This document shows positions 1 to 64,000 of a stretch of DNA of 64,000 bases, piece after piece. How positions within the stretch are numbered: position 1 is the first letter of the stretch; each line of letters opens with the position of its first letter. This DNA comes from a virus. The stretch lies in the IMG/VR virus record IMGVR_UViG_3300013131_000002, positions 1 to 64,000 of that record. One strand, given 5' to 3'. Made by a program: the position numbers and the translations under genes. A model generated the notes under the pieces. The model ran no database searches and was not told the origin of the DNA. It saw nothing but the letters and a program-made list of their open reading frames with translations.

Positions 1-1614
1 ATGCATCTTTCTAAATCGTTTTGCATATGCAATAACTTCACCTCGGTCATTCTCAAATCCAATCTTTGCATTATAATACTCAGCCAGCATAAACAAATTT
101 CTATTATATTCGTCCTGAGATTGAGGGCGGCCTACGTAAGAAGCTACAATAATATCGTCTGGTTTTGAAATATTGTTAGGGACTTTAATGACATAGGCTG
201 CTCCAAGAGATGTTGCAGATGCAGACTTTCCTTGAGCATATGGGTCATGACAGATTATGTATAGATTTTTTGGGGTGAAGCCTTCCTTTTCAGTTTTATA
301 TGGAGCTTCATAGACAACTATACATCCCGTCAAATCATCATCCTTTCTATGTGGGAATTTAGAAATAGGTTTAGCACTGCCGTTAGGCCTGAAATTAGTT
401 TTACCATTGGAGTCATAATACATCTCTCCACAAACTCCTATAGTTTGGAGATTATTGGCAATTACTTTATTGTATTGTTCTTTCAAAGAAGCTACATCAA
501 ATACATTGGCCGTTACTTGGAGAGTAGCCTCTTGTGGAGTAAATGGGTGTTCGGCAATATATTGATCGAATGCTTTTGGATCGTTACCTTTTTTCTTTTT
601 TTCTCTTTGAGTTTCCTCATAGGTCATAGCCATATCTTCGAGACTATTACCGTTTTCATCTATAAAGCCATCGAGATTTTTATAAATTGGAACAAAGAAA
701 CCACATTGTGTTCCCATAGCTCCGGCATCCCAATCATTATCAAATCCTAAGCAGTCATAAGCTTCTGGGTGATAAAACAATTCCTCCATACCTTCAAAAC
801 CTGGGCCTTCTTCTCCACCTGTTCCAAATGCAATCATTGTCCCAAGTGTTTTTGAACCCTGTCTCATCGTAGGCATTGCCACCTCCCAAGCTTTTAATAA
901 TCCTGCAAAGGATCCTGCTTCTTCAAAGAAGATTAACTCTCCTGCTTTACCACGGATTTTGTCTGGGTCATCCTTTAAGCTGACTCCGATAATCTGTGAT
1001 TTAAACCCAAGAGTTACATCGGCCCCATTGACATTCTTTTTGTACCCAGATTGCTTGTGCATCTCTCGGTCGATTAACCGTGGTTGGGTCCAAGCTGTGT
1101 TATCGTCTACAAATGATACAATGTCCCATGCTTTTGATAACATACCATCCCCGATTAAGTATTGCTTGTCAGAAGCAAATACAAAATTCTTAGAATTCCT
1201 AAGATGGAAATAGTTACGGCAAAGCATAGCTGCAGCTTTGTAGGAGAATCCTTTTCGACGAGCCTTGAGGACAACCATGTGTTTGTTCTCTCTACGTGCT
1301 TTATCAATTGCATTAAAATATTCGTAGTCCCCGTCATAAAATGCTGGGAAACTCCGATCACGTCGTGAGATAATTTCCCCATTAGGTTGTTCTTCATCGA
1401 TAATTCTGTCTATTGGGCAATAGTTTAAGTAGAAATAGTGAAATCCAGAAATTTTTACCCCATTAACTTCGTATCCGTGCATGCACCTATGCTGTTCTTC
1501 ATCCCAATACTCATAGTATTGTTTTGTTCCAGGAAGTGCATCAGTATAAAAGCCAAATTCTTTGTAATGATTGGCAGCTGGACAGAATAAATGTGTATCT
1601 CTAAGTTTACTCAC
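1..1614 (-). CDS. terL: Terminase large subunit (3' end runs off the window; absent from the ORF track)
   Basis: Manual translation from GTG 1614: MSKLRDTHLFCPAA...HYFYLNYCPI...LKARRKGFSYK (Walker A)...RGKAGELIFFEEAG (Walker B)...MIAFGTGG...IICHDPYAQ (RNase H-like nuclease Asp). Typical crAss-like TerL. Confidence 0.95.
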   Translation of the reverse strand, partial: MSKLRDTHLFCPAANHYKEFGFYTDALPGTKQYYEYWDEEQHRCMHGYEVNGVKISGFHYFYLNYCPIDRIIDEEQPNGEIISRRDRSFPAFYDGDYEYFNAIDKARRENKHMVVLKARRKGFSYKAAAMLCRNYFHLRNSKNFVFASDKQYLIGDGMLSKAWDIVSFVDDNTAWTQPRLIDREMHKQSGYKKNVNGADVTLGFKSQIIGVSLKDDPDKIRGKAGELIFFEEAGSFAGLLKAWEVAMPTMRQGSKTLGTMIAFGTGGEEGPGFEGMEELFYHPEAYDCLGFDNDWDAGAMGTQCGFFVPIYKNLDGFIDENGNSLEDMAMTYEETQREKKKKGNDPKAFDQYIAEHPFTPQEATLQVTANVFDVASLKEQYNKVIANNLQTIGVCGEMYYDSNGKTNFRPNGSAKPISKFPHRKDDDLTGCIVVYEAPYKTEKEGFTPKNLYIICHDPYAQGKSASATSLGAAYVIKVPNNISKPDDIIVASYVGRPQSQDEYNRNLFMLAEYYNAKIGFENDRGEVIAYAKRFRKMH

Positions 1615-2104
1615 TGTATTTATTAGTTTTTACTCCTGCTCTGTTTGGATTATCCTTAGCTTGTTGCTTTTGTACAAGTTCTTCAAGTCTATCTAGTCCT
1701 TCTACTACCTCTCCAATCTTAGATAAGTTGGCAACTAAGTCTTTTGCTTGGTAGAGTAGTTTTCCATTCTCATCCATTGCAGTTAAGTCAATGTTTTGGA
1801 AGTATTTTTCTAACTTGTTAACTGATGATCTAGCTGACTTAAGAAGTCTGATAGCATGGGTATCGGACAACTGAATGTACTTACTGACTGCAGCTTCAAT
1901 TGCTGTAGTCATCTTAATCCCTAAATCTTTTAGAAGCACTTCTTTTCTTTCTTCTTCGTCATATGCTGCATAGCTTGACCTATGATCTGCAAAAAAGTAA
2001 ACAAATGCAAGTTCTTTGACTGCTCGTTTCTCGAATTCCGGGATAGTCAAAGCATATGCAGATGGGATAACTAGGTTATTATTTACCGTTAGCAAGTCTT
2101 TCAT
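1607..2104 (-). CDS. Conserved crAss-like helical protein upstream of TerL (candidate terminase small subunit)
   Basis: 165-aa ORF overlapping the TerL start; ELAFVYFFADHRSSY motif; function inferred from position only. Confidence 0.55.
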   Translation of the reverse strand: MKDLLTVNNNLVIPSAYALTIPEFEKRAVKELAFVYFFADHRSSYAAYDEEERKEVLLKDLGIKMTTAIEAAVSKYIQLSDTHAIRLLKSARSSVNKLEKYFQNIDLTAMDENGKLLYQAKDLVANLSKIGEVVEGLDRLEELVQKQQAKDNPNRAGVKTNKYSE

Positions 2105-2321
2105 TCTTCTTTCTTTTTAGTTCGTTTAAATGAGCTATTCTAGATTTTTTTGCATGAAATTTTCCAAAATATGGAAGTCTAACAGCTTCAAAATCACCAA
2201 GTTTAATGATATTGGCTACGAATTTAAACTGATGAAATACAATATCCTCTATCTTGTTGAGTGGAAGGTTGTATTTTGTTGCTAATTTTTGAATGACGAC
2301 TTTTTCATTTATCATCATCAT
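2079..2321 (-). CDS. HU/IHF-like DNA-binding protein
   Basis: IQKLATKYNLP...VRLPYFGKFHAKK resembles the HU/IHF 'V.L.GFG.F' signature; IHF-like genes near TerL are a known crAss feature. Confidence 0.75.
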   Translation of the reverse strand: MMMINEKVVIQKLATKYNLPLNKIEDIVFHQFKFVANIIKLGDFEAVRLPYFGKFHAKKSRIAHLNELKRKKNERLANGK

Positions 2322-2604
2322 TGTCTTTTAAGTTTAGCTTTTTCCCTCCTGTTCCTTTTGGGGTAGTTATCCATCTACTTGGTTTATCTGGACATTCACT
2401 TGTCTGCCATCCGGCCTTTACTTCGATGTAGCATCCACATAATCCACAGGTCATATCTTTTTCTTGAAGATGTGGACATGTAGAACATGCTTGGACTCTT
2501 TCTATATACTGATCTTCTGATACAGGTTTGAATCCACTGGCTGCATATTTAGCAGAAGCTTTGGCAAAATTGCCAATCATTTGAAAAATGTTAGGTTTAC
2601 TCAT
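2305..2604 (-). CDS. Cys-rich small metal-binding protein (DUF6171-like)
   Basis: RVQACSTCPH...CGLCGCY..VK......CP....W pattern. Confidence 0.6.
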   Translation of the reverse strand: MSKPNIFQMIGNFAKASAKYAASGFKPVSEDQYIERVQACSTCPHLQEKDMTCGLCGCYIEVKAGWQTSECPDKPSRWITTPKGTGGKKLNLKDNDDDK

Positions 2605-2722
2605 TTGATATTTCTGTTAGTTGTAATAATTCAACAGTTCCATTTCCACTTTGTATAACTGATAGACAAGTATTTCCCATGTAGAAAAATGTTATCACTT
2701 TGTCTTCTGGGATAAATATCAT
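2597..2722 (-). CDS. 41-aa hypothetical protein (not in ORF track)
   Basis: MIFIPEDKVITFFYMGNTCLSVIQSGNGTVELLQLTEISNE; overlaps both neighbours and exactly fills the gap. Confidence 0.55.
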   Translation of the reverse strand: MIFIPEDKVITFFYMGNTCLSVIQSGNGTVELLQLTEISNE

Positions 2723-3033
2723 TTTGTAGGGATGATGTTTATCTGTACTGGTTCTAACTTTAAAAGTGGGCTTAGCTCATATCCATTTTTAGTCTGTACT
2801 ATAGCATTCTTGTCTTTTAATCTTTTCACGTAGTTGTTCAAAGTATTATGATCTTTGATGTCTAGTAGTAGAGATATCTTCTTTTTGTTAGTAGGGGAGC
2901 ATAGGTTTATAGTCTCACTGTTATCTATGAAAGCAGCAAGTATGTTCATCTCAGTATCTGTTAACTCAAGAATTCCATTGAATACTTGAATAAACTTTTT
3001 AGTGGTATCAGCTTTTATACTAATCTTCCTCAT
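2719..3033 (-). CDS. Hypothetical protein, possible winged HTH
   Basis: ELTDTEMNILAAF...TLNNYVKRLKDKNAIVQTKNGYEL resembles a wHTH. Confidence 0.55.
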   Translation of the reverse strand: MRKISIKADTTKKFIQVFNGILELTDTEMNILAAFIDNSETINLCSPTNKKKISLLLDIKDHNTLNNYVKRLKDKNAIVQTKNGYELSPLLKLEPVQINIIPTK

Positions 3034-3277
3034 CTTGTTTAAGTTTGATTAATTCAATCTTTGCACGTCCGTCTATAATGTGGACTTTACATGTCTTAGA
3101 GTAACTATTGAATTCATTAAGATGTTCTTCAATATTCTCTCTTGTCACTAAAAAAGTAAGAAATACTTCAATCTCTTTTGTAGCTTGAAGTATATCTTTC
3201 TTTAATAGTTGAATATTTGGTACAGCTTCTCTAAGACTGTGGTAGTCCTCTAGTGATAAAGTGACCGTTCCGTTCAT
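3020..3277 (-). CDS. Hypothetical protein
   Basis: 85-aa ORF packed in the operon; GTVTLSLEDY start. Confidence 0.7.
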   Translation of the reverse strand: MNGTVTLSLEDYHSLREAVPNIQLLKKDILQATKEIEVFLTFLVTRENIEEHLNEFNSYSKTCKVHIIDGRAKIELIKLKQDEED

Positions 3278-3287
3278 ACTTAGTTAC

Positions 3288-3569
3288 TTAGTTAGTTACT
3301 ACCCCAAGTACTGCCATTGATTCGTTGATCATAACATAATCAGATCCTTCGAGTTCAATGATTACCCCGTCACTTGCAGGGTGAATGTATACGATATCCC
3401 CAACTTTGCATTTACAGTCTGGACCTGCAGCTAATACTGGAAGTACGTTAGAACGTAATGCTGATGCTGATTTTCCACTTAGGATAATTCCTGAATCTGT
3501 TACAGTTTTGTCAGGTTTAGGGACTACCAACCAATCACGGGTTGGTTCAAAATTGATTTTCTTTTCCAT
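3288..3569 (-). CDS. groES: Co-chaperonin GroES (Cpn10)-like
   Basis: FEPTRDWLVV...TDSGIIL...VLAAGPD...KVGDIVY...IELEGSDYVMINE..VLGVV. Confidence 0.88.
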   Translation of the reverse strand: MEKKINFEPTRDWLVVPKPDKTVTDSGIILSGKSASALRSNVLPVLAAGPDCKCKVGDIVYIHPASDGVIIELEGSDYVMINESMAVLGVVTN

Positions 3570-3590
3570 TGTTGTTTAATTTGCTTGATG

Positions 3591-3621
3591 CAAATATAAC
3601 AAGGAATCTTATATAACCAAA
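3591..3621 (-). promoter_or_regulatory. Bacteroidota primary-sigma promoter for the groES-terL operon
   Basis: Minus strand TTTG-N19-TATATTTG, matching the -33/-7 consensus. Confidence 0.8.
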
Positions 3622-3625
3622 TTTT

Positions 3626-4072
3626 TTACTTAACTAGTGCTATTACAGTAGTGGCAATGAATACAGTTGTTGTGAGTACAAACAATCCTGTAGTCTTTTT
3701 ATAAGTAGATAGATCTGAGTTTGTTGCTACTAGTTCAGCATTTAAGTTTTCTATATCCAGTTGCAAACTCCCAATCTTTTCAAGATTTGCTTTATCTGCA
3801 GTTTGACATTTAACATATGAATCAGTCAAAGTTTTGATAGCTAAGTCTTTATCATTCAATCTTATCTCATAAGAATTAACACTTTGTGTAAGTAGGAATT
3901 CACTTTTCTTACAAGCATCTAAATCTACCATTGCTTTTAGCAATGTTTCTTCTTGCTTAGTTGTAAAGAATACCCCGGCCTGACCGTTATAGTTAATTCT
4001 TTGGGGAGTAAGTTGTCCATAGCTGATCACGTTCATCGTTATCAGCACTAGAAATACGACCAATGACTTCAT
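3626..4072 (-). CDS. Secreted/membrane coiled-coil protein, spanin-like
   Basis: N-terminal signal (..ISYG/Q), coiled coil, C-terminal hydrophobic helix; last gene of the lysis cassette. Confidence 0.5.
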   Translation of the reverse strand: MKSLVVFLVLITMNVISYGQLTPQRINYNGQAGVFFTTKQEETLLKAMVDLDACKKSEFLLTQSVNSYEIRLNDKDLAIKTLTDSYVKCQTADKANLEKIGSLQLDIENLNAELVATNSDLSTYKKTTGLFVLTTTVFIATTVIALVK

Positions 4073-4358
4073 CTCTGTCTTTTTTTATGTTAATGATTAG
4101 GTTTGCATTTGCAAGTATCTTGTACTTGTTTATGCTATCGTTGAATGCTAAGCTGTCTATGATGTGCATTGTTTTAATTGAGTCAATTTTGAGCTCATAC
4201 AAATCTGATATTACTTTTAGCTTGGCATCTGACTTGTCTTTTTCTTCTTTGATATTTTGTATTCTAGAAGCTAGTCCTATAACTAAGACTGTAAGTACTG
4301 CACATACAACGAATACTATTCCTTGCCAGGAGATAACTTTACTGTTCTGACTGTTCAT
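3993..4358 (-). CDS. i-spanin-like membrane protein
   Basis: N-terminal TM (WQGIVFVVCAVLTVLVIGLA) plus coiled coil; follows the holin; ATG 4358 preferred over TTG 4376. Confidence 0.55.
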   Translation of the reverse strand: MNSQNSKVISWQGIVFVVCAVLTVLVIGLASRIQNIKEEKDKSDAKLKVISDLYELKIDSIKTMHIIDSLAFNDSINKYKILANANLIINIKKDRDEVIGRISSADNDERDQLWTTYSPKN

Positions 4359-4587
4359 TTTGTTTTGGTTTTCCAAATACTTTTGATACGTTTTCTACTG
4401 CTGTGAATCCCATTCCTGCTCCAGATAATATCAATAATCCATCATATATAAACTCAGGACATATGTAAATTGTGAATGTCCCCACATATGCAATGATTAT
4501 GCAGGTTAAAAGAGCCAGGGCTGACCCAACTCTCTTGAAACTTACGTCTCCCTCAGCTGAAAACATTGACTTTACCCATTTTAGCAT
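4339..4587 (-). CDS. Holin-like two-TM protein
   Basis: DVSFKRVGSALALL..., two hydrophobic helices, adjacent to the endolysin. Confidence 0.65.
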   Translation of the reverse strand: MLKWVKSMFSAEGDVSFKRVGSALALLTCIIIAYVGTFTIYICPEFIYDGLLILSGAGMGFTAVENVSKVFGKPKQNEQSEQ

Positions 4588-5132
4588 TAGAATTCTCTTA
4601 ATAGTGTATAAGTAAACAATTTTTTACCCGAATCCTCACAAGTTTTTATCAATTGATTGAACTGTTCGGGATTATTTAACACTTGGCACCCAGCTGACCA
4701 TTTGTCGATGATACTAGATATAGCAGATGGGTTAGCTCTATGAATGTTTACCCCAAACATTCCAGTATCCTCAGTCTTTGATTCTTCAGCTAAGTCATTT
4801 TTGTTGTTATCACGGTAAACAGTGATAGGTTTAGCTTGTACTAAAGCTTTGTACTGACCTTTGTGTAAACCAAGTTTCCAACTGTCGACATATTGTCCGG
4901 GTTTAAGTACTGCTGTTCCTTTTGGATTCATCAGATTTTTTAACCAGTGGGTCCCAGGATTAGTAGTACAACTATACACTGTCATGATTGGACCATTGAC
5001 TACATAAATGAAATCATCAAATTTGTTTCTTTCATTTGCTGCAGATCTAGTTCCAATTATATGAAACTTAGGCCAGTCATATCCGAGCCTAGCAAACTCT
5101 GCTTCTAGTTCTTTGTAAGTGTACTTTTTCAT
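4587..5132 (-). CDS. Endolysin with L,D-transpeptidase (YkuD)-like Cys/His motif
   Basis: TTNPG...GVNIHRAN-x-WSAGCQV; position in holin/spanin cassette. Confidence 0.7.
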   Translation of the reverse strand: MKKYTYKELEAEFARLGYDWPKFHIIGTRSAANERNKFDDFIYVVNGPIMTVYSCTTNPGTHWLKNLMNPKGTAVLKPGQYVDSWKLGLHKGQYKALVQAKPITVYRDNNKNDLAEESKTEDTGMFGVNIHRANPSAISSIIDKWSAGCQVLNNPEQFNQLIKTCEDSGKKLFTYTLLREF

Positions 5133-5374
5133 TTTGGGGTATTGTAAATTGTAAATGCAGTACCTGGGTCTGCCTCAAGCAAAGATACAAAATATTCTAA
5201 TTTACTAGTATCCTGAAAATCCTGAATCATTCGTGTATGCTCAGGTAATCCCCTTGGTGGGATTTCTTCGGTACCGGTAAGATCTTCAGATAAGATAAAT
5301 ACTATTACGTCATTACCTACAAGCACTTGAAGTTGCCAGTCCCCATTTTCTAGTTGTGTATAATTGTAATTCAT
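5129..5374 (-). CDS. Hypothetical protein (possible fibre chaperone)
   Basis: 81 aa, coupled to the fibre-like gene. Confidence 0.6.
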   Translation of the reverse strand: MNYNYTQLENGDWQLQVLVGNDVIVFILSEDLTGTEEIPPRGLPEHTRMIQDFQDTSKLEYFVSLLEADPGTAFTIYNTPK

Positions 5375-6621
5375 TAGCTTAACGAGAAATTAAATGAAAC
5401 AGTAGTGATTTGTGCTGATGTAGCACCTCCTACCACGTTAGGATTTTTTGCTATGCAGTACAATCTATCTCCATTTGAAAATGATACAGTTGTACCATCA
5501 TCCGTTGCATATACTCCAGCGGCACTACCTGCAGCAATAGTAACTTTAGCGCCTAAAACGGATGCCGTTGCATTAGCTACATAAACTTGAAGACTGTTTG
5601 TTGCTGGGTTAGCAGACCTTGTTATTACTCTCATTTTGCTTGCTACTCCAGCAGGCATTGGGTACCCGGGCATAAAAGCAGCTGCCGCACTACCATAATC
5701 ACCTGCTGTAACAGCTACGGTAGCTACTGGTGTACCCCCTAAATAAATTGAACCTCTAGCCCCGTTTGTGATACCCGCTCCGTTAGCATTTCCAACAAAG
5801 ACAGTAGTATTTGAAGTTTGATAAGTATTTGTATCTAAAGCAAATGTACCCGCAGCAGTCATTTTTACAAAAGGCGTGCCCGATACCCAAGCAGGATAGT
5901 TAACAGCTGCCCACGTCCCTAGTGTTGGAGTCCCTGTAAGTTTACTATAAGCTAAACTTGTAAGCCAAGAAGGGTCAGCATAACTACCTGAACTTAATAA
6001 ATCTCCAACAGTCCAGGATCTATCTGCTGATAAATCGTAGCTTGTGCCGTTAATATTAAGAGTTCTTGATGTTGGAACATAGCCTGTTAAAGACGCTGAT
6101 GTAATATACCCTGATGGGTTTGTTAGTGGATAGTAAGTAGCAGCAGCAGTAGCTGAAGTTAAGTATGGAAGTAATGCTGCTGAAGTAATATAACCTGCAG
6201 GATTAGTAGCATCGTACTTTGCATTAAGAGCTGTTTGTAAGTCTGTCTGTGACGACAGTGTCCCAGTAATTGACCCCCAAATTGATGAGCCTCCTCCACC
6301 AGTAGCATTGATTGTTACATCCCCAGTAGATTGATCGATTGTCACGTTAGTCCCAGCAATGATGCTAGTCACTCCAGTGTTTGCAATTGTAATACTACCA
6401 TCAATCTCTGTAACTCCAATCCCTGTTCCAGCCAGTACAAAGGATGATAAGTATTTGAAGCTGAAGGTCTTTGCTTGTTGAGATTTTACATAAGACACAA
6501 GCACTTGCCCATGTCTTATGTTATCATACCTAAGTGTAGACCCATCAGATTCATCTACATCAACTAATTGCCGTAAGCTGATATTAGACTTTACAGTTTT
6601 ATTAGTTGAGAATTTTGTCAT
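5374..6621 (-). CDS. Tail fibre/structural protein
   Basis: G/T/S/A-rich; GVTSIIAGTNVTI, WGSITGTLSSQTDLQTALNAK, duplicated TNPxGYITSA, VPTSRTLNING motifs typical of phage fibres. Confidence 0.7.
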   Translation of the reverse strand: MTKFSTNKTVKSNISLRQLVDVDESDGSTLRYDNIRHGQVLVSYVKSQQAKTFSFKYLSSFVLAGTGIGVTEIDGSITIANTGVTSIIAGTNVTIDQSTGDVTINATGGGGSSIWGSITGTLSSQTDLQTALNAKYDATNPAGYITSAALLPYLTSATAAATYYPLTNPSGYITSASLTGYVPTSRTLNINGTSYDLSADRSWTVGDLLSSGSYADPSWLTSLAYSKLTGTPTLGTWAAVNYPAWVSGTPFVKMTAAGTFALDTNTYQTSNTTVFVGNANGAGITNGARGSIYLGGTPVATVAVTAGDYGSAAAAFMPGYPMPAGVASKMRVITRSANPATNSLQVYVANATASVLGAKVTIAAGSAAGVYATDDGTTVSFSNGDRLYCIAKNPNVVGGATSAQITTVSFNFSLS

Positions 6622-7169
6622 TATCTAACTTTGTCTACTTCTAAACTGATAGCAGCAATTGCTGGATAAGGGGCAGTTGCAGCAAGTGTTCTAATTTGCA
6701 TATCTGTAGAATTAGCTGCATACTGTAATCCAATTCTAACATTTTCAGTAGTTGTAACAATATGAGAATGTAAAGTCATAATCCCAATCTGACTTGATAT
6801 TGCTAATGAAAGTACATTAGCAGTATAGTCTTGAGCTACTCCATTAACATGTAACCATGCAGTTAGAGATCCTTCAGTTGTTGTATTGTTTTTAAAGATC
6901 TGAAGAGTAAAGTCAAAACTGTAAGTTCCAGGATTTACTACTACAATAGTATTAGATGCATAGTACACCCCTTCTGCATATGTTGTAGTAGGAGTTGGGG
7001 CTACATAAGCAGTATTAATTGCAGCAGTAGTAAGAGTAGTGGTATTTAGAAAAGATCCACCAACATTGATTTCGTTTACTATAGCGTTTAGATGTCCAAC
7101 TTTTGCTGGTAGATTATCAGCTCCTAAAAAGTTAGAGTAGTAATTGTCACGAATAAGTGAGATAGCCAT
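6621..7169 (-). CDS. Structural beta-sandwich protein (C1q/BclA-C-like)
   Basis: IVVVNPGTYSFDFTLQI...AWLHVNG pattern. Confidence 0.5.
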   Translation of the reverse strand: MAISLIRDNYYSNFLGADNLPAKVGHLNAIVNEINVGGSFLNTTTLTTAAINTAYVAPTPTTTYAEGVYYASNTIVVVNPGTYSFDFTLQIFKNNTTTEGSLTAWLHVNGVAQDYTANVLSLAISSQIGIMTLHSHIVTTTENVRIGLQYAANSTDMQIRTLAATAPYPAIAAISLEVDKVR

Positions 7170-7181
7170 TTTTGTATAATT

Positions 7182-7409
7182 TTAATTAAGTTTACTTCTA
7201 GCTTGAATGTACAAGTGTGACTTCTCCTGTTCTGCAGCCATAATGGCCATGATTCCTCTAAGTTCTTCATACGTAAATTGTATAACTAACTTATCTTCAT
7301 GATCTACCATTTGGATAACAGCTTCGTCAATATACACTACAGCCTGCTCTCCATCATCCTCTTTACTAAATGGAGGTTGATAAATTCCAGTTTTAATGTA
7401 AGTTGGCAT
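7182..7409 (-). CDS. Hypothetical protein
   Basis: 75-aa ORF with an upstream TATCTTTG element. Confidence 0.7.
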   Translation of the reverse strand: MPTYIKTGIYQPPFSKEDDGEQAVVYIDEAVIQMVDHEDKLVIQFTYEELRGIMAIMAAEQEKSHLYIQARSKLN

Positions 7410-7427
7410 TCAAGTCTAATTTGATAT

Positions 7428-7435
7428 CAAAGATA
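7428..7435 (-). promoter_or_regulatory. -7 promoter element TATCTTTG
   Basis: TAnnTTTG consensus 19 nt upstream of the 7409 start. Confidence 0.6.
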
Positions 7436-7483
7436 GTCAAATTCTTAGACATACCTATCCCCTTCGATTGTTTTTTGTTTCAA

Positions 7484-7690
7484 ATTGACCTTCAGAGTAC
7501 TGCCGTCTTTAGCCTTCGGAGGAACATTTCTGTCAGCCTATAGTTTTAACCCTCCCCAGTATCCTATATCAATCCCATTTTTGCAACTATCGGGGACAAC
7601 TTTCTCTAGCTATGTTGCTAGAAATAGAACCCGACTTCTGACCCCCTATCTTGGTTACCTCAGGGGTGATCGTTTGGATTACGGTTGCAG
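7484..7690 (-). ncRNA. Candidate structured ncRNA (two multi-stem domains)
   Basis: No minus-strand ORF in the track; nested stems TGCAAC/GTTGCA, CCCCTG/TAGGGG, TCGGG/CCCGA, TCTAGC/GCTAGA, ATTGAT/GTCAAT, TACTG/CAGTA, GGAGGG/TCCTCC; own -7 element just upstream. Confidence 0.55.
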
Positions 7691-7693
7691 AGA

Positions 7694-7701
7694 CAAAGAT
7701 A
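7694..7701 (-). promoter_or_regulatory. -7 promoter element TATCTTTG facing the ncRNA candidate
   Basis: TAnnTTTG match right after the stop of the 44-aa peptide. Confidence 0.6.
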
Positions 7702-7710
7702 GCAAATTAC

Positions 7711-7845
7711 TTACCCTTGTCCAACTGAAAGTTTTGTATAATGCTTTGAAGTTTTTAACTTCGAGTGCTTCTTCTTACTGTGAACCCCTGGACGTTTCTT
7801 CTTCGGGGTGGGTTTGAAGTTAGTGTTAGTCTGAACTTTTGCCAT
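7711..7845 (-). CDS. 44-aa highly basic peptide (not in ORF track)
   Basis: MAKVQTNTNFKPTPKKKRPGVHSKKKHSKLKTSKHYTKLSVGQG. Confidence 0.7.
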   Translation of the reverse strand: MAKVQTNTNFKPTPKKKRPGVHSKKKHSKLKTSKHYTKLSVGQG

Positions 7846-7851
7846 TGTTAG

Positions 7852-8016
7852 TTAGTGTTTTTCAAGTGTTAATCTAAGTGAGATCGAGTACAAGTACAAA
7901 CTTATGTACAACTCCCACCAAAGTTTATCTTTTGGACGAACAAACTTAAAATCTACCCCAATCCTGTTGGTGATCTTCATTCGTCTCTTGGTTCCTCTTA
8001 CCTTTAATCTTTTCAT
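7852..8016 (-). CDS. 54-aa hypothetical protein (not in ORF track)
   Basis: MKRLKVRGTKRRMKITNRIGVDFKFVRPKDKLWWELYISLYLYSISLRLTLEKH; tightly packed between neighbours. Confidence 0.55.
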   Translation of the reverse strand: MKRLKVRGTKRRMKITNRIGVDFKFVRPKDKLWWELYISLYLYSISLRLTLEKH

Positions 8017-8028
8017 CTTATTCTGTAT

Positions 8029-8181
8029 TTAGCTTCCACAATAAAGACAACCCTCATCGTCGTCGTCATAGTATCCACTGGTTATCTTTTCTACTTCTTC
8101 ACTGACTTGTGCATTAGTCCATGTAGGGTTTTTCATCTTAATCTGAACCCTTAAAAAGTGGTGTTGTTCTAAACTATTCAT
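8029..8181 (-). CDS. 50-aa peptide ending in acidic CxxCGS (not in ORF track)
   Basis: MNSLEQHHFLRVQIKMKNPTWTNAQVSEEVEKITSGYYDDDDEGCLYCGS; TATATTTG immediately upstream; alternative start at 8136. Confidence 0.65.
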   Translation of the reverse strand: MNSLEQHHFLRVQIKMKNPTWTNAQVSEEVEKITSGYYDDDDEGCLYCGS

Positions 8182-8186
8182 CGTAA

Positions 8187-8194
8187 CAAATATA
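8187..8194 (-). promoter_or_regulatory. -7 promoter element TATATTTG heading the leftward block, inside the inverted repeat GTAACAA-N14-TTGTTAC (8183-8210)
   Basis: Consensus match 5 nt before ATG 8181. Confidence 0.65.
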
Positions 8195-8323
8195 CTATGA
8201 AAATTGTTACAAGGTTACAATGTGTTTTTATACCCTAAAGGGACATTATAGTGTGATTATTCAGTCATTAACTTAAAAAACTCCCGATAGGGTATGAATC
8301 CCCATACTTTAATATGAGTTAGA

Positions 8324-8385
8324 TGTGGAAAATAACATCTTTGTCGCAACTATAGTAAATTTTTGAGACAAACTAATGTGGATAA
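8324..8385 (-). promoter_or_regulatory. Two DnaA boxes (TTTTCCACA 8324-8332; TTATCCACA 8377-8385)
   Basis: Both fit TTWTNCACA, same orientation, 53 bp apart, in the non-coding divergence region. Confidence 0.5.
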
Positions 8386-8557
8386 TTGTCCCCATATTAA
8401 GGCTTATCGTTGATAATACTCCCCAACCCCTGCCAAACTCCGAAGTAAAATGTAGCCAAACTCAGAAGTTAGTTGATATGCAAATGCATATAGAATTACC
8501 GATCTGCTTAATACAGTATGCAATTACATATAAGATGGGTAGCGTTTCTAACCTACT

Positions 8558-8602
8558 AAAAATTTTTTTGGGGTAAAATTTTTATGGGGAAATTTTTTGA
8601 GA
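8558..8602. repeat. Three imperfect AAATTTTT-(T/A)n-G-run repeats
   Basis: aaaaatttttttggggt aaaatttttatgggg aaattttttgagag. Confidence 0.6.
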
Positions 8603-8678
8603 GTGATGCCCTACGTATTCAAAGACCCCCACTAAGTTTGGGGATTATGGCTAACCTCTCCGTTTCCCCAAGCATGCC

Positions 8679-8885
8679 ATGCAGATTACATCAGCAAGCA
8701 TTACTCCAACCAAGAAATGGTTGATCATCAATGGTGAGACCACCATCGATGAAACATCGTTCACTCTGAAGACAGAGATGAAGATGTACGATCCACAGCA
8801 TCCACAGTACGATGTACTGGTGGAAGCAGTTACTCGTATGGGCCTCCTCGGCCCAGTTACTAAGCCTTCTAGGAAGGCTAAGTAA
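8679..8885 (+). CDS. First rightward (early) gene, hypothetical
   Basis: 68-aa ORF, visibly more GC-rich, followed by a strong terminator. Confidence 0.7.
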   Translation: MQITSASITPTKKWLIINGETTIDETSFTLKTEMKMYDPQHPQYDVLVEAVTRMGLLGPVTKPSRKAK

Positions 8886-8890
8886 CATCT

Positions 8891-8915
8891 AGGGAACCTT
8901 CGGGTTCCCTTTTTT
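8891..8915 (+). terminator. Rho-independent terminator
   Basis: AGGGAACC-TTCG-GGTTCCCT followed by a T run. Confidence 0.9.
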
Positions 8916-9035
8916 GACTGTAAGGTATTGCTTGGCTAAACTACGAGAGTGGTTGCCAGGCATCTCACATCTGTCTCAAGGCTAATTGATTGTTGCCTAT
9001 AAAACAATCTATCTAACTCTATAACACATTATGTT

Positions 9036-9221
9036 ATGAAGTACTTCATGTTAACCATCCTCATCCTTGCTTTCTTAGATAGTCTTGCACTAGTCTATTT
9101 CACTGTAACAATACTCAAACCTGACTGGTATGTTCTTGCATTCCTCTCATTTGTTTCATTGTTCTGTGCATCTCTTCTTGTGTTTCATATACATGAGTTG
9201 AGAACTGGAAAGCATTTTTAA
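9036..9221 (+). CDS. Small two-TM membrane protein
   Basis: 61 aa, two hydrophobic stretches. Confidence 0.65.
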   Translation: MKYFMLTILILAFLDSLALVYFTVTILKPDWYVLAFLSFVSLFCASLLVFHIHELRTGKHF

Positions 9222-9517
9222 ACATTACAACCAACAGCATTGAGATCTGATTTGTCGATACAAGTCTTTCGATTGATATGTTGTTGGTTTGTATTAATGC
9301 ACCATAACTTACTTCACAAGGGTAAGCAGTTGTAACAAACCTTCTTGATAAACCTGAATAATTACAGGTCAAGGTAATGCTATGCTTGTCATAGATATAC
9401 ACAACGGACTCTATGAGTCTAAACTAGGTTAGGAAGTGATTCCTTATAACCAATGTGTTACAACTGAGTGCAGAGTGGTACAACAAAGTAAATCATAAAC
9501 TAAAATCATAAACGAAC

Positions 9518-9937
9518 ATGAAAGTAGTACTTAACAATGAGTATGGTGGATACGGTTTATCTACTGATATACTAAAGATGTATTTAGAAAGAACTAATAC
9601 ACCTTACGAAACAAGTTTTGTTCAACCTGAATACTACACTAACTATGATGGTATAGTGGTAGATGGTCAACCTTTTTATGATGACTGTATCCAAAGACAC
9701 GATCCTGTCTTGATACAAATTCTAGAAGGATTACAAGTATTGTGTAGATATAAACATCTAAAGATTGTAGAAATCCCTGACTTTGCTTCGTATTCTATTG
9801 GTGAGTATGACGGTATAGAGTGGATTGAGAATACTTGGATCGAAGTAACTATTGATGAACTACGTTCTGGTCTTTCACAGGAAAGATTAGAACAAGTTAG
9901 TCAAGTAGACTTTATTAGGACAATAGAAAGGACGTGA
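9518..9937 (+). CDS. Conserved phage hypothetical protein
   Basis: MKVVLNNEYGGYGLS...RHDPVLIQ...IVEIPD...EYDGIEWI motif set; A-rich leader. Confidence 0.8.
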   Translation: MKVVLNNEYGGYGLSTDILKMYLERTNTPYETSFVQPEYYTNYDGIVVDGQPFYDDCIQRHDPVLIQILEGLQVLCRYKHLKIVEIPDFASYSIGEYDGIEWIENTWIEVTIDELRSGLSQERLEQVSQVDFIRTIERT

Positions 9938-10023
9938 TATTCGTCGTATTCCTAGGCATGAAGACAAACTGCCTTATATTTTGTAATCAATCAACATAAT
10001 TCATAAACTAAAAATCAAAAACC

Positions 10024-10479
10024 GTGAAAGCACAAAAAGAAAATCAAACAGTTAGTATTAAGGTTAGTACTGACTCAATTGCACAACACTTACATAATGT
10101 AGTTTCTGAGCATCCTAATGCAGATGCGTTAGTAGACACTATCATTGGCGTAGGATTAACAACAGGTAAACTTGGACACATGTTCATGGGTGCGTTAGGT
10201 GTTGTTCCTATTCAACAGTTTGGTATTGGGGAAGAAGTTATATGCACAGATAGTGTGTATGATTACCTCAACACCGAAGGGTCAGACCGTCCAGATTATA
10301 GAGAGATAGGTGCGTGTCGTATAAAGTCTTACAGACCGTACGATGATAGCCAATATGCTGTAGAGTATTATCGTATCAATAAAGATGGTGCTAGAGTTAC
10401 TGACGTAGCATATGTTTGTTCAGATACATTATCTGCTATGCCGTTACTACCTCCAACTGAAATACATAATGTACTATGA
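10024..10479 (+). CDS. Hypothetical early protein
   Basis: 151 aa, GTG start after an A-rich leader. Confidence 0.75.
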   Translation: MKAQKENQTVSIKVSTDSIAQHLHNVVSEHPNADALVDTIIGVGLTTGKLGHMFMGALGVVPIQQFGIGEEVICTDSVYDYLNTEGSDRPDYREIGACRIKSYRPYDDSQYAVEYYRINKDGARVTDVAYVCSDTLSAMPLLPPTEIHNVL

Positions 10480-10697
10480 GAAAGCAATTTAAACAAGTGT
10501 TCCGTGGACTAATGGAATTAGTTGCGGTATTCATTGCAGTGTTTATTACACCAGCTGTAATTGCAGCAGTTGTTAATCTTAACACTGATGTATACTTCTC
10601 ATGTGTACAACATTCTGCTTACGATGCAGTAATGTCTGTTATTGGTATTTGCTTTTGTTTCGTTTACATGGGAATGTATCAAGATGAAAAAGCTTAA
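10476..10697 (+). CDS. Two-TM membrane protein
   Basis: ATGA overlap; hydrophobic helices. Confidence 0.7.
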   Translation: MRKQFKQVFRGLMELVAVFIAVFITPAVIAAVVNLNTDVYFSCVQHSAYDAVMSVIGICFCFVYMGMYQDEKA

Positions 10698-10869
10698 GTA
10701 CCATCTACAACTTCATTGGTATTGGGAGGAACGAGTATTCGTATTCGTTCCAACCATTGCCTTTGGGGAATGCCTACCAGATTACGATGATTCGTATTGG
10801 TTTGCTTTTATGTTTGGACCTATGAGATTAGGTATCAAACGAGTTGCTAATAATATAGCACAAGACTAA
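10684..10869 (+). CDS. Hypothetical aromatic-rich protein
   Basis: MKKLKYHLQLHWYW...; ATG 10684 preferred. Confidence 0.6.
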   Translation: MKKLKYHLQLHWYWEERVFVFVPTIAFGECLPDYDDSYWFAFMFGPMRLGIKRVANNIAQD

Positions 10870-10898
10870 GGATTTACATAAAAATCATATAAAAACAA

Positions 10899-11498
10899 AT
10901 GTTTAACACAGTTAACACTGGCTCATTGCAGGGATTGCAAGTGGGTCAAACCTTGTTACTCCATTCTAGGAAAGTGAATGGTGGAAAAATTCAATTGGAA
11001 TTTGCTGAAGTCCTAAACAGCGGCTCAAACACAGTAAATCCTCTTGCTTTATTCAATGGCTCTGATGAGAGATTCACTCAGGGTGGTGCACGTCGTGCAT
11101 GGTTAACAGCCGAACCAAAAGATGCTAGTAAGTATCTTGGTATCGACTTGTCTTCTACTAATCCTGGTTGGACTATCGATGAGATGGGAAGAGAAATCTT
11201 ACCATTGAACATCCTTAATCCTAAGGCTAAGGTTGGAGACGAAGAAATTGCTTTGAAAGTTGAAGTTGTAGAAACAACTGAACCAACTGATTGGCAACGT
11301 TCTAACATTAGCACTGCTGCTAAGCGTCGTGGTAAAGATGGAGATTACATTACTCACAAGGGTATGTATATCTTTGCTAACACACGTGTAGCATTCCGTA
11401 CTGCTAATCACGTATTTCTAGAGCCAGATGCTAAGGTATCTGTATCTGGAGGTATTCCTGCTGGAGTTGATTTTCAGACAGGTGAGATTTTCAACTAA
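10899..11498 (+). CDS. Conserved crAss-like protein, possibly ssDNA-binding
   Basis: Beta-rich; AKRRGKDGDYI; C-terminal VDFQTGEIFN tail like SSB/SSAP tails. Confidence 0.5.
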   Translation: MFNTVNTGSLQGLQVGQTLLLHSRKVNGGKIQLEFAEVLNSGSNTVNPLALFNGSDERFTQGGARRAWLTAEPKDASKYLGIDLSSTNPGWTIDEMGREILPLNILNPKAKVGDEEIALKVEVVETTEPTDWQRSNISTAAKRRGKDGDYITHKGMYIFANTRVAFRTANHVFLEPDAKVSVSGGIPAGVDFQTGEIFN

Positions 11499-11513
11499 TA
11501 GTTGAAGGTTAAT

Positions 11514-11700
11514 ATTACACCATACTTGACCACGTAGAGTCTTAACTTACTCGTGATGCTAACTACACAGTTTAGTAGAGTAAGAGTATGTGTGTAATTA
11601 CTTCTGTGCAGAGCAAACCAAGGGTTGTAACCTTGCAGAAGTACAACAGTATGTAATCTGTTTGCTTAAGAGGTTAAGTATAATTAAACCTAGGGGTTTA
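11514..11700 (+). ncRNA. Candidate structured RNA / 3' UTR with pseudoknot
   Basis: ATTACAC-CATACT/AGTATG-T-GTGTAAT; TACTTCTG/CAGAAGTA; CAAGG/CCTTG; bulge AGCAAAC complementary to downstream GTTTGCT. Confidence 0.5.
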
Positions 11701-11701
11701 G

Positions 11702-11759
11702 AAAAGGGTCTGAGAGTAACTAATGCTGAAAAGAATTAGTATCTCAGCCCTTTTTTTTT
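11702..11759 (+). terminator. Long-stem terminator
   Basis: AAAAGGG..CTGAGA..ACTAAT / ATTAGT..TCTCAG.CCC-T9. Confidence 0.8.
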
Positions 11760-11790
11760 ATTTTGTAATCAATCTAAAACTATAATAAAA

Positions 11791-11940
11791 ATGGAAGAAC
11801 CAATTCACAGCGATGTGCTATCAGCAGTTATAAAGCACATAATATCTAATGCTGGTATAACTGATAAGTTAATTATTGATACTTTTGCTTTAGGCTTTAT
11901 AGCAGGAGTTAGATTTGTAGAAAATTCTCAAGCACAATAA
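11791..11940 (+). CDS. 49-aa hypothetical protein (not in ORF track)
   Basis: MEEPIHSDVLSAVIKHIISNAGITDKLIIDTFALGFIAGVRFVENSQAQ; A-rich leader. Confidence 0.6.
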   Translation: MEEPIHSDVLSAVIKHIISNAGITDKLIIDTFALGFIAGVRFVENSQAQ

Positions 11941-11972
11941 TCACGAAACATATTCACAAAAACAAATACGTC

Positions 11973-12134
11973 ATGAAAAATTCAACTCTTTATGCTCTAA
12001 TTACCTTTGCACTAATATGTGTAATGGCTTGCATGACTTCTTGCACAACCTCAAAAGGTTATGATTACAAGTCTCATGCAAAACGTAGTAATACTGGACC
12101 AAGTAAATGCTTTAAGAAGCATAATAATTGGTAA
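11973..12134 (+). CDS. 53-aa predicted lipoprotein (not in ORF track)
   Basis: MKNSTLYALITFALICVMACMTSC-TTSKGYDYKSHAKR...; lipobox-like MTSC. Confidence 0.65.
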   Translation: MKNSTLYALITFALICVMACMTSCTTSKGYDYKSHAKRSNTGPSKCFKKHNNW

Positions 12135-12140
12135 GAAAAT

Positions 12141-12257
12141 AATCACGGTACCAGCTCGTGCCCATGGGTAGCTCCCAACACCTTGGATGAACGACATTAG
12201 ATTGAGTGTACATTTACTTCTAATCGTCCTAAACTCCAGTAAACTGGTATCGTGATT
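12141..12257 (+). ncRNA. Candidate structured RNA closed by a 14-bp stem, upstream of the polA operon
   Basis: AATCACGGTACCAG / CTGGTATCGTGATT with one G-U pair, enclosing internal hairpins. Confidence 0.5.
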
Positions 12258-12278
12258 TATGTTTAAAATTAATCACTT

Positions 12279-12485
12279 ATGGGTTATATGAAGTGGGTAA
12301 AAGGCCTGATGGACACGGGTCGACACACTGTTCTTCGTCAAAAGTATGATGAAGCAGTTAAGTGTAAATTTCAACGTGTAGAGTTTGATAATTCTAACAT
12401 GGATATTAAGTTTGTAGAAGCTGTTCTTGATTTCATTGACAAGAATGACGATGCACACCAATCCACTAAGAATGAAATACTCTGA
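12279..12485 (+). CDS. Hypothetical protein
   Basis: 68 aa, overlaps the polA start. Confidence 0.7.
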   Translation: MGYMKWVKGLMDTGRHTVLRQKYDEAVKCKFQRVEFDNSNMDIKFVEAVLDFIDKNDDAHQSTKNEIL

Positions 12486-14388
12486 CACTATCTATGTAGT
12501 CGGTGGCAAAGACAATCTCTTTGACTACCCATTAAAATCATGTACAATGCAAGAATGTGTTGACTATCTTAAATCAATTGATTTGATTGGGGTAGACACA
12601 GAGACCGAAGGTTTCGACTTCACAGGAAAGAAATTGCTCATGATTCAAATGGGGGATAAAGAGAAACAATTTGTTGTTGACTACAGAGTAACTAGTAAGG
12701 AAGACATAGCAATGTTGAAGGATGTTTTAGAAGATGACTCTAAGATAAAGATTCTTCACAATGCTAAGTTCGATTACAAGTTCCTCAAATTCTATTGTAA
12801 TATCAGCTTGACTAATGTGTACGACACATTCTTAGTTGAGAAGATATTACACTGTGGTAAGAATGATTACGGCTTTGCTCTTGGCAAGCTTACACAAAGG
12901 TACTTAGGGGTAACATTGAATAAAGAGGTTCGAAATAGATTCGTTAACCAAGAGTCAAACCCTTTTACAGTTGACCAGATTGTGTATGGTGCTAAAGACG
13001 TAGAGTACTTAATTGATATCTACCACAAACAACAGCCAGACATCGATGCTAAAAGATTACGTAATGTAGTCAAGCTTGAGAACTTGGCTGTAATAGTTTT
13101 CTCTGAGATAGAGTACGAAGGATTAATCCTTGATACAGAAGCTTGGAAGAAACTTGCTGTTAGAAACAAAGCATTGTCTACTGAACTTGAGAAAGATTTA
13201 GATATGACTTTGCTTGCTGATGAAAGATTCAGCCGATATAAAGCACAGAAGCAGATGGATATGTTTACACCTGTAGAAGAATTAAAAGATTCTACAGTTA
13301 AATGGTCATCTCCTTCTCAAGTGTTAAAGATATTCAGAACCTTAGTCCCTGAACTTGAGAATGCTAATGGTAAGAAGCTTGCACCTTATAGGTTTAAGCA
13401 TGTTCTTATCGACGAGTATATCAAGTATAAGGAGAAGGATAAGTTATCTTCTGCATTTGGGGAGAACTTCTACACATTCCTTAGTGCTGATAAGAAAGTC
13501 AGAACGAATTTCACACAAATCCTGGATACAGGTCGTGTTAGTAGTTCTGAGCCAAACATGCAACAAATCCCTGCTACTAACGAGTACAGAAATTGTTTCG
13601 TGGCCCCTGAAGGTTATGTATTTGTATCGTCAGATTATTCATCACAAGAACTAAATGTAATTGCATATGGATCTCAAGACCCTGTGTTCCTCAAAGCTCT
13701 AGAAAATAATGAAGACTTGCACTCAGTATGTGCAGAGTTAGTATTTGGAGATGTATGGAATAACGCTGCTGAACCAGACTGTGATTACGTATTGAGAAAA
13801 GAGAAATGTAATTGCAAAGCTCACAAGAAATTAAGAACTCAAGTTAAGACAATTAACTTTGGATTAGCCTATGGTATGGGCCCTAAGAAATTATCTGAGA
13901 CAATCAACTGCGACGTAAAAGAAGCAAAAGAGTTGATTACTAAGTATTTCAAAGCCTTCCCTAAGATTGAGAGTTTCTTAAGTAGTCTTGGAGAGTTTGG
14001 GAAGAGACATGGTTACATTGAGACCTTCCCTCCGTTTAAACGTAAGAGGTGGTTTAGTGGCTGGACTGCAAAGATGTACAATGATAGAGATAGCTTTATG
14101 GAATTGGGATCTATTGAAAGAGCCAGTAAGAACACACCGATACAAGGTAGCTCTGCTGATATGACTAAGCTTGCATTAGTTTACATTCACAAACACATCA
14201 AAGAGAATAATCTTCCTGTTAAGATAGTAATGACGGTCCATGACCAAATAGATACTATTTGCCCAAAGGATTATGCTGATGAGTGGAGTGTAGCAATGAC
14301 TGAGCTTATGGAGAAAGCAGCTAATGTAGTTATCAAGAACGGATTGCTAAAAGCAGAAACATCAATCACTAACGTATGGAGTAAATAA
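12472..14388 (+). CDS. polA: DNA polymerase family A with 3'-5' exonuclease
   Basis: ExoI GVDTETEG, ExoII HNAKFD, ExoIII YGAKDV, TGRVSSSEPNMQQIP, motif A DYSSQEL, motif B RTQVKTINFGLAYG, motif C VHDQI; ATG 12472 preferred over TTG 12427. Confidence 0.97.
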   Translation: MKYSDTIYVVGGKDNLFDYPLKSCTMQECVDYLKSIDLIGVDTETEGFDFTGKKLLMIQMGDKEKQFVVDYRVTSKEDIAMLKDVLEDDSKIKILHNAKFDYKFLKFYCNISLTNVYDTFLVEKILHCGKNDYGFALGKLTQRYLGVTLNKEVRNRFVNQESNPFTVDQIVYGAKDVEYLIDIYHKQQPDIDAKRLRNVVKLENLAVIVFSEIEYEGLILDTEAWKKLAVRNKALSTELEKDLDMTLLADERFSRYKAQKQMDMFTPVEELKDSTVKWSSPSQVLKIFRTLVPELENANGKKLAPYRFKHVLIDEYIKYKEKDKLSSAFGENFYTFLSADKKVRTNFTQILDTGRVSSSEPNMQQIPATNEYRNCFVAPEGYVFVSSDYSSQELNVIAYGSQDPVFLKALENNEDLHSVCAELVFGDVWNNAAEPDCDYVLRKEKCNCKAHKKLRTQVKTINFGLAYGMGPKKLSETINCDVKEAKELITKYFKAFPKIESFLSSLGEFGKRHGYIETFPPFKRKRWFSGWTAKMYNDRDSFMELGSIERASKNTPIQGSSADMTKLALVYIHKHIKENNLPVKIVMTVHDQIDTICPKDYADEWSVAMTELMEKAANVVIKNGLLKAETSITNVWSK

Positions 14389-14744
14389 TGGCTAAAAACG
14401 AAGACGAAATTAAAATACTAACATTACTAATGTGGTTACAAGCTGCTGTATATGCTGCAGATGAATGTCAAGAGATACCTTGGTTCAATACCAAGAGAAC
14501 TAAACAGTTTCTCAAAACCACTGTTGACGTCATTCTGAAAGAGCATGGTGAAATCATTAAAGTTTTATGGAGTACAGATGGTGTGCAAATGCCTGAGATT
14601 ACTAGAGCTATAGAAGAATTCACCAGACTCTTATCTACTACTGAGTATTTCAATCTGCCTGAAGTATCTGCTTTACTTAGAGCTTATCAGGCAGGAGAAT
14701 TTGAAGAAACATTTAATCTTACAAGAGATGGACAAAAATCTTAA
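14388..14744 (+). CDS. Hypothetical protein
   Basis: 118 aa, TAATG coupling to polA. Confidence 0.75.
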   Translation: MAKNEDEIKILTLLMWLQAAVYAADECQEIPWFNTKRTKQFLKTTVDVILKEHGEIIKVLWSTDGVQMPEITRAIEEFTRLLSTTEYFNLPEVSALLRAYQAGEFEETFNLTRDGQKS

Positions 14745-14964
14745 AAGAAGAAATCTGTCTGGTATTTACATCTTTGAAACATTTGAAGGTGAGGAGAAAC
14801 ATCAACCTACATGCTTTGAGGATTGTACAGAAGCAACTCAAGACAAATGGTTAGATTCATTAGAATCAGAAGCATTAAAGAATCTTGCTAAACATTTAGC
14901 CAAGACTCTGATTCAAGTTGCTGACTTTGCTAGAGTAGTGAATGGAGGTGAAGATGAACAGTAA
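14728..14964 (+). CDS. Conserved phage hypothetical protein
   Basis: RRNLSGIY...CFEDCTE..QDKWL motif. Confidence 0.7.
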   Translation: MDKNLKRRNLSGIYIFETFEGEEKHQPTCFEDCTEATQDKWLDSLESEALKNLAKHLAKTLIQVADFARVVNGGEDEQ

Positions 14965-15196
14965 TTTACCAGCGGGAGCTGAGAATCATCCAAATAATCC
15001 TTGGGATTGCTCTGATACCTATTGTCCTGAGTGTGAATCAGAAGGTATTGCTAATCTAGTTGACGAGTATTTAAAAGCTCATCCTGATTGTGAAGATTGG
15101 GACGAAGCTTATGAGAAAATTGACGAGTTAGGGTGTATAAGTCTTTGCAGAGATTGTCATTATAGTGATCTACAATGGGAGGATCACGATGATTAA
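14954..15196 (+). CDS. Small acidic Zn-binding-like protein
   Basis: SNLPAGAENHPNNPW, CPEC...CRDC. Confidence 0.7.
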   Translation: MNSNLPAGAENHPNNPWDCSDTYCPECESEGIANLVDEYLKAHPDCEDWDEAYEKIDELGCISLCRDCHYSDLQWEDHDD

Positions 15197-15485
15197 TCCA
15201 GAGAGAGCAACACAAATGGTAAAGCATCTTATAGATAAGATGTTTGAATATGCTAACCTTGATGTTAAGTATGAAGATGTACTAGGTCGTAAAGACGATT
15301 GGTATATTCAGTATACAATGACACAAGAACAGCATGATGCATGGAGAGAATACTCTGTGAAATACATTAAGAAGGAAAGTAAGAAACCAATGAAATGGGC
15401 AGAGTTAGAATTTGCCTGGTTTGACCTTTCCTACGGGCTTAAAGTGGAGCAGCCTGAGCCTCCCGAATTAGATAACATAAATTAA
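15189..15485 (+). CDS. Hypothetical protein
   Basis: WYIQYTMTQEQHDAW...WFDLSYGLK. Confidence 0.7.
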   Translation: MINPERATQMVKHLIDKMFEYANLDVKYEDVLGRKDDWYIQYTMTQEQHDAWREYSVKYIKKESKKPMKWAELEFAWFDLSYGLKVEQPEPPELDNIN

Positions 15486-15486
15486 A

Positions 15487-15657
15487 ATGAAGAAGTTATT
15501 CTTTCTTGCACTTGTACTTGCTTCATGTAAGCAGGCACCAGTAAACATTACAGTTCATTGTCCAGAATCAAAAGACACAACGAAACTGTTTGACTTAGAA
15601 ACTGTAGGGACTACAACAGATCCAACAGAAGAAGAACTTAATCAATTAAACAATTAA
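15487..15657 (+). CDS. 56-aa predicted lipoprotein (not in ORF track)
   Basis: MKKLFFLALVLASC-KQAPVNITVHCPE...; canonical LASC lipobox. Confidence 0.75.
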   Translation: MKKLFFLALVLASCKQAPVNITVHCPESKDTTKLFDLETVGTTTDPTEEELNQLNN

Positions 15658-15662
15658 TCAAG

Positions 15663-15977
15663 ATGATTACAACAATCGTAATTTTATCAATAGTAGTGGT
15701 AGTGCTACTATTTGTCGTGCTTATTGCATCTAATGCAACTCAAAGACTTATCAGAGAGATTAAGTATCTAGAAGATATTCTTGAAGCTAAAAACGATGCT
15801 TTGAGTGGTTATTTAGAAGCTTATCAAGAACAGGTTGATGCAAATGCTGATCTTAGGTATGCTCTTCATGCATTTAAAAGCACTAAAAAACCTGTAGGTC
15901 GTCCTAAAGGCTCTAAGAACAAGGTTGTTAAGCCTAAGTTTGATAAGCAGAAGTTTAACGATAAATACGGGAAGTAA
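15663..15977 (+). CDS. Membrane-anchored coiled-coil protein with AT-hook-like tail
   Basis: N-terminal TM, coiled coil, KKPVGRPKGSKNK. Confidence 0.7.
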   Translation: MITTIVILSIVVVVLLFVVLIASNATQRLIREIKYLEDILEAKNDALSGYLEAYQEQVDANADLRYALHAFKSTKKPVGRPKGSKNKVVKPKFDKQKFNDKYGK

Positions 15978-16162
15978 TGCCTGATATTACAATGTGTAAG
16001 GGGAGTGACTGTCCCCTTGCTTCTACCTGTTACAGACATACAGCTAAGTCAAACCCTTATCGACAAGCTTATTTTTATGCCCCACCTTGGGATGAAGAAA
16101 CTAAGAATTGTGATTACTATTTACCTAACGAAAAAATCGACGTAAAATCAGATGACAAATGA
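15977..16162 (+). CDS. Small Cys-rich phage protein
   Basis: MPDITMCKGSDCPLASTCYR...RQAYF...CDYY. Confidence 0.75.
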   Translation: MPDITMCKGSDCPLASTCYRHTAKSNPYRQAYFYAPPWDEETKNCDYYLPNEKIDVKSDDK

Positions 16163-16722
16163 CAAAGAAAAAATCGAAAACAATTTACTCAGCTCGTCGG
16201 AGACAGCAAATCTTACCTATGATAGAATCTTTAAAGGATTCCTCGATAGAATTGAAGAAGTCACAAGACCCTCTGGACATAGCAGAGATGATGTTCAAGA
16301 TAGTTGAGCATTTATTTGTTATTCCGAGAGAAGAGTTCTTAAATGAAGGTAGAGCTAGAGATCACGTTATTAGACGTTGTTTGATAGCTAATCTTATTGG
16401 AACTTTTACAGACATCAGAGATTACAAGATTGGTGAGCTTCTAGGACGTGATAGAACGACTATTCTTCACATGTTTAGAGTTCATGATGATTTAATTTAT
16501 TCTGACAAAGTTTATAAAGACTGGTTTGAAAGAGCTTCAAGTTTGTATGCTAGATCTAATTACTTCCCTAAGGTTGATAATGTAACGATGGATAGTATCA
16601 TCGAAAAGATTATCAAAATCAACGAAGATGTGGAAGAATTAAATGCCATGTTAGGTAATCTACTAGTTAACACAAAATCACTTAAAGATGTCTCAACTAC
16701 AGACCAAGCTCTTACAGATTAA
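16159..16722 (+). CDS. DnaA C-terminal (domain IV)-like HTH protein
   Basis: GRARDHVIRR...KIGELLGRDRTTILH resembles the DnaA signature IG..FGGRDHTTVLH. Confidence 0.7.
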   Translation: MTKKKSKTIYSARRRQQILPMIESLKDSSIELKKSQDPLDIAEMMFKIVEHLFVIPREEFLNEGRARDHVIRRCLIANLIGTFTDIRDYKIGELLGRDRTTILHMFRVHDDLIYSDKVYKDWFERASSLYARSNYFPKVDNVTMDSIIEKIIKINEDVEELNAMLGNLLVNTKSLKDVSTTDQALTD

Positions 16723-17887
16723 AGATCAAGAGCAAAAGAAAGCATTGACTGCTTGGAAGGATGCAGACTACATAGGCACTGTTATAGCCGGTACAGGATT
16801 CGGAAAGAGTCGTGTTGGAGTAATTGCCTGTGGAGCTATGATTCGTAAACATGGAGGTAGAGGATTAGTCTTGGTCCCTACCAATCAGCTGCAAGACCAA
16901 TTTGAAGAAGAGTTCAAGAAGTGGAGTTATGAAGATGTGTTAGAGAGTGTAGACATTCTCTGCTATGCATCAGCTCATAAACTACGAGATAAATCTTACA
17001 CTGTTACAATAGCAGATGAGGTGCATCTTGGTTTGTCCCCAATCTATCGTGAAGTGTTTCTTCAAAATGACCACAAAAGACTTCTTTGTATGACTGCCAC
17101 TGCCCCAGAGGAAGAGGAGTATGAAGAAGTTCTTGATGAGATAGCCCCAACGGTCTATACCATCACCCTAGATGAATGTGTACAGAAAGGACTAGTTGCC
17201 CCTTATTCTATCCATTGCATCCCCGTTCCATTGACTGAAGAAGAGAGAGCTGCTTATAAATCTGCAAACAATGCTTTTGTTCATTATAAGTATCATCTCG
17301 GAATGTACAATGCTTTCGAGGAAGCAGGAAGAATACTTAAGGACCCTAGTGCTTCTCCTGTACAGAAGAAGAATGCAACTTTGTTCTACAAAGCTATTCG
17401 AGATAGGAAGGAAGTCGTACAGAAGGCCCATAACAAAATTCTTTATACTGCACTGATAGCTTCTGCTAAGTCAGATAAGAAAATACTAACGTTTGCCGGA
17501 AGTAATGAATTCACTAACCAAATGCATAGAGAATTGAATGAGTCTAACTGCCCTGCAGCAAGATTCCATTCAGCTCTTGGTAAGAAAGAGAAGGACAAAG
17601 CTCTCAAGGATTTCAAATCAAATGAGGTAAGAATACTGTGTTCTACCAAGGCATTGAATCAAGGATTCGATGTACCAGATGCACAGCTAGGAATCATTTG
17701 TGGCCTTGATAGCAAAGCATTAGCCATGATTCAGAGAGTTGGGAGATTGCTACGACTTAGCCCTAATAAGGTTGGGGAAGTAGTGATACTTTACGTGAAA
17801 GATTCTCAAGAGGAGAAGTGGCTAAGAAGTTCTATCGAAAGTTTATCAAATATAGTTTGGTGTGACGATATTTCTTCTTATATTTGA
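16688..17887 (+). CDS. Superfamily 2 helicase (DEAH/ResIII-like)
   Basis: GTGFGKS, DEVH, MTAT, LNQGFDVP, IQRVGRLLR. Confidence 0.93.
   Translation: MSQLQTKLLQIKDQEQKKALTAWKDADYIGTVIAGTGFGKSRVGVIACGAMIRKHGGRGLVLVPTNQLQDQFEEEFKKWSYEDVLESVDILCYASAHKLRDKSYTVTIADEVHLGLSPIYREVFLQNDHKRLLCMTATAPEEEEYEEVLDEIAPTVYTITLDECVQKGLVAPYSIHCIPVPLTEEERAAYKSANNAFVHYKYHLGMYNAFEEAGRILKDPSASPVQKKNATLFYKAIRDRKEVVQKAHNKILYTALIASAKSDKKILTFAGSNEFTNQMHRELNESNCPAARFHSALGKKEKDKALKDFKSNEVRILCSTKALNQGFDVPDAQLGIICGLDSKALAMIQRVGRLLRLSPNKVGEVVILYVKDSQEEKWLRSSIESLSNIVWCDDISSYI
17856..17886 (+). promoter_or_regulatory. Bacteroidota promoter for the initiator-dnaB operon
   Basis: TTTG-N19-TATATTTG. Confidence 0.8.
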
Positions 17888-17923
17888 ATACGATTACTTA
17901 TAGAAAGTATAACAAAAACTTTT

Positions 17924-18490
17924 ATGATCATTGAAATTGATACAGAGAAGCTGATACAACTAGAGTTGACAGCTGATGAGTTCTTGTTCTTATCTATGCT
18001 TAGTCGTGACCTTGATTCTAGTGACTTAAAGTTAATTGTTGACCGTGAGAGATTGCAAACCAACGGGTGGATTAAACTGGGAGAGGAGGACGAATGTACA
18101 TTGAGAGAAAAATTTAACGACGAATTCTCAACTACAGAAGATGCCATATGGCACGGCCTCCTTTCTCATTATCCACTTAAAGTAATTGCAAGTGGAACGG
18201 TCAGAATCCTTAGAGCTAAAGATCCCAACTCTAAGGCAAATGCTAAAGCTAAAAGTCGTTACCTTAAATACATAGGAAAGAATAAACAAAAGCACGAACA
18301 CGTTATTGAGTGTCTGCAACGAGAGCTCCTATTACGTAGAAAAGGGAATAACTTAGGTTATATGCAACAGCTAGAAACTTGGATTAATAATCACACATGG
18401 GAGAAGTACAGTGATCTAAGTGATGGAGAACAATCCAAATCAAAACCTGAGTCATCAGGCTCAGAAGGTAGAATCACAAGGCAACTTTGA
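17924..18490 (+). CDS. Putative replication initiator/helicase loader
   Basis: wHTH-like N-terminus; W..L..HYP.K and YMQQLETWINNHTWE resemble replisome-organizer C-terminal domains; precedes dnaB. Confidence 0.55.
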   Translation: MIIEIDTEKLIQLELTADEFLFLSMLSRDLDSSDLKLIVDRERLQTNGWIKLGEEDECTLREKFNDEFSTTEDAIWHGLLSHYPLKVIASGTVRILRAKDPNSKANAKAKSRYLKYIGKNKQKHEHVIECLQRELLLRRKGNNLGYMQQLETWINNHTWEKYSDLSDGEQSKSKPESSGSEGRITRQL

Positions 18491-19403
18491 CGATTCGTTA
18501 AAGGAGTTCAGACACATCTCATTATCAGTAGACAAGTCAATCGAAGAAATTAAAGCTGCTCAGAGTGGCTCAAGGATTGTCTTCCCTACTGGATGGCCGA
18601 GATTGAATAAGAACTTGCTTGGTGGACTACAAAAAGGTAAGATGTACGTTATTGCCGGTCGTCCTGGTGTAGGTAAATCTGCATTTTCAAACCAATTAAT
18701 TTTCGACGTGCTCGATAACAACAAAGACAAGAAAGTAATAGTTCTGTACTGGACGTTCGAGATGCCTGACTATCAGCAGATCATGAGAGCTGCATCAAAT
18801 AAGGCACAACTCCAGTTTTCACAGTTATACAGTGTCGACCAAAAGTTATCAGACCAAAATGTTAAGAAGTATGAAGATGCCGTAGACACTTACAGGAAGT
18901 ATCCTATCTTTTTCTGCTCCATTCCACAGAACATGGTGAAGATTAAAGAGATTAACAACAGAGTATTCCAAAGATACCCTGAACACACAATCATTAATCT
19001 TTACGACCATTCGAGATTGATTCTAGGCTCAGAAGACACAGAGCTTCAGAAGCTGAATCAAGTATCGAAGACTTGTATGTGGTTGCAAGCACGAATGGGT
19101 AGTATTTCTATTCTGTTGTCACAGCTAAACAGGAATATCGAGCAAGAGTATCGTGCCAAACAACAGTATCAACCACAGCTTACAGACCTATTCGGTGGTG
19201 ATTCTATTGGGCAAGATGCTCACGTAGTGATGATGCTACAAAGACCATTCGACCTTTACGGTATTACAGATGCTTATTGTGGAGAGGATCCTGAGGGGTT
19301 GTTAGCCTGTCATATCGAGAAGAATCGTGATGGTCAATTGGGTATGATTCCCTACGAAGCTGATTTGTCAACATTCAATTTGACAGAACGTGTTAAAAAG
19401 TAA
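18423..19403 (+). CDS. dnaB: DnaB-like replicative helicase (RecA-fold domain only)
   Basis: TGWPRLN, AGRPGVGKS, FEMP, LSQLNR, SIGQDAHVV, IEKNRDG. Confidence 0.93.
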   Translation: MENNPNQNLSHQAQKVESQGNFDDSLKEFRHISLSVDKSIEEIKAAQSGSRIVFPTGWPRLNKNLLGGLQKGKMYVIAGRPGVGKSAFSNQLIFDVLDNNKDKKVIVLYWTFEMPDYQQIMRAASNKAQLQFSQLYSVDQKLSDQNVKKYEDAVDTYRKYPIFFCSIPQNMVKIKEINNRVFQRYPEHTIINLYDHSRLILGSEDTELQKLNQVSKTCMWLQARMGSISILLSQLNRNIEQEYRAKQQYQPQLTDLFGGDSIGQDAHVVMMLQRPFDLYGITDAYCGEDPEGLLACHIEKNRDGQLGMIPYEADLSTFNLTERVKK

Positions 19404-19426
19404 ACTTATAAGTTAACAAGTAAAGA

Positions 19427-20131
19427 ATGGAGTTAGTACTGCCAACAGAGAAGGTCGCTGCCCTTCGTAAGAGTCCTAGACATATGATTATCTACGGACC
19501 ACCTAAGATAGGTAAAACAACAGCACTTGCTAAACTTGATGGATGTCTTATCATAGACCTAGAGCAAGGGTCGGATATGGTAGAAGCACTGAAAGTTAAA
19601 GCAGCTAGTCTAAAAGAGTTAAGTGAAGTTGGTAAAGCAATTATGAAAGCTGGAAAGCCTTACAAATATATTGCTATCGACACCTTAACTCAGTTAGAAG
19701 TATGGTGTGAAGCAGAGGGTAAAGAGCTCTATCGTCAAACTCCAATGGGTAAGAACTTCGATTCCGATAACAAGGGATTGTCAGTTTTAAGTTTACCTAA
19801 CGGTGCAGGCTATTTGTATTTACGAATGGCTGTAAAGAAGTGGATGGATAGACTAGAGACTTTGTCTGACCACATCATCTACATCGGTCACTTAAAAGAT
19901 AAGCAGATCGAGAAGAAAGGTAAGGAGGTATCAGCTAAAGATTTAGACTTGACTGGTAAGATCCGTAGTATTGCTTGTGCTAACTCAGATGCCATTGGCT
20001 ATGTGTATAGAAACGAGGACAAAACTATGATCTCATTCAATTCATCTGATGATGTCACTGCCGGCTCACGTTGTGAGCATTTAAGAGGTCAAGAGATGGA
20101 GCTTGACTGGAGTAAAATTTATATTGATTAA
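19427..20131 (+). CDS. AAA_24/Sak4-like P-loop ATPase
   Basis: IIYGPPKIGKTT, IIDLEQG, IAIDTLT, SDAIGY. Confidence 0.85.
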   Translation: MELVLPTEKVAALRKSPRHMIIYGPPKIGKTTALAKLDGCLIIDLEQGSDMVEALKVKAASLKELSEVGKAIMKAGKPYKYIAIDTLTQLEVWCEAEGKELYRQTPMGKNFDSDNKGLSVLSLPNGAGYLYLRMAVKKWMDRLETLSDHIIYIGHLKDKQIEKKGKEVSAKDLDLTGKIRSIACANSDAIGYVYRNEDKTMISFNSSDDVTAGSRCEHLRGQEMELDWSKIYID

Positions 20132-20147
20132 TTAAAACTGTAAGAAA

Positions 20148-20507
20148 ATGTCTATAGAGGCAACAATTCAACAAAACCGAACAGTTGCAAATAATGCAAC
20201 AACTGAAGGACCAATCACTTTAACTGTGACTGGAATTATTAACGACTTAAACGATGGCATCGATCGTGAAGGTATTGCAACTAAGTATGGCTTGACTAAA
20301 GCTGAAGTTACTGAGTTGTTCAAGCACCCTAAATTGACTGGCTTACGTGCTCGTAAAAAGATTCCAGTACGTTTTACATTGGTCGATGACACTCTTGTTA
20401 GCAAGTCTAGCCTTAATGAGTTAGAGCAACATGCAGATCCAAACCAAATGGATTTAATGGATGCTATTCAAGAGCATGTAACAACTGAAGAAGCTATCAG
20501 CAACTGA
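20148..20507 (+). CDS. Hypothetical HTH-like protein
   Basis: DLNDGIDREGIATKYGLTKAEVTELFKHPKL. Confidence 0.65.
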   Translation: MSIEATIQQNRTVANNATTEGPITLTVTGIINDLNDGIDREGIATKYGLTKAEVTELFKHPKLTGLRARKKIPVRFTLVDDTLVSKSSLNELEQHADPNQMDLMDAIQEHVTTEEAISN

Positions 20508-20571
20508 GAGTTCCGTCAGCAACAGGACATAGTGTATAAAACTTATTTTTGTTAAATTTAAATTAGATAAA

Positions 20572-21345
20572 ATGGCAATTGAGTCAAACAATTCAGAAGA
20601 AGTAGTAGCAGGTGGTGGTTATCAGTTATATACTGGTATTGCCCCTGTAAGTGTAGTGGCAGTTAACCCTACTCAAGCAGAACTCCAAGCAATTGGAATT
20701 AATGCTAAAGATGAACCAAACTATAGTGTTGAGATCAACAACGAAGAGTACAACAAAGTTGTATTCTATCTTCGTCACGATGATCCTAATGTAACTGTAC
20801 GTTTCGACATCTTGATGAAGCCAGAAGTTCGTACTTCTAAAAGTGGAGACAAGTATATGTGGATTAACAACATCGGTCAGATGACTTGGAGTGCAGACGT
20901 TCCTGCATATGATTGGTGGAAGAACTCTGACACTAGCCGTAAAGCTTATGTTGGAGAGGACACACTTGTTAACTTCACTAAAGCCTGGGCTAACGTTGCT
21001 AACGGTGGCAAGATTAGTTTCGATACTATCGATTCTATTGCTAAAGGTGATGTTAAAGAGTTGAAGGAGTATGTTAAAGCATTAGCTGCTAACAAACTTC
21101 GTGTGTTGATCGGTGTTAAAGATGAGAAGTATCAGACTGTTTATAACCGTCACTTCGGTCGTCTTAAGCCAGCCAACGACAACTTGTTCGTTAAAGCTCT
21201 TAACGAGGATTATGGTTCTTTCAATGCTGAGTACAGCAAAGATCTTAAGTTTGGGGTTTATTCTCCATCGATGATCGTAGCTGATGCTAAGGAAGAGTCT
21301 ACGACTCCTTTCAAAGAAGCTGATGATAAGGACGATTGGATGTAG
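20572..21345 (+). CDS. SSB-like protein
   Basis: LYTGIAPVSVVAVNPT; acidic C-terminal tail DDKDDWM; between Sak4 and primase. Confidence 0.6.
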   Translation: MAIESNNSEEVVAGGGYQLYTGIAPVSVVAVNPTQAELQAIGINAKDEPNYSVEINNEEYNKVVFYLRHDDPNVTVRFDILMKPEVRTSKSGDKYMWINNIGQMTWSADVPAYDWWKNSDTSRKAYVGEDTLVNFTKAWANVANGGKISFDTIDSIAKGDVKELKEYVKALAANKLRVLIGVKDEKYQTVYNRHFGRLKPANDNLFVKALNEDYGSFNAEYSKDLKFGVYSPSMIVADAKEESTTPFKEADDKDDWM

Positions 21346-21360
21346 TTGAAACCTTAACCA

Positions 21361-21402
21361 AAAAAAGTCAGGGGGTTACATATTGTAACCCTCTTTCTTT
21401 TT
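21361..21402 (+). terminator. Rho-independent terminator
   Basis: GGGGGTTACA-TAT-TGTAACCCTC plus T-rich tail. Confidence 0.8.
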
Positions 21403-21416
21403 AATTTAGCCTCCCT

Positions 21417-22400
21417 ATGATTGAATCAAGAAGCAGTGATGCATACTTGCATAAGGATTCTATATTGTGTAGGATATCTGAGTACGACATTTTCAGATAT
21501 TATTGTCACAATTTTAAGAATTTTGGTGACAAGTTTTGCAGTGAGCTAAGAGAGGATAGGTCCCCAACGTGCTCAATTATACCATTCAATGGTAAAGTTC
21601 TTTACAAAGATTTTGGGAGTGGAGATAGCCATGATTGTTTCTCTTATGTACAAGCAAAATTTGGGTTAACATTCTCAGAAGCAATGAGAGTTATTGACAC
21701 TGATTTTGGATTGGGATTGCAGTCAGGTTCTGTTATTAAAAGTCAAGTAGCTATTACGTATGGGAATCAACAGGTTATAGAAAGACGGCCTACCAAACTT
21801 GCAAAACGTGCAAGAAAATGGTCGGAGGAAGATAAAAATTTCTGGAGCCAATTCCACATTTCTAAGAGGTTATTGACTAAATTTGGTGTCGAACCAATTG
21901 ATTATTTTTGGATTAATGAAGCACGTTACCGTTGCCACACTCCTAGTTATGTATATAACATTAATGGTAGTTATAAAATCTACAGACCATTTGAAACAGA
22001 GGGTAAGTGGTATAGCAACACTTCTAAAGATGACATCCAAGGGTGGGAGCAACTAAAAGACAATGGAGACATTGTTATTCTAGCCTCTTCTCTCAAGGAT
22101 GTCATGTGCTTAAATGTATTGGGGTATGAAGCTATTGCTCTACAGAGTGAGATGCAGATGCCTGATGCAACATTAATCAATCAGTTAAGGGAGAGATTTG
22201 AAGTTGTAGCTGTCTTGTATGATAATGATTTTGAGAAAGAGACAAATCCTGGCCAGACAATGGCTAATAAAATTTGCTCTGAGTTCAATCTAATTAACAT
22301 AATTTTGCCAGCCCACTACAAATCGAAAGATATTTCGGATCTGATAAGAGATCATGGGATAGAAGTGGCAGAGAAGATTGTTAAAATTCAATTACCGTAA
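21417..22400 (+). CDS. dnaG: DNA primase (DnaG-like TOPRIM)
   Basis: LREDRSPTC...YKDFGSG...DCF, KIYRP, SSLKDVM, LYDND, KDISD. Confidence 0.88.
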   Translation: MIESRSSDAYLHKDSILCRISEYDIFRYYCHNFKNFGDKFCSELREDRSPTCSIIPFNGKVLYKDFGSGDSHDCFSYVQAKFGLTFSEAMRVIDTDFGLGLQSGSVIKSQVAITYGNQQVIERRPTKLAKRARKWSEEDKNFWSQFHISKRLLTKFGVEPIDYFWINEARYRCHTPSYVYNINGSYKIYRPFETEGKWYSNTSKDDIQGWEQLKDNGDIVILASSLKDVMCLNVLGYEAIALQSEMQMPDATLINQLRERFEVVAVLYDNDFEKETNPGQTMANKICSEFNLINIILPAHYKSKDISDLIRDHGIEVAEKIVKIQLP

Positions 22401-22404
22401 ACCA

Positions 22405-22620
22405 ATGGAGACACCGTATTATACAGACCCTATCGTAAGAACCAGAATAGATGAGATTTTGCAAAAGTGTGCAACTTTATTTTCTAATCTCGGAACTTCG
22501 ACTAACTTTGACGTGCAAACACCACTAAGGGCAAAAGAAACAGAACGTCAATGGCTAAAAGAAATTCAAGAACTAGATCCAACACTGTACGAAAAGCTAG
22601 TACCAAGTCAAGAGGATTAA
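22405..22620 (+). CDS. Hypothetical protein
   Basis: METPYYTDP...; ATG 22405 preferred. Confidence 0.65.
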   Translation: METPYYTDPIVRTRIDEILQKCATLFSNLGTSTNFDVQTPLRAKETERQWLKEIQELDPTLYEKLVPSQED

Positions 22621-23054
22621 CCAAAGGAAAGATTCAAGCAAGACAGAAAGAAGTAGATGGGATTAAGTTCAAATCTATGCTGGAAGTCTTCTGCTACAAG
22701 AAGCTGAAAGAACTCGGAGTAGACTTTACTTACGAAGAGCATTCTTATCAGTTGACTGATGGTTTCTATTATCCTTGTCCAATCTTTGAAACTAAAGGTA
22801 CAAGTAAAGAATTCGTAGATAAGAGTAAGGATAAGATTCGTGGGATTTCTTACACACCAGACTTTGTAAGTCACGATGCAGATGGTAAGCTGCTATGGGT
22901 GATAGAATGTAAAGGTTTTGCTAATGATAGATTTCCAAACACTTGGAAGAACTTCAAGAAGCATCTAATCGATACTGATTCTGTCTGTCCGTTATTCTTA
23001 CCAAAAGATCAAAAACAAGTACTACAGGTGATTCAGCTCATATCTGAGCTATAA
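22551..23054 (+). CDS. PD-(D/E)xK nuclease (DUF1064/endonuclease I-like)
   Basis: VDGIKFKSMLE...YTPDF...IECKG. Confidence 0.85.
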   Translation: MAKRNSRTRSNTVRKASTKSRGLTKGKIQARQKEVDGIKFKSMLEVFCYKKLKELGVDFTYEEHSYQLTDGFYYPCPIFETKGTSKEFVDKSKDKIRGISYTPDFVSHDADGKLLWVIECKGFANDRFPNTWKNFKKHLIDTDSVCPLFLPKDQKQVLQVIQLISEL

Positions 23055-23074
23055 ACCTCAAATTTTTAAGAAAT

Positions 23075-23437
23075 ATGAGCTTAACTATTAATGAAAGCTC
23101 TATGTTTCTTAAACCACAAACTCTTAAAAAGGGAGACTTAATTATTATCTCTATTGGTAGTGGGATACACTATGCTATCTACGATAGTATGAAAGACGAA
23201 AGCAAGATTTATTTCTATCATTTAGGAGGGTCTTGGTGGGAGCATCCTTACCACGATAAAAGAGATAATCAAGATGCTTCATGGCTATATAAAAAGATTA
23301 ACAACCCTGGATTAGGGTCTGTTGACTTTACCAATAGTCATGGAAGTAAGAGAGTGGCCCCTTTACCACAAGAGTGGTGTACTAAGAAACTATTAGAGAT
23401 TCAAAAAGATTACAAAAAAGCTAGAAACTTATTATGA
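23075..23437 (+). CDS. Hypothetical protein
   Basis: 120 aa, ATGA-coupled to rIIA. Confidence 0.7.
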   Translation: MSLTINESSMFLKPQTLKKGDLIIISIGSGIHYAIYDSMKDESKIYFYHLGGSWWEHPYHDKRDNQDASWLYKKINNPGLGSVDFTNSHGSKRVAPLPQEWCTKKLLEIQKDYKKARNLL

Positions 23438-26256
23438 GTATCAAACAAATTGACAATGAATTTGTCGGTTCAGATACCGGTGTTGCTAAACGTATCAATC
23501 GTGGTGCAGAGAAACTGGTGTTTGACATATTGCAAGCCACACAATATTCTACCCCAATCCCTTCAACTGTCAGAGAGCTGGTAACAAATGCCTGCGATTC
23601 TCAACGAGAGAAGGAGATTGCCATAGAGATATTGACTGGGCAAAAGACTGTGGAAGATTATTACATCAATCGAGAAGGTGAGCAGTACGAAGACAGTAAC
23701 TTCGATCCTAGTTATTATAGTATAACTAATCTTGATGTAGTAAACAAACACATTGACGTTATCTACAAGCACAACCCTGGAGTTGGATATTGTGACGAGT
23801 TCATAATTAAAGACTACGGTGTTGGTATCGGAGGTAGACGTTTAGAAGGTATCCTAGAGTTAGGTTATTCAACTAAACGTAATACTTCAGAGAACTTTGG
23901 TGCTTTCGGTTTAGGGGCTAAAGTTGCATTATCTACTGGTGTAGACTTCTACACAATTGAGACTGTGTACAACGGTCAACGATTCAAAGCAAATTGCTTT
24001 AACTACAAAACAGATTTTCTCATTCCGAGATTTAATCTTAGTACAGGCCAAGAGAATCCATACATCATATTTTCTGATGGGACTAAAGTCTATTACGAGC
24101 CGACTACAGAATTGAACGGAAGTACAATTTCGTTTGGAGTTAAGAAGCATAATGCAGATCGTTTTATTGATGCAGTCAGTGAGCAATTAACTTACTTGAG
24201 TAATGTTAAATTCTCCGTGGTTGAAGAGAATGGATATCAAAGAGAGATCGACTTCAAACCTAGTGTGATTTACAACTCAAAGCATTTGATTATCACTGAG
24301 AGTAACTATTATGCACGTCCACATATCGTCATTGTTAAAGCAGAGGGAGCAGCCACTGGTATTAACTATGGTCATGTGGATTTCCGAGAGTTGGAGATGG
24401 AGCAGTTATATGGGGCAGTTGGTCTGAAGTGTCCTATACGACAAGTGTATAAGAATGAACTTGGGGAAGAAGTAGTTATTCAAGACGGAGTCGATGTTAC
24501 TCCTAGCCGTGAGAAAGTAATCTGGTCTGACCACACTAAACAGTTTGTTCAGAACTTGATTATTAAAGCAGCTGAGGAAGCAACAGAGCTTGTGCAAGAG
24601 AAGCTGAATGAAACCGACTTCTTGAAGTGGGTAGAAGCTTGTAAGAATGTAGTATTCTCAGGGAAACTTACAGAGGATCACTCTTCAAACGGTAGAGTAT
24701 TGCAGGCTATGAGTCGAATCATTGACACTAAGTCTTTAAAGCCGGTATATCCAGAGAACAAACGAATTAAGTTTGAGCACATGGGTAAAATCTTTGAAGG
24801 GTTCAATGTTAGATTGCATACCTTGAGCAATAAGCTTGAGAACGGAGAATTTAAGATAGTCTCTAATACTACTGATGTTGATACTTGGGAAAAGTTTGAC
24901 ATTGCTAAAGTGTATTACAGAAAAGAAGGATTTACCAGACTTAAAGATGCATATCTTATGAAGCAGAATGGTGGTTCTTTTATCTCAATTCGGAAGAAGT
25001 CAACTCAAGACTTAGAGGACAAGTGTGATGATCCTGCTACACGACCTGAAGATTTAGTATTGTATGAAGCACAGTTAGGGAAGATTAAGAAGAACCAAAT
25101 AGAAATCGAGAAGTATTTACAATTATCTGAAAGCTACAAATGCTATGATGATGTGATAGTTCCTGATGACTTTGAGGCTACTCTTAAAGAGGAGGAAGAA
25201 GTACTGGCTGCTACAGGAGGAGGAACACAAAAGTTAACTCCAGCTGAACTTCGTGAGTTAAACAAGCAGATTGTTGGTTACACTGTTCGTGAAGCTACTG
25301 CTAGGAATGCTGTTAACTGGGATGATTCTGTATGGGATAAGGTAGAGCCAAAGCTATCAGAACTTAGAGCAACTGAGACTATAATTTATTATGGTACAGA
25401 TGAAGACGGTGAGAAGCTTAAGCTAGCTGCTGAAATCTTAAAGATGTTTGCCCCTAGAATCTGTGACATCTATCCTGGAGCTACTTATACTCCCCCTTAT
25501 TCTAATAGTAGAAGTGATGCTATGCATTTCTATATGTGTCATCCTACTAGATTTATGAATGGTAGAGGAGAGTTAAATGAGTATTCTATGGGAAGTGTAG
25601 TAAAGAGAGAGACTAAAAGTCCACAGTTGATTAAGCTTAGTGAAGCTAATGTCAAGCAAGTTAAGAACGTAGAAAATATCAAGCATATTGACGAGTTCTT
25701 CTATGCTGTGGATGAGGATGACAATCTTACTTGCAGCTTCTATCTGAGAGCATATTATGCTGCTCATGTAATGGATGTAGATAGAGTTCTACCTTTCTTT
25801 GAGAACTTACAATCTATCAATCCTTTATTTGGAAAGATGTATGAATCTCTTGATGGTGTAGCAGGCAAGCTATCTTACAAGTTGAAAGGTAAAAGCCATC
25901 CAGTAATTGATGAGGTTTTTACGAGACTGAATAAGATGGCTGCACTAGAGTATGTAAGCATGACCTCACCTGATGACAAGCAAGCAATTGCTAAAGCAGC
26001 AGGGGATTTGTTTATGCTATCTGATATTCCAGGTGCTAAGATTCGTCTTCCAGGATTTGAAGCAATCTTATCTTTCTACAAAGACTTCACAGATACTTCT
26101 AAACATATCTTATCTCAGATATCTAATTATAAGTATGAAGAAGAGGATACTAAACGTGAGATTCAGCTGTATCTTAAAGCAAAAGGGTTACTCGAAATGA
26201 CCATTCCTGTTGAAGAATTAAATGAGTTCGAGTCATTTATTTCATTAAATTTGTAA
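23434..26256 (+). CDS. rIIA: rIIA-like protein with N-terminal GHKL ATPase
   Basis: YSTPIPSTVRELVTNACDS, IKDYGVGI, YSTKR, GAFGLGAK, DVTPSRE. Confidence 0.85.
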   Translation: MSIKQIDNEFVGSDTGVAKRINRGAEKLVFDILQATQYSTPIPSTVRELVTNACDSQREKEIAIEILTGQKTVEDYYINREGEQYEDSNFDPSYYSITNLDVVNKHIDVIYKHNPGVGYCDEFIIKDYGVGIGGRRLEGILELGYSTKRNTSENFGAFGLGAKVALSTGVDFYTIETVYNGQRFKANCFNYKTDFLIPRFNLSTGQENPYIIFSDGTKVYYEPTTELNGSTISFGVKKHNADRFIDAVSEQLTYLSNVKFSVVEENGYQREIDFKPSVIYNSKHLIITESNYYARPHIVIVKAEGAATGINYGHVDFRELEMEQLYGAVGLKCPIRQVYKNELGEEVVIQDGVDVTPSREKVIWSDHTKQFVQNLIIKAAEEATELVQEKLNETDFLKWVEACKNVVFSGKLTEDHSSNGRVLQAMSRIIDTKSLKPVYPENKRIKFEHMGKIFEGFNVRLHTLSNKLENGEFKIVSNTTDVDTWEKFDIAKVYYRKEGFTRLKDAYLMKQNGGSFISIRKKSTQDLEDKCDDPATRPEDLVLYEAQLGKIKKNQIEIEKYLQLSESYKCYDDVIVPDDFEATLKEEEEVLAATGGGTQKLTPAELRELNKQIVGYTVREATARNAVNWDDSVWDKVEPKLSELRATETIIYYGTDEDGEKLKLAAEILKMFAPRICDIYPGATYTPPYSNSRSDAMHFYMCHPTRFMNGRGELNEYSMGSVVKRETKSPQLIKLSEANVKQVKNVENIKHIDEFFYAVDEDDNLTCSFYLRAYYAAHVMDVDRVLPFFENLQSINPLFGKMYESLDGVAGKLSYKLKGKSHPVIDEVFTRLNKMAALEYVSMTSPDDKQAIAKAAGDLFMLSDIPGAKIRLPGFEAILSFYKDFTDTSKHILSQISNYKYEEEDTKREIQLYLKAKGLLEMTIPVEELNEFESFISLNL
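26246..26253 (+). promoter_or_regulatory. -7 element TAAATTTG upstream of rIIB
   Basis: TAnnTTTG match 27 nt before the start. Confidence 0.5.
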
Positions 26257-26279
26257 TACAAATAATAACAAAATCTTTT

Positions 26280-27449
26280 ATGATTAGTTTAAATGTAATC
26301 GATGGAAACATCGTCGGATCTTACGGGGAGAAGTCATTCTCTGTAACGTACACTGAAGAGTTGTACAATAAAATGCAAGAGTTAGCTAAAAAAGCTGATC
26401 GTGTAGAAACAATGGATGAGCTTCGTGCCATCTTGGATACATTCGAAGGATTAGCTGTAGAAGACTATACTCAAGTTATCGAAGATAAATGTGAGTTTAT
26501 CTATGTGAACAAAGCAACCGGGGAATTCTTCTTGAAGACTGGTGATGTAGTTTCTAACATTCCAATGCCAGCAGCACTTGTAGAGAGAATCTATGAGTCT
26601 ATGGATATGGGGTTAGACTTCATGCCACTTGTTAAGATGTGGACTCGTTGGCTTCGTAACCCAATTCTTTGGAAGAAGATGCACAAAGGTACTGGAGTTG
26701 AATTCTCTACAAGATTCTTCAACTTCATTAACTTGAAGTATGTTCATCCTGTTCTTTACAAAGAGCTTACCGAGGAGAAAGGTTTTAGCCATGACGTAGC
26801 TGAGAAGAAAGCTACTATGTATCAAATGAAGATCACCAAGGAAGGTTTGTTGAATGGTTACAAAGTATCATCAGAAGTATTGCACAAGTTTGATGCAGAA
26901 ACTGGAGAAGTAGTAGACCGTTACAAACGTACATTCAATGTAGACACTGGTGAAATTGAGTCAGAAGGCTTACCAGAGTTTGTTGAGGATCGTTTGTTCC
27001 AACCTGCTATCATGGGTGATGGCGGAGATGCATTCTATTGTGAAGGTCCTACTGGCTATGAAAAGCCTGGGCATTTCATCAAAGTAGGATGTACTCATCG
27101 TCTTGCATCTTGGGATCAAGTTGATACTAACGACCGTCATTCTTGTGTACCTGGTTTACACTTCGGAGGTCTTGAGTATATCCACCGTATCTCAGGGGAA
27201 ATTCACAATATCTTTGTAGACCCGATGCATATCGGAGCTGTTCCAGATGATTCAACTGGTGCTATTCGTTGTATTCAGTATTTTGTGCATTCAAGTTTGG
27301 CAGGTGTAAATGGTTCTATTTATCACTCTTCAACTTATGCAGCTAAAACTGATGATGAATGGGCAACAGCTCGTAGAGAAGCAGTAGAGAAATCTTCATC
27401 TACTATTGAAGAAATAAAGGCAAAGATTGCTAGAATAAATAACATTTAA
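26280..27449 (+). CDS. rIIB: rIIB-like protein
   Basis: Follows rIIA; WLRNP, ITKEGLLNGYK, CVPGLHFG, VDPMHIGAVP, IRC..Y. Confidence 0.8.
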   Translation: MISLNVIDGNIVGSYGEKSFSVTYTEELYNKMQELAKKADRVETMDELRAILDTFEGLAVEDYTQVIEDKCEFIYVNKATGEFFLKTGDVVSNIPMPAALVERIYESMDMGLDFMPLVKMWTRWLRNPILWKKMHKGTGVEFSTRFFNFINLKYVHPVLYKELTEEKGFSHDVAEKKATMYQMKITKEGLLNGYKVSSEVLHKFDAETGEVVDRYKRTFNVDTGEIESEGLPEFVEDRLFQPAIMGDGGDAFYCEGPTGYEKPGHFIKVGCTHRLASWDQVDTNDRHSCVPGLHFGGLEYIHRISGEIHNIFVDPMHIGAVPDDSTGAIRCIQYFVHSSLAGVNGSIYHSSTYAAKTDDEWATARREAVEKSSSTIEEIKAKIARINNI

Positions 27450-27459
27450 ATTGAGCTAG

Positions 27460-28233
27460 ATGGAAGATACATTAGACCAGAGTGTAGGAAATGTGGAACC
27501 GATATGTCTAATTGATGGAGATAGCTTAATTTATTATGAGATGGACAAGCCAACCCTGGAGGAAGCCTTACAAGGGCTAGACTCCAGGATCTTGACCATT
27601 CTTGAACAATGCAAGACCCCTACATATGTTGGATTTCTTACAGATCATAATTGCTTTCGTTATCAAGTTAGCAAGGATTATAAAGCTAATAGAAAACATA
27701 GACCTAAGACTGTCATTTTCCCTGCCCTTCGAGAATACCTCAAACAAAAATGGGGATTCTACGGAGTAGAGGGATTGGAGGCTGACGATCTTGTAAGTTA
27801 TTATGCTAAGAATGAAGCACGGAAAACTATTATCTGCTCACCAGATAAGGACGTTCTTTATCAATGCCCAGGCATGCACTTTAATTATCGTACTCTTGAG
27901 TTCCTGCATACGTCACCAGACGATGCATATCAGTTCTTGTGGAAACAAGTATTGATGGGAGATAGTACAGATAACATCACAGGCATTCCAGGTGTTGGAG
28001 TAAAGACGGCAGAGAATTGGTTGATGGGGAGAACTAATGATGTTGAAGCATTTGTTTTGAAGAAGTATATCGAGAAGTTTGGAAGTACAGAAGGCATTAT
28101 GCAGTTCTATACTAACTTTAAACTTGTATATTTACTTCAAAGTCCTGAGGATATTCTCAGAGAGCTTCAAAATAATTTAGAACCCTTAAAACCGATTACT
28201 TATTATGAGCCAGCAGATAGTGACGGATGGTAA
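27460..28233 (+). CDS. 5'-3' exonuclease (FEN/T5-like)
   Basis: LIDGDSL, YKANR, LEADDL, SPDKD, MGDSTDNITGIPGVG. Confidence 0.92.
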   Translation: MEDTLDQSVGNVEPICLIDGDSLIYYEMDKPTLEEALQGLDSRILTILEQCKTPTYVGFLTDHNCFRYQVSKDYKANRKHRPKTVIFPALREYLKQKWGFYGVEGLEADDLVSYYAKNEARKTIICSPDKDVLYQCPGMHFNYRTLEFLHTSPDDAYQFLWKQVLMGDSTDNITGIPGVGVKTAENWLMGRTNDVEAFVLKKYIEKFGSTEGIMQFYTNFKLVYLLQSPEDILRELQNNLEPLKPITYYEPADSDGW

Positions 28234-29014
28234 GATAATTTATACCCCCGTGAATGGAAGAACCATTCGTATGACAGGAAGTGTTGCAGACTATTCTAGA
28301 GTTTATGATGAAGATGGTAAGACGATTCTCTCATTAGTTAATGGGAAAGTTCGTCATGATGTAGGTAAGATTGTTAGAAATCGTACTAAGACTCCTTATA
28401 GAGTTAACTACATTACACCACTTTATAATGCTGTAAATCTTTTAGCTGGATATGATCTATCAGTTGCAAGAGCAACTAAATCTACAATTTTTCTATGCCC
28501 AATGCTTGGAGGAAAGAGGGAGTTGTTTTATTGGGAGAAGCTTTTAGTTAATGCATTTGTTGCCATTCCTAATGAGACTGGGATAATTGCATTGCTCTAT
28601 CGTTTTTCAGGGGATCCTACGTTCATTAAATTTGAACAGGCCTTGTCAAACTTTAGAACCTTTAAGTATAGAATAGATACCGATCCTTATCACGTTATGT
28701 TTGTATTTAGTGTACCAGATTATGCAGAGACGGCATACAATCATTTCGTGAATGGTAGGTATTCAGAGATAGATGATATCATGAAACTTAAGATTTTGGA
28801 TTATCATGGATTTAATATGGATGGGTCAACAGCTAAAATCCTATTCAAGTCTCCTTCGTTGAAGAAGGATCTTGAGGAACAATTAGACGTAATGATACCA
28901 GATGAGAATGAGTTACATTCTCCACCAAATTTAATCGAAGAAACATTTGATCCAGAACAATACTATACAGGGAAAGTAAAATTAGATAACGTAAATTTTT
29001 TAACGAATGAGTAA
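28205..29014 (+). CDS. Conserved crAss-like hypothetical protein
   Basis: 269 aa; VMFVFSVP...F.NGRYSEI. Confidence 0.7.
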   Translation: MSQQIVTDGKIIYTPVNGRTIRMTGSVADYSRVYDEDGKTILSLVNGKVRHDVGKIVRNRTKTPYRVNYITPLYNAVNLLAGYDLSVARATKSTIFLCPMLGGKRELFYWEKLLVNAFVAIPNETGIIALLYRFSGDPTFIKFEQALSNFRTFKYRIDTDPYHVMFVFSVPDYAETAYNHFVNGRYSEIDDIMKLKILDYHGFNMDGSTAKILFKSPSLKKDLEEQLDVMIPDENELHSPPNLIEETFDPEQYYTGKVKLDNVNFLTNE

Positions 29015-29762
29015 ACTGCTTGAACAGCTTGGGGATTGGGGGCCTATTCATCAATCGATAGTAGGTAACCACCCTGGGCTGTACAATCAGCTCGTAGAAT
29101 TTATTCAACATCACAGAGATAATTATACTGTTTACCCAGATAAGCATGAGGTATTCAGAGCATTCGAGCTGTGTCAGATGAAAGATTTACGAGTTGTTAT
29201 TATCGGCCAGGACCCGTACCACAATGGTGCTGCTACTGGCTTAGCCTTTGGGGTCAAAGAGGGAATGAAAATCAATCCAAGTCTACGAGTGATACAGAGA
29301 GAAATCTGTAGGTCTCATGGAATAGACGAATCAGAAGCTAAAAATACTGAGTTTGATTATTCATTGTCGCACCTGGCCAAGCAAGGGGTATTGCTACTGA
29401 ACACTACTTTAACTGTTACTAAGGGTAAACCAAATTCACACGAGATGGTGTGGGGCTGGTACACCAAAGAAATGGTTAGAGCAATATGTGAGAATCTAGA
29501 TGGAGTTGTTTTCTTACTTTGGGGTAAGTTTGCACAACATGCATTTGGAGGGATTGTTAAAGAAGTAAACAACATCCATGATAAATCACATATTATCTTT
29601 GCAGCAAGTCATCCGGCTGCTGAGGTATACGGAGGTAATGCTAGATTCATTGGATGTAATCACTTCATTAAAGTTAATGATGTAATTGCAGAGCCAATCG
29701 ACTGGTTTAAATTACCACAGAAGGAGACAACAGAAATAGATAACCAAATCAATTTACTATGA
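29007..29762 (+). CDS. ung: Uracil-DNA glycosylase family 1
   Basis: VVIIGQDPYH, GLAF, QGVLLLNTTLTV, FLLWG, SHPAA. Confidence 0.93.
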   Translation: MSKLLEQLGDWGPIHQSIVGNHPGLYNQLVEFIQHHRDNYTVYPDKHEVFRAFELCQMKDLRVVIIGQDPYHNGAATGLAFGVKEGMKINPSLRVIQREICRSHGIDESEAKNTEFDYSLSHLAKQGVLLLNTTLTVTKGKPNSHEMVWGWYTKEMVRAICENLDGVVFLLWGKFAQHAFGGIVKEVNNIHDKSHIIFAASHPAAEVYGGNARFIGCNHFIKVNDVIAEPIDWFKLPQKETTEIDNQINLL

Positions 29763-30151
29763 ACGATAGAGAACAGCAAATTGCAGATGTTTGTAACAAA
29801 ATCAAATCACTTTTGTTACTAAAGAACAAAGCCTATGGAGATTCAGCACTAACACCACTACGAGTATTTTCTAAAGGGGATACAGTAGATGGGTTACTTG
29901 TACGAATCGATGATAAGTTATCTCGTATTAAGAATGCAGGTTTTAGATCTGCTTCTGAAGATACTCTTATGGATTTGATTGGATACCTTGTTCTTCTAAA
30001 AGTTCAAATAGCTGAGAAAGATGCAGCTTATAGCAAAGCATATTCTAAAGTTCTTGGGATTGATCAACTTGGATTACCGAAGATGGAATCTAATGGAACT
30101 GTTGATATGGATAAGATTCGTTATACTAACGATCCTGCATCAGGGTATTAA
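29759..30151 (+). CDS. Nucleotide-modification-associated domain 1 (Nmad1/DUF1599)-like protein
   Basis: KNKAYGDS...VRIDDKLSRI...EDTLMDLIGYLVL. Confidence 0.8.
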   Translation: MNDREQQIADVCNKIKSLLLLKNKAYGDSALTPLRVFSKGDTVDGLLVRIDDKLSRIKNAGFRSASEDTLMDLIGYLVLLKVQIAEKDAAYSKAYSKVLGIDQLGLPKMESNGTVDMDKIRYTNDPASGY

Positions 30152-30181
30152 AAAAGAAAGGGCCTCATGGCCCTTTTTTTT
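30150..30181. terminator. Bidirectional terminator between convergent modules
   Basis: A-run AAAGGGCC-TCAT-GGCCCTTT T-run. Confidence 0.88.
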
Positions 30182-30194
30182 ATTCTGCTTTAGC

Positions 30195-33100
30195 TTATTT
30201 GTTATAAAATTCTGAAGCTTCTTTTGGATTGAAAGTTTTGTCTACTCCAACATAGAATGGTATATTATCGTAGGCTTGTTTTTTAATCTTTCTATCTCCT
30301 TTTTTCATTCCTGATTCTGCTCTTTGGTAGAATATCTTTTTCTTGTCTACTTCAAATCCTAAAGTATATGGAAGATCATAGAACAAAGCTTGCTCTGCTA
30401 ATCCAAACATTGACTCAACCATATTTACAGTGGCTGTAGGAGATTGGATGATTCTCAAAAAGTCTTTGTAGTTATAGAATTGTTGAAGCTCAGCATTCAT
30501 ACGAATAGCTTGGTATCCAAAGAATTGTGATACTTTATCGTCTTTATCATCATCTCCCATTAACATTCCTGCTGCAACACTAGTAGTAATTACCCAAGCT
30601 GCTTGAGACAATGTACGTTTAATATCTGCTTGTTCCCATTCTGTATGCTTACCATATACTCCACGATACTTAAGTCCTGCTTTTGTTGCTTGAACCATAT
30701 AATTCATGAAGACTTTGTACATACCATTAGCAAGTACCCCAGATTCGGTATCAACATGAACTCCACGATTAGATCCATATCCCCAATGTTTACGTAAACC
30801 TGGAGAAAAGAATCGACGGAACAAGTTTAAAAGTTTACCCCACCATCTTCTTTCAGCTAATGCTCTATCTACATCTCCTTTAACTTGGTTTGTTTTTTTC
30901 ATCAAACCACTAAGCTTATTAACAAAATCCATCTGAGTTAAGTTAGCTACTCTTGGATCTAATTCTAAATTACCATTTGCTTTTTCTATCAATAGGTCAT
31001 AGAGATTTGCATCTGTACCATCTGCATTTTTAATTACATCTCCATTTTTATCTTTAAGCTTTCCCTTATAACTATCCATCAATGCAAGCATACGAACTAT
31101 TACAGCTTCGTGCTCTGCCATAGTTTGTAAAATACTCCCAACTCCTCCAACTAGAGATTTTCTTAATCTGCTACCTGTGATATTAGATACTTGATCCATG
31201 CCTAGCTGATCTGTATAAGCATCTGACCAGAGAGCAGATTTAATAAGTTTTGATTTTGGGGCAAATGCTCCCCAATCAGATATACCTGCGGCTCCAGTTA
31301 TAAACTTTGCTAATGCCCATGCATGGTTTGTCTTATTAAAGTACTGACCTACAATTCCTTCTTCAATTAATTTCTGGTTATCTAAGAACAATTGATTAGT
31401 AGCTTGAAGACCATTAAATGATAGAGCTTTTAGTGCTGTGAATCTTGTAACTGCAGAAGTAATTTTACTTGCACTTATTGACTTTCCTGCTATACCTACA
31501 GTATTTAATATATCTTTTCTTCCAAAGAATACTGATTCAATAAACTCCTCTACCATTTGGGATGTGTTACTTGTAATCCCTTCTCTTGTTTCATATTCTA
31601 TATACCCATTTCTTCTAGCATATTGATTTACAAGTGGAACATAAGCTAAAGCTCCTTCTACCAAAACTTTTCTATTTCTTATCAAATCTCTCATCAATAT
31701 AACTGATGATTGAATTTTACTTTTAGATTCAAAATCATTAGCCATTTTAACAAAGTGCATTATGGCCCCAGTTAAATCTCTTGTAACTAATGCTTCTGAC
31801 ATAACAGAAGTAAAGAATATTGGAACGATTTGCTGTCTAGCTTGAGCAGCAGTTAACTCTCCATATTCTGTATCTCCTTCAGTAATCATGAATCCTTCTC
31901 TTAGCATCTCTCTACTAGTAGCTAAGAATCCATTATTCTGCATTTGTCCTAGAGTATCAGCTTTAACTGTTGGAACCATATATGTATATGTATCCCAAGT
32001 ATTTTTAACTTGTTTAGTCTCTCCGATTTTGTCTGAGTGTTTATTATAAATATCTAGTAGTTTGTACATATATTTATAATCTTCAGTCTGTGTATTCTTA
32101 AGAGCTGTATATTTTGGATTTAAGTATGAATCATTAGGCATAACAGCATCTCCACGGAAACTATTTGAATAACTGTTGTAGATATAATTAATATCTGATT
32201 CAATCTGTTCCATCTCTACTAAAGCTAAAGCTGCTCTATCTACATCTATATCTCTATATTTATAGTATTCTTTCTCTACAGCTCTATATTCTTTTTCAAG
32301 ATCTAACTTTCTTTGCATGGCATTTGGAGAAGTCTTACTATTCTTAGCATGCCAGTCATCTATCATTCTGTAGTATCCCTTACGAAGTTCTACAAACTTT
32401 GGTTCTTTTGATTTTTTCCATTCATCATAGGCATCTCTATCCCCAATGTTCGGCTTTTTGAATTTCTTCTCAGCTTCATCGAGCATGTTATAAAAAGTTT
32501 TCCAATATCTTGTAACATCATAAGGTTGAACAAATCCTAAAACTTTAATTTCCTTTCTAATGTTATTACCTTTATTGTCTTGTTCTACAACAAAATGGCT
32601 AATAACCTCATACATATTAGCATAAGCTTGTGTAGGATTAAAGCCACTTTTACGAGCCATGAAGTTTTCATAATCTTTTGATAGACTATATTGAACATCT
32701 CTAGTTTTTTCTGCTGCTTCTAATAATGAAGCTTTTACTTCTGTTACGAATAATTGTATAGCTGTTTGAGAAGAATTGATTACTGGATCCATAAGTACAC
32801 TGTACTTAGTCTTATCCATCTGAGCATTTACAAGTTCATCAATAAGAGATTGAAGTCCTATCTTTTTTCCACGAATCTGCTTTACAAGTTCTTCAATTAA
32901 TAATTTATCTCTAGTAGGTTTATCTATAAGATCTTTCTTATAATCATCTCTAATTTTTAAAGTTGCTTCTGTTTCAATAAGCAAATTCTTTCTCATCACC
33001 CCATCCTTCTCTATACTTTGAGCTAAAGCTTCTAGCTCATCATTTAATCCTGTATTTTTATGATAGCCAAGGATTAGAGAAGCATGTAAAGGGGCACCTA

Positions 33101-34853
33101 ATTTTAAGTACTTTGTATAGGTCTCATCCATTTTATTGTTTAGAGCTATTACTTTATCTCTTAACACTTGGATGTTATCTAACTCTTGTTGAGTAACTGT
33201 TTTCTTTTTCTGAAGCTCATCTAACTTTTCTTTTACAGCATCAGATATATCTTTCATTACACCTCTAGTATTATTGCTATCATAATAAGTTCTCATGTAG
33301 TTAGCAATATTCCCAAGAATGTTAATTAGTTTGAGTCGTTCTTCTTCATCAATATTTTCTAAATCTACAGACATCTTTTCAACCATTGCAAAGTCACTTT
33401 GAGCTTTATTAAATAGTTGATTAACATAGTCTACTAGTCCTACAAAATCTTCTGCCTCTTCTACTAACTTGAGTTTTGCCTTATGAGATTTTAATAAACG
33501 TGCAGCAGATTTAGATTCCGGGGTAGTGCTTCTAGAGGCCATGTCCAAACTTTCTTGAACAGCTTTTACAGCATTTACTTTTGCAGTTTGTACTGACTTC
33601 TGTAAAGATGATAATCCCTTACTTTGCTGTTCGTATAGGCTGATAGCTCCTCCAAATTCTCCTGGATTTATGTCCCCGGCAAATAAGTCTTGAGCTAACT
33701 GAGCAGCCATATCAGTTTTAATTCCAAACTTTTTAGCAATTGCTCTAAATATTCTATTAAAGAACTGTTGAAATTTGCTTGGATTTTTATATTCTAATTT
33801 AGCTCCTTCTAACCCAATAGCAGTAGCTAATACCTCTTTATCTAGTTTCTCTTGATCCTCTGCTAACTCTGGATATTCTTCTAGTACTTTATTGTACAGG
33901 TTTGTATTTCTAAGTTCTTTTACTGCAGCTTGTACAGCAGGGTGATTATACCCTAACAAATCTACATATAAGTGACCATACTCGTGGTAGGCTGTATCTT
34001 CAGCAATCCTATCTGGATTAAGTGTAATGACTACCCCTCCATTTTTTCCAGGGCTTATTTTACCTATACTTGGAAGTTTAGGGTCATAAACTACATCTAC
34101 TTTTACTCCAACCTTTTGGAATACCTCTTGTAATCTTTTGGCCTGTATTTTTACTTTCCCTAATTGAGCTTCTCCAGTGTTAGAGAATCTTTGCTCACTT
34201 GAGTTTTCTAATCTAGCAGTTTCTGATATAACTGTTTCTGATAATTGTTGTCCTTGTGGACGACCGATCATATCTAGATAACCTTGTAAACCTTCTACGT
34301 ATCTTCTGCCTACAACACTTTGTGCTAACTCTTGCACTTCTTCCCCATAAGTTTTGAACATGTCCATTTGTTCATAAGCTTTGACTAGCTCCTCTTGGCT
34401 GTTAGTAGGGGAATTATATAATCCTAGTGGCTCTCTACGTAATTCACTTAATGCTACAGGATCTATTTTTACACTATGAGTGTCTTGACTTTTCCATTGC
34501 ATCTGTCCATTAGCATCTGCTATGCTGTATCCAGAGTTGGTAGGGCTGCTTTTTATTTTATCTGTTACAACTAAATCTCTAGTAGCTCCAAATGCAGAAC
34601 GAGCATAACTATTTATCTGTGCAATTCCATTAAGTTGGTCAGATAGAGTAGAGTTAGTAGACCCTTTATTTACATAATAATTTCCTTTGAACTTGTTGAC
34701 TAACCTTACTTTAGTCAATATATCCATTATATCTGCAGTCTTTCTAGATTTCTCTAAAGTGTTTACAAGATAGTTTGCAAGTTCAGTACTAGCTGCTGAT
34801 ACTCTTAGACCAGTGCTAGCCGTAGTAAATACATTACATTTTCTATTTGCCAT
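30195..34853 (-). CDS. Giant virion cargo protein with zincin (HEYGH) domain
   Basis: 1552 aa directly downstream of the vRNAP; TAYHEYGHL...KEVLATAIG. Confidence 0.75.
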   Translation of the reverse strand: MANRKCNVFTTASTGLRVSAASTELANYLVNTLEKSRKTADIMDILTKVRLVNKFKGNYYVNKGSTNSTLSDQLNGIAQINSYARSAFGATRDLVVTDKIKSSPTNSGYSIADANGQMQWKSQDTHSVKIDPVALSELRREPLGLYNSPTNSQEELVKAYEQMDMFKTYGEEVQELAQSVVGRRYVEGLQGYLDMIGRPQGQQLSETVISETARLENSSEQRFSNTGEAQLGKVKIQAKRLQEVFQKVGVKVDVVYDPKLPSIGKISPGKNGGVVITLNPDRIAEDTAYHEYGHLYVDLLGYNHPAVQAAVKELRNTNLYNKVLEEYPELAEDQEKLDKEVLATAIGLEGAKLEYKNPSKFQQFFNRIFRAIAKKFGIKTDMAAQLAQDLFAGDINPGEFGGAISLYEQQSKGLSSLQKSVQTAKVNAVKAVQESLDMASRSTTPESKSAARLLKSHKAKLKLVEEAEDFVGLVDYVNQLFNKAQSDFAMVEKMSVDLENIDEEERLKLINILGNIANYMRTYYDSNNTRGVMKDISDAVKEKLDELQKKKTVTQQELDNIQVLRDKVIALNNKMDETYTKYLKLGAPLHASLILGYHKNTGLNDELEALAQSIEKDGVMRKNLLIETEATLKIRDDYKKDLIDKPTRDKLLIEELVKQIRGKKIGLQSLIDELVNAQMDKTKYSVLMDPVINSSQTAIQLFVTEVKASLLEAAEKTRDVQYSLSKDYENFMARKSGFNPTQAYANMYEVISHFVVEQDNKGNNIRKEIKVLGFVQPYDVTRYWKTFYNMLDEAEKKFKKPNIGDRDAYDEWKKSKEPKFVELRKGYYRMIDDWHAKNSKTSPNAMQRKLDLEKEYRAVEKEYYKYRDIDVDRAALALVEMEQIESDINYIYNSYSNSFRGDAVMPNDSYLNPKYTALKNTQTEDYKYMYKLLDIYNKHSDKIGETKQVKNTWDTYTYMVPTVKADTLGQMQNNGFLATSREMLREGFMITEGDTEYGELTAAQARQQIVPIFFTSVMSEALVTRDLTGAIMHFVKMANDFESKSKIQSSVILMRDLIRNRKVLVEGALAYVPLVNQYARRNGYIEYETREGITSNTSQMVEEFIESVFFGRKDILNTVGIAGKSISASKITSAVTRFTALKALSFNGLQATNQLFLDNQKLIEEGIVGQYFNKTNHAWALAKFITGAAGISDWGAFAPKSKLIKSALWSDAYTDQLGMDQVSNITGSRLRKSLVGGVGSILQTMAEHEAVIVRMLALMDSYKGKLKDKNGDVIKNADGTDANLYDLLIEKANGNLELDPRVANLTQMDFVNKLSGLMKKTNQVKGDVDRALAERRWWGKLLNLFRRFFSPGLRKHWGYGSNRGVHVDTESGVLANGMYKVFMNYMVQATKAGLKYRGVYGKHTEWEQADIKRTLSQAAWVITTSVAAGMLMGDDDKDDKVSQFFGYQAIRMNAELQQFYNYKDFLRIIQSPTATVNMVESMFGLAEQALFYDLPYTLGFEVDKKKIFYQRAESGMKKGDRKIKKQAYDNIPFYVGVDKTFNPKEASEFYNK

Positions 34854-34859
34854 TTCTTA

Positions 34860-37800
34860 TTAAATTGAACAGAATGTTAACGACTCATTGTCATCACCCT
34901 CCTCTCTATTATCTTTTAACAGTACCATTGCTCCACCTTCTACTGATGTTGTAACTCCTACTTCAGGATTTATATTAGATACTCCTGACAACTCTACTAG
35001 TCTTTTTGAAATTCCAAGAGGTTGAACTCTTGTGTATACCCCACCTGTTTCTGTAGTAGAAGATTTTACAAATAATCCAACATCTTTATTTTTCTTATCT
35101 ACCAAAAGTACGAAATTATTACTTATTCCACTCACTGCAAGTTGGTCTGCTAGCTTAGAAATATTCTTTTTTCTTAACAAAGTTTTCTTTCCATGTCTCA
35201 TGAATGCATTAGCTCTAATAAAATTAAAGAGTTCATCATTCAAGTAGTCGTTGCTTTGAACATCTTTTACTTTAGTCATGAAGAATTCTACTGGAGATTT
35301 TGCAGTTACCTTTCCGGCATCTTTTCCATATCTATTTATTCTTGGGCTAGTCCAGAATTCTACTGGTATGATATCTGTAAAGGAATTAGCTCCAATGTCG
35401 AACCCACGACTAACAATTGAATGAGCTGCTAGGTCTTCTGCAAGTTCCTTGATCTCTTTTATTTGCTCAGTATTTCCTGGGTCGGTAACATATTTTTCTG
35501 GAGAGTAAAGAAGTTTTCTTAGCTCTGCAGTAAACATGTCCTTCTCAGTTCTAGAGAATCCGTATGAGTTATCAAACTTAACTGTGAAAAATTTAGCCTC
35601 CATTGAGTCATTCTTCTCATCTCTTGCAAAGTTGCTTACGAACTTATTGCCTGTTAAAGATGGGTACTTAGCTTTCATCTCATCTAATTTCTTATCGATA
35701 TTAGTATCTTTTGAAAGGTAGGTTTTTGAAAGATGCTCTTGTGTAAAGAAGTCTGCAAGTGGAGATTCTTCAACAACATCTATTTCCCCCATATCATTTC
35801 TAAGTAAAACTCTTGGAGTTAAAAGCATTCTTAAATTTAAGTTCCTAGAGATATCTCTATGTTGCTCTGGAGTAAACTGTATCTCTCCTACATTTAATTT
35901 AAGATTGTCTTTGAATGTTTTAAATGCTGGAGATGTATTAGCCGGGAAGAGGATAGATGCCATCTGCATAGCAGAGTCAGACATTCTATCATAAGCTTTC
36001 TGTGTTCCATAAATAGAATCATCTCCTAAGAATTGATCAACAGGATTGCTCATTCCATCAGGTCCTCTAAATGCTTGTGCTCCAGACTTATCGTCAAAAG
36101 CTAATCTCTTGTCTTTATATGCTTCGATACGATCTATAGAATTCATACCGTCAGCAGTATCCGGGGTAATAGTTTGGTAGAACTCCATTAGTTGAGATCC
36201 TGCTTTAGAAAACTTCATGAAATTATTCATGAATATACCTTGGGTAATATTCTTCTTATCATTTCTTTTAAGTTCAGCAAGATCTTTTCTATTCATATTA
36301 ATAGTCTCATATCTATTGATGTCATTGAGAGGAGTTAGTTTAAACTCTTTCATTGCATCTACATATGCACTATTCATCTCTGTTAGTTCTCCACCATACT
36401 TATTATAAAAAACATCTGTGAAATATCGTATAATAGGTTGGTTCAAGAAATCGTGCAGAGCTACTGTATCCCCATTGAATGTTATCCAGAATGCTTCTAC
36501 AGGTAAGGTAATAGTTCTATCATTAAGTTCGTACTGCTTAGGATTGTTAGCAGCATCCACAGCAGCAGATACATATCTACCAATTAATGTACTTGTAGGA
36601 ATAGTGGCATCTATTTTAGTAGCCTCAGTTCCTACTTTTTCCAAATGCTTTTTATAAACTTTATTGTCAAGTTTAATAGCATACTCAGGAGTTGTAACTA
36701 CTGTTCCAGCAGCTGCTACGTTTCTACCTGATAGCACATTATTCCACAATCCTTTCAACGTGTTACCGATAATTGCTCTTTCAGCAATTTCAGTTTCTTT
36801 CATTGGACTAGCAAACTCAGTATTGTTAACCAAAGAAGGATTTCTTTCTAGAATACTAGCCATGATGCTTGTCAAGCTTTCTTCATCCAAAGGTCTAACA
36901 GTTTCTGTTAAGTGCATAGGACTAGACATTACTGCTTCAATAGTATCTAAGATTACATTTGTATAAACCTCTAATGCTTTAGACCCTTCAGGTACTGCAT
37001 TTTTGATTGTGTTATCTTTGATAGCTTTATTATAGTCTAGACTTACTTTTGTTACCTCTCCTTTTTCATTCTTACTTAAGTATGGAGCTAGTATGAAAAG
37101 TTTATCTACGTCAAAGTCAGATCCCATCAACTTGGTAATATGTGGTGGAACTTGTACTGCTTTTGTATAATTATCTGGGAGGAATCCCTTAATCTTTATT
37201 AAGATTGTAGAAGATTTATCTTGGTTAGGGATACGGTATCCAATCATACGTAGAAGTTCCTCTGGAATGTTGTCTAAAGATTGCCCTGGCTCTACCCCAA
37301 ACTTACGAGCAATGTCAGGACGTATCATAACTTCCATGTGTCCTAATCTAGGTTTGCCTTCATTATCAGTTTTGATTGCATAGAAGTTTAAGTTAGAGTT
37401 TTCTTCACTACCTCCAAACTGTGCAAACTGAACTGCCTCTATACCAAGAGCTTTCTGCTTGAATACTTGGTTGTTAAACATACCAAATAAAATTTGTTGG
37501 AACTTAGTCTGGTATACAGGGAAGTCTAATGGAATAGCAAACCTTGGCATTCCACTTTCTTTATCTATTACAATGTTTAAAGCATCATCATAGTTTGATG
37601 GTAGCTTTCTTTCTAAATTTTCTTTTTCAAGAATGCCACGTATAATTTTTAAGGCTTTTAATCTAGCTTCATACTCTTCTTTGAATCGTTCACCAGATAA
37701 ACTCTTCTGAGCTTTTAGAATGCCATCAATACCTAACTCTTTGAATAAACTTCTTGTAGCTATTTCAGCCATGTTCTCAGTAGCTTCGTGGAAAAATTTA

Positions 37801-40800
37801 AGAAGTTGGTCTCCTTTGATTGCTACTTCTTTGCCTTTAATCCCTGCATTGTATTTGTAAACTCCTGCTTTATTTACATTAGCAATAGCATTCTTTTTCA
37901 ACTGTCTATTGATAATAGCTTTTTGTTTACCGGTATCTGATATTTTTTGTGGGAATCCTAATCCTCTAGAATTCAACTCTTCTACATATAAGTTTGTAAA
38001 TTCCCCAGCTTCACCTGTTACTTGATATACAGATGACTTATGGAATTTTCTAACAGACTCCACATTCACTACATCAATTTTTGAGATGTTAGGATTGTTT
38101 GCATACTGCCCTGTCTTCTCCATACGTTGACGTAAGTCATTCATTGTGGAGTTATCTTTAGTAGCTTCTTCTAATAATACTCTCCAAGAATTCTTTTCAT
38201 TAATTGGAGTAACATTATTATTAATATTTTGAAGAGACTCAAAGTATGGTTTAAAAGGCTCTATTATTATTCTCTGCCCAGCTTTTGCATTTCTTGGAAG
38301 AACCGATGTAGCTTGGTAAGCAAATATTGCAGGCCTTCCTTCAGCCTGTGCATTTTTGTATTCGTTAAAAGCATCTTCGTGGTATGCAAACCACTTACCA
38401 TCTCCTTGCATTGACTTACGATACATGTCAATTGATGCAAATCCTTGACCATCTGTACCCTCAATTTTTGTAATTGTAGGATCAAATGATTGAGCAATAC
38501 TCTTAGCTATTGCAGGATCTACTCCAGCATTTACCATTCCAGCTTCTAGATCTTTAGCTATCTTAACATTTCTATTTTCATCTGCTATAGTCATTCTTAG
38601 ATTATCATCTCTAAGAATTGCTGATGTATATGTAGGAGACATACCATATTGTCCAGCTACTCCAGGTTCTTCTACAGCTAGTTCACCAGCTATTGTCATT
38701 CTAGAAACAGGAGTTGTCAATGGAGCCATACGTTTGTAGAAGTTATCTAAGCTTTTAGTATGAGCTCTTGATCCACGGAATATTCTATTGAATTCATTAC
38801 GTGCTACAAAATCATCAAATACAAAGTCTCTTAGAACTAATTCTAATCCTCCAAGTTCTTCTACTTGCTTCATTCCTAATCTATCAGCAGCATCATATTC
38901 TATTAGCTTGCCTTTTACTTCAGCAGCTTTCTCAGTAAAATATAACATGCTTTTAGCAACCATGTCTTTTACAGACCCCTCAAACTTTGCATATCCTTCT
39001 GGATCTTCTTGCTTTAATTTTCCATTTAAAAAATCAACTACCATGTCACTCATATGACGAGTTCCATTAATATACATTTTGTCTTCTGTAGAGTTTTTTG
39101 CTGGGATAATTAAGTCAGTTACAATCTGTATTCCATTAAGCTTTCCATCAAATTGCATGAATTTAGAATCAAAAGCTCTTCCTACTAGTTTACCATTCTC
39201 ATCTCTCATTACAATTGAGAACTTACCATCTTTACCTTGTTTAGATGTGTAGTGGTAACCTTCACTCAGTAATGCTAGTGGTGCATTCTGTAAATCATTT
39301 TTTGCTTTAGCTATTCTAGCTAAGTCTTGAATAATGTAACTAGCTATAATGTCTTCTTGAGACATCTGTATTCCAAATGTAGAAGTCAGCTTTCTAGATC
39401 GTGCAAATGGAACAACATCTGCACGAGAACGGTCTCCTTGTGTAGGTATTTGATTTAGCCCTAAGTTTTTATTTGCATTATTTAGATATCCATTTAACCT
39501 TGTGATTAAACTATCTGCATTGTTGAAACTTGCATAGTCTGTAAATGCAATAAAGTCTTTCTCTCCTTTAGTAGAATCGTATACAAAGTTTTTGAATTCA
39601 GTTCTATATAAAGGGTTCTTTAAAAGCTGGAGTATTAGTCCAGTGAACTTGTTGTTAGTTAGAGGATTAGGATTGTTAAAAGGATCTGCCATATACATAT
39701 CCCACATCTTAGCAGCTTCTGGTGTTTCAGAAGTAAGAGTAGAGATAATTGTATCTAGAGATGTAGGCAAGTTCATATCATAAACTGCCGAGTTCATACC
39801 ATTAACAAAGCTTGTTCCCTTATTAGATTTAAATAATGGAACTATCGATGCAAGATGACGAATTGTTCTCTGCTCACCACCTGCTCCAAATATATTAATT
39901 GGGTTTTCTTGCGGTCCCTTATAAGCTTTAATTGTTTGTCCTTCAAATTCTAACTTAACAATTTTAGTTACAAGTTTAGATAGTTCATGATTAGGACGGT
40001 TTACGTAGTATGCATAAAGTTGTTTACCTTTTAAGAATACTAATCGATTGTTTTGGCTTACAGTTACTCCAGTGTTGAAATATTTCTGTAAGTTGTGAGC
40101 AGTCTGCATAAAGATTGTTGAGTCTCCAATGTTCATACTCATATCCCAAAGAACTCTGGCTAATGCCATTACAGGTTTAGAGATACCTGTTTGTGATTCT
40201 ACTTCTTCTGCAGAACGTAATGATTGCTGAACTACCATATAGTTCGTAGCAATGGTCTTAGCTTTTTCTTTTTTAACAGTTAAAGCTAAGTTTCCTTCTT
40301 CATCTACTGTATATTTATAGACAGCTCTAGGTTTTTCTGTTTGAACTTCTACTGAATTATTTTTCCAGTTAGTAACTTCAGCTCTCTCTACAGATTTTTC
40401 ATTAGAGTTTATTATTTTAGAAGATGTTCCAGTTTCTGTTTTATCCTCTACAAATAATAAGAATTGATTTTGATGTAAACTAAATGCAGCTCTTATTGCT
40501 GACTGATCTGCGGCTGTCAATCCTTTTAGTAAAGGCAGTACGTTTGCATACTTAGGCTTAAACTTTATTAAGTTTTCAGCTCTAGCAAGCATAGTTTGAA
40601 AGTTAGGGGACCCAGAAAATACGTTTAGTAATTCAATGTACACCTCATCTTTTGGAAGGTAAGTATTATATCCTAAGAAGTTTGCCTCTGTACTTTCTAC
40701 ACGAGATAGGATTTCTTTTACTCTACCAGTCATACCATCTGCAGGATCACTCTCAAAACTGGACTTACCATAAATCTTTTCTACGACACCGTTGTCATCT

Positions 40801-42008
40801 TCAAAGTCAATAGTTTCCTCATTAGAGTATTTGATTATAGTACCAAAGTCTCTCATATCTTCGGCTACTAATTCTCTCCATCCTATGGTTTGTATATTAC
40901 CAAACTCAGGTTCAACAGTAGTATTCCAATTGTTATAGATATCAAAGAAGATATTTCGTAACAATGGATTTCTATCTTCAAAAGCTACCGGTCTTTCAAA
41001 CTTAATTCCGTTGAGAGATGCAACAGTATCTATATAGTTTTTAGTAGCTTCTGCAAGTCTCTCTGGGTTATTAGATTTAACAGCTCTATAGTAAGCAGAC
41101 TCTACTTCAAATGCTTTTTTAGCATCTTCTAATGATACAGCATTTCCTTCTGGTGTGCTGTAGGCATTCATCAAAAAGTAATTTGCAATATCTCCTTTAT
41201 TGGTTCCTACACCAAGAGCAGTCTCTGCATTAAATCCTGGGATATCTTTTCTATCGATTAAGAATTTACTAAGAGTAGATGTAATTTCTCTAGTAGCTTC
41301 CTCTCCATACTCTTGACGATATCTGTAAGCTTTTGTTTCAGGCTTAAATGTTTCTGTGTTACGGAAAAACTTAGCAGGAATTTTATTTGACTCTACTAAA
41401 CGATATAAATCTTTTATTGCAATTTGATTTGTAGTAGCTAGTTTAATATAGCTCCATAGGTTCTTGAACCATTTAGCAATACGTTCTGGGAGAGTTCTCT
41501 CCATTGTACCTTCAGAAAGTACATACTCTCTAAAGTCTTCTGCAAGTTTTTCCTCGTAGTGAAGGTCTTCAAGCTCTTGTTGAGGAATATTTGGGTACTG
41601 TTCTCTTAAAGAATCTAATTGTTCTTTGGTAACAGGGCCATATTTTTTTCTAGCTTCGTCTATTACAAGAGTACGTTGAGCATCATTTAGCATTGAACGG
41701 TGTACAATGTGATAAGCTTCGTGATACTCTGTACCAATTTCTGCACCTCTAGATAAAAATATTGCAGAGTTTTGTACATACCCATGTACAATTCCATTAC
41801 CTATGTTTCCTAATGAATCAACAATCGTAACATCTATGTCTGGAAATCTTTCTTTTAACCATGCTGTAGCCTTATCCTCCTGTATAGGTTTGAAAAATCT
41901 TTCAGGCACATTCCCTTCATACTTATCCCATATGGATAATGCTAGTTCAGGATTTGCTTTTTCTAGAGCTTTCCACTCTGGTAGATTTTTATTAGGACAA
42001 GTTGCCAT
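34860..42008 (-). CDS. Virion-packaged single-chain two-barrel RNA polymerase with N-terminal zincin domain
   Basis: 2382 aa; TDGQGF, GYRIPNQ, MGSDFDVDKLF (DxDxD catalytic loop as in crAss-like vRNAPs), VDAA; YHEAYH near the N-terminus. Confidence 0.92.
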   Translation of the reverse strand: MATCPNKNLPEWKALEKANPELALSIWDKYEGNVPERFFKPIQEDKATAWLKERFPDIDVTIVDSLGNIGNGIVHGYVQNSAIFLSRGAEIGTEYHEAYHIVHRSMLNDAQRTLVIDEARKKYGPVTKEQLDSLREQYPNIPQQELEDLHYEEKLAEDFREYVLSEGTMERTLPERIAKWFKNLWSYIKLATTNQIAIKDLYRLVESNKIPAKFFRNTETFKPETKAYRYRQEYGEEATREITSTLSKFLIDRKDIPGFNAETALGVGTNKGDIANYFLMNAYSTPEGNAVSLEDAKKAFEVESAYYRAVKSNNPERLAEATKNYIDTVASLNGIKFERPVAFEDRNPLLRNIFFDIYNNWNTTVEPEFGNIQTIGWRELVAEDMRDFGTIIKYSNEETIDFEDDNGVVEKIYGKSSFESDPADGMTGRVKEILSRVESTEANFLGYNTYLPKDEVYIELLNVFSGSPNFQTMLARAENLIKFKPKYANVLPLLKGLTAADQSAIRAAFSLHQNQFLLFVEDKTETGTSSKIINSNEKSVERAEVTNWKNNSVEVQTEKPRAVYKYTVDEEGNLALTVKKEKAKTIATNYMVVQQSLRSAEEVESQTGISKPVMALARVLWDMSMNIGDSTIFMQTAHNLQKYFNTGVTVSQNNRLVFLKGKQLYAYYVNRPNHELSKLVTKIVKLEFEGQTIKAYKGPQENPINIFGAGGEQRTIRHLASIVPLFKSNKGTSFVNGMNSAVYDMNLPTSLDTIISTLTSETPEAAKMWDMYMADPFNNPNPLTNNKFTGLILQLLKNPLYRTEFKNFVYDSTKGEKDFIAFTDYASFNNADSLITRLNGYLNNANKNLGLNQIPTQGDRSRADVVPFARSRKLTSTFGIQMSQEDIIASYIIQDLARIAKAKNDLQNAPLALLSEGYHYTSKQGKDGKFSIVMRDENGKLVGRAFDSKFMQFDGKLNGIQIVTDLIIPAKNSTEDKMYINGTRHMSDMVVDFLNGKLKQEDPEGYAKFEGSVKDMVAKSMLYFTEKAAEVKGKLIEYDAADRLGMKQVEELGGLELVLRDFVFDDFVARNEFNRIFRGSRAHTKSLDNFYKRMAPLTTPVSRMTIAGELAVEEPGVAGQYGMSPTYTSAILRDDNLRMTIADENRNVKIAKDLEAGMVNAGVDPAIAKSIAQSFDPTITKIEGTDGQGFASIDMYRKSMQGDGKWFAYHEDAFNEYKNAQAEGRPAIFAYQATSVLPRNAKAGQRIIIEPFKPYFESLQNINNNVTPINEKNSWRVLLEEATKDNSTMNDLRQRMEKTGQYANNPNISKIDVVNVESVRKFHKSSVYQVTGEAGEFTNLYVEELNSRGLGFPQKISDTGKQKAIINRQLKKNAIANVNKAGVYKYNAGIKGKEVAIKGDQLLKFFHEATENMAEIATRSLFKELGIDGILKAQKSLSGERFKEEYEARLKALKIIRGILEKENLERKLPSNYDDALNIVIDKESGMPRFAIPLDFPVYQTKFQQILFGMFNNQVFKQKALGIEAVQFAQFGGSEENSNLNFYAIKTDNEGKPRLGHMEVMIRPDIARKFGVEPGQSLDNIPEELLRMIGYRIPNQDKSSTILIKIKGFLPDNYTKAVQVPPHITKLMGSDFDVDKLFILAPYLSKNEKGEVTKVSLDYNKAIKDNTIKNAVPEGSKALEVYTNVILDTIEAVMSSPMHLTETVRPLDEESLTSIMASILERNPSLVNNTEFASPMKETEIAERAIIGNTLKGLWNNVLSGRNVAAAGTVVTTPEYAIKLDNKVYKKHLEKVGTEATKIDATIPTSTLIGRYVSAAVDAANNPKQYELNDRTITLPVEAFWITFNGDTVALHDFLNQPIIRYFTDVFYNKYGGELTEMNSAYVDAMKEFKLTPLNDINRYETINMNRKDLAELKRNDKKNITQGIFMNNFMKFSKAGSQLMEFYQTITPDTADGMNSIDRIEAYKDKRLAFDDKSGAQAFRGPDGMSNPVDQFLGDDSIYGTQKAYDRMSDSAMQMASILFPANTSPAFKTFKDNLKLNVGEIQFTPEQHRDISRNLNLRMLLTPRVLLRNDMGEIDVVEESPLADFFTQEHLSKTYLSKDTNIDKKLDEMKAKYPSLTGNKFVSNFARDEKNDSMEAKFFTVKFDNSYGFSRTEKDMFTAELRKLLYSPEKYVTDPGNTEQIKEIKELAEDLAAHSIVSRGFDIGANSFTDIIPVEFWTSPRINRYGKDAGKVTAKSPVEFFMTKVKDVQSNDYLNDELFNFIRANAFMRHGKKTLLRKKNISKLADQLAVSGISNNFVLLVDKKNKDVGLFVKSSTTETGGVYTRVQPLGISKRLVELSGVSNINPEVGVTTSVEGGAMVLLKDNREEGDDNESLTFCSI

Positions 42009-42009
42009 A

Positions 42010-45000
42010 TTAACAGATTTCTTTTAGTATTTCGTTTGCTTCTTGTGGAGTTTTACCTAACTCTATTAAGAAGGAGTAAGTTACTTCCGATTTTTCATAT
42101 TCAATACCATCTACACTTACAGTTTGTAAAGATACAATATCTTCGTTTAATAGATCAGGATTTGATCCTTCTGTTGCTGCTACTAATGCTTGAAGGTCTT
42201 CCATAGACATAGGAGCCCCAGTAGATTGTGCAGGTGCTGGAGTAGTTGGTGTTGGAGCAGTTTCTTTTGTAACTTCCTTCTTAACCTTTATTTTTAGTTT
42301 AAGAGCCATACCTGGTCTTAAGAAATTAGATTTTAGGTTGTTAGCTTTCTTAATAGCATCTACAGTTGTTCCATATTTAGCTGCAAGAGATTTTAAAGTC
42401 TCACCTTTTTTAACAATGTGCTTTTTCCAAACCTCTTGTTCTACAGTTTCTTTACTAGCAGCTTTCTCTGCAGCAGCTTTTTTCTCAGCTTGTTGTGCAG
42501 CTATAGCAGCAGCAATAGCATCTGGTACAGCTGGGGTAGTAACAGGTACACCTGGCATTCCTGGAAGAGTTGGTAATCCCAAGTTGATATCTGCAGTGAT
42601 AGTATTTGCAGCAGGAGCAGGTTGATTTGTAGGCTGATCGAATACCTTAGCTTTCATCTCCTCCTTAACTTCTATAGCTACTCCATTAGATTCAATAGTT
42701 CCAAACTCTAATCCGATGTCAAAGAAGACTGATCCATACCCATTATTGGCTACGTCAGATGCTAAGATAGCTTTACTTCCAATTCCTTCTTTACGATCTT
42801 CCGTTGCTTCTTTCTCAGAGAATAAATAATCTGTGTAAGAAGGGTAAGTTCTTTCAGAGTTTATAGGGCTTACATATGGAGCATTGGTTTCAAGAAGGGC
42901 TTTAGAAACTTGGAAACGTTTCTGAGCAAGCTGATCTAAAAACTCTTTAACCATTACTGGCTTCAATTTTTCAAACTCTGCTTTATCTCTTGCTGCAGAT
43001 TTGAAATCTTTACCACCTTCTTCTGTTTGCTCCACTACAGTAAAAGAGAATGGGAGATCAGCATTACCTGTTCTCTTGTATTCTTCTATTGCAGGAATAA
43101 GTTTATCATATTGTACAGACACTAAGCTGTTAGCAGCAGGAGACCAGAATGTTACACGGATACCGTTCTTTCCTTCTGTAGCTCCCCAGTTTTTACTAAC
43201 TTCTTCCACATACATATAACCAGGAGCAGATACTTTAATCTTGTTAGTACCAACTATTTGGTTAAAGGTATTTACATCTCTATTTTTCAAAGATGCTATA
43301 GCAGCATCTTGTGCTTCTTGAGTTAAGAATCTTGTACTACCTTGTACTACACGGTAGTTTCCATTAGGGTCTTGTACTAAGAATGCTACAACCCCTGCAT
43401 CTGTTAAGTTATCATAGTTAAGGATTGCTTGCTCTAATGCATATGAAATTTTAGATAACTCTTCAGGCATTAAACCTTCTGTATTTCCTAATTCCCATCT
43501 ACGAGTTATAGAGCTAGTATTTCCTTCTGCATCTTTAGTTTCTACCCCGGTAGCTATAGCTACTATAGGAGTGGTGCTAGTAGGAACTCCATTAACAAAT
43601 CTTGTCCCTAATCCATTTTCAGAAGCAGGATTTACAAAGATTACATTCCCAAGTATATCACGAAGGTTGATAATATTACCTTTACTTCCAGTAGTAAACT
43701 TCTTAGATTTTATTGTAGATGTAGCTTTTCCACCATTTTTAATAGTGTCGTAAATTATTTGACGAGTATGTCCTTTGTATCCATCAGTAGAATCAGGTCT
43801 AAATCCTGTAAGCATTCCTACGTAAGTTTCTACTTGTATAGTTTTCCCAACAGAGTCTACTTTATCTTCTACTATTTTAACAAAGATTGGAACTTCCTCC
43901 CAATGTCTATCTTCTGGAAGAGAGTCCTTACCCTCAGTCTGCCACCACTTAGTATCTTCTCTTACTTCAAATACTACAGTTGTACCAGGTTTAGCTGTAT
44001 TAGGATTTCCTAAAGCTTTCTTGTCCAATGTGATAATGCCGATCTCATCTCCTTTCTCATTTACCACAATACGACTTTTTCTACGAGTGTCATTAGGAAT
44101 GCCTACAGATACTTCTGTGCTACTAGCAGTTCCTAATACTTTATAGTTATCATCTAAATCATATTCACCTTTTGTAAGTTGAATATCTAATTGCACAGAC
44201 ACTGTGTTTCCAGTAGGAACTTCCTCATCAGTTTCGAATTCGATAGGATTAACTAGTCCAACAGTAGTAACTTGTCCACCAGCTTGATCTGTATGAGTGT
44301 TACTAGACATGTCATTAGTAGCTTTTTGCTCGTCTGCTAATCTTGCTTCGATTTCACCAGGCTCTGTTCCTACTTCATCCAGCCCCGTGTCTTCAGATGT
44401 TTCTCCAGTTCGCTGACTCTGTTCTTCAGCGATTTGCCTTGCAGCAGTTTCTTCAGTTCCTTCGGCAGATACTGTTCTACGACCCAACTTGATGTCAATT
44501 TCATCGGTATAATCATTTATTTGTTCAATTTTTCTAGCAGCTTTCTTTTCATTGAAAGCTATAACTTGTCTTGCTTGAGTAATTTCGTTTTGTATTTCAG
44601 CAAGTTTTTTAGCACCCTCTACTGTGTTAGGGTCTATACTTCCAGAGTTTAGAGTATTTTGATGCTCATCAATCAATGCTTGAAGTTTATCAATCTCCTC
44701 ATCTAGTATAGCTACTTCTACTTCAAGCTCTTCAATTTTTTGACCCAAGGCCCCAACTTCTATTTGTATTCTTTCACCTCTGTCTACAAGAGTAGTACGT
44801 CTAACATTATGCATTTTTTGCATACTAGCAATAAGACCTCTTAATTTCTTAACAGTTTCATCTTTATTAGCATCTTGCAAAGTATAACCTAAAGCAGCAT
44901 AATCTGCATAAACACTATCTAATACTTTATTTAAAGTTCTGATATTAGATGAGAGTTGAAGCATCTGCATTTTAATAACTTCATTAGTTATTGCATCTAC

Positions 45001-48000
45001 AGGTAGAGTATACTCTTGGCTTATTACAGAGTCTACAATTTCTTGTATAATCTCTTGTCTGTCTTGTTCTACTTCTTGAGTCTCTTCTTCAGTCATAGTA
45101 GCAACTTGACTAGTATAGTTTCTAAATGCCATAGCTAATAATAGCTTTTCATATACAGCATCTATAACCTCTACTTCATCTTGCCCTCTACGTTTTCTGA
45201 ATGTGTAGTATTCTTGTTTATCTACATCAAATAAAGTAATGCTGCTAACTTCTCCATCGGGACTGAGGTTAACTGCATCCATAATTGTAACACCCGTGTT
45301 TTCATAACGTCTTCCTCCTATTAAGAACCCACGACCTGTGGGTGCATGTGTACGAACTCCGTCAACTTCCACTACTTCAGTATCAGCATTTGTTACAAGC
45401 TTATTTGCTTCAGTAACAGTTGGATCAGCTGCTCTTCTTTCTTCTTCTAGCATTCTTTGCCCAAGATCATCTACTTCATCTTCTGGGGTATTTACTTCAG
45501 AAGTTTTTCTAGCAGATGCATCATTAGCTATTACCTCTTTAAATTTATTTGTAAACTGCTCTAATCCTGCTAAATTTTCTATAGCATCTGCCCAGATAAA
45601 AGTTTCAGAAGGATTTGATTGCATTTGGTATTGAGCAACTACTATTAATTTTTTAGCAGCTTTATCATAGTAAACACTTAATCCAGTTACTACTACAGGT
45701 TCTTGAAACTGTGCTGCAAGTTTAATTTGAATTTGCTCTGTAACAGCTGCAAGTATTTTATCACCTTGCTTTTCTCTATTTATAAATTTAAATAAAGCAG
45801 CAAGATCATATGGCATACTGTCTACCTCATCCAATATAGAATTAACTTTATTAGTTATTCCAGCTCTTAGTTCTGAATTCTTTTTATATTTCAAGGATTC
45901 GTTATAAGCAGCTTTCATCATTGGAGACATAGAGTCATAATCTAACTTTCTCATCTCCTCAACAGATAGAGTAGAAAATTTATCTTTTCTAATTTCTGCC
46001 TGACGTTTCTTAAGTTCTTTGATAGTCTTTAAAGCTTCAGCTTTTAGAGTATCATCAGTGATATTAGGAAGTGCATTGATTAATTGTTCAGCTGTTTGAG
46101 CATGAAGTATTAAATCTTTTGCTACTTGATTTCTTCTCTCTTCTAAATTCTTACTTTGATCAGCTTGAAGTGCTTCGTAATATAAAGTACGTTTGTCTGG
46201 ATTTTTACGTAACTCTTCATATGCAGATACAGCTTGCTCTCTTGCAGCAGCTGTTGCAAACATATCTGAAAAAGCATTGTTAATTTCTTCTCTGTCTTGT
46301 GGATCTAAAGCTCGTAGAACCAGGTTCAAATGGTCTACAGTATTTTTACCCATAGAGTATTGCAACAGTTCTTCTACAGATTTAGAATCTACTTTTCCAT
46401 CAGCTCCTGGGGTAACTTTTCCAGACTTGATAGAGAACTTTAATATATTAGGATCTAATGCTGGTAATCCTTGAGCTTTTAATTTATCATTTACTTTATC
46501 TACAAGTTGATCAATTTTTGCTTCGTGATTATCCATTTCAACAGCAGCAGAGTAAAGCATATTACGATATGCTTCTGTTACTCTGATTTGAAGATCCTCT
46601 TGGTTACGTTGCTCTGCAGACATAGTCAATCTTTCCAAAGGAGTGGACCTCTCTTGGATAGGAATCATTTCTTTAATATTCTTAGCAACTTGTGTATTTC
46701 TTCTTAAAGCATCTTTAACATCTCTTACAGTAGACTGAATATCTTTTTCTGTAAAAGCTTTAGCTTGGCTTTCATTTAAATGTGGAAGAGCAAATTTTAC
46801 AAATTCTTCTGGAGTCAGTTTCTCTAGATCGTCCAACATTTCTTCATACATATCTGTAGCCCCAAACTGCTCAGCAATCATTGCTTCATTTGCTAGAGCT
46901 TTTGATAAAATATTAGCAGCAGTTTTATGATCTCCTTTCTTAGTGGCTTTATGGTAATCCTCCATCATAGCTTGAGTCTCAGAAGACATCTCTGCACGTT
47001 GTGTAATCTTAGATAGGATACCTGAGTTTCTGATTGCTAATATTTTTTCTGTAGCTTGCTTTTGTTGTTTAGATTGTCCTCTAGAAGAGAATGCAGTCAT
47101 ACCTCCACCTATCATTGCCCCTATCAAACCTTGCTCTAAACTCTCTTCTTCTGTAAAAGTCTTTTTAAATGCTTCAGCAAAATGTTCAGCTACACTAGCA
47201 GTACCGTCTGTTTGTCTTTTACTCCAATACCCTAAGTTAAATTGTTGGGCACCATACTGTGCAAGTTCTTGTCCTCCCTCGAATATTGCTCCCTTACCTA
47301 GTGTGGCACCTTTTTTTACAACTTTTTCAGCTAACTTTCCAGCTTTACTTGTAAACCAAGTAGCCTCTGTAGCAGATCCTGCAGCTCCAGTAAGTCTTGA
47401 TGCTGTTACAACTTCTTCTCCAATACCTGCAACAGGGACATTAAATCTTCCAAGCAACTTGCTTCCCATTAAAGCTGAGATCATAAACATGTTTGATCCT
47501 AAAAGGATAGGCATGTTAATAGCAAAGTTTGTATTACCAGCTGCATTTGCATATCTTTCAATCTCAGCCATCTCATCTGGTGGAATCAAGTTTCTTGATT
47601 TACCAGGATTAGCAGCTTCCCATTCTTGAAATTTAGTTTCTATATATTGTCTTTTAACATCACGAGATTCTACGGCAGCTTCTGCATACGATGCTGAGTA
47701 AGATGCTGCTAGCATTTTTCCAGCCTTCATCATTCTACCTTTGAATGGGCTGATTTGACCTGCAGCTAAATTTTCTACAGCTCGTACAGAGTTAGCACTT
47801 GCTGCCCCACCACCTCCAATTGTTCTAGTAGCTGCTGCAGCTTCTGCTCCTAATGCTTCAGATATTACACCAGCTTTTGGTCCTTTTCCTACAGCTCTTT
47901 GGATTAAGTTTTTAGCTCCACGATATGCACTTCCTGATATAGACTTTCCTTTTGTTAAATATAAAGGAGCCATAGCACCAGCAGCAAATCCTATCCCATT

Positions 48001-49305
48001 CATTACTTTGTCAAAGTAGAAGTTAGCAGAACCTTCTTCAAATGGAATCCAATTAATTTCATTACTATCTAACTCTTTTCTAGTATAGTAAAATGGCATA
48101 GCATTGCTAGCACTTTCTCTAAGTTCATCTAAATAATTTCCTAAGTCTGTATCCCAATAAGCAGCTGCTATATCTTGCCAAGCTTCTGGCCCACTTTTGT
48201 CTTGAATGGTTTTTGAAACAGCTTCTTTATATCGAGCTAGAACTTGTTTAGATCCTATTCCACCAGGTGCATTATATCCAACTGTTCCCCCAAACATAGA
48301 TTTAATAGCTAATCCTGCTTGGTAAGATCCAGATCTTTGAGCTTTCTCTTCTTTAATAGCCATAACAGCGTCATCCACTGTTAGGTTTTTTTCACGAAGA
48401 GCTCTCATTAAAGCTGCATCTGTTTCTATAGTCGATCTTAAATTTCTTTCTAAAGTAGCTTCGTCAGATGTTTTTTCTATTATAGCTTTTCTAGTAGGTC
48501 CTCCTGCAAACTGATCCTCAGCCATTACAGACTCGTCTAGATAATATTCTCTTCCGTCAGATCCTTTTACAGTTTCATGTGGGGACATCAATCCAAATGA
48601 TTCTAAAAAGTCTACAGCAGAGAATAACAATCCTGGAGTAGATTCTTCTGCCTCCAACATTGTGTGAGTTTTATTTTTTCCAGCTATATAACTTTCAGTA
48701 GCTCTTTTAGTCTCAGCATTTAATCCTGCAATCCCTAAACTTGCTAATCCTGTTGGAGCTCCAAGTAATGATTCGGTACCTGTAGTTAATGCTGTTACAA
48801 GCAAGTTACCTGCACCATATCCAAACTTTGTCCAAGATCCTTGCTTTTGAGCCCTCATGTCTTCCCAGTCATTCTCCGTAGTAGGAGTAAAACCGTTTGC
48901 CATCATCTTCCTAGCACTAGGATCTTTTGGGCCCTTACCATGTAGGAATTCTATTTCTTTGGTACCTGTCAAGAATCCACGGTTAACACCGTCATACATC
49001 TTGTAGGAATCTGTATTATTAAATGGTTTTCCAGTAAAGGGATCTAATTGACTGGCAGACTGCAGTTCATATAGATTAAATTTATTGCTATTAATATTTT
49101 TGTTAATAGCTGATACTGTATCTTTAGACACGGGATTTCCACCCATATCTAGTACAGGTCCTTTTGGTTTATTCTTTAATCCAGGTCCAGATACACTTTC
49201 TAAATTTAAAACTGCTCCTCCTGTACTTGAAGATTGGTAAGGCACTCCAGTAAGGGGATCTACCCCAGGTGATGGGGTAAAAGGGTCTTTGTTAAATTCT
49301 GCCAT
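42010..49305 (-). CDS. Giant virion cargo protein with Gly-rich hydrophobic segments and C-terminal LysM
   Basis: 2431 aa; EGGQELAQY, GLIGAMIGGG; HIVKKGETLKSLAAKYGTTVDAIKKANNL. Confidence 0.8.
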   Translation of the reverse strand: MAEFNKDPFTPSPGVDPLTGVPYQSSSTGGAVLNLESVSGPGLKNKPKGPVLDMGGNPVSKDTVSAINKNINSNKFNLYELQSASQLDPFTGKPFNNTDSYKMYDGVNRGFLTGTKEIEFLHGKGPKDPSARKMMANGFTPTTENDWEDMRAQKQGSWTKFGYGAGNLLVTALTTGTESLLGAPTGLASLGIAGLNAETKRATESYIAGKNKTHTMLEAEESTPGLLFSAVDFLESFGLMSPHETVKGSDGREYYLDESVMAEDQFAGGPTRKAIIEKTSDEATLERNLRSTIETDAALMRALREKNLTVDDAVMAIKEEKAQRSGSYQAGLAIKSMFGGTVGYNAPGGIGSKQVLARYKEAVSKTIQDKSGPEAWQDIAAAYWDTDLGNYLDELRESASNAMPFYYTRKELDSNEINWIPFEEGSANFYFDKVMNGIGFAAGAMAPLYLTKGKSISGSAYRGAKNLIQRAVGKGPKAGVISEALGAEAAAATRTIGGGGAASANSVRAVENLAAGQISPFKGRMMKAGKMLAASYSASYAEAAVESRDVKRQYIETKFQEWEAANPGKSRNLIPPDEMAEIERYANAAGNTNFAINMPILLGSNMFMISALMGSKLLGRFNVPVAGIGEEVVTASRLTGAAGSATEATWFTSKAGKLAEKVVKKGATLGKGAIFEGGQELAQYGAQQFNLGYWSKRQTDGTASVAEHFAEAFKKTFTEEESLEQGLIGAMIGGGMTAFSSRGQSKQQKQATEKILAIRNSGILSKITQRAEMSSETQAMMEDYHKATKKGDHKTAANILSKALANEAMIAEQFGATDMYEEMLDDLEKLTPEEFVKFALPHLNESQAKAFTEKDIQSTVRDVKDALRRNTQVAKNIKEMIPIQERSTPLERLTMSAEQRNQEDLQIRVTEAYRNMLYSAAVEMDNHEAKIDQLVDKVNDKLKAQGLPALDPNILKFSIKSGKVTPGADGKVDSKSVEELLQYSMGKNTVDHLNLVLRALDPQDREEINNAFSDMFATAAAREQAVSAYEELRKNPDKRTLYYEALQADQSKNLEERRNQVAKDLILHAQTAEQLINALPNITDDTLKAEALKTIKELKKRQAEIRKDKFSTLSVEEMRKLDYDSMSPMMKAAYNESLKYKKNSELRAGITNKVNSILDEVDSMPYDLAALFKFINREKQGDKILAAVTEQIQIKLAAQFQEPVVVTGLSVYYDKAAKKLIVVAQYQMQSNPSETFIWADAIENLAGLEQFTNKFKEVIANDASARKTSEVNTPEDEVDDLGQRMLEEERRAADPTVTEANKLVTNADTEVVEVDGVRTHAPTGRGFLIGGRRYENTGVTIMDAVNLSPDGEVSSITLFDVDKQEYYTFRKRRGQDEVEVIDAVYEKLLLAMAFRNYTSQVATMTEEETQEVEQDRQEIIQEIVDSVISQEYTLPVDAITNEVIKMQMLQLSSNIRTLNKVLDSVYADYAALGYTLQDANKDETVKKLRGLIASMQKMHNVRRTTLVDRGERIQIEVGALGQKIEELEVEVAILDEEIDKLQALIDEHQNTLNSGSIDPNTVEGAKKLAEIQNEITQARQVIAFNEKKAARKIEQINDYTDEIDIKLGRRTVSAEGTEETAARQIAEEQSQRTGETSEDTGLDEVGTEPGEIEARLADEQKATNDMSSNTHTDQAGGQVTTVGLVNPIEFETDEEVPTGNTVSVQLDIQLTKGEYDLDDNYKVLGTASSTEVSVGIPNDTRRKSRIVVNEKGDEIGIITLDKKALGNPNTAKPGTTVVFEVREDTKWWQTEGKDSLPEDRHWEEVPIFVKIVEDKVDSVGKTIQVETYVGMLTGFRPDSTDGYKGHTRQIIYDTIKNGGKATSTIKSKKFTTGSKGNIINLRDILGNVIFVNPASENGLGTRFVNGVPTSTTPIVAIATGVETKDAEGNTSSITRRWELGNTEGLMPEELSKISYALEQAILNYDNLTDAGVVAFLVQDPNGNYRVVQGSTRFLTQEAQDAAIASLKNRDVNTFNQIVGTNKIKVSAPGYMYVEEVSKNWGATEGKNGIRVTFWSPAANSLVSVQYDKLIPAIEEYKRTGNADLPFSFTVVEQTEEGGKDFKSAARDKAEFEKLKPVMVKEFLDQLAQKRFQVSKALLETNAPYVSPINSERTYPSYTDYLFSEKEATEDRKEGIGSKAILASDVANNGYGSVFFDIGLEFGTIESNGVAIEVKEEMKAKVFDQPTNQPAPAANTITADINLGLPTLPGMPGVPVTTPAVPDAIAAAIAAQQAEKKAAAEKAASKETVEQEVWKKHIVKKGETLKSLAAKYGTTVDAIKKANNLKSNFLRPGMALKLKIKVKKEVTKETAPTPTTPAPAQSTGAPMSMEDLQALVAATEGSNPDLLNEDIVSLQTVSVDGIEYEKSEVTYSFLIELGKTPQEANEILKEIC

Positions 49306-49312
49306 TTGAATA

Positions 49313-49320
49313 CAAATTTA
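49313..49320 (-). promoter_or_regulatory. -7 element TAAATTTG
   Basis: TAnnTTTG 8 nt upstream of the 49305 start. Confidence 0.55.
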
Positions 49321-51891
49321 CTCAATAATTGGGTTGTATCCACCTATTTGAAAATATCCGTTATCTTTATTATCTACAATTGATCTAAAGTAATCTGATG
49401 TAGCACTGAACTTTCCAAGTTTCTGCCCAGTTGCTCTATTAACAGCTGGTACATAAGATCCAGTATTAGGATCAAAGGTAAATAATTCTACTTCTGGAGC
49501 ACTCTGAATTCCTGAAAATACCATTTTAGTTTTCTCTGGACTTCCAGTATAAATTCCATCAGCATCTAGATGTCCTGATATTTGCAATCTTTGTATATCA
49601 GCAGAATTTTCACTTACAAATTTTTGGAATTCACTAGGACCTGCAACTCTTTTCTCTTGCAAATTTTTGCTCATATTCATTGCATCAGTATCATCTTGAG
49701 TAACTAATCTTTGAAAAGCCATTTCAAATCCATCTTTACCTGACATCTTACCCACATTATTTATTGTACGAGTAATTTGAGACATAGGTTGGTTAATAGC
49801 ATCTAGCATATCTCGAGACCAAACTTGTTCTACAGGGACATGTATTTTTCTTACTTGATTGTTTTCCCCTTGAACAGTAAATGTGGCAAATTGTCCATAA
49901 GCAGATTCTTTTGTTAAAGACATTCCATCCAAATTATTGTAAGTGATGTTTACAATTTTAGCTGATTCTGTAAAGTCAGCTCCCCAATCTTTTAACATTT
50001 GATCTACGTCTCCTTTTTGAGTAACTCCTAATTGTGTCCAATCACTTCCAGGTCTGTACAATCCTTGAAATCCTTTTAGAGCACTAATGGGTTTATTCAT
50101 GAATGCATCATCCATGTTCTTTTTAGTAGCTAATGCAATTGATGGCTCAGTTCCTACTGGCATATTACTTTCAGTAGTTTGCAAAGTCATAGGTTTAACA
50201 GACTTTTTGTGTTCAGCATTTGCATTCCAATAAGCATTTTTTACCTCATCTAACACATTCCAAATTTGCTCTCCTTTATGAGCTCCTTCCATGTATCTGT
50301 GAAAAGAATTCAGATCAGTTCCTTCCCAGTCATTCTGTCCTATTACATTCATAAAGTCTCTTTCACTAGCTCCTGCTCCTCTCCATGCTTTATAATCATT
50401 CCAAACAGCTTTAAAATCTACTCCAGAAGTTCCGTATCCCCAATTATTAAAATCTGCATAGTTTTTATTATCATTTAAAAGCTTTAGAATATTAGCAGTT
50501 GACAATTCATTCATCATTCCTTCTTGTGACTCTTTTAAAGTTTTTAAATCCATAGTAGCACTATTGATTCTTTGTAAAGCTTCTTGCTTTTCAAATATTC
50601 CAGTAGAATCTGATGATACAATTTCTCTATCATTAGCTATTGATAAATTCAAAGCACCTTCTCTAGAAGCAAGTTCATCCATACTATATCCTGTTACACT
50701 TAGTATTTCTCCAGGATTTTTATTAATCAATGCTCTAGCTGCTGCATTAGCTTCTTCTATAGCTTTCTTTCTAGCATTCTCATCGTCTAAACGTTTCTTA
50801 TAAAGATCATCATAAGCTTCGTCGTAACTATAAGTAGAGCTAGTTTTATTAGATATCTTAACTTCAGCTAAGGAAGCATATGGAGCTAAAAGTTCTTGTT
50901 TAGCTAAACTTGCAGCATAGTCTAATCTACCCTCTCCACTTTGTTTTTCGAGATTTTCTAAACTAGCACGATAAGCATCTAAGGTAACTTTGTAATTAGC
51001 TTTTTGACCTTTAGGCACATCTCCAGAAGCAATAAGATCTTCTAGTTTTGCAATTTCTTTTTTATGAGCTTCTATACCAGAGGCATTAATTGCCTGTAGA
51101 CGAGCTTCATCAATCTTACCATCAGCTCCTGCTACTGCAGAGTATGCTTTAAGTTTAGATTGTTGTGCTAAGTAAGCTTGTACTTCAGGGTCAGCCATTA
51201 CGGCATTGTAAGCTTTAGAAACTTTCTCTGCTGATTTTCCTGACCAAGAGCTTCCTTTTGTTTCAGTAATTTTTAATTTACCAGCTTCTCCAGTTCTTGG
51301 ATCTTTTTGACCTACTAATCCTGTAGTAGTTGTACTACTTGTAGAATCTTCTTCAATCAATGCAAGAGCTTTAGATAGTTTCTCGTCTATCTTAGGATCT
51401 GATATAATATTCATTGGGGAATAGTAGCTATTAGGATCTACCATTCCAGTTCTAGGATCTACTTTAATCCCTTCATATCCTTGTGCATACTTGCTATATG
51501 GGATTGCATAGTTATAAGCTAATGAACTAATCTCTCCTTTCTTATATCGTTCTGCTAAGTCTGTTTGATAGTTTACATATCTTTGATAGTTATCATAGAT
51601 TGGAGCATATTTTTCTTTATACTCTTTTGCAGCTCCGTGAATTCTAAATGCTTGGTTTTCAAAGTCTCCTCTATCAGCAAATTCTGAAAGTTTGTTTCCA
51701 ATGTTAGCATCTAACTCTGCTTTCATTCTCTCATCATTGGCAAAGTCAGCAGCCTTCATTGCATCTAATGACTCATCCAATGCATCAGCATTTTGAAAGT
51801 TAGTCATAAATCTATTTCGTAGCTCTTTTGAGATAGCCACTGATTGTGGATCTACATACGTGCTTTGATAATCATTAAACTTATAAGGCAT
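49318..51891 (-). CDS. Virion cargo/ejection protein
   Basis: 857 aa, helical, Cys-free; YQSTYVD N-terminus; crAss cargo gene order. Confidence 0.65.
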   Translation of the reverse strand: MPYKFNDYQSTYVDPQSVAISKELRNRFMTNFQNADALDESLDAMKAADFANDERMKAELDANIGNKLSEFADRGDFENQAFRIHGAAKEYKEKYAPIYDNYQRYVNYQTDLAERYKKGEISSLAYNYAIPYSKYAQGYEGIKVDPRTGMVDPNSYYSPMNIISDPKIDEKLSKALALIEEDSTSSTTTTGLVGQKDPRTGEAGKLKITETKGSSWSGKSAEKVSKAYNAVMADPEVQAYLAQQSKLKAYSAVAGADGKIDEARLQAINASGIEAHKKEIAKLEDLIASGDVPKGQKANYKVTLDAYRASLENLEKQSGEGRLDYAASLAKQELLAPYASLAEVKISNKTSSTYSYDEAYDDLYKKRLDDENARKKAIEEANAAARALINKNPGEILSVTGYSMDELASREGALNLSIANDREIVSSDSTGIFEKQEALQRINSATMDLKTLKESQEGMMNELSTANILKLLNDNKNYADFNNWGYGTSGVDFKAVWNDYKAWRGAGASERDFMNVIGQNDWEGTDLNSFHRYMEGAHKGEQIWNVLDEVKNAYWNANAEHKKSVKPMTLQTTESNMPVGTEPSIALATKKNMDDAFMNKPISALKGFQGLYRPGSDWTQLGVTQKGDVDQMLKDWGADFTESAKIVNITYNNLDGMSLTKESAYGQFATFTVQGENNQVRKIHVPVEQVWSRDMLDAINQPMSQITRTINNVGKMSGKDGFEMAFQRLVTQDDTDAMNMSKNLQEKRVAGPSEFQKFVSENSADIQRLQISGHLDADGIYTGSPEKTKMVFSGIQSAPEVELFTFDPNTGSYVPAVNRATGQKLGKFSATSDYFRSIVDNKDNGYFQIGGYNPIIE

Positions 51892-51898
51892 GGTTACT

Positions 51899-54800
51899 TT
51901 ATTTAATTCTTAGTTTTGGTCGTTTTGTCAATTCTCCTAGACGAGATGTGTATTGACGAGCCCCACCTAGCTTTTGTTGGTTTTGAGTTGTATTGGTTTG
52001 AGCCTGTCCATTAAACTGATCTGCTACAATTCCTCTATCTCCATAGAATAGTTTAGAATATCCGGCAGCCATGTTACGAAGATCAGTTTCAGTTTTTCCA
52101 TACATTGGAGAACGTTTGTTCTTAGCTTCTTTTTGAAGTTGCTCATACAAAGTAAAACGGTCATATGATCCTGTTTCATCCATTGCTTTTGCTAAACGTT
52201 CATTAGCTTTAAACATACGATCGTCTTTAACAATTCCTGTAATTCTAGTTGCAGCTGCATCTAAAGTTCCTAAGATCTCTTCACGTTTATATTTCTTCTC
52301 AGCAATTCTCATATCAGCATTAACCATCTGTCTTTTCTGCTCGTTCTCTACATTGAACATACTAGCTTGCATTCCAAGTTTAGCTTCTTCAGCAGCTAAC
52401 TGCTTATTAGAGTCTTGCTCTTGTTTAGCAATCTTAAGCATTTGCTCATTAGTCTTACCAGCAGTAGCAATCATTGCAGATATAGATCCAGGACCCATGT
52501 TCTGATTTTGGATAGCTGTATTCAATGCTACTTGACTAGCTGTAGCAGATGCTCTCTCTTGGTTAAGATTAACACGTGGCATAAGTGGCCCAGTAATTCC
52601 AGGAGAACCAGGTATTCCAGGATCCTTTTTGTATGGGTTAAGCATAGCATATCCTACAGGAACAAGTTGAAGCAATCCTGGAAGTCTGAATTCTTCTTTA
52701 GGTTTCCAGTCTTCTAATTTTATACAGTTACCTTGATCATCAAGATAGTGTCCAGGAGGACATGGTTTTCTTTCAGGAACATTTGGTTCACATTTTTGAG
52801 TAGCTTCGTTCCAAGTAGTTCCAGGAGGGCAGTCATGTTTAGGAATAGTCCCAGGAGGAGGTGGTGGTGTTGGCTTACCCGAATAATTAAGTCTCTGTCC
52901 AAGTGTTGTATTAGTACTGTAATTGTCAATACCAGATACAGTTCCAAATACCTCGTCATTAACTCCAGTTTGATTAGCAGCATATCCTTCGTACTTATCA
53001 GTATTCATTAACTGATTGTATGCAATGTAAGCAGCTTGACCTTTATAGCCACTTTCCCAGTTTAAATCATCTAACTCTGGATGATCATCTGCAAATTTAG
53101 CTGCTTCCGTATTTGTAGTATTACCTCTAGCTGCAGCATTTTGTGAACTTTTAGATGGTTCAAAACCAAAAGCTTCTAATCGAGCATTTCTTTCTTCTTG
53201 AGCAAGGAGTTCATTGATGATGTCGTCTTCATTCATTGAACTCAAATCCTTATAGTACTTGTTTTTGAATGCTTGTTTAGTACCAGATTTTTTTCCAGTA
53301 TAACTAGCTTGATCTTCAATTACTTTTTTATACTGTGCTGCTAAGTCTGCTTTTAAATCAGGGTCAGCTAGAATTTTTTGTTTAGCATCTTGGAAAGCAT
53401 TGTATGCTTCTTGATTACCATTCCACTTTTTAAGTTCATCATTATTTGCAGGTTGACCTGGCTGACCTGTAGGTGCAGGAATATCATCAACAATATTTCC
53501 AGTAGTTTCATCTATCTTCTTTCCTGCAGGTACTCTATAACCACCTTGGCCATCTGGTTCATATCCTTTATCAAGCCATAGTTTATCTATGTAATCGTCT
53601 TCAGCAGCAGGTTCTTCTTCTTTTTTCTTCTCCTCTTCAGCAAGTTTATTAACAGTATTGTTTTGAGCTTGCATTTCTTTCTCATTGTACACTCCTTCTC
53701 CAATACCTCCAGGACCTACGTTATCTAGTATTTTTGATAACTGCTCTTGAGAGCTTCCTGATTTAGAATCTCCTTTTTTAAATTTTTCTCTATCCTCTTT
53801 TCTTGGGGCTATCTCTTCTCCTTCAGATCCTTTGGTTTCAATATCCCTTACAGCCATACCATGATCTGGATAATCTTCTCCAAATATTTTTTTAGAAATA
53901 CCCTCAACTTTTTTAGAATATTCTGCATAAGCTTCCTGATGTTTTGAATTCCTGCCTATATCCCACCAATACTTCCCATATTTATCAGTAATTTCATTTG
54001 TAATCTCCCCTTCTTTTTCTTTCCATTCTTTAGGAACACATCTAGCTAGATGTTTGTCAGTAGTGAAGTTATAGACAGGTACATACCCTTCAGGACAAGC
54101 AGAAGGTTTATCAGCACCACCTTTCTTGAATAGCATTTGGCCACCAAGTCTATATGCTTTTTCTCCAGCACTTACTTCATCTGGGTTTCTACCAGCAGCT
54201 TGTTCTTGTAACTTAGCAAGTTCTTGAAGTTTAGCATTGATGATTCTTTTAGGAAGTCCTGATTTTAGAATCTCTTCATGTTTCTGAGCAAAGGTTTTAT
54301 TTCCAATTTTTAAGAATGAAGAGAAGAAGTAATCATTCTTCTTACCGTTCTTCATCTTCATACCTTTCTGCATAGTCTCGTCTCCTTCTACTTCAGTATA
54401 TGGATCAAGATCTATTCCACCTGTTTCGTGTTTACGTCCTATAAATTTAACTGCATCTTTTCCCATAGGGACAATCTTTCCCCCTGGAACTTTCTTAACA
54501 CCACCTGTTCTAGCATACTGAGTTCCCATGTTTTGACCATAGGCAGTAGTGTTATCATTATTCATATTGGTAGATGAGTTCAAACCAAATCCAGTATTCA
54601 TAGTAGATATTCTAGATTTTTCTAATGCAGATAGATAAGCAGCTCTAGTCATTCTATCTTGTCTTTGAATGTCTTTAGCTTCTTGTTTAGTAGCTTTATT
54701 TTCTTGAACACCTTTATATATTCCTACACCGGCACCTATCACACCTCCTACTAATCCTCCTACAACATTACCAACTCCTGGTATAACAGAACCTGCCATA

Positions 54801-55612
54801 GCCCCATAACCAAACCCAGCTCCAAATCCTTTAAATCCTTCCCCAACTGTATTTCCAGTAAGTTCTTTTTGAGTAGCTGTTGCTGCATTTTTATCATCTG
54901 TAGCTCTCTCTGTTATCATTCCGATTCCAGTTGCTGCTACTCCAATACCTGCAGTTGCTAATCCAGACATATTTGCTGTTAGCAATCCACCTGTACTCGA
55001 TCCTGCAGCACTTGCTCCTGTGCTAGCAACGTTAGCTGCTCCTGTAATTGGAGCTCCCCCAACTGTAGACATTGTTGGTGCAGCTTGTCCAACTACCATT
55101 TGAGTTGCTGGGCTACCCCCTGCACTAGTAAAAACTGGGTTAACTGTAGTAGCACCTACTTGTCCAATACTTGCAGCTGTAGGAGCACTAGCAGAGAGAC
55201 CAGTTGGGGCCCAAGTCGGAGTCGTGTTAACAGCATTTGCTCCGACTTCTGTCATAGCATTTACTCCTGCAATAGGGGTATTAGGATTCTTTAATAAGAA
55301 TTTACCAAAGTTTCCAGCTTTAGCATCTTTAGCAGCAGCTGATCCTAATGTTTGTAATGAGTTTTGAACAGCATCTTTTTTCTGCTGCTTAAGCATTTCC
55401 TCTTCACGTTTCTTTTTTTCCTTGGCTTGCTTAGCTAAATAGTCTGCTTGTTCTGCAGCATTTGCAAATTCCTGTTGAGCATTCTCTTCCTCTACTTGGC
55501 CTATGTAATAAGGATTTTGTCTAGACATTGCTACAGATCCAGAGTTGAATCCAGCTAATGCATACTTCTTTTGTATTTTCTTTAGAGGTTTTCTATTATT
55601 TGATTTGGCCAT
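51899..55612 (-). CDS. Cargo protein (C1-like) with Gly-zipper TM region
   Basis: 1237 aa; GAMAGSVIPGVGNVVGGLVGGVIGAG, GRKHETGGI..EVEGDE motif, xxGG repeats. Confidence 0.7.
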   Translation of the reverse strand: MAKSNNRKPLKKIQKKYALAGFNSGSVAMSRQNPYYIGQVEEENAQQEFANAAEQADYLAKQAKEKKKREEEMLKQQKKDAVQNSLQTLGSAAAKDAKAGNFGKFLLKNPNTPIAGVNAMTEVGANAVNTTPTWAPTGLSASAPTAASIGQVGATTVNPVFTSAGGSPATQMVVGQAAPTMSTVGGAPITGAANVASTGASAAGSSTGGLLTANMSGLATAGIGVAATGIGMITERATDDKNAATATQKELTGNTVGEGFKGFGAGFGYGAMAGSVIPGVGNVVGGLVGGVIGAGVGIYKGVQENKATKQEAKDIQRQDRMTRAAYLSALEKSRISTMNTGFGLNSSTNMNNDNTTAYGQNMGTQYARTGGVKKVPGGKIVPMGKDAVKFIGRKHETGGIDLDPYTEVEGDETMQKGMKMKNGKKNDYFFSSFLKIGNKTFAQKHEEILKSGLPKRIINAKLQELAKLQEQAAGRNPDEVSAGEKAYRLGGQMLFKKGGADKPSACPEGYVPVYNFTTDKHLARCVPKEWKEKEGEITNEITDKYGKYWWDIGRNSKHQEAYAEYSKKVEGISKKIFGEDYPDHGMAVRDIETKGSEGEEIAPRKEDREKFKKGDSKSGSSQEQLSKILDNVGPGGIGEGVYNEKEMQAQNNTVNKLAEEEKKKEEEPAAEDDYIDKLWLDKGYEPDGQGGYRVPAGKKIDETTGNIVDDIPAPTGQPGQPANNDELKKWNGNQEAYNAFQDAKQKILADPDLKADLAAQYKKVIEDQASYTGKKSGTKQAFKNKYYKDLSSMNEDDIINELLAQEERNARLEAFGFEPSKSSQNAAARGNTTNTEAAKFADDHPELDDLNWESGYKGQAAYIAYNQLMNTDKYEGYAANQTGVNDEVFGTVSGIDNYSTNTTLGQRLNYSGKPTPPPPPGTIPKHDCPPGTTWNEATQKCEPNVPERKPCPPGHYLDDQGNCIKLEDWKPKEEFRLPGLLQLVPVGYAMLNPYKKDPGIPGSPGITGPLMPRVNLNQERASATASQVALNTAIQNQNMGPGSISAMIATAGKTNEQMLKIAKQEQDSNKQLAAEEAKLGMQASMFNVENEQKRQMVNADMRIAEKKYKREEILGTLDAAATRITGIVKDDRMFKANERLAKAMDETGSYDRFTLYEQLQKEAKNKRSPMYGKTETDLRNMAAGYSKLFYGDRGIVADQFNGQAQTNTTQNQQKLGGARQYTSRLGELTKRPKLRIK

Positions 55613-55623
55613 TGTAGTCAGTT

Positions 55624-58600
55624 TTATCTATTCGATGCACGGTAGGTAGCCTTAGCCGTATACAAATTTATTAAATTTTGAGCTTGATTGTTAGAAATTA
55701 ATCTAACTGCAAGGAATTTGTCAACAAACTTTCTTTGCTCATGCCAAGGCTTAAGAGAAGAAATATAATATGGATTAACTACTCCTTCAGACAAGAACAT
55801 AGGTCTGTCAGTTACGGGTACTACTGTTCCATTGTAGTAGTCATCTTGTACGTTAACTTGTCCTTGCTGCATAGACGTATTAAGTATAGTTCCAGACATA
55901 TCTCTAAAGTCATTAGTAAACCAAGAGTTATCTACTTTTCTAATGTTAGACAAGTACTTTATGTCTTTAATTCCAGAGTGCTGTGAAGTATTGTAAACAT
56001 AGAAGCTTGTGAACCCGGTATGGAACTGATTTATATTCCTTAATGAGTTTCCAGGATCTCTTTTAAAAGTATCTATTACGTATGAAATAGCTCCGAAGAT
56101 TTTATTCAACGTTTTTGTAGACGAGACAGCACCCGTGGTACTCGAAGTAGTCTCTCCAGTATAAATATACTCAAATTCAAAATTATAAATGTTCCCGTAA
56201 AAAGTACAAGGATTATTATAGTTATCATGAGCATAGAAATTTTGGCTATTGCTAGGATCAAAGCTATAGAAGTGTTTCGTATTGAAAGCATATAATGGTG
56301 GTATGTAAGAATGTCTACTAGCCCAAACTCCAAAGTCTAAAGATAAAGATATTGTCCATCCAGATCTTTTAAACCAGACTCCTTCTTCAATTGTTATTAC
56401 TCTTTTAGGATCTTTGTAGTAGTAGAATCCTTGTGGGGTAACTGTTACATCCCCTCTAGCTATTAATAATAGAAAAGTATCAGTTGGAACTAACTCTCGT
56501 TTTGTTACAATAATTCTCTTAAGAGCTGGGTCATAAGTAGAAGTAAATCCAAATCTTCCAGTAGGAGCATCTAAGTTAATACCTTGTGCCTCAAGACTAA
56601 CTCCCATATTTTCAATTTCAAATGGAATGTTCTCACGAGACCATGTAGATAATCCAACTGCAGATAAGTCTGTAACTTGCTGACCAACCATAAACATCTT
56701 TCTAGAATCTCTTGCTAAAAAGAAATAACCGTCTTTAGTTACAAGAGAGGTCATTCTATTTTGTAGCCCTAGATATCCTTCAGAAGATTGTACGAATTCA
56801 TCAGGTTCTTGTGCAAACAGATCTCCAGATCCAATGTATGCTTGAGTAGTATCTCCAAGTTCCATTGTCTGTTTACCTTTAGTTCTGAACAAACTCTTTT
56901 CAGTATGGATGTATAACAAACTCTCTAAGTTAAAGATGTTTGTAATAGCTCCTTTATTCTGTCCAAAGTCTCTATACTCAAGTGCTGTAAAGTATCTGTA
57001 AGTATCATTGAAGTTACCGTCTTGAACTAAAGATCTGATTACTCTATTAGGATATAGATTTGTAGACTTCTCTTTCTTTGGGTATGGGATACTAACTCTT
57101 TTGTCTTGCAATGCAGAGTATTGATCTTCATAAAGAAGATTGTCCATTTTACTTAAATCATGTAATGGAGATTTGTATATAATATCTGCAGCTGTGTATT
57201 TATCAAAGTATACACTATCTACTATACCCACTCCTTTTTCAACATCTCCAGCATGACGGAAATTAATATTATCATCTGACTCAACTATATACTGATATAC
57301 TGAAGATATTATAGCAGTAGATCCTCTTTGCCAGTTGTTTTCATTATTGATGGTATCCTTTCTTTCTTGCTCATTACCACTCATTATGACATTGTTGGCT
57401 GTATAACCTGTAGATATTTCAAATGGAATATCTCCATATATAGTACCAAGTGTACCAGTTAATAGATAAGGTAAGATACCTACTTGTTGATTAGATCCAC
57501 TTTTTAAATATGTAAATGCAAAACTTTGAGACGTTGATCTATACCCATATCTGCATAAGTAAGTATCCCCTCCAAAAAATGTATCACTAGATGCACCAGT
57601 ATAATAATTACTTCTACCATCTGAGGATAATCCGGTAGTAAGATTAACATCTAAAGTAGATTTATAATATCCAGTGGACACTAAAGACTGTTGGTCAAAT
57701 GGTTCAAACACATCTGTTTTAGCAGAGCATAAATTTGCAAGGTATGTATTTGGAGCACCTGCTGGTTTGTACATAGTTCCACTCCATGTAAAAGAACATC
57801 CAAGTCCAAAAACATTGCAATTTCCTACATCTCCGTCTTGTAATACTTGAAGAGTAATGTCTCCATTATTTACTCCAGGGTTTCCTGCTCCATTATAACC
57901 TAAAGCTATAAGTTGATTTTCTACAGCTAAAAAGAATGGAGTTTTTCCACCAGTAGTTTGATAGTTAGTCATAGCAGTTAGTTTAGCTCCTATTCCAATA
58001 CTATCTACATAAACACTTACTCCGTATGGTACCCCACCTATCACTCTATTTAAAGATGTTCCACCATCTGCACGTATCCAATCAGATGCTTTATAGCCTG
58101 CTAGTGGGGGAATACCAGAAGTCAATCCTAATGCAATAGCACTTTCTCCACTATTATTGATTAAGTATGTAGCTCCTTTAAATCCTGTAGCAGATGCATT
58201 TTTAAAGAATGTAAGTCCAGCTAAATATGTGGCACTGTCTGGATCTATTGCAAATACACTTTGATATGTCCCTAAATTTTCTTGAGTTCCTTTGTGCCCA
58301 CCTTCTGAATATCCAACATCAATTCCAGTTCTTCCAACTTCATGATAAGCTGCAGCTATTAATAAACTTCCGTTTAATCCATCTACACCTCTTACATCAT
58401 AGTTATCACTAGTAGAGTCTTCTTCAAAATTTATTGTATTCCCTAAGTCTGGATGTATCCATGCATGCTCATCATCTCCATTACCTGCTCTAAATCCTTC
58501 ATAGAATCCTGAGTCAGTATTGTAGTTAGTGGCCCCTCTAAATCCTCCTCTCCATAATTGCATTGTTACCACATATTGCAAATCAATGTGTGTAGCTGTA

Positions 58601-60801
58601 GCAAGTGTGTGCTTCTTACGAAGGAGATTAAAATCATGGAACTTAAATACACTTTGAAGCATCTGATCTTTATATCCTGACCAAGGTGTAAATGGGCTGT
58701 ATACACTATCTGTAGTATGTGTACCTACCATATAATACAAGTTATGATATGGACCAAATGCAGCATCAGATCGTTTTAAAGATAGATTAGCTGCTAAGAA
58801 TAATGATGCAGGGTGTAAACCACTTTGTCCTATAATAGTTTTATTGGCTTGGGTTCTCTTTGCATAATAAACTTTATACCCTTGTATCTGCTGAAGTATA
58901 AATTTAGGGATACGAATATTTGATAATGCTACCCCTAATATTCTAACAGACTCTTCAAATACTACAGAGTTTCCACTAATTGTTACATTTGGAGTACTGT
59001 AATCTGTATTTGGAATTACGTGTGAATATAGTACATTATGATTAGATGGCATTTTATGGTGCCTAACATTCTTACCACGAAGTGTTCCTACTTGTACAGG
59101 TGTCCCTACTGAATCAGTTTCCCATATATCAAAGTCATCTGTATTTGGGTAGAGTTCATTTTGATTCTCCCAATACCCCATTGTAGATCCAGTAGCAATA
59201 CTTGTATCTAGATATTGGTATACTCTAGCATTTGGATCTCTTGCTGTTATTTCGTCTGGGTTAAAATCAGTTGGTACATTCATGTACAATGTTTCTCTTT
59301 CCCATTCTGGTTTCCAAACAGGACCACCTGTAGGAATTACATTTCTTCCAGGAATATGATATGCATATGTTTCACTTCCATCTTCTAATACGAATGAGAT
59401 GTAAAATGCATATACTTCACCACGACGATAAGTTTTCTTTTTGAACAGGTTTGTTTCTACATCTCTGTAACCTTTATTCCCTTTACTTTGAACTGGTGTT
59501 ACATACTGTAAAATATATTGTAAATCAGTATCTGACGATGTTAGATTAGCATGGTAGAGAGCTGCATAACCACTATTCAAATTAAATGCATCGTAGAATC
59601 TAGGATCGAAGGCTCCATTACCAGAAGCATCTTTTCCAATAGTTGCTACTTTTGCAGTTAATACAATTGAGTTTGCAAATCTTTGATACCCTAAATCTTT
59701 ACGTGCAGTTAAGTTTGCAGCATAAAGTTTATTGTCAAGTTGTGTAAGAGACTTTGCAGTTAAGTATCTTACCTTATCTATCACAGCAGCCTCTACTGAT
59801 GACTGTGCAGCATTTTCTAATCCACTGTATACGATAGATAGTTCTGTAGGAACTGCTGGATTAGTTGATCCAATTTCTAAAGGCTCTAGTTTGTAAACAA
59901 ATTCAGCTTCCCCAACTCTTTGTAATACATATGGGACTACATATTTATAGTCTGTATTTACAGATGTTAATTTCCATAGAATAGATTTATTAGTTTGAAA
60001 CTCATTTGGGGATCCACTAATAATTTCTCTAGGAATGTAGCTTTCTGGAGAAGGAACAATGTATACTGGATTAGATAATCCTAGTACATTTGTCTCAGTA
60101 AAATCTTTATCTGCATATGCTACTCCTAAGAAGTAGGTTCCACTTTCAATTCCTCCACCTTGTAATACCTTAACAGAGTCGAACTCCGGTATTCTTCCAG
60201 AGTCCATGAATAAATTTAGCATTCTAATGCTATTTGCATTAGCCCCTACTTGATACAAATCTGTGTATACTCCTGTAGTTTTTACTAAATTTAATTGTCT
60301 TGTTACATTTAAAATTCTTGGAGGATTGTACTCACTAATGTATTCAATATTAGTTTGAGGATTTTTAGATAATGTAAACTTATTATCTGTAAAGTATACA
60401 ATAGTTTCTCCTGTTGGGGATACTCTATATTCACCAGTTACAGGATACTCTTTGCTAAAGTTTAAATGTCCTTTAACAGATGTAGTTGTCGTGAGTAATA
60501 TTGCTTTGGATGTATGTAAGTTTGCATCTACATAGAATATGCAGGAAGCCCCCATTATAAGATTAACAGTAAATATTACAAAGTTGTCATTAGGAATTGC
60601 AATAACACCTACAGGTTCAAACTTACCTTTTTGAGAAGGCACAGATAATAGCACCTCCAAAGTAGTACCGAATTCATTGCTGATAGATCCTTTATTAATA
60701 TCCATCAAAGCATTAATTGCATCACGATAGGTACTATCGATCTGGTCCATAAGACCAGTATCTTTATTCATTCCTTTTACAAACTTAGTATCTTCTGCCA
60801 T
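55624..60801 (-). CDS. Tail muzzle/stabilisation protein
   Basis: 1725 aa; FVKGMNKD, YFTDN..NPPR, YRRGEVYAF, VRHHKMP, FGGDTYL, WASRHSYIP. Confidence 0.8.
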   Translation of the reverse strand: MAEDTKFVKGMNKDTGLMDQIDSTYRDAINALMDINKGSISNEFGTTLEVLLSVPSQKGKFEPVGVIAIPNDNFVIFTVNLIMGASCIFYVDANLHTSKAILLTTTTSVKGHLNFSKEYPVTGEYRVSPTGETIVYFTDNKFTLSKNPQTNIEYISEYNPPRILNVTRQLNLVKTTGVYTDLYQVGANANSIRMLNLFMDSGRIPEFDSVKVLQGGGIESGTYFLGVAYADKDFTETNVLGLSNPVYIVPSPESYIPREIISGSPNEFQTNKSILWKLTSVNTDYKYVVPYVLQRVGEAEFVYKLEPLEIGSTNPAVPTELSIVYSGLENAAQSSVEAAVIDKVRYLTAKSLTQLDNKLYAANLTARKDLGYQRFANSIVLTAKVATIGKDASGNGAFDPRFYDAFNLNSGYAALYHANLTSSDTDLQYILQYVTPVQSKGNKGYRDVETNLFKKKTYRRGEVYAFYISFVLEDGSETYAYHIPGRNVIPTGGPVWKPEWERETLYMNVPTDFNPDEITARDPNARVYQYLDTSIATGSTMGYWENQNELYPNTDDFDIWETDSVGTPVQVGTLRGKNVRHHKMPSNHNVLYSHVIPNTDYSTPNVTISGNSVVFEESVRILGVALSNIRIPKFILQQIQGYKVYYAKRTQANKTIIGQSGLHPASLFLAANLSLKRSDAAFGPYHNLYYMVGTHTTDSVYSPFTPWSGYKDQMLQSVFKFHDFNLLRKKHTLATATHIDLQYVVTMQLWRGGFRGATNYNTDSGFYEGFRAGNGDDEHAWIHPDLGNTINFEEDSTSDNYDVRGVDGLNGSLLIAAAYHEVGRTGIDVGYSEGGHKGTQENLGTYQSVFAIDPDSATYLAGLTFFKNASATGFKGATYLINNSGESAIALGLTSGIPPLAGYKASDWIRADGGTSLNRVIGGVPYGVSVYVDSIGIGAKLTAMTNYQTTGGKTPFFLAVENQLIALGYNGAGNPGVNNGDITLQVLQDGDVGNCNVFGLGCSFTWSGTMYKPAGAPNTYLANLCSAKTDVFEPFDQQSLVSTGYYKSTLDVNLTTGLSSDGRSNYYTGASSDTFFGGDTYLCRYGYRSTSQSFAFTYLKSGSNQQVGILPYLLTGTLGTIYGDIPFEISTGYTANNVIMSGNEQERKDTINNENNWQRGSTAIISSVYQYIVESDDNINFRHAGDVEKGVGIVDSVYFDKYTAADIIYKSPLHDLSKMDNLLYEDQYSALQDKRVSIPYPKKEKSTNLYPNRVIRSLVQDGNFNDTYRYFTALEYRDFGQNKGAITNIFNLESLLYIHTEKSLFRTKGKQTMELGDTTQAYIGSGDLFAQEPDEFVQSSEGYLGLQNRMTSLVTKDGYFFLARDSRKMFMVGQQVTDLSAVGLSTWSRENIPFEIENMGVSLEAQGINLDAPTGRFGFTSTYDPALKRIIVTKRELVPTDTFLLLIARGDVTVTPQGFYYYKDPKRVITIEEGVWFKRSGWTISLSLDFGVWASRHSYIPPLYAFNTKHFYSFDPSNSQNFYAHDNYNNPCTFYGNIYNFEFEYIYTGETTSSTTGAVSSTKTLNKIFGAISYVIDTFKRDPGNSLRNINQFHTGFTSFYVYNTSQHSGIKDIKYLSNIRKVDNSWFTNDFRDMSGTILNTSMQQGQVNVQDDYYNGTVVPVTDRPMFLSEGVVNPYYISSLKPWHEQRKFVDKFLAVRLISNNQAQNLINLYTAKATYRASNR

Positions 60802-60811
60802 TTGTCAAATA

Positions 60812-61705
60812 TTAATAGTATCCTCTACCGTATGATCCTCTGTTTAATTCTTCTCTTGTTCCTAAGTTTTCAAAGAAGTTTGCATGTCTATTGATGTTTG
60901 GAACAAGTCTAACCCATTGATTCATGAATGATTCATATTTATCAATGCTTGGGAAGTTAGCTTGGTTACGTGCTTGTGTGCAATAGTATTTCCATTTAGC
61001 ATCAGCAAAATCGTATCCAATTCCATTCATAGATGGGGTATATCCCCCAAGTAACATTTGCTTGTAAATGTACCAGAACATAGCTTCTTTGTAACTAATG
61101 TCATCTGGTACCATTGGATAACAGTCATCATCTAATGGGAAAGCTGTATAACTTAAACATACTTGACCAGTTTCAAATGATGTTTTAATATAGTCCCCAT
61201 CAACTGTGTAAGTTTCTTTTGACTTAGCAAATTGGTTTGAACATTCCTCACAGTGAATATGTGCTGGGAATGTGCTGGTACCATATTGAAGTGGAGTAAG
61301 TGGATTGGCAGAATTTAAGTATAGGTTTTCTAATACTCTCATTCTTGCATTTAAATCCCGTAACTCGTAGTTATAAGTAATCTTATCACCAGGATCAGCA
61401 ATGACTTGTGCATTAAGTTGATCTATTTTTGCAATGAGTTCTGTGAATTCATTAGCAGTAGATGGACTTACAGCATTATTGATAGCAACTTGATTTATAA
61501 AGTACAAGTCAAGTGGAAGTAATGCCTTGAAATTATTTACTTGTAGTACACACCCTTTTGTTAAAAGTTGTGGAGTAGAACCAATATGTTCAAGAGCTTC
61601 TCCTGTCCATTCTACTGCATCATCGATCCAGTTATCTCCGGGAGGTTTTAAGTCCCTCATAACCTTACGTATGATTGCTTTACTTGATATGAGTTTATAA
61701 ATCAT
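60812..61705 (-). CDS. Tail ring (tubular/adaptor) protein
   Basis: EWTGEALEHIG, YIKTSFETGQV.LSY, PMVPD; precedes the muzzle gene as in crAss phages. Confidence 0.75.
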   Translation of the reverse strand: MIYKLISSKAIIRKVMRDLKPPGDNWIDDAVEWTGEALEHIGSTPQLLTKGCVLQVNNFKALLPLDLYFINQVAINNAVSPSTANEFTELIAKIDQLNAQVIADPGDKITYNYELRDLNARMRVLENLYLNSANPLTPLQYGTSTFPAHIHCEECSNQFAKSKETYTVDGDYIKTSFETGQVCLSYTAFPLDDDCYPMVPDDISYKEAMFWYIYKQMLLGGYTPSMNGIGYDFADAKWKYYCTQARNQANFPSIDKYESFMNQWVRLVPNINRHANFFENLGTREELNRGSYGRGYY

Positions 61706-62196
61706 TTTCTAGAGTATTTTTTAAATCTTAGATAAGCTATATCGTTAGATTTTAATAAAGCAATAAGTTTCTCTTTGTTTCCTTTTACACCTCTAGTAGC
61801 ATCAAATCTATAAGCTGTTTTGTTTTTAACTTTAGCTTTGCTTTTTGTCCAATGATATTTACAGTAGTATTTATCAGTGTAGTATATATGCCACTTCTCT
61901 CCCTTGCCTGTTACACTATCGTACAACTCTACTCCAGAATCTATCAGTTCTTGTTTGTATTTTGCAGTTTCAGCCCAGTCAACAGTAAGTTTTCTTGGGT
62001 CTCTTGCTACTCTACGAATCGATAATGTTCCGAGGTTACTTTGCATGTTGAACTCATACCCGTCAAGGAGAGCTTCAACTATTGCTAGATTAAACTCGGA
62101 ACATATATCAGAAAACGTATTACAATCAATCTCTTCTTCGGTTTCTTTTAGGTAGTCTTTATGTACGGCTTTTATTGTATGTGATTTGGTTTGCAT
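61702..62196 (-). CDS. Second IHF/HU-like protein
   Basis: LLDGYEFNMQSNLGTLSIRR...VDWAET motif of crAss IHF-like proteins. Confidence 0.7.
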   Translation of the reverse strand: MQTKSHTIKAVHKDYLKETEEEIDCNTFSDICSEFNLAIVEALLDGYEFNMQSNLGTLSIRRVARDPRKLTVDWAETAKYKQELIDSGVELYDSVTGKGEKWHIYYTDKYYCKYHWTKSKAKVKNKTAYRFDATRGVKGNKEKLIALLKSNDIAYLRFKKYSRK

Positions 62197-62200
62197 TCAA

Positions 62201-63172
62201 TCAACACTTTTTGCCACCCATTCTTTTCTTACCTGCTGCGGCCATAGCTTGGAATTTGTTCTTTCCATATTTTTTACGACCAACAGATGCTGCAATAGCT
62301 TCAGCAGATTCTTCAGACTTACCTTCACCTTTTAGGTTATTAACCATAGCAGCAAATCTTCCTCCACCTCCTGGTTTCATAGATTTACCACCTCCCATAT
62401 AGGTACGTTTTCCACCTGTACGTTCTTGTGACTTTACAGTTACACCTGGTTTAGCAGCATTTACAACATTTGCTGCACCACTAAGAGCTTGACCTGCACC
62501 TGATAAAGCACTACCTACATTAGCACCTCTTCTAGTACCAGTAGCCTTTGCTTCTTCCATTTTTCTAGCATTTCTTAATGCTACTCTAGCACCTCTAGGA
62601 TTAGATTGAGCAGTTTGCATAGCCAAATCATAAAATCCTAATTCTTTTTTAGGTTCTTCTTTAGGTTTAGGTGCTACTTCTCCTGCTGTTGTATTAGTAG
62701 ATTCAGCATCAGCATCAGCTTTGGGGGGATCAGTATCTTCACCTCCAGCTCTCATTTTCTTTTTTGGGGACCCGAAATGGATTTCTTTGGATTCTTCCAT
62801 CCAAGACTCCTTCATTTTCTTAGGGGCTTTACCAGCCTTTTTATACATTGTTTTCATGACTTCTGATTTTTTATTTTTAATGCCACCTTTTTTAAAGGTA
62901 GTCTGTGGTTGTTCGGGTTGAGATGTATTCACAGGGGCCCCTAAACTATTACTAGCTAGGTTTTGAAGAGAAGCTCCAGTTGATTGTAAAGCTGGATATT
63001 GTACAGGGTTGCTGTCCATTTCTCCTCCAAGTGCATACTTAGATTTGATTTTCTTTTCTTGCTTAAGCATTTGCTTAGTAGGTTTCTTTCCAGAACCTTT
63101 ATTGGCACGGATGTTATCCCAAAGTCCCCTTTGAGAGTATGACCCATCTTTTCTTTTAATCAGCTTGCTCAT
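62201..63172 (-). CDS. Basic low-complexity protein with repeated xxGG motifs (core/DNA-condensing candidate)
   Basis: 323 aa; GLWDNIRANK module, AIAASVGRKKYGK module, eight GG/AG motifs. Confidence 0.65.
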   Translation of the reverse strand: MSKLIKRKDGSYSQRGLWDNIRANKGSGKKPTKQMLKQEKKIKSKYALGGEMDSNPVQYPALQSTGASLQNLASNSLGAPVNTSQPEQPQTTFKKGGIKNKKSEVMKTMYKKAGKAPKKMKESWMEESKEIHFGSPKKKMRAGGEDTDPPKADADAESTNTTAGEVAPKPKEEPKKELGFYDLAMQTAQSNPRGARVALRNARKMEEAKATGTRRGANVGSALSGAGQALSGAANVVNAAKPGVTVKSQERTGGKRTYMGGGKSMKPGGGGRFAAMVNNLKGEGKSEESAEAIAASVGRKKYGKNKFQAMAAAGKKRMGGKKC

Positions 63173-63386
63173 CTTCTTTAGGTTTATTTAGCATTTGTCT
63201 TTCTTGACGAGCTTTCAATGCTCTCTCAACATTGAACCAGATTAGGGTTATACCCCCTATAATTCCTATGATCCAAGTTATACTGTTTGTAAACATGGCC
63301 CAAGAGATAGTAGCCCATGCTACATTAAGTCCTGCCCATTCCCCGTATTCTGCTATTTTGTGTGCGTCAATGTTAAAGTGTGCCAT
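63156..63386 (-). CDS. Small TM protein (holin-like)
   Basis: Hydrophobic helices and basic C-terminal tail. Confidence 0.55.
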   Translation of the reverse strand: MAHFNIDAHKIAEYGEWAGLNVAWATISWAMFTNSITWIIGIIGGITLIWFNVERALKARQERQMLNKPKEDEQAD

Positions 63387-63401
63387 TTCATTTATAAAGT
63401 A

Positions 63402-63662
63402 TTACCAATTACTGCAACTACCACACTTCCAAACTCGAAGTGCTTTGTTAATTCTTGAGTTAGGGTCGTTAGCTGTTTTAGCTGAAGTAAGTCTTTTCTT
63501 CATACCACACATACGTGAACAGAAAGAGTTTCTTCTTTTGCCTCCCTTTGGTTGAGGAGCCTTTAGGTTGGATCCAGGGTGTTGACTTTCGTAAGACTTT
63601 CTGCCTTTTTCGTTAAGTCCACCTTTTGGATTTTTTCCTGCTTTATTTTGCCAAGCTGCCAT
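63402..63662 (-). CDS. Basic DUF6321-like protein
   Basis: AWQNKAGKNPKGGLNEKGR...SFCSRM.GM...DPNSRINKALRVWKC. Confidence 0.75.
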   Translation of the reverse strand: MAAWQNKAGKNPKGGLNEKGRKSYESQHPGSNLKAPQPKGGKRRNSFCSRMCGMKKRLTSAKTANDPNSRINKALRVWKCGSCSNW

Positions 63663-63667
63663 ATCTA

Positions 63668-63675
63668 CAAAATTA
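63668..63675 (-). promoter_or_regulatory. -7 element TAATTTTG
   Basis: TAnnTTTG 5 nt upstream of the 63662 start. Confidence 0.55.
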
Positions 63676-63685
63676 GTTAAAAATG

Positions 63686-64000
63686 TTATTGTTGTACATT
63701 GTTATTATCATAATTTGTAGCCTGTTGTTGAGTAGATGGAGCTCCTCCTGTCACATCCTGAGATCTATCTGCAGATGTATCTGAGAATGTACCTGCAAGT
63801 AATCTAAGTTCTCCATTCATCATGCCTTGAGTAATAGCTTGTACCATATCCATAGGCATAGGAAATGGACTAGAATCACTATAACAAGGTTGATTTCCAC
63901 AATCTCTGAATGCTGCTACTTCTTCTGGATCTTCAAATACACCTCTTACGTTAACGTAATCAGCTCCTTTAGGATTAAGAACATATAGGTAGTCCTCAAT
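63686..64000 (-). CDS. C-terminal part of a tail ring protein (5' end outside the window)
   Basis: Manual translation IEDYLYVLNPKGADYVNVRGVFEDPEEV...CYSDSSPFPMPMDMV..., a crAss ring-type 'VRGVFEDP' motif. Confidence 0.75.
   Translation of the reverse strand: MEDYLYVLNPKGADYVNVRGVFEDPEEVAAFRDCGNQPCYSDSSPFPMPMDMVQAITQGMMNGELRLLAGTFSDTSADRSQDVTGGAPSTQQQATNYDNNNVQQ

Follow-up and report, generated by a model that had tools for sequence, protein, structure and literature searches.

Evidence for a conserved structured RNA of about 250 nt in a crAss-like lineage of Bacteroidota phages

What is made from an ORF-free stretch that lies behind a promoter-like box in the leftward gene block of a lake phage, and what could it do there? 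The stretch belongs to a window of 64,000 nucleotides, the whole length of DNA analyzed here, which represents the first 64 kb of a 78,251-bp IMG/VR record from lake water. The first and last 123 bases of this record are identical, forming short direct terminal repeats, and its DNA polymerase is nearest to those of crAss-like phages (27-33% identity). Replication genes occupy a plus-strand block, and the leftward block around the locus carries a tail-protein-like gene and an endolysin-like gene. Few viruses of Bacteroidota are as abundant as the crAss-like phages. We know of no account of how they switch on their late and lysis genes, and of no structured regulatory RNA described for them. The original prediction, made from the letters of the window, proposed that a promoter-driven, structured RNA of ~205 nt is encoded at this locus. 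The comparative analysis indicates that the minus strand at approximately 7692-7443 almost certainly encodes a genuine, evolutionarily constrained structured RNA of ~250 nt.

Homologues and distribution

We used the 75-aa protein encoded downstream of the stretch as a query and retrieved 36 viral loci. Fifteen of these loci have the same order, in which a small peptide gene is followed by a gap of ~300 nt without an ORF and then by the 75-aa gene. The alignment of the 15 gaps has a mean column identity of 79%, with long invariant blocks and visibly compensatory stems, and RNAalifold detected double changes in 13 of 59 pairs. For a wider search, a gapped pattern was constructed from two invariant blocks and run over three collections. 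The pattern matched 41 viral contigs, 71 metagenome contigs from fresh and marine water, and two contigs among 185,579 species-representative prokaryote genomes, one of 81.6 kb that resembles a phage genome and contains the whole locus, and another of 3.3 kb with the same locus. After deduplication, 88 distinct copies of the RNA remained, 69 of them full length. Fifty-eight columns are invariant across the full-length sequences, and within clade I the RNA equals or exceeds the flanking genes in conservation (nucleotide identity of 0.91 versus 0.76-0.80). As had been predicted, the region is enriched in GC (0.455 at 7500-7699 compared to 0.33-0.385 in the flanks) and its sense strand is free of ORFs, with the longest stop-free run having a median of 37 codons across 69 homologues.

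Six near-complete genomes of this lineage, 76-88 kb in size, contain exactly one copy of the RNA each. Among the six is the marine genome G013, which has a core genome in common with the window at 40-80% protein identity. Throughout this lineage of crAss-like Bacteroidota phages, found in fresh and marine water, the RNA is a core element present once per genome. Five larger phages have the 75-aa gene but lack the RNA, and four of the five also carry the peptide gene. Two of the five were compared with the window gene by gene and proved to belong to a different lineage, with only a mosaic tail-fiber and lysis cassette (Table 1) in common. Because the RNA-less phages represent a different lineage that shares only this cassette, the comparison of genomes with and without the RNA was uninformative with respect to a partner protein. 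The cassette itself is missing from G013 and is common to otherwise unrelated phages of 114-119 kb, whose endolysin-like proteins are 75-80% identical to that of the window.

Two other features of the window were compared with related genomes. A second structured-RNA candidate lies at 11514-11759 on the plus strand, and BLAST of 11500-11800 found no counterpart in G013, G001 or G002; this candidate, if real, is therefore less widely conserved than the ~250-nt RNA. A 93-aa protein encoded at 3288-3569 (minus strand) matches a PHROG family of GroES-like co-chaperonins (phrog_3188, E = 1.4e-9) and is conserved in G013.

Covariance model R1 matches the window at 7579-7692 with 108 bits, and model R2 matches 7443-7583 with 132 bits. 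A scan of 150 other Bacteroidia genomes with R1 produced one weak match of 33.7 bits. On inspection, this match proved to be a divergent copy of full length that retains the junction strings, the ACAUA loop, the AAAAUGG linker and the AAGGGG..UAUCU tail. The copy lies within a block of ~1.4 kb that is present in 5 of the 58 genomes from one Bacteroidia family, with small genes following, including one for an HTH_17 protein. The site of insertion differs, with sodA adjacent in one genome and gapA in another, so the block probably represents a small mobile element. In a viral outlier, L133, the RNA is followed by a hairpin and a run of six U, then by a PhoH-like gene 15 nt farther on. These divergent copies in other Bacteroidota mobile elements suggest that the RNA family has a wider distribution; looser DNA patterns for the divergent branch retrieved nothing new from IMG/VR.

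Table 1. Coordinates of the RNA, its parts and neighboring features. Positions are those of the window except where another contig is named.
Feature	Position	Strand	Description
Box before RNA	7694-7701	minus	TATCTTTG, Bacteroidota-type -7 box TAnnTTTG, 4-5 nt upstream of P1; presumed promoter of the RNA
Domain 1	7582-7689	minus	four-way junction closed by TGCAAC/GTTGCA; 24 pairs; R1 match
P1 (domain 1)	7689-7684 with 7587-7582	minus	TGCAAC/GTTGCA
P2 hairpin (domain 1)	7683-7671	minus	CCGT..ACG
P3 (domain 1)	7667-7662 with 7646-7641	minus	ACCCCT/GGGGGT; conserved loop bases GAGG and AAGU
P4 (domain 1)	7635-7630 with 7594-7589	minus	GTCGGG/CCCGAT; internal loop; variable extension with conserved ACAUAG cap loop
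Domain 2	7482-7575	minus	long irregular hairpin of three stacked helices; 21 pairs in model-fitted alignment
P5 (domain 2)	7575-7569 with 7488-7482	minus	
P6 (domain 2)	7564-7557 with 7502-7494	minus	
P7 (domain 2)	7555-7551 with 7522-7518	minus	
Unpaired strand	7503-7517	minus	near-invariant 15-nt GAAGGCUAAAGACGG between P7 and P6, opposite a single G; core AGGCUnAAnACG in all clades
Linker, tail and hairpin	7443-7481	minus	A-rich linker, invariant tail AAGGGGAUA (7464-7456), small hairpin of GGAUA-NNNN-UAUCY type; R2 match
Box after RNA	7428-7435	minus	second TATCTTTG, 18 nt before the ATG of the 75-aa gene; presumed own promoter of that gene
44-aa Lys-rich peptide gene	7711-7845	minus	..RPG[IV]HxKxKxSxxKxSKxYxKxxxGQG; conserved upstream neighbor
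75-aa gene	7182-7409	minus	first gene downstream; part of cassette
Tail-fiber and lysis cassette	3626-7409	minus	mosaic
Endolysin-like gene	4587-5132		within cassette
Divergent RNA relative in the ~1.4-kb Bacteroidia block	L369 1501-1790 (G118:C3:37306-37606); L379 about 9907-10211		

Fold, covariation and coding potential

The RNA consists of two domains and an invariant tail. All seven helices named in the original prediction (TGCAAC/GTTGCA, CCCCT/AGGGG, TCGGG/CCCGA, TCTAGC-AACATA-GCTAGA, TTGAT/GTCAA, TACTG/CAGTA and GGAGG/CCTCC) were recovered by the RNAalifold consensus fold of 15 homologues and by independent folds of each clade. The same consensus contains many G-U pairs that are possible only on the minus strand, in agreement with the strand assignment made from such pairs earlier. 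Two aspects of the prediction had to be revised. The element is ~250 nt rather than ~205 nt, because it extends ~45 nt farther on the 3' side, past 7484, and domain 1 is not a three-way junction, because the P2 hairpin makes it a four-way junction.

The junction strands GAUC and CAGAA of domain 1 are invariant, and a distal AAC/GUU helix closes a 17-nt loop in domain 2. The unpaired strand GAAGGCUAAAGACGG is likely to be a contact for tertiary structure, a ligand or a protein, as judged from its near-invariance. The GGGG of the tail is invariant in 69 of 69 sequences, and a U-rich run follows the tail hairpin in some clades only (clades III and IV, and L133).

Covariation among homologues, which had been proposed as a check on the predicted RNA, is abundant in both domains. 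The 24 pairs of domain 1 have a covariation score of 0.343, compared to 0.127 ± 0.007 for shuffled controls, none of which scored as high (0/500). In this MAFFT alignment of 60 sequences, 94.2% of cells are paired and partners slid out of register score at most 0.082; P1 and P2 have three or four pair types at each position. The 21 pairs of domain 2 score 0.498 versus 0.174 ± 0.010 when shuffled (0/500 as high) in an alignment of 61 distinct sequences that was fitted to the model and leans towards it. Here, 93.4% of cells are paired, slid partners score at most 0.127, and 16 pairs are changed on both sides. Minimum-energy folds made independently for each clade have the same P5-P6-P7 architecture. 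Taken singly, the sequence does not fold with a better energy than shuffled sequences (z = +0.45 for the sense and -0.49 for the antisense strand), and the case for the RNA therefore rests on strong comparative evidence and not on stability.

Three additional pairings were considered and rejected. For CCGU-A-AGCC with GGCU-AAAG-ACGG, the P2 strand changes in concert with its partner in the hairpin and the ACGG never changes. The pairing of AACUAU with AUAGUU shows no compensatory change where P1 changes (clades IV and V), and that of UCCCCA with UGGGGA is absent from clade V, in which the segment is deleted. An all-against-all search for covarying pairs yielded no credible pseudoknot, as clade-defining substitutions swamp the signal.

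The original prediction had itself named an antisense ORF (7485-7817, 110 aa) as a way in which the sequence might be explained without an RNA. The conserved stretch could thus represent a protein gene on the opposite strand, or else a DNA-level element such as an origin or a packaging site. The antisense frame is indeed open for 84 codons in the window, compared to 53.6 ± 14.8 in shuffled sequences (51 of 1000 shuffles reach this length), and the open run has a median of 75 codons across homologues. However, much of this length is expected because the sense strand is purine-rich. Variable columns are spread evenly over the antisense codon positions (19, 16 and 20), showing no codon periodicity, and the frame is not conserved: 10 of 69 homologues have fewer than 50 open codons, and 1- and 2-nt indels occur within the frame. 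Moreover, the 110-aa product has no match in Pfam or PHROG. The compensatory changes and strand-specific G-U pairs point instead to selection on a single-stranded, minus-sense fold, and we regard a coding or DNA-level origin of the conservation as highly improbable.

We compared the RNA with known families. The Rfam scan suggested with the original prediction (Rfam 15, 4227 models, including tRNA, tmRNA, SRP, RNase P, 6S, riboswitches, ribozymes, pRNA, GOLLD, ROOL and EAR) gave no gathering-level match in the whole window, and sub-threshold matches at 7300-7900 were at chance level (E of 1.9-5.8). Nine loci from other clades likewise had no Rfam match on the RNA. The earlier failure to match it to tRNA, tmRNA, SRP, RNase P or 6S thus holds for the Rfam models, and ARAGORN also found no tRNA or tmRNA. 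The RNA family is absent from Rfam. None of 50,697 GenBank phage records contains the RNA according to blastn with a word size of 11, and we found no description of it in the literature, including a search with its invariant strings.

Mimicry of 16S rRNA was also considered, because GAUCACC and the preceding hairpin recall the 16S 3' end. This idea was rejected: the best local alignment has a score of 20, compared to a shuffle mean of 20.5, and the 16S from the order of Bacteroidia MAG G006, which carries a near-identical phage contig, ends in GGACCACCUCCUUUCU and not in GAUCACC. Separately, a single 70-nt stretch of Bacteroidia 16S contains five words of the RNA, namely ACGATCA, TGAGGTAAC, ACCAAG, TAGGGGGTC and TGTCCCC. 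They relate 7641-7670 and 7592-7600 of the RNA to 16S positions 237-310 (L348), in the region of helices 11-12. Their pairing partners differ between the two RNAs, and the shared words are probably due to chance.

Transcription, neighboring genes and possible function

Both TATCTTTG boxes of the original prediction are present on the minus strand at their predicted positions. In the box before P1, the T, A and TTTG positions are invariant in 15 homologues. Among the 69 sequences, TAnnTTTG is kept directly before P1 in clades I-IV and is absent from marine clade V, in which the RNA lies inside an operon and P1 overlaps the stop codon of the preceding gene. With 95 matches in 64 kb, TAnnTTTG is a frequent motif in this AT-rich genome, so the weight lies on its positional conservation across clades I-IV. 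Two sequencing runs that bear an RNA-Seq label probably consist of DNA and thus say nothing on transcription from the box. Boxes of this type are also found 5-7 nt before ATG codons on the minus strand (8187-8194, 49313-49320 and 63668-63675), which suggests that many genes of the phage may be expressed from leaderless or nearly leaderless transcripts.

On the 3' side, a -7-like box follows the RNA in 49 of 60 distinct homologues, mostly 27-33 nt past the GGGG, as opposed to 30% in shuffled sequences. Given this box between the RNA and the next gene, the downstream gene can probably do without the promoter of the RNA. The three loci scanned (the window, L159 and L021) contain no canonical terminator between the RNA and the next gene, and a search for a conserved expression platform found none. 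A conserved leader peptide after the SD-like GGGG was rejected, as neither start codon nor frame is conserved and the products vary in length from 3 to 29 aa.

In every locus with flanking sequence, the tail is followed within 12-116 nt by the start of a co-oriented gene. This gene differs by clade and may encode the 75-aa protein, a 32-aa hydrophobic membrane peptide, a holin, a PhoH-like protein or one of several unknown proteins; the holin of marine G013 matches phrog_3427 (E = 5.7e-22). In the divergent settings, namely the Bacteroidia block and L133, the RNA also heads co-oriented genes.

We favor, with a probability of roughly 0.45, the reading that the RNA is a cis-acting leader that gates the expression of late or lysis genes. 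This preference is based on the finding that the RNA always precedes late and lysis genes, even where the contexts are unrelated, on the lack of a terminator, and on the operon-internal copies of clade V, which have no promoter of their own. Host RNA polymerase would start at the TAnnTTTG box a few bases before P1, and in the marine clade transcription would presumably read in from the upstream small-peptide genes. The leader could then control the passage of transcription or translation into the late genes that follow in the same orientation (holin, tail fiber and endolysin), with the folded core binding a host factor, the polymerase or a small ligand. The invariant tail may serve as the switch, either pairing with the 3' strand of P4, UUGUCCCC, or forming the small hairpin, with a U-rich run after it. 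Read from the sequence, the tail (GGGGAUAR) is complementary over 8 bp to UUGUCCCC at 7599-7592, although the chance of an 8-bp complement somewhere within 250 nt is roughly 0.1. Such pairing would exclude helix P4a. Because the tail and UUGUCCCC are both invariant and 130 nt apart, covariation has no power on the proposed switch. The -7-like box ahead of the next gene, the lack of a conserved expression platform or canonical terminator, and the clade-to-clade differences in the function of the downstream genes, unlike classical riboswitches that track one pathway, count against a cis-acting leader.

The RNA might be a sensor or catalyst that represents a new riboswitch-like or ribozyme class. 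A host signal would then time holin and lysis expression, and the GGGG tail would alternate between the P4 strand and a terminator-like hairpin. We consider a sensor or catalyst unlikely.

A stand-alone RNA that acts in trans is nearly as good an explanation as a cis-acting leader. Such an RNA could be a ribozyme, could serve as a scaffold or decoy for proteins, or could self-assemble; it would be made from its own promoter late in infection and directed at a remote host or phage target. The box directly at P1 in clades I-IV and the second box for the next gene in most homologues are in keeping with an independent transcript. The size, the two domains and the 58 invariant positions, most of them unpaired or in junctions, resemble large orphan RNAs more than simple leaders, and the downstream genes vary where the RNA does not. 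However, no terminator defines a 3' end, the clade V RNA lacks its own promoter, and comparative genomics pointed to no partner protein. Moreover, the RNA is never found at the end of an operon or facing a convergent gene among 88 loci. A trans-acting RNA is accordingly possible, but we place it after the cis-acting leader.

The 44-aa Lys-rich peptide encoded upstream had been put forward as an RNA partner. The peptide is strongly basic, with 15 invariant residues, and across all clades its gene precedes the RNA in nearly every locus where the flank is long enough. Its stop codon is 5-12 nt before the box or helix, or ~150-160 nt when a gene for an acidic ..C.NCGS peptide lies between. These features could reflect a ribonucleoprotein of RNA and peptide, or autoregulation of the peptide operon by the RNA as a 3' element. 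Against this, the peptide family is large (274 clusters at 50% identity, nearly all of 42-50 aa) and occurs in phages without the RNA, which indicates that the peptide is independent of it. Three complete phages of 104-124 kb have the peptide and no RNA detectable with R1, and their peptide gene ends an operon against convergent genes. In Flavobacterium phage immuto, which also lacks the RNA, the peptide gene (gp085, NC_055915.1 111063-111200) is overlapped by the next gene. Conversely, the divergent RNA copies in L133 and in the Bacteroidia chromosomal block have no Lys-rich peptide gene upstream. The upstream position of the peptide gene thus stands, whereas the proposed partnership is weakened: the peptide does not appear to be an obligate partner of the RNA, and their adjacency is conserved within the lineage. 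We consider a ribonucleoprotein or an autoregulatory 3' element improbable.

The peptide has no match in Pfam or NCBIfam and a weak PHROG match of unknown function. Its family extends beyond crAss-like phages to the 160-kb Flavobacterium phage immuto and a 635-kb uncultured phage. A conserved 50-aa acidic peptide is encoded at 8029-8181 on the minus strand and ends in ..CLYCGS, with homologues in L045, L074, L086, G001 and G002. It ends in ..CENCGS in the marine clade, is 41-48% identical in phages of 114-119 kb, and accompanies the Lys-rich peptide genes, with which it forms a small-peptide module.

Found from lake to ocean directly before a holin gene or a tail-fiber and lysis cassette, the RNA provides a concrete, testable handle on late-gene control.

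Comparison with known systems

The nearest analogy to the RNA is the late leader of lambdoid phages. In these phages, the PR' promoter, a '6S' leader RNA of ~194 nt, the terminator tR' and Q-dependent read-through stand at the head of the lysis genes S, R and Rz. Both systems combine a promoter, a leader of a few hundred nucleotides and co-oriented holin or lysis and virion genes directly after it, with one copy per genome. In contrast to the RNA described here, the lambda leader has no conserved, covarying multi-helix fold, and its key sites act on DNA and the paused polymerase. The phage RNA also differs in that no terminator follows it in the window, L159 or L021, a second promoter-like box is found after it, and a non-systematic search encountered no Q-like protein.

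The put elements of phage HK022 and the EAR element of the Bacillus eps operon are structured RNAs that act on their own polymerase from within or at the head of a long operon. The RNA is likewise co-oriented with such an operon and could act in the same manner, and its clade V copies resemble EAR in their operon-internal location. However, put consists of two small hairpins of ~70 nt and EAR is ~120 nt with a pseudoknot, and neither model matches the RNA.

Cobalamin, lysine and FMN riboswitches share with the RNA a multi-helix junction, invariant nucleotides in junctions and loops, a location 5' of genes and a 3' segment complementary to the core. Unlike these riboswitches, the RNA has no Rfam riboswitch match, its downstream genes do not belong to one pathway, and we detected neither a canonical terminator nor conserved sequestration of a start site. 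In addition, a second conserved domain places 140 nt between the core and the putative switch strand. By sequence and structure, the RNA falls in none of these three groups; each such test of membership failed.

GOLLD and ROOL are complex, strongly conserved RNAs of phage or prophage DNA whose biochemical function was unknown at discovery, and the phage RNA resembles them in each of these respects. Those RNAs are 500-800 nt long and present in Rfam, whereas the RNA is ~250 nt, shows no resemblance to them in sequence, and within the searches made is limited to phages and mobile elements of Bacteroidota. Whether it acts as a leader, as a sensor or in trans, the few large conserved RNAs described from phages are joined here by a new class.

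Follow-up and report, generated by a model that had tools for sequence, protein, structure and literature searches.

Three consecutive giant proteins that a crAss-like phage probably packages and ejects, A, B and C, carry cysteines only at the ends that face one another, and these cysteines probably form two bonds, A Cys2431-B Cys4 and B Cys2380-C Cys6, most likely disulfides, that would tie the three proteins into a 711-kDa chain. In our proposal, joining the three after translation would yield the equivalent of the single polyprotein that related crAss-like phages encode. It bears on how crassviruses, which outnumber all other phages in the human gut, package and deliver ∼0.7 MDa of polymerase-associated protein. 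The stretch of DNA analysed here, referred to as the window, comprises the first 64,000 nucleotides of the IMG/VR virus record IMGVR_UViG_3300013131_000002, from a genome of 78,251 bp.

Cysteines of the three giant proteins in the window

The minus strand of the window encodes, in this order, proteins of 1725, 1237, 857, 2431, 2382 and 1552 aa, the last three being A, B and C (Table 1). The initial annotation, made by reading translations by eye, had placed four cysteines in these three proteins, all at the two gene junctions, and none in the upstream 857-aa protein. A recount of the translations gave the same result: there are four cysteines in the 6365 aa of A, B and C, with none in the interior and none at the outer ends (the N-terminus of A and the C-terminus of C), and the 857-aa protein has zero. 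All four codons are TGT. The remaining ORFs of the genome contain 178 cysteines in 17,705 aa (1.0%), a rate at which ∼64 would be expected in the three proteins (P of four or fewer, ∼1e-22). The chance that four randomly placed cysteines land singly in the four 6-residue segments at the facing ends is ∼2e-11. The combined mass is 710.8 kDa, close to the ∼700 kDa estimated at the outset.

Table 1. Features of the A, B and C region, with positions in the window.
Feature	Position	Strand	Remarks
Upstream 857-aa cargo-like protein	49318..51891	-	0 Cys; outside the proposed chain
Protein A	42010..49305	-	2431 aa, 266 kDa; first member of the proposed chain; sole Cys C2431, the final residue
LysM domain of A, residues 2296-2337	42295..42420	-	Pfam PF01476, E 1.8e-13
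A Cys2431 codon TGT	42013..42015	-	Putative donor thiol at the A/B junction; codon checked
Protein B (virion RNA polymerase, vRNAP)	34860..42008	-	2382 aa, 269 kDa; middle member; Cys only C4 and C2380
Putative 'CPN' acceptor module of B, residues 1-40, MATCPNKNLPEWKAL...	41889..42008	-	Holds Cys4; conserved in the window's clade
B Cys4 codon TGT	41997..41999	-	Codon checked
HEAYH zincin-like motif of B, residues 96-100	41709..41723	-	Sequence motif
Catalytic SDFDVDK (DxDxD) RNAP motif of B, residues 1630-1636	37101..37121	-	Sequence motif
B Cys2380 codon TGT	34869..34871	-	Putative donor thiol at the B/C junction; end ...LTFCSI; codon checked
Protein C	30195..34853	-	1552 aa, 176 kDa; last member; sole Cys C6
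C Cys6 codon TGT	34836..34838	-	Codon checked
HEYGH zincin-like motif of C, residues 290-294	33972..33986	-	Sequence motif

On the basis of its DxDxD motif and its similarity to phi14:2 gp66, B is assigned to the two-barrel-type RNA polymerases of the Crassvirales virion RNAP module. The three aspartates of the motif (D1631, D1633 and D1635) are conserved in the homologue alignment. A tblastn search with B matched 90 crAss-like records, among them phi14:2 gp66 (g066; 3e-10) and crAss001 gp50; identity of the window proteins to those of crAss001 and phi14:2 is only ∼20-25% over the polymerase core. The search for related loci returned no relatives with B as a single sequence; with an alignment as query it gave 545 IMG/VR hits. 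Protein A gave endolysin/LysM matches in PHROGs, Pfam yielded only the LysM of A, and this domain ends ∼95 residues before the C-terminal cysteine. No PHROGs match was obtained for B, C, or the 857-aa and 1237-aa proteins, and sequence and profile searches of the PDB with A, B and C were also without a match. An AlphaFold2 model of residues 1-330 of B had a mean pLDDT of 58, with residues 1-40 at 75-86 and predicted as short helices; use of the model was confined to this ordered segment and to the core of the zincin.

The 1725-aa protein matches phrog_15100, annotated as 'virion structural protein', and is taken as the large muzzle-like protein of the neighbourhood. This gene order (structural protein, Cys-poor cargo, A, B, C) recurs in phi14:2, Dulem virus 41 and the IMG/VR loci, and the positional counterparts of the 857-aa protein in five of these loci (L008, L012, L016, L018 and L020) also have 0 cysteines. 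Searches of the whole genome with the thioredoxin profile PF00085 gave no match, and neither did the Erv1 profile PF04777, for which the Erv1 control was likewise without a match.

Terminal cysteines in split and fused genes of Crassvirales

Junctions were surveyed in 53 non-redundant loci. Both facing ends carry cysteine at 62 of the 64 split junctions (A/B, 24 of 25; B/C, 38 of 39), and of the two exceptions one stems from a mis-called start and the other from a record containing X residues, so that the count is effectively 64/64. None of the 76 outer ends has one (0/30 N-ends, 0/46 C-ends), and interior cysteines make up 0.038% across the surveyed loci. The layout, with cysteine at the C-terminus only in A, at both ends in B, and at the N-terminus only in C, holds in all split forms and is retained down to ∼20% identity. 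It is seen in crAss001, phi14:2, DAC15 and Dulem virus 41. In crAss001, gp47 (the positional counterpart of A) has its cysteine at 2339 of 2341, gp50 has cysteines at 5, 1334 and 2404 of 2412, and gp49 (the counterpart of C) at 5; the masses of gp47, gp50 and gp49 are 262.5, 276.9 and 154.5 kDa, ∼690 kDa together. The corresponding proteins of phi14:2 have cysteine at residue 1797, the last, in gp67, at 3 and 2179 of 2180 in gp66, and at 3 in gp65.

Across the order the terminal cysteines are near-invariant. A cysteine is the last or second-last residue in 7/7 full-length database homologues of A, and C2431 is an invariant column in an alignment of 15 A homologues; apart from the cysteine, their sole invariant residue, the last 200 aa of A-type donors diverge too far to be aligned. 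Among homologues of B, 30/36 have a cysteine at position 3-5 and 35/36 within the last 5 residues, and the alignment has just 13 invariant columns, C2380 among them. C6 is also invariant in its alignment, and a cysteine is found at position 3-6 in 44/47 homologues of C, the other three being two truncated proteins and one with a doubtful start. An artefact of the nucleotide sequence at the gene junctions was considered and rejected, since A of crAss001 is encoded on the strand opposite to B and C, and both TGT and TGC are in use for the terminal cysteines.

Fused relatives are collinear with A-B-C. Fusions of A and B are without the N-terminal and junction cysteines and keep the C-terminal one, and the C proteins beside them retain their N-terminal cysteine. 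In p-crAssphage gp44, where B and C are fused, Cys3 is kept and there is no C-terminal cysteine. The A+B+C polyproteins, all-fused forms of 5000-5600 aa, lack cysteine: 7 complete and 5 partial ones have 0 in up to 5639 aa. At least eight changes of architecture were placed on a tree of the B core, and the sister clade to that of the window is all-fused and Cys-free. Independent contrasts all point in the same direction (A/B, 5/5; B/C, 3/3), with sign tests, taken singly, giving p 0.06 (n=5) and 0.25 (n=3). Conservation of terminal cysteines in pairs and their absence at fused junctions, both raised in the initial annotation, are what the orthologues display. Because a fusion removes both ends at once, joint loss of cysteines alone leaves homotypic or other pairings possible. 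Taken with the layout of the split forms, these patterns strongly support that the facing terminal cysteines function as A-B and B-C pairs.

In three loci (L030, L036 and L038) protein C likewise starts with the CPN-type module, and its combination with an ...LLKEIC-like donor tail, located at the A/B junction in the window, is found at the B/C junction in L038. An HMM of the N-terminal 55 aa of C proteins detects the N-termini of B in 7 lineages (E 5e-10 to 2e-3), including that of phi14:2 gp66, and none of the control and outer N-termini scored below E 0.18. This fits a donor/acceptor pair that may be reused at either junction.

Two further proteins have an orphan terminal cysteine. A 323-aa protein of the window ends in its sole cysteine, and p-crAssphage gp47 has its sole cysteine at 856 of 857; no partner is obvious for either.

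Comparison with known ejection proteins

A cryo-EM structure of the cyanopodophage A4 (Anabaena phage A-4L) includes a disulfide between gp27 Cys1715 and gp26 Cys5 in the pre-ejectosome inside the capsid, where it lends stability to a folded, pentameric ring located above the portal (PNAS 2025, PMC12002296). In our recount these are the sole cysteines of gp27 (1715 of 1717) and gp26, and the pair is conserved in 4/4 other Saffermanviridae-type phages. As in the window, the A4 proteins are consecutive giant ejection proteins with lone cysteines at the facing ends and are otherwise Cys-free; counted from the C-terminus and by N-terminal residue, the lone cysteines lie at -3/5 in A4, compared to -1/4 and -3/6 in the window. 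Unlike the window, A4 has a single link instead of two in series and its chain is without an RNA polymerase. Neither threading nor an interchange with gene fusion is claimed by its authors (PMC12002296). A phmmer comparison of A4 gp26-gp29 with all collected A, B and C proteins gave no match at E<=10, so the resemblance is one of function and not of family membership.

The trio itself has been detected in virions by mass spectrometry, as gp47, gp49 and gp50 in crAss001 (Bayfield 2023) and as gp67, gp66 and gp65 in phi14:2 (Drobysheva 2020/2021). These proteins are orthologous or positionally equivalent to A, B and C and have the identical layout of terminal cysteines, and the window differs from both phages in the LysM domain of A and the N-terminal zincin motif of B. 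Structural work on crAss001 described inter-subunit disulfides in the tail and at the portal vertex, and a large cargo zone in the capsid whose cargo was not resolved in the maps (Bayfield 2023). Fusion of the three proteins into one polyprotein in some phages was already noted in this literature. Cysteines of the three proteins and links between them are unmentioned in the crAss001 and phi14:2 papers. The initial annotation knew of no published description of such a link; this stands for Crassvirales in the literature searched, but not for the principle, since the A4 paper shows one link.

Ejection proteins poor in cysteine are known from other phages. Suppression of cysteine is documented in those of Schitoviridae and has been explained by passage through the envelope (PMC11445570). 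The N4-like virion RNAP (gp50/gp71) consists of a beads-on-a-string N-terminal domain, a polymerase and a C-terminal domain (2026 N4 paper), a three-part layout resembling A-B-C and likewise the fused, Cys-free polyproteins of crAss-like phages. Like B, it is a giant, injected and nearly Cys-free RNAP; it differs from the window in being one polypeptide without terminal cysteine pairs and unrelated in sequence, and its polymerase has a T7-like single-subunit fold, whereas B carries the two-barrel-type DxDxD. The relationships of the three crAss proteins were called unresolved in the same paper.

Proposed chain and alternative explanations

The initial annotation had suggested that terminal disulfides join the three proteins. 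Its pairing of facing ends agrees with the junctions, outer ends and fusions surveyed above. As to chemistry, a disulfide is likeliest by analogy, since the identical signature in A4 is a disulfide seen by cryo-EM and disulfides occur elsewhere in the crAss001 virion. Virions assemble in the reducing cytoplasm, gut crassviruses inhabit an anoxic habitat, and this genome gave no match to a thioredoxin or an Erv1-type oxidase, all of which counts against a disulfide chain; so do the two orphan terminal cysteines with no obvious partner.

For the bond in crassviruses, the docking of the partners, the timing of oxidation, threading and reductive release, we infer the following course. A, B and C would be made separately in the reducing cytoplasm, and the short C-terminal donor tail of one protein would dock onto the small, ordered acceptor module that starts the following protein. 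The thiol pair would oxidise inside the capsid or after release, and the near-total lack of other cysteines would prevent mispairing. With each link only a few residues away from a chain end, the joined product would stay thread-like, and this would make it possible for the chain to be packed 1:1:1 and to leave by way of the tail as a single thread, N to C. In the host cytoplasm, thiol reductants could then separate A, B and C.

The same disulfides could instead serve assembly, locking A, B and C into a folded core resembling a pre-ejectosome, a reading that we consider unlikely. Co-packaging would be equimolar, one packaging signal would be enough, exit as one thread would not be required, and the bonds might break before or during ejection. 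The A4 disulfide lies in a folded ring and so favours assembly no less than threading; the cargo zone of the crAss001 capsid is large, and a fused polyprotein would be just as good for co-packaging. What a role in assembly leaves unexplained is that the cysteines lie within 1-10 residues of the ends, when any position on an interface would suit a stabilising bond, and that all other cysteines have been purged. A different topology, with A-A or C-C pairs, polymers of B, or links to the portal barrel or capsid auxiliary proteins, appears improbable. Structural proteins of crAss001 do form disulfides and orphan terminal cysteines do exist, yet the one-ended, two-ended, one-ended layout is the prediction of a linear chain, the order of that chain is the natural order of the polyproteins, and the A4 bond is heterotypic, from C-terminus to N-terminus. 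Structural anchors should also outlast fusion, yet the all-fused forms have zero cysteines.

Facing cysteines that pair without a disulfide, as a zinc-clasp-like metal bridge or as a 'cysteine switch' of a zincin, are less probable still. An HExxH motif does lie downstream of both N-terminal cysteines (Table 1), but each end has one cysteine with no conserved His or Cys nearby, and known clasps have four ligands. N-terminal cysteines are also found on proteins without a closely following zincin motif, and the A4 map shows a disulfide. The switch was rejected because the zincin motif is retained in Cys-free fusions, as in L017, whose HEGFH aligns with the HEAYH of B. It is scarcely credible that the pattern is an inherited chance or a by-product, with terminal cysteines tolerated as leftovers in Cys-depleted ejected proteins or imposed by a constraint on start and stop regions. 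Suppression of cysteine in ejection proteins has its precedent in Schitoviridae; however, the terminal cysteines are invariant on a par with the catalytic aspartates, they are present on both sides of effectively all split junctions and on none of the outer ends, and they follow the repeated changes of architecture. The pattern also persists in crAss001 with A on the other strand, and with both cysteine codons in use.

If the A-B-C chain is real, it would account for the interchangeable fusion and splitting of the three genes across the order and for their extreme depletion in cysteine, and a redox-cleavable tether could time the release of the polymerase. It would also provide a simple sequence rule to spot sets of co-ejected proteins in genomes of uncultured phages. 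The terminal-cysteine rule is a concrete hypothesis that is cheaply testable in the cultured phages crAss001, phi14:2 and DAC15. More tentatively, cysteine 'stitches' may be a general, evolvable alternative to gene fusion, composed of a portable N-terminal acceptor of ∼50 aa and a short C-terminal donor tail, with origins in Crassvirales and, independently, in Saffermanviridae-type cyanophages. Wherever a giant ejection polyprotein is broken, the pieces could then be re-joined after translation, the product could be threaded N to C, and reduction in the cytoplasm could free and activate the RNA polymerase only once it is inside the cell. The net charge of the tails shows a modest trend towards complementarity, to which we attach little weight: Cys-bearing C-tails are acidic (-0.5, -0.8) and Cys-bearing N-tails basic (+0.9, +1.4).

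Cysteines of the three giant proteins

The genome holding the window is a complete IMG/VR record of 78,251 bp with terminal repeats, and the window is its first 64 kb. The neighbourhood is of the Crassvirales type, with a virion structural protein (phrog_15100) and Cys-poor cargo proteins followed by three giant proteins, A, B, and C, encoded by tightly packed ORFs on the minus strand. B, the virion RNA polymerase (vRNAP), carries the crAss-type DxDxD motif (SDFDVDK, residues 1630-1636) and, at 20-37% identity, matches phi14:2 gp66, crAss001 gp50, and a further 88 crAss-like records.

Features of proteins A, B, and C (window coordinates unless a related locus is named)
Feature	Position	Strand	Description
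A	42010-49305	minus	giant ORF, 2431 aa; Cys 2431 (last residue); codon TGT 42013-15
B	34860-42008	minus	giant ORF, 2382 aa; Cys 4 and 2380; codons TGT 41997-99 and 34869-71
C	30195-34853	minus	giant ORF, 1552 aa; Cys 6; codon TGT 34836-38
LysM domain of A	42295-42420	minus	peptidoglycan-binding; ~95 residues ahead of the C-terminal Cys
HEAYH of B	41709-41723	minus	zincin-like HExxH motif; residue 96
HEYGH of C	33972-33986	minus	zincin-like HExxH motif; residue 290
N-termini of C with 'CPN' module	L030:17404, L036:16167, L038:9266		

The initial annotation had listed one cysteine as the last residue of A, two in B (4 and 2380), one in C (6), and none in the 857-aa protein upstream of A, and the recount was identical. 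Cysteine content is 1.0% in the other ORFs of the genome, so ~64 cysteines would be expected in the 6365 aa of A, B, and C; the probability of four or fewer at this background rate is ~1e-22. The chance that four random cysteines fall one in each of the four facing 6-residue ends is ~2e-11. The terminal-cysteine pattern is genuine, far above chance, and kept across the order.

Both HExxH motifs lie downstream of an N-terminal cysteine and therefore just past a junction. A zincin-like motif is also kept in Cys-free fused homologues (HEGFH in locus L017), and these motifs could cleave polyprotein linkers in fused lineages. Some C-family homologues also have a LysM domain (P0072, P0076, P0077, and P0080).

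Homologues with separate and fused genes

Conservation in relatives, a check raised by the initial annotation, proved near-universal for all three proteins. Nearly all database homologues of B (89% to ~21% identity) have a cysteine at positions 3-5 and another in the last five residues, with 0-2 elsewhere. The end of A bears a cysteine in 7/7 full-length homologues, and position 3-6 of C in 44/47, the remaining three being two truncated sequences and one doubtful start. C2431 of A, C6 of C, and C2380 of B are invariant alignment columns, the last being one of 13 in B. The cysteines of crAss001 are at 2339 of 2341 (gp47), 5, 1334, and 2404 of 2412 (gp50), and 5 (gp49), and those of phi14:2 at 1797, the last residue (gp67), 3 and 2179 of 2180 (gp66), and 3 (gp65); Dulem virus 41 and DAC15 have the same layout. 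In crAss001, DAC15, and IAS virus, A is on the strand opposite to B-C, and the pattern therefore belongs to the proteins and not to gene junctions. Both Cys codons are used among relatives. One locus (L063:4682-17098) encodes a B with 23 cysteines and a C with 6, and still keeps the terminal ones (B 5 and -1; C 5). Depletion of the interior thus has exceptions, whereas the junction pair is universal.

An alignment-based IMG/VR scan gave 80 loci, classed by ORF layout and catalytic-motif position, and 53 after removal of near-duplicates. Cysteines were present on both facing ends in 24/25 split A|B and 38/39 split B|C junctions. The exceptions are L050, which has a mis-called start (true N-terminus MAKKC), and the IAS record, where runs of X interrupt B and its upstream piece starts MSLYC. 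Within 12 residues of the outer ends, cysteines occurred in 0/30 N-ends and 0/46 C-ends, and interior cysteine content across surveyed loci was 0.038%.

The annotation had also asked whether terminal cysteines disappear upon gene fusion, and junction cysteines are indeed absent from A+B and A+B+C fusions. Eight A+B fusions (3581-4686 aa) lack both N-terminal and junction cysteines, often having a single cysteine in total; their C-terminal cysteine is kept, as is the N-terminal one of their C proteins. A+B+C polyproteins have none, in seven complete (5005-5639 aa) and five partial examples. In p-crAssphage gp44, a B+C fusion, Cys3 is kept and there is no C-terminal cysteine. By BLAST the fusions are collinear A-B-C, and their few internal cysteines are far from junctions. 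On a polymerase-core tree, architecture changes at least 8 times and all-fused forms arise at least 3 times; the clade that holds the window has, with support 99, a sister clade whose members are all-fused and lack Cys. Independent contrasts go in the expected direction for A/B (5/5) and B/C (3/3), each set too few for significance singly. At L084:4350-13225, B is broken by a ~1.3 kb gap into a 1377-aa N-terminal and a 1138-aa C-terminal ORF; no Cys pair occurs at the break, which is more likely due to an insertion, an intron, or faulty assembly than to genuine splitting of the gene.

Terminal modules and the proposed A-B-C linkage

The A/B junction of the fused homologue L017 is a linker rich in proline and charge, with no counterpart of the A tail (...EANEILKEIC) or of B residues 1-38. 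A conserved 'CPN' module (MxxCPNKxLxxWKxL...) spans B residues 1-40 and is ordered in an AF2 model (pLDDT 75-86) that is poor over its whole 330 residues. In three A+B-fused loci (L030, L036, and L038) this module is on C instead of B, and the Cys-bearing C-terminal tail in L038, ...LGKLLKEIC, resembles that of A. With nothing but the N-terminal 55 aa of C proteins as input, an HMM picked up the B N-termini of seven lineages, phi14:2 gp66 among them (E 5e-10 to 2e-3), and none of 241 control or 30 outer N-termini below E 0.18; the Cys-bearing N-terminus is therefore a small reusable module. Tails that carry a cysteine show a modest charge trend, towards acidic at the C-terminus and basic at the N-terminus.

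A disulfide between cysteines at such facing ends is known from cyanophage A4, where the cryo-EM map shows gp27 Cys1715 bonded to gp26 Cys5 and the C-terminal helix of gp27 in a gp26 cleft (PNAS 2025, PMC12002296). In the A-4L genome these are the sole cysteines of gp27 (1717 aa) and gp26 (1114 aa), and the pair is kept in four divergent A4 relatives. As in the window, a lone cysteine lies near the upstream C-end and the downstream N-end, but the sequences are dissimilar, with no similarity of A4 gp26-gp29 to crAss A, B, or C. Cysteine depletion of ejected proteins is documented in N4-like phages (PMC11445570). The crAss001 structure paper (Bayfield 2023) detected gp47, gp49, and gp50 by MS and describes disulfides in the tail and portal vertex, but is silent on cargo cysteines. 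The phi14:2 preprint (Drobysheva) reports the three proteins fused in some phages and mentions neither cysteines nor disulfides, and a 2026 N4 paper terms the relationships of the crAss proteins unresolved.

From these sequence comparisons, we think it reasonably probable that two head-to-tail bonds, probably disulfides, join A, B, and C into a covalent chain, the counterpart of the polyprotein that relatives encode. The initial annotation had proposed such a chain at ~700 kDa, in agreement with the summed mass of 711 kDa. The chain would putatively be threaded in order, and reduction may release its parts. A role of the bonds in assembly only is a serious rival reading.

Other cysteine-bearing proteins

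A 323-aa basic protein (window 62201-63172, minus strand) ends in its sole cysteine (...KRMGGKKC). No PHROG matches it, and no protein with an N-terminal cysteine stands out as its partner; the orphan cysteine perhaps joins two copies as a homodimer or ties the protein to a tail or ring component. Another orphan C-terminal cysteine is found in p-crAssphage (L004, BK010471.1), where the cargo-like gp47 upstream of A (4976-7549, 857 aa) has its only cysteine at 856 of 857 and the next protein, gp46, has none. Beyond the window, a 187-aa protein of the source genome (G000:C1:68207-68770, minus strand; C-terminus ...TATCACGC) has 14 cysteines, in sharp contrast to the Cys-free cargo proteins.
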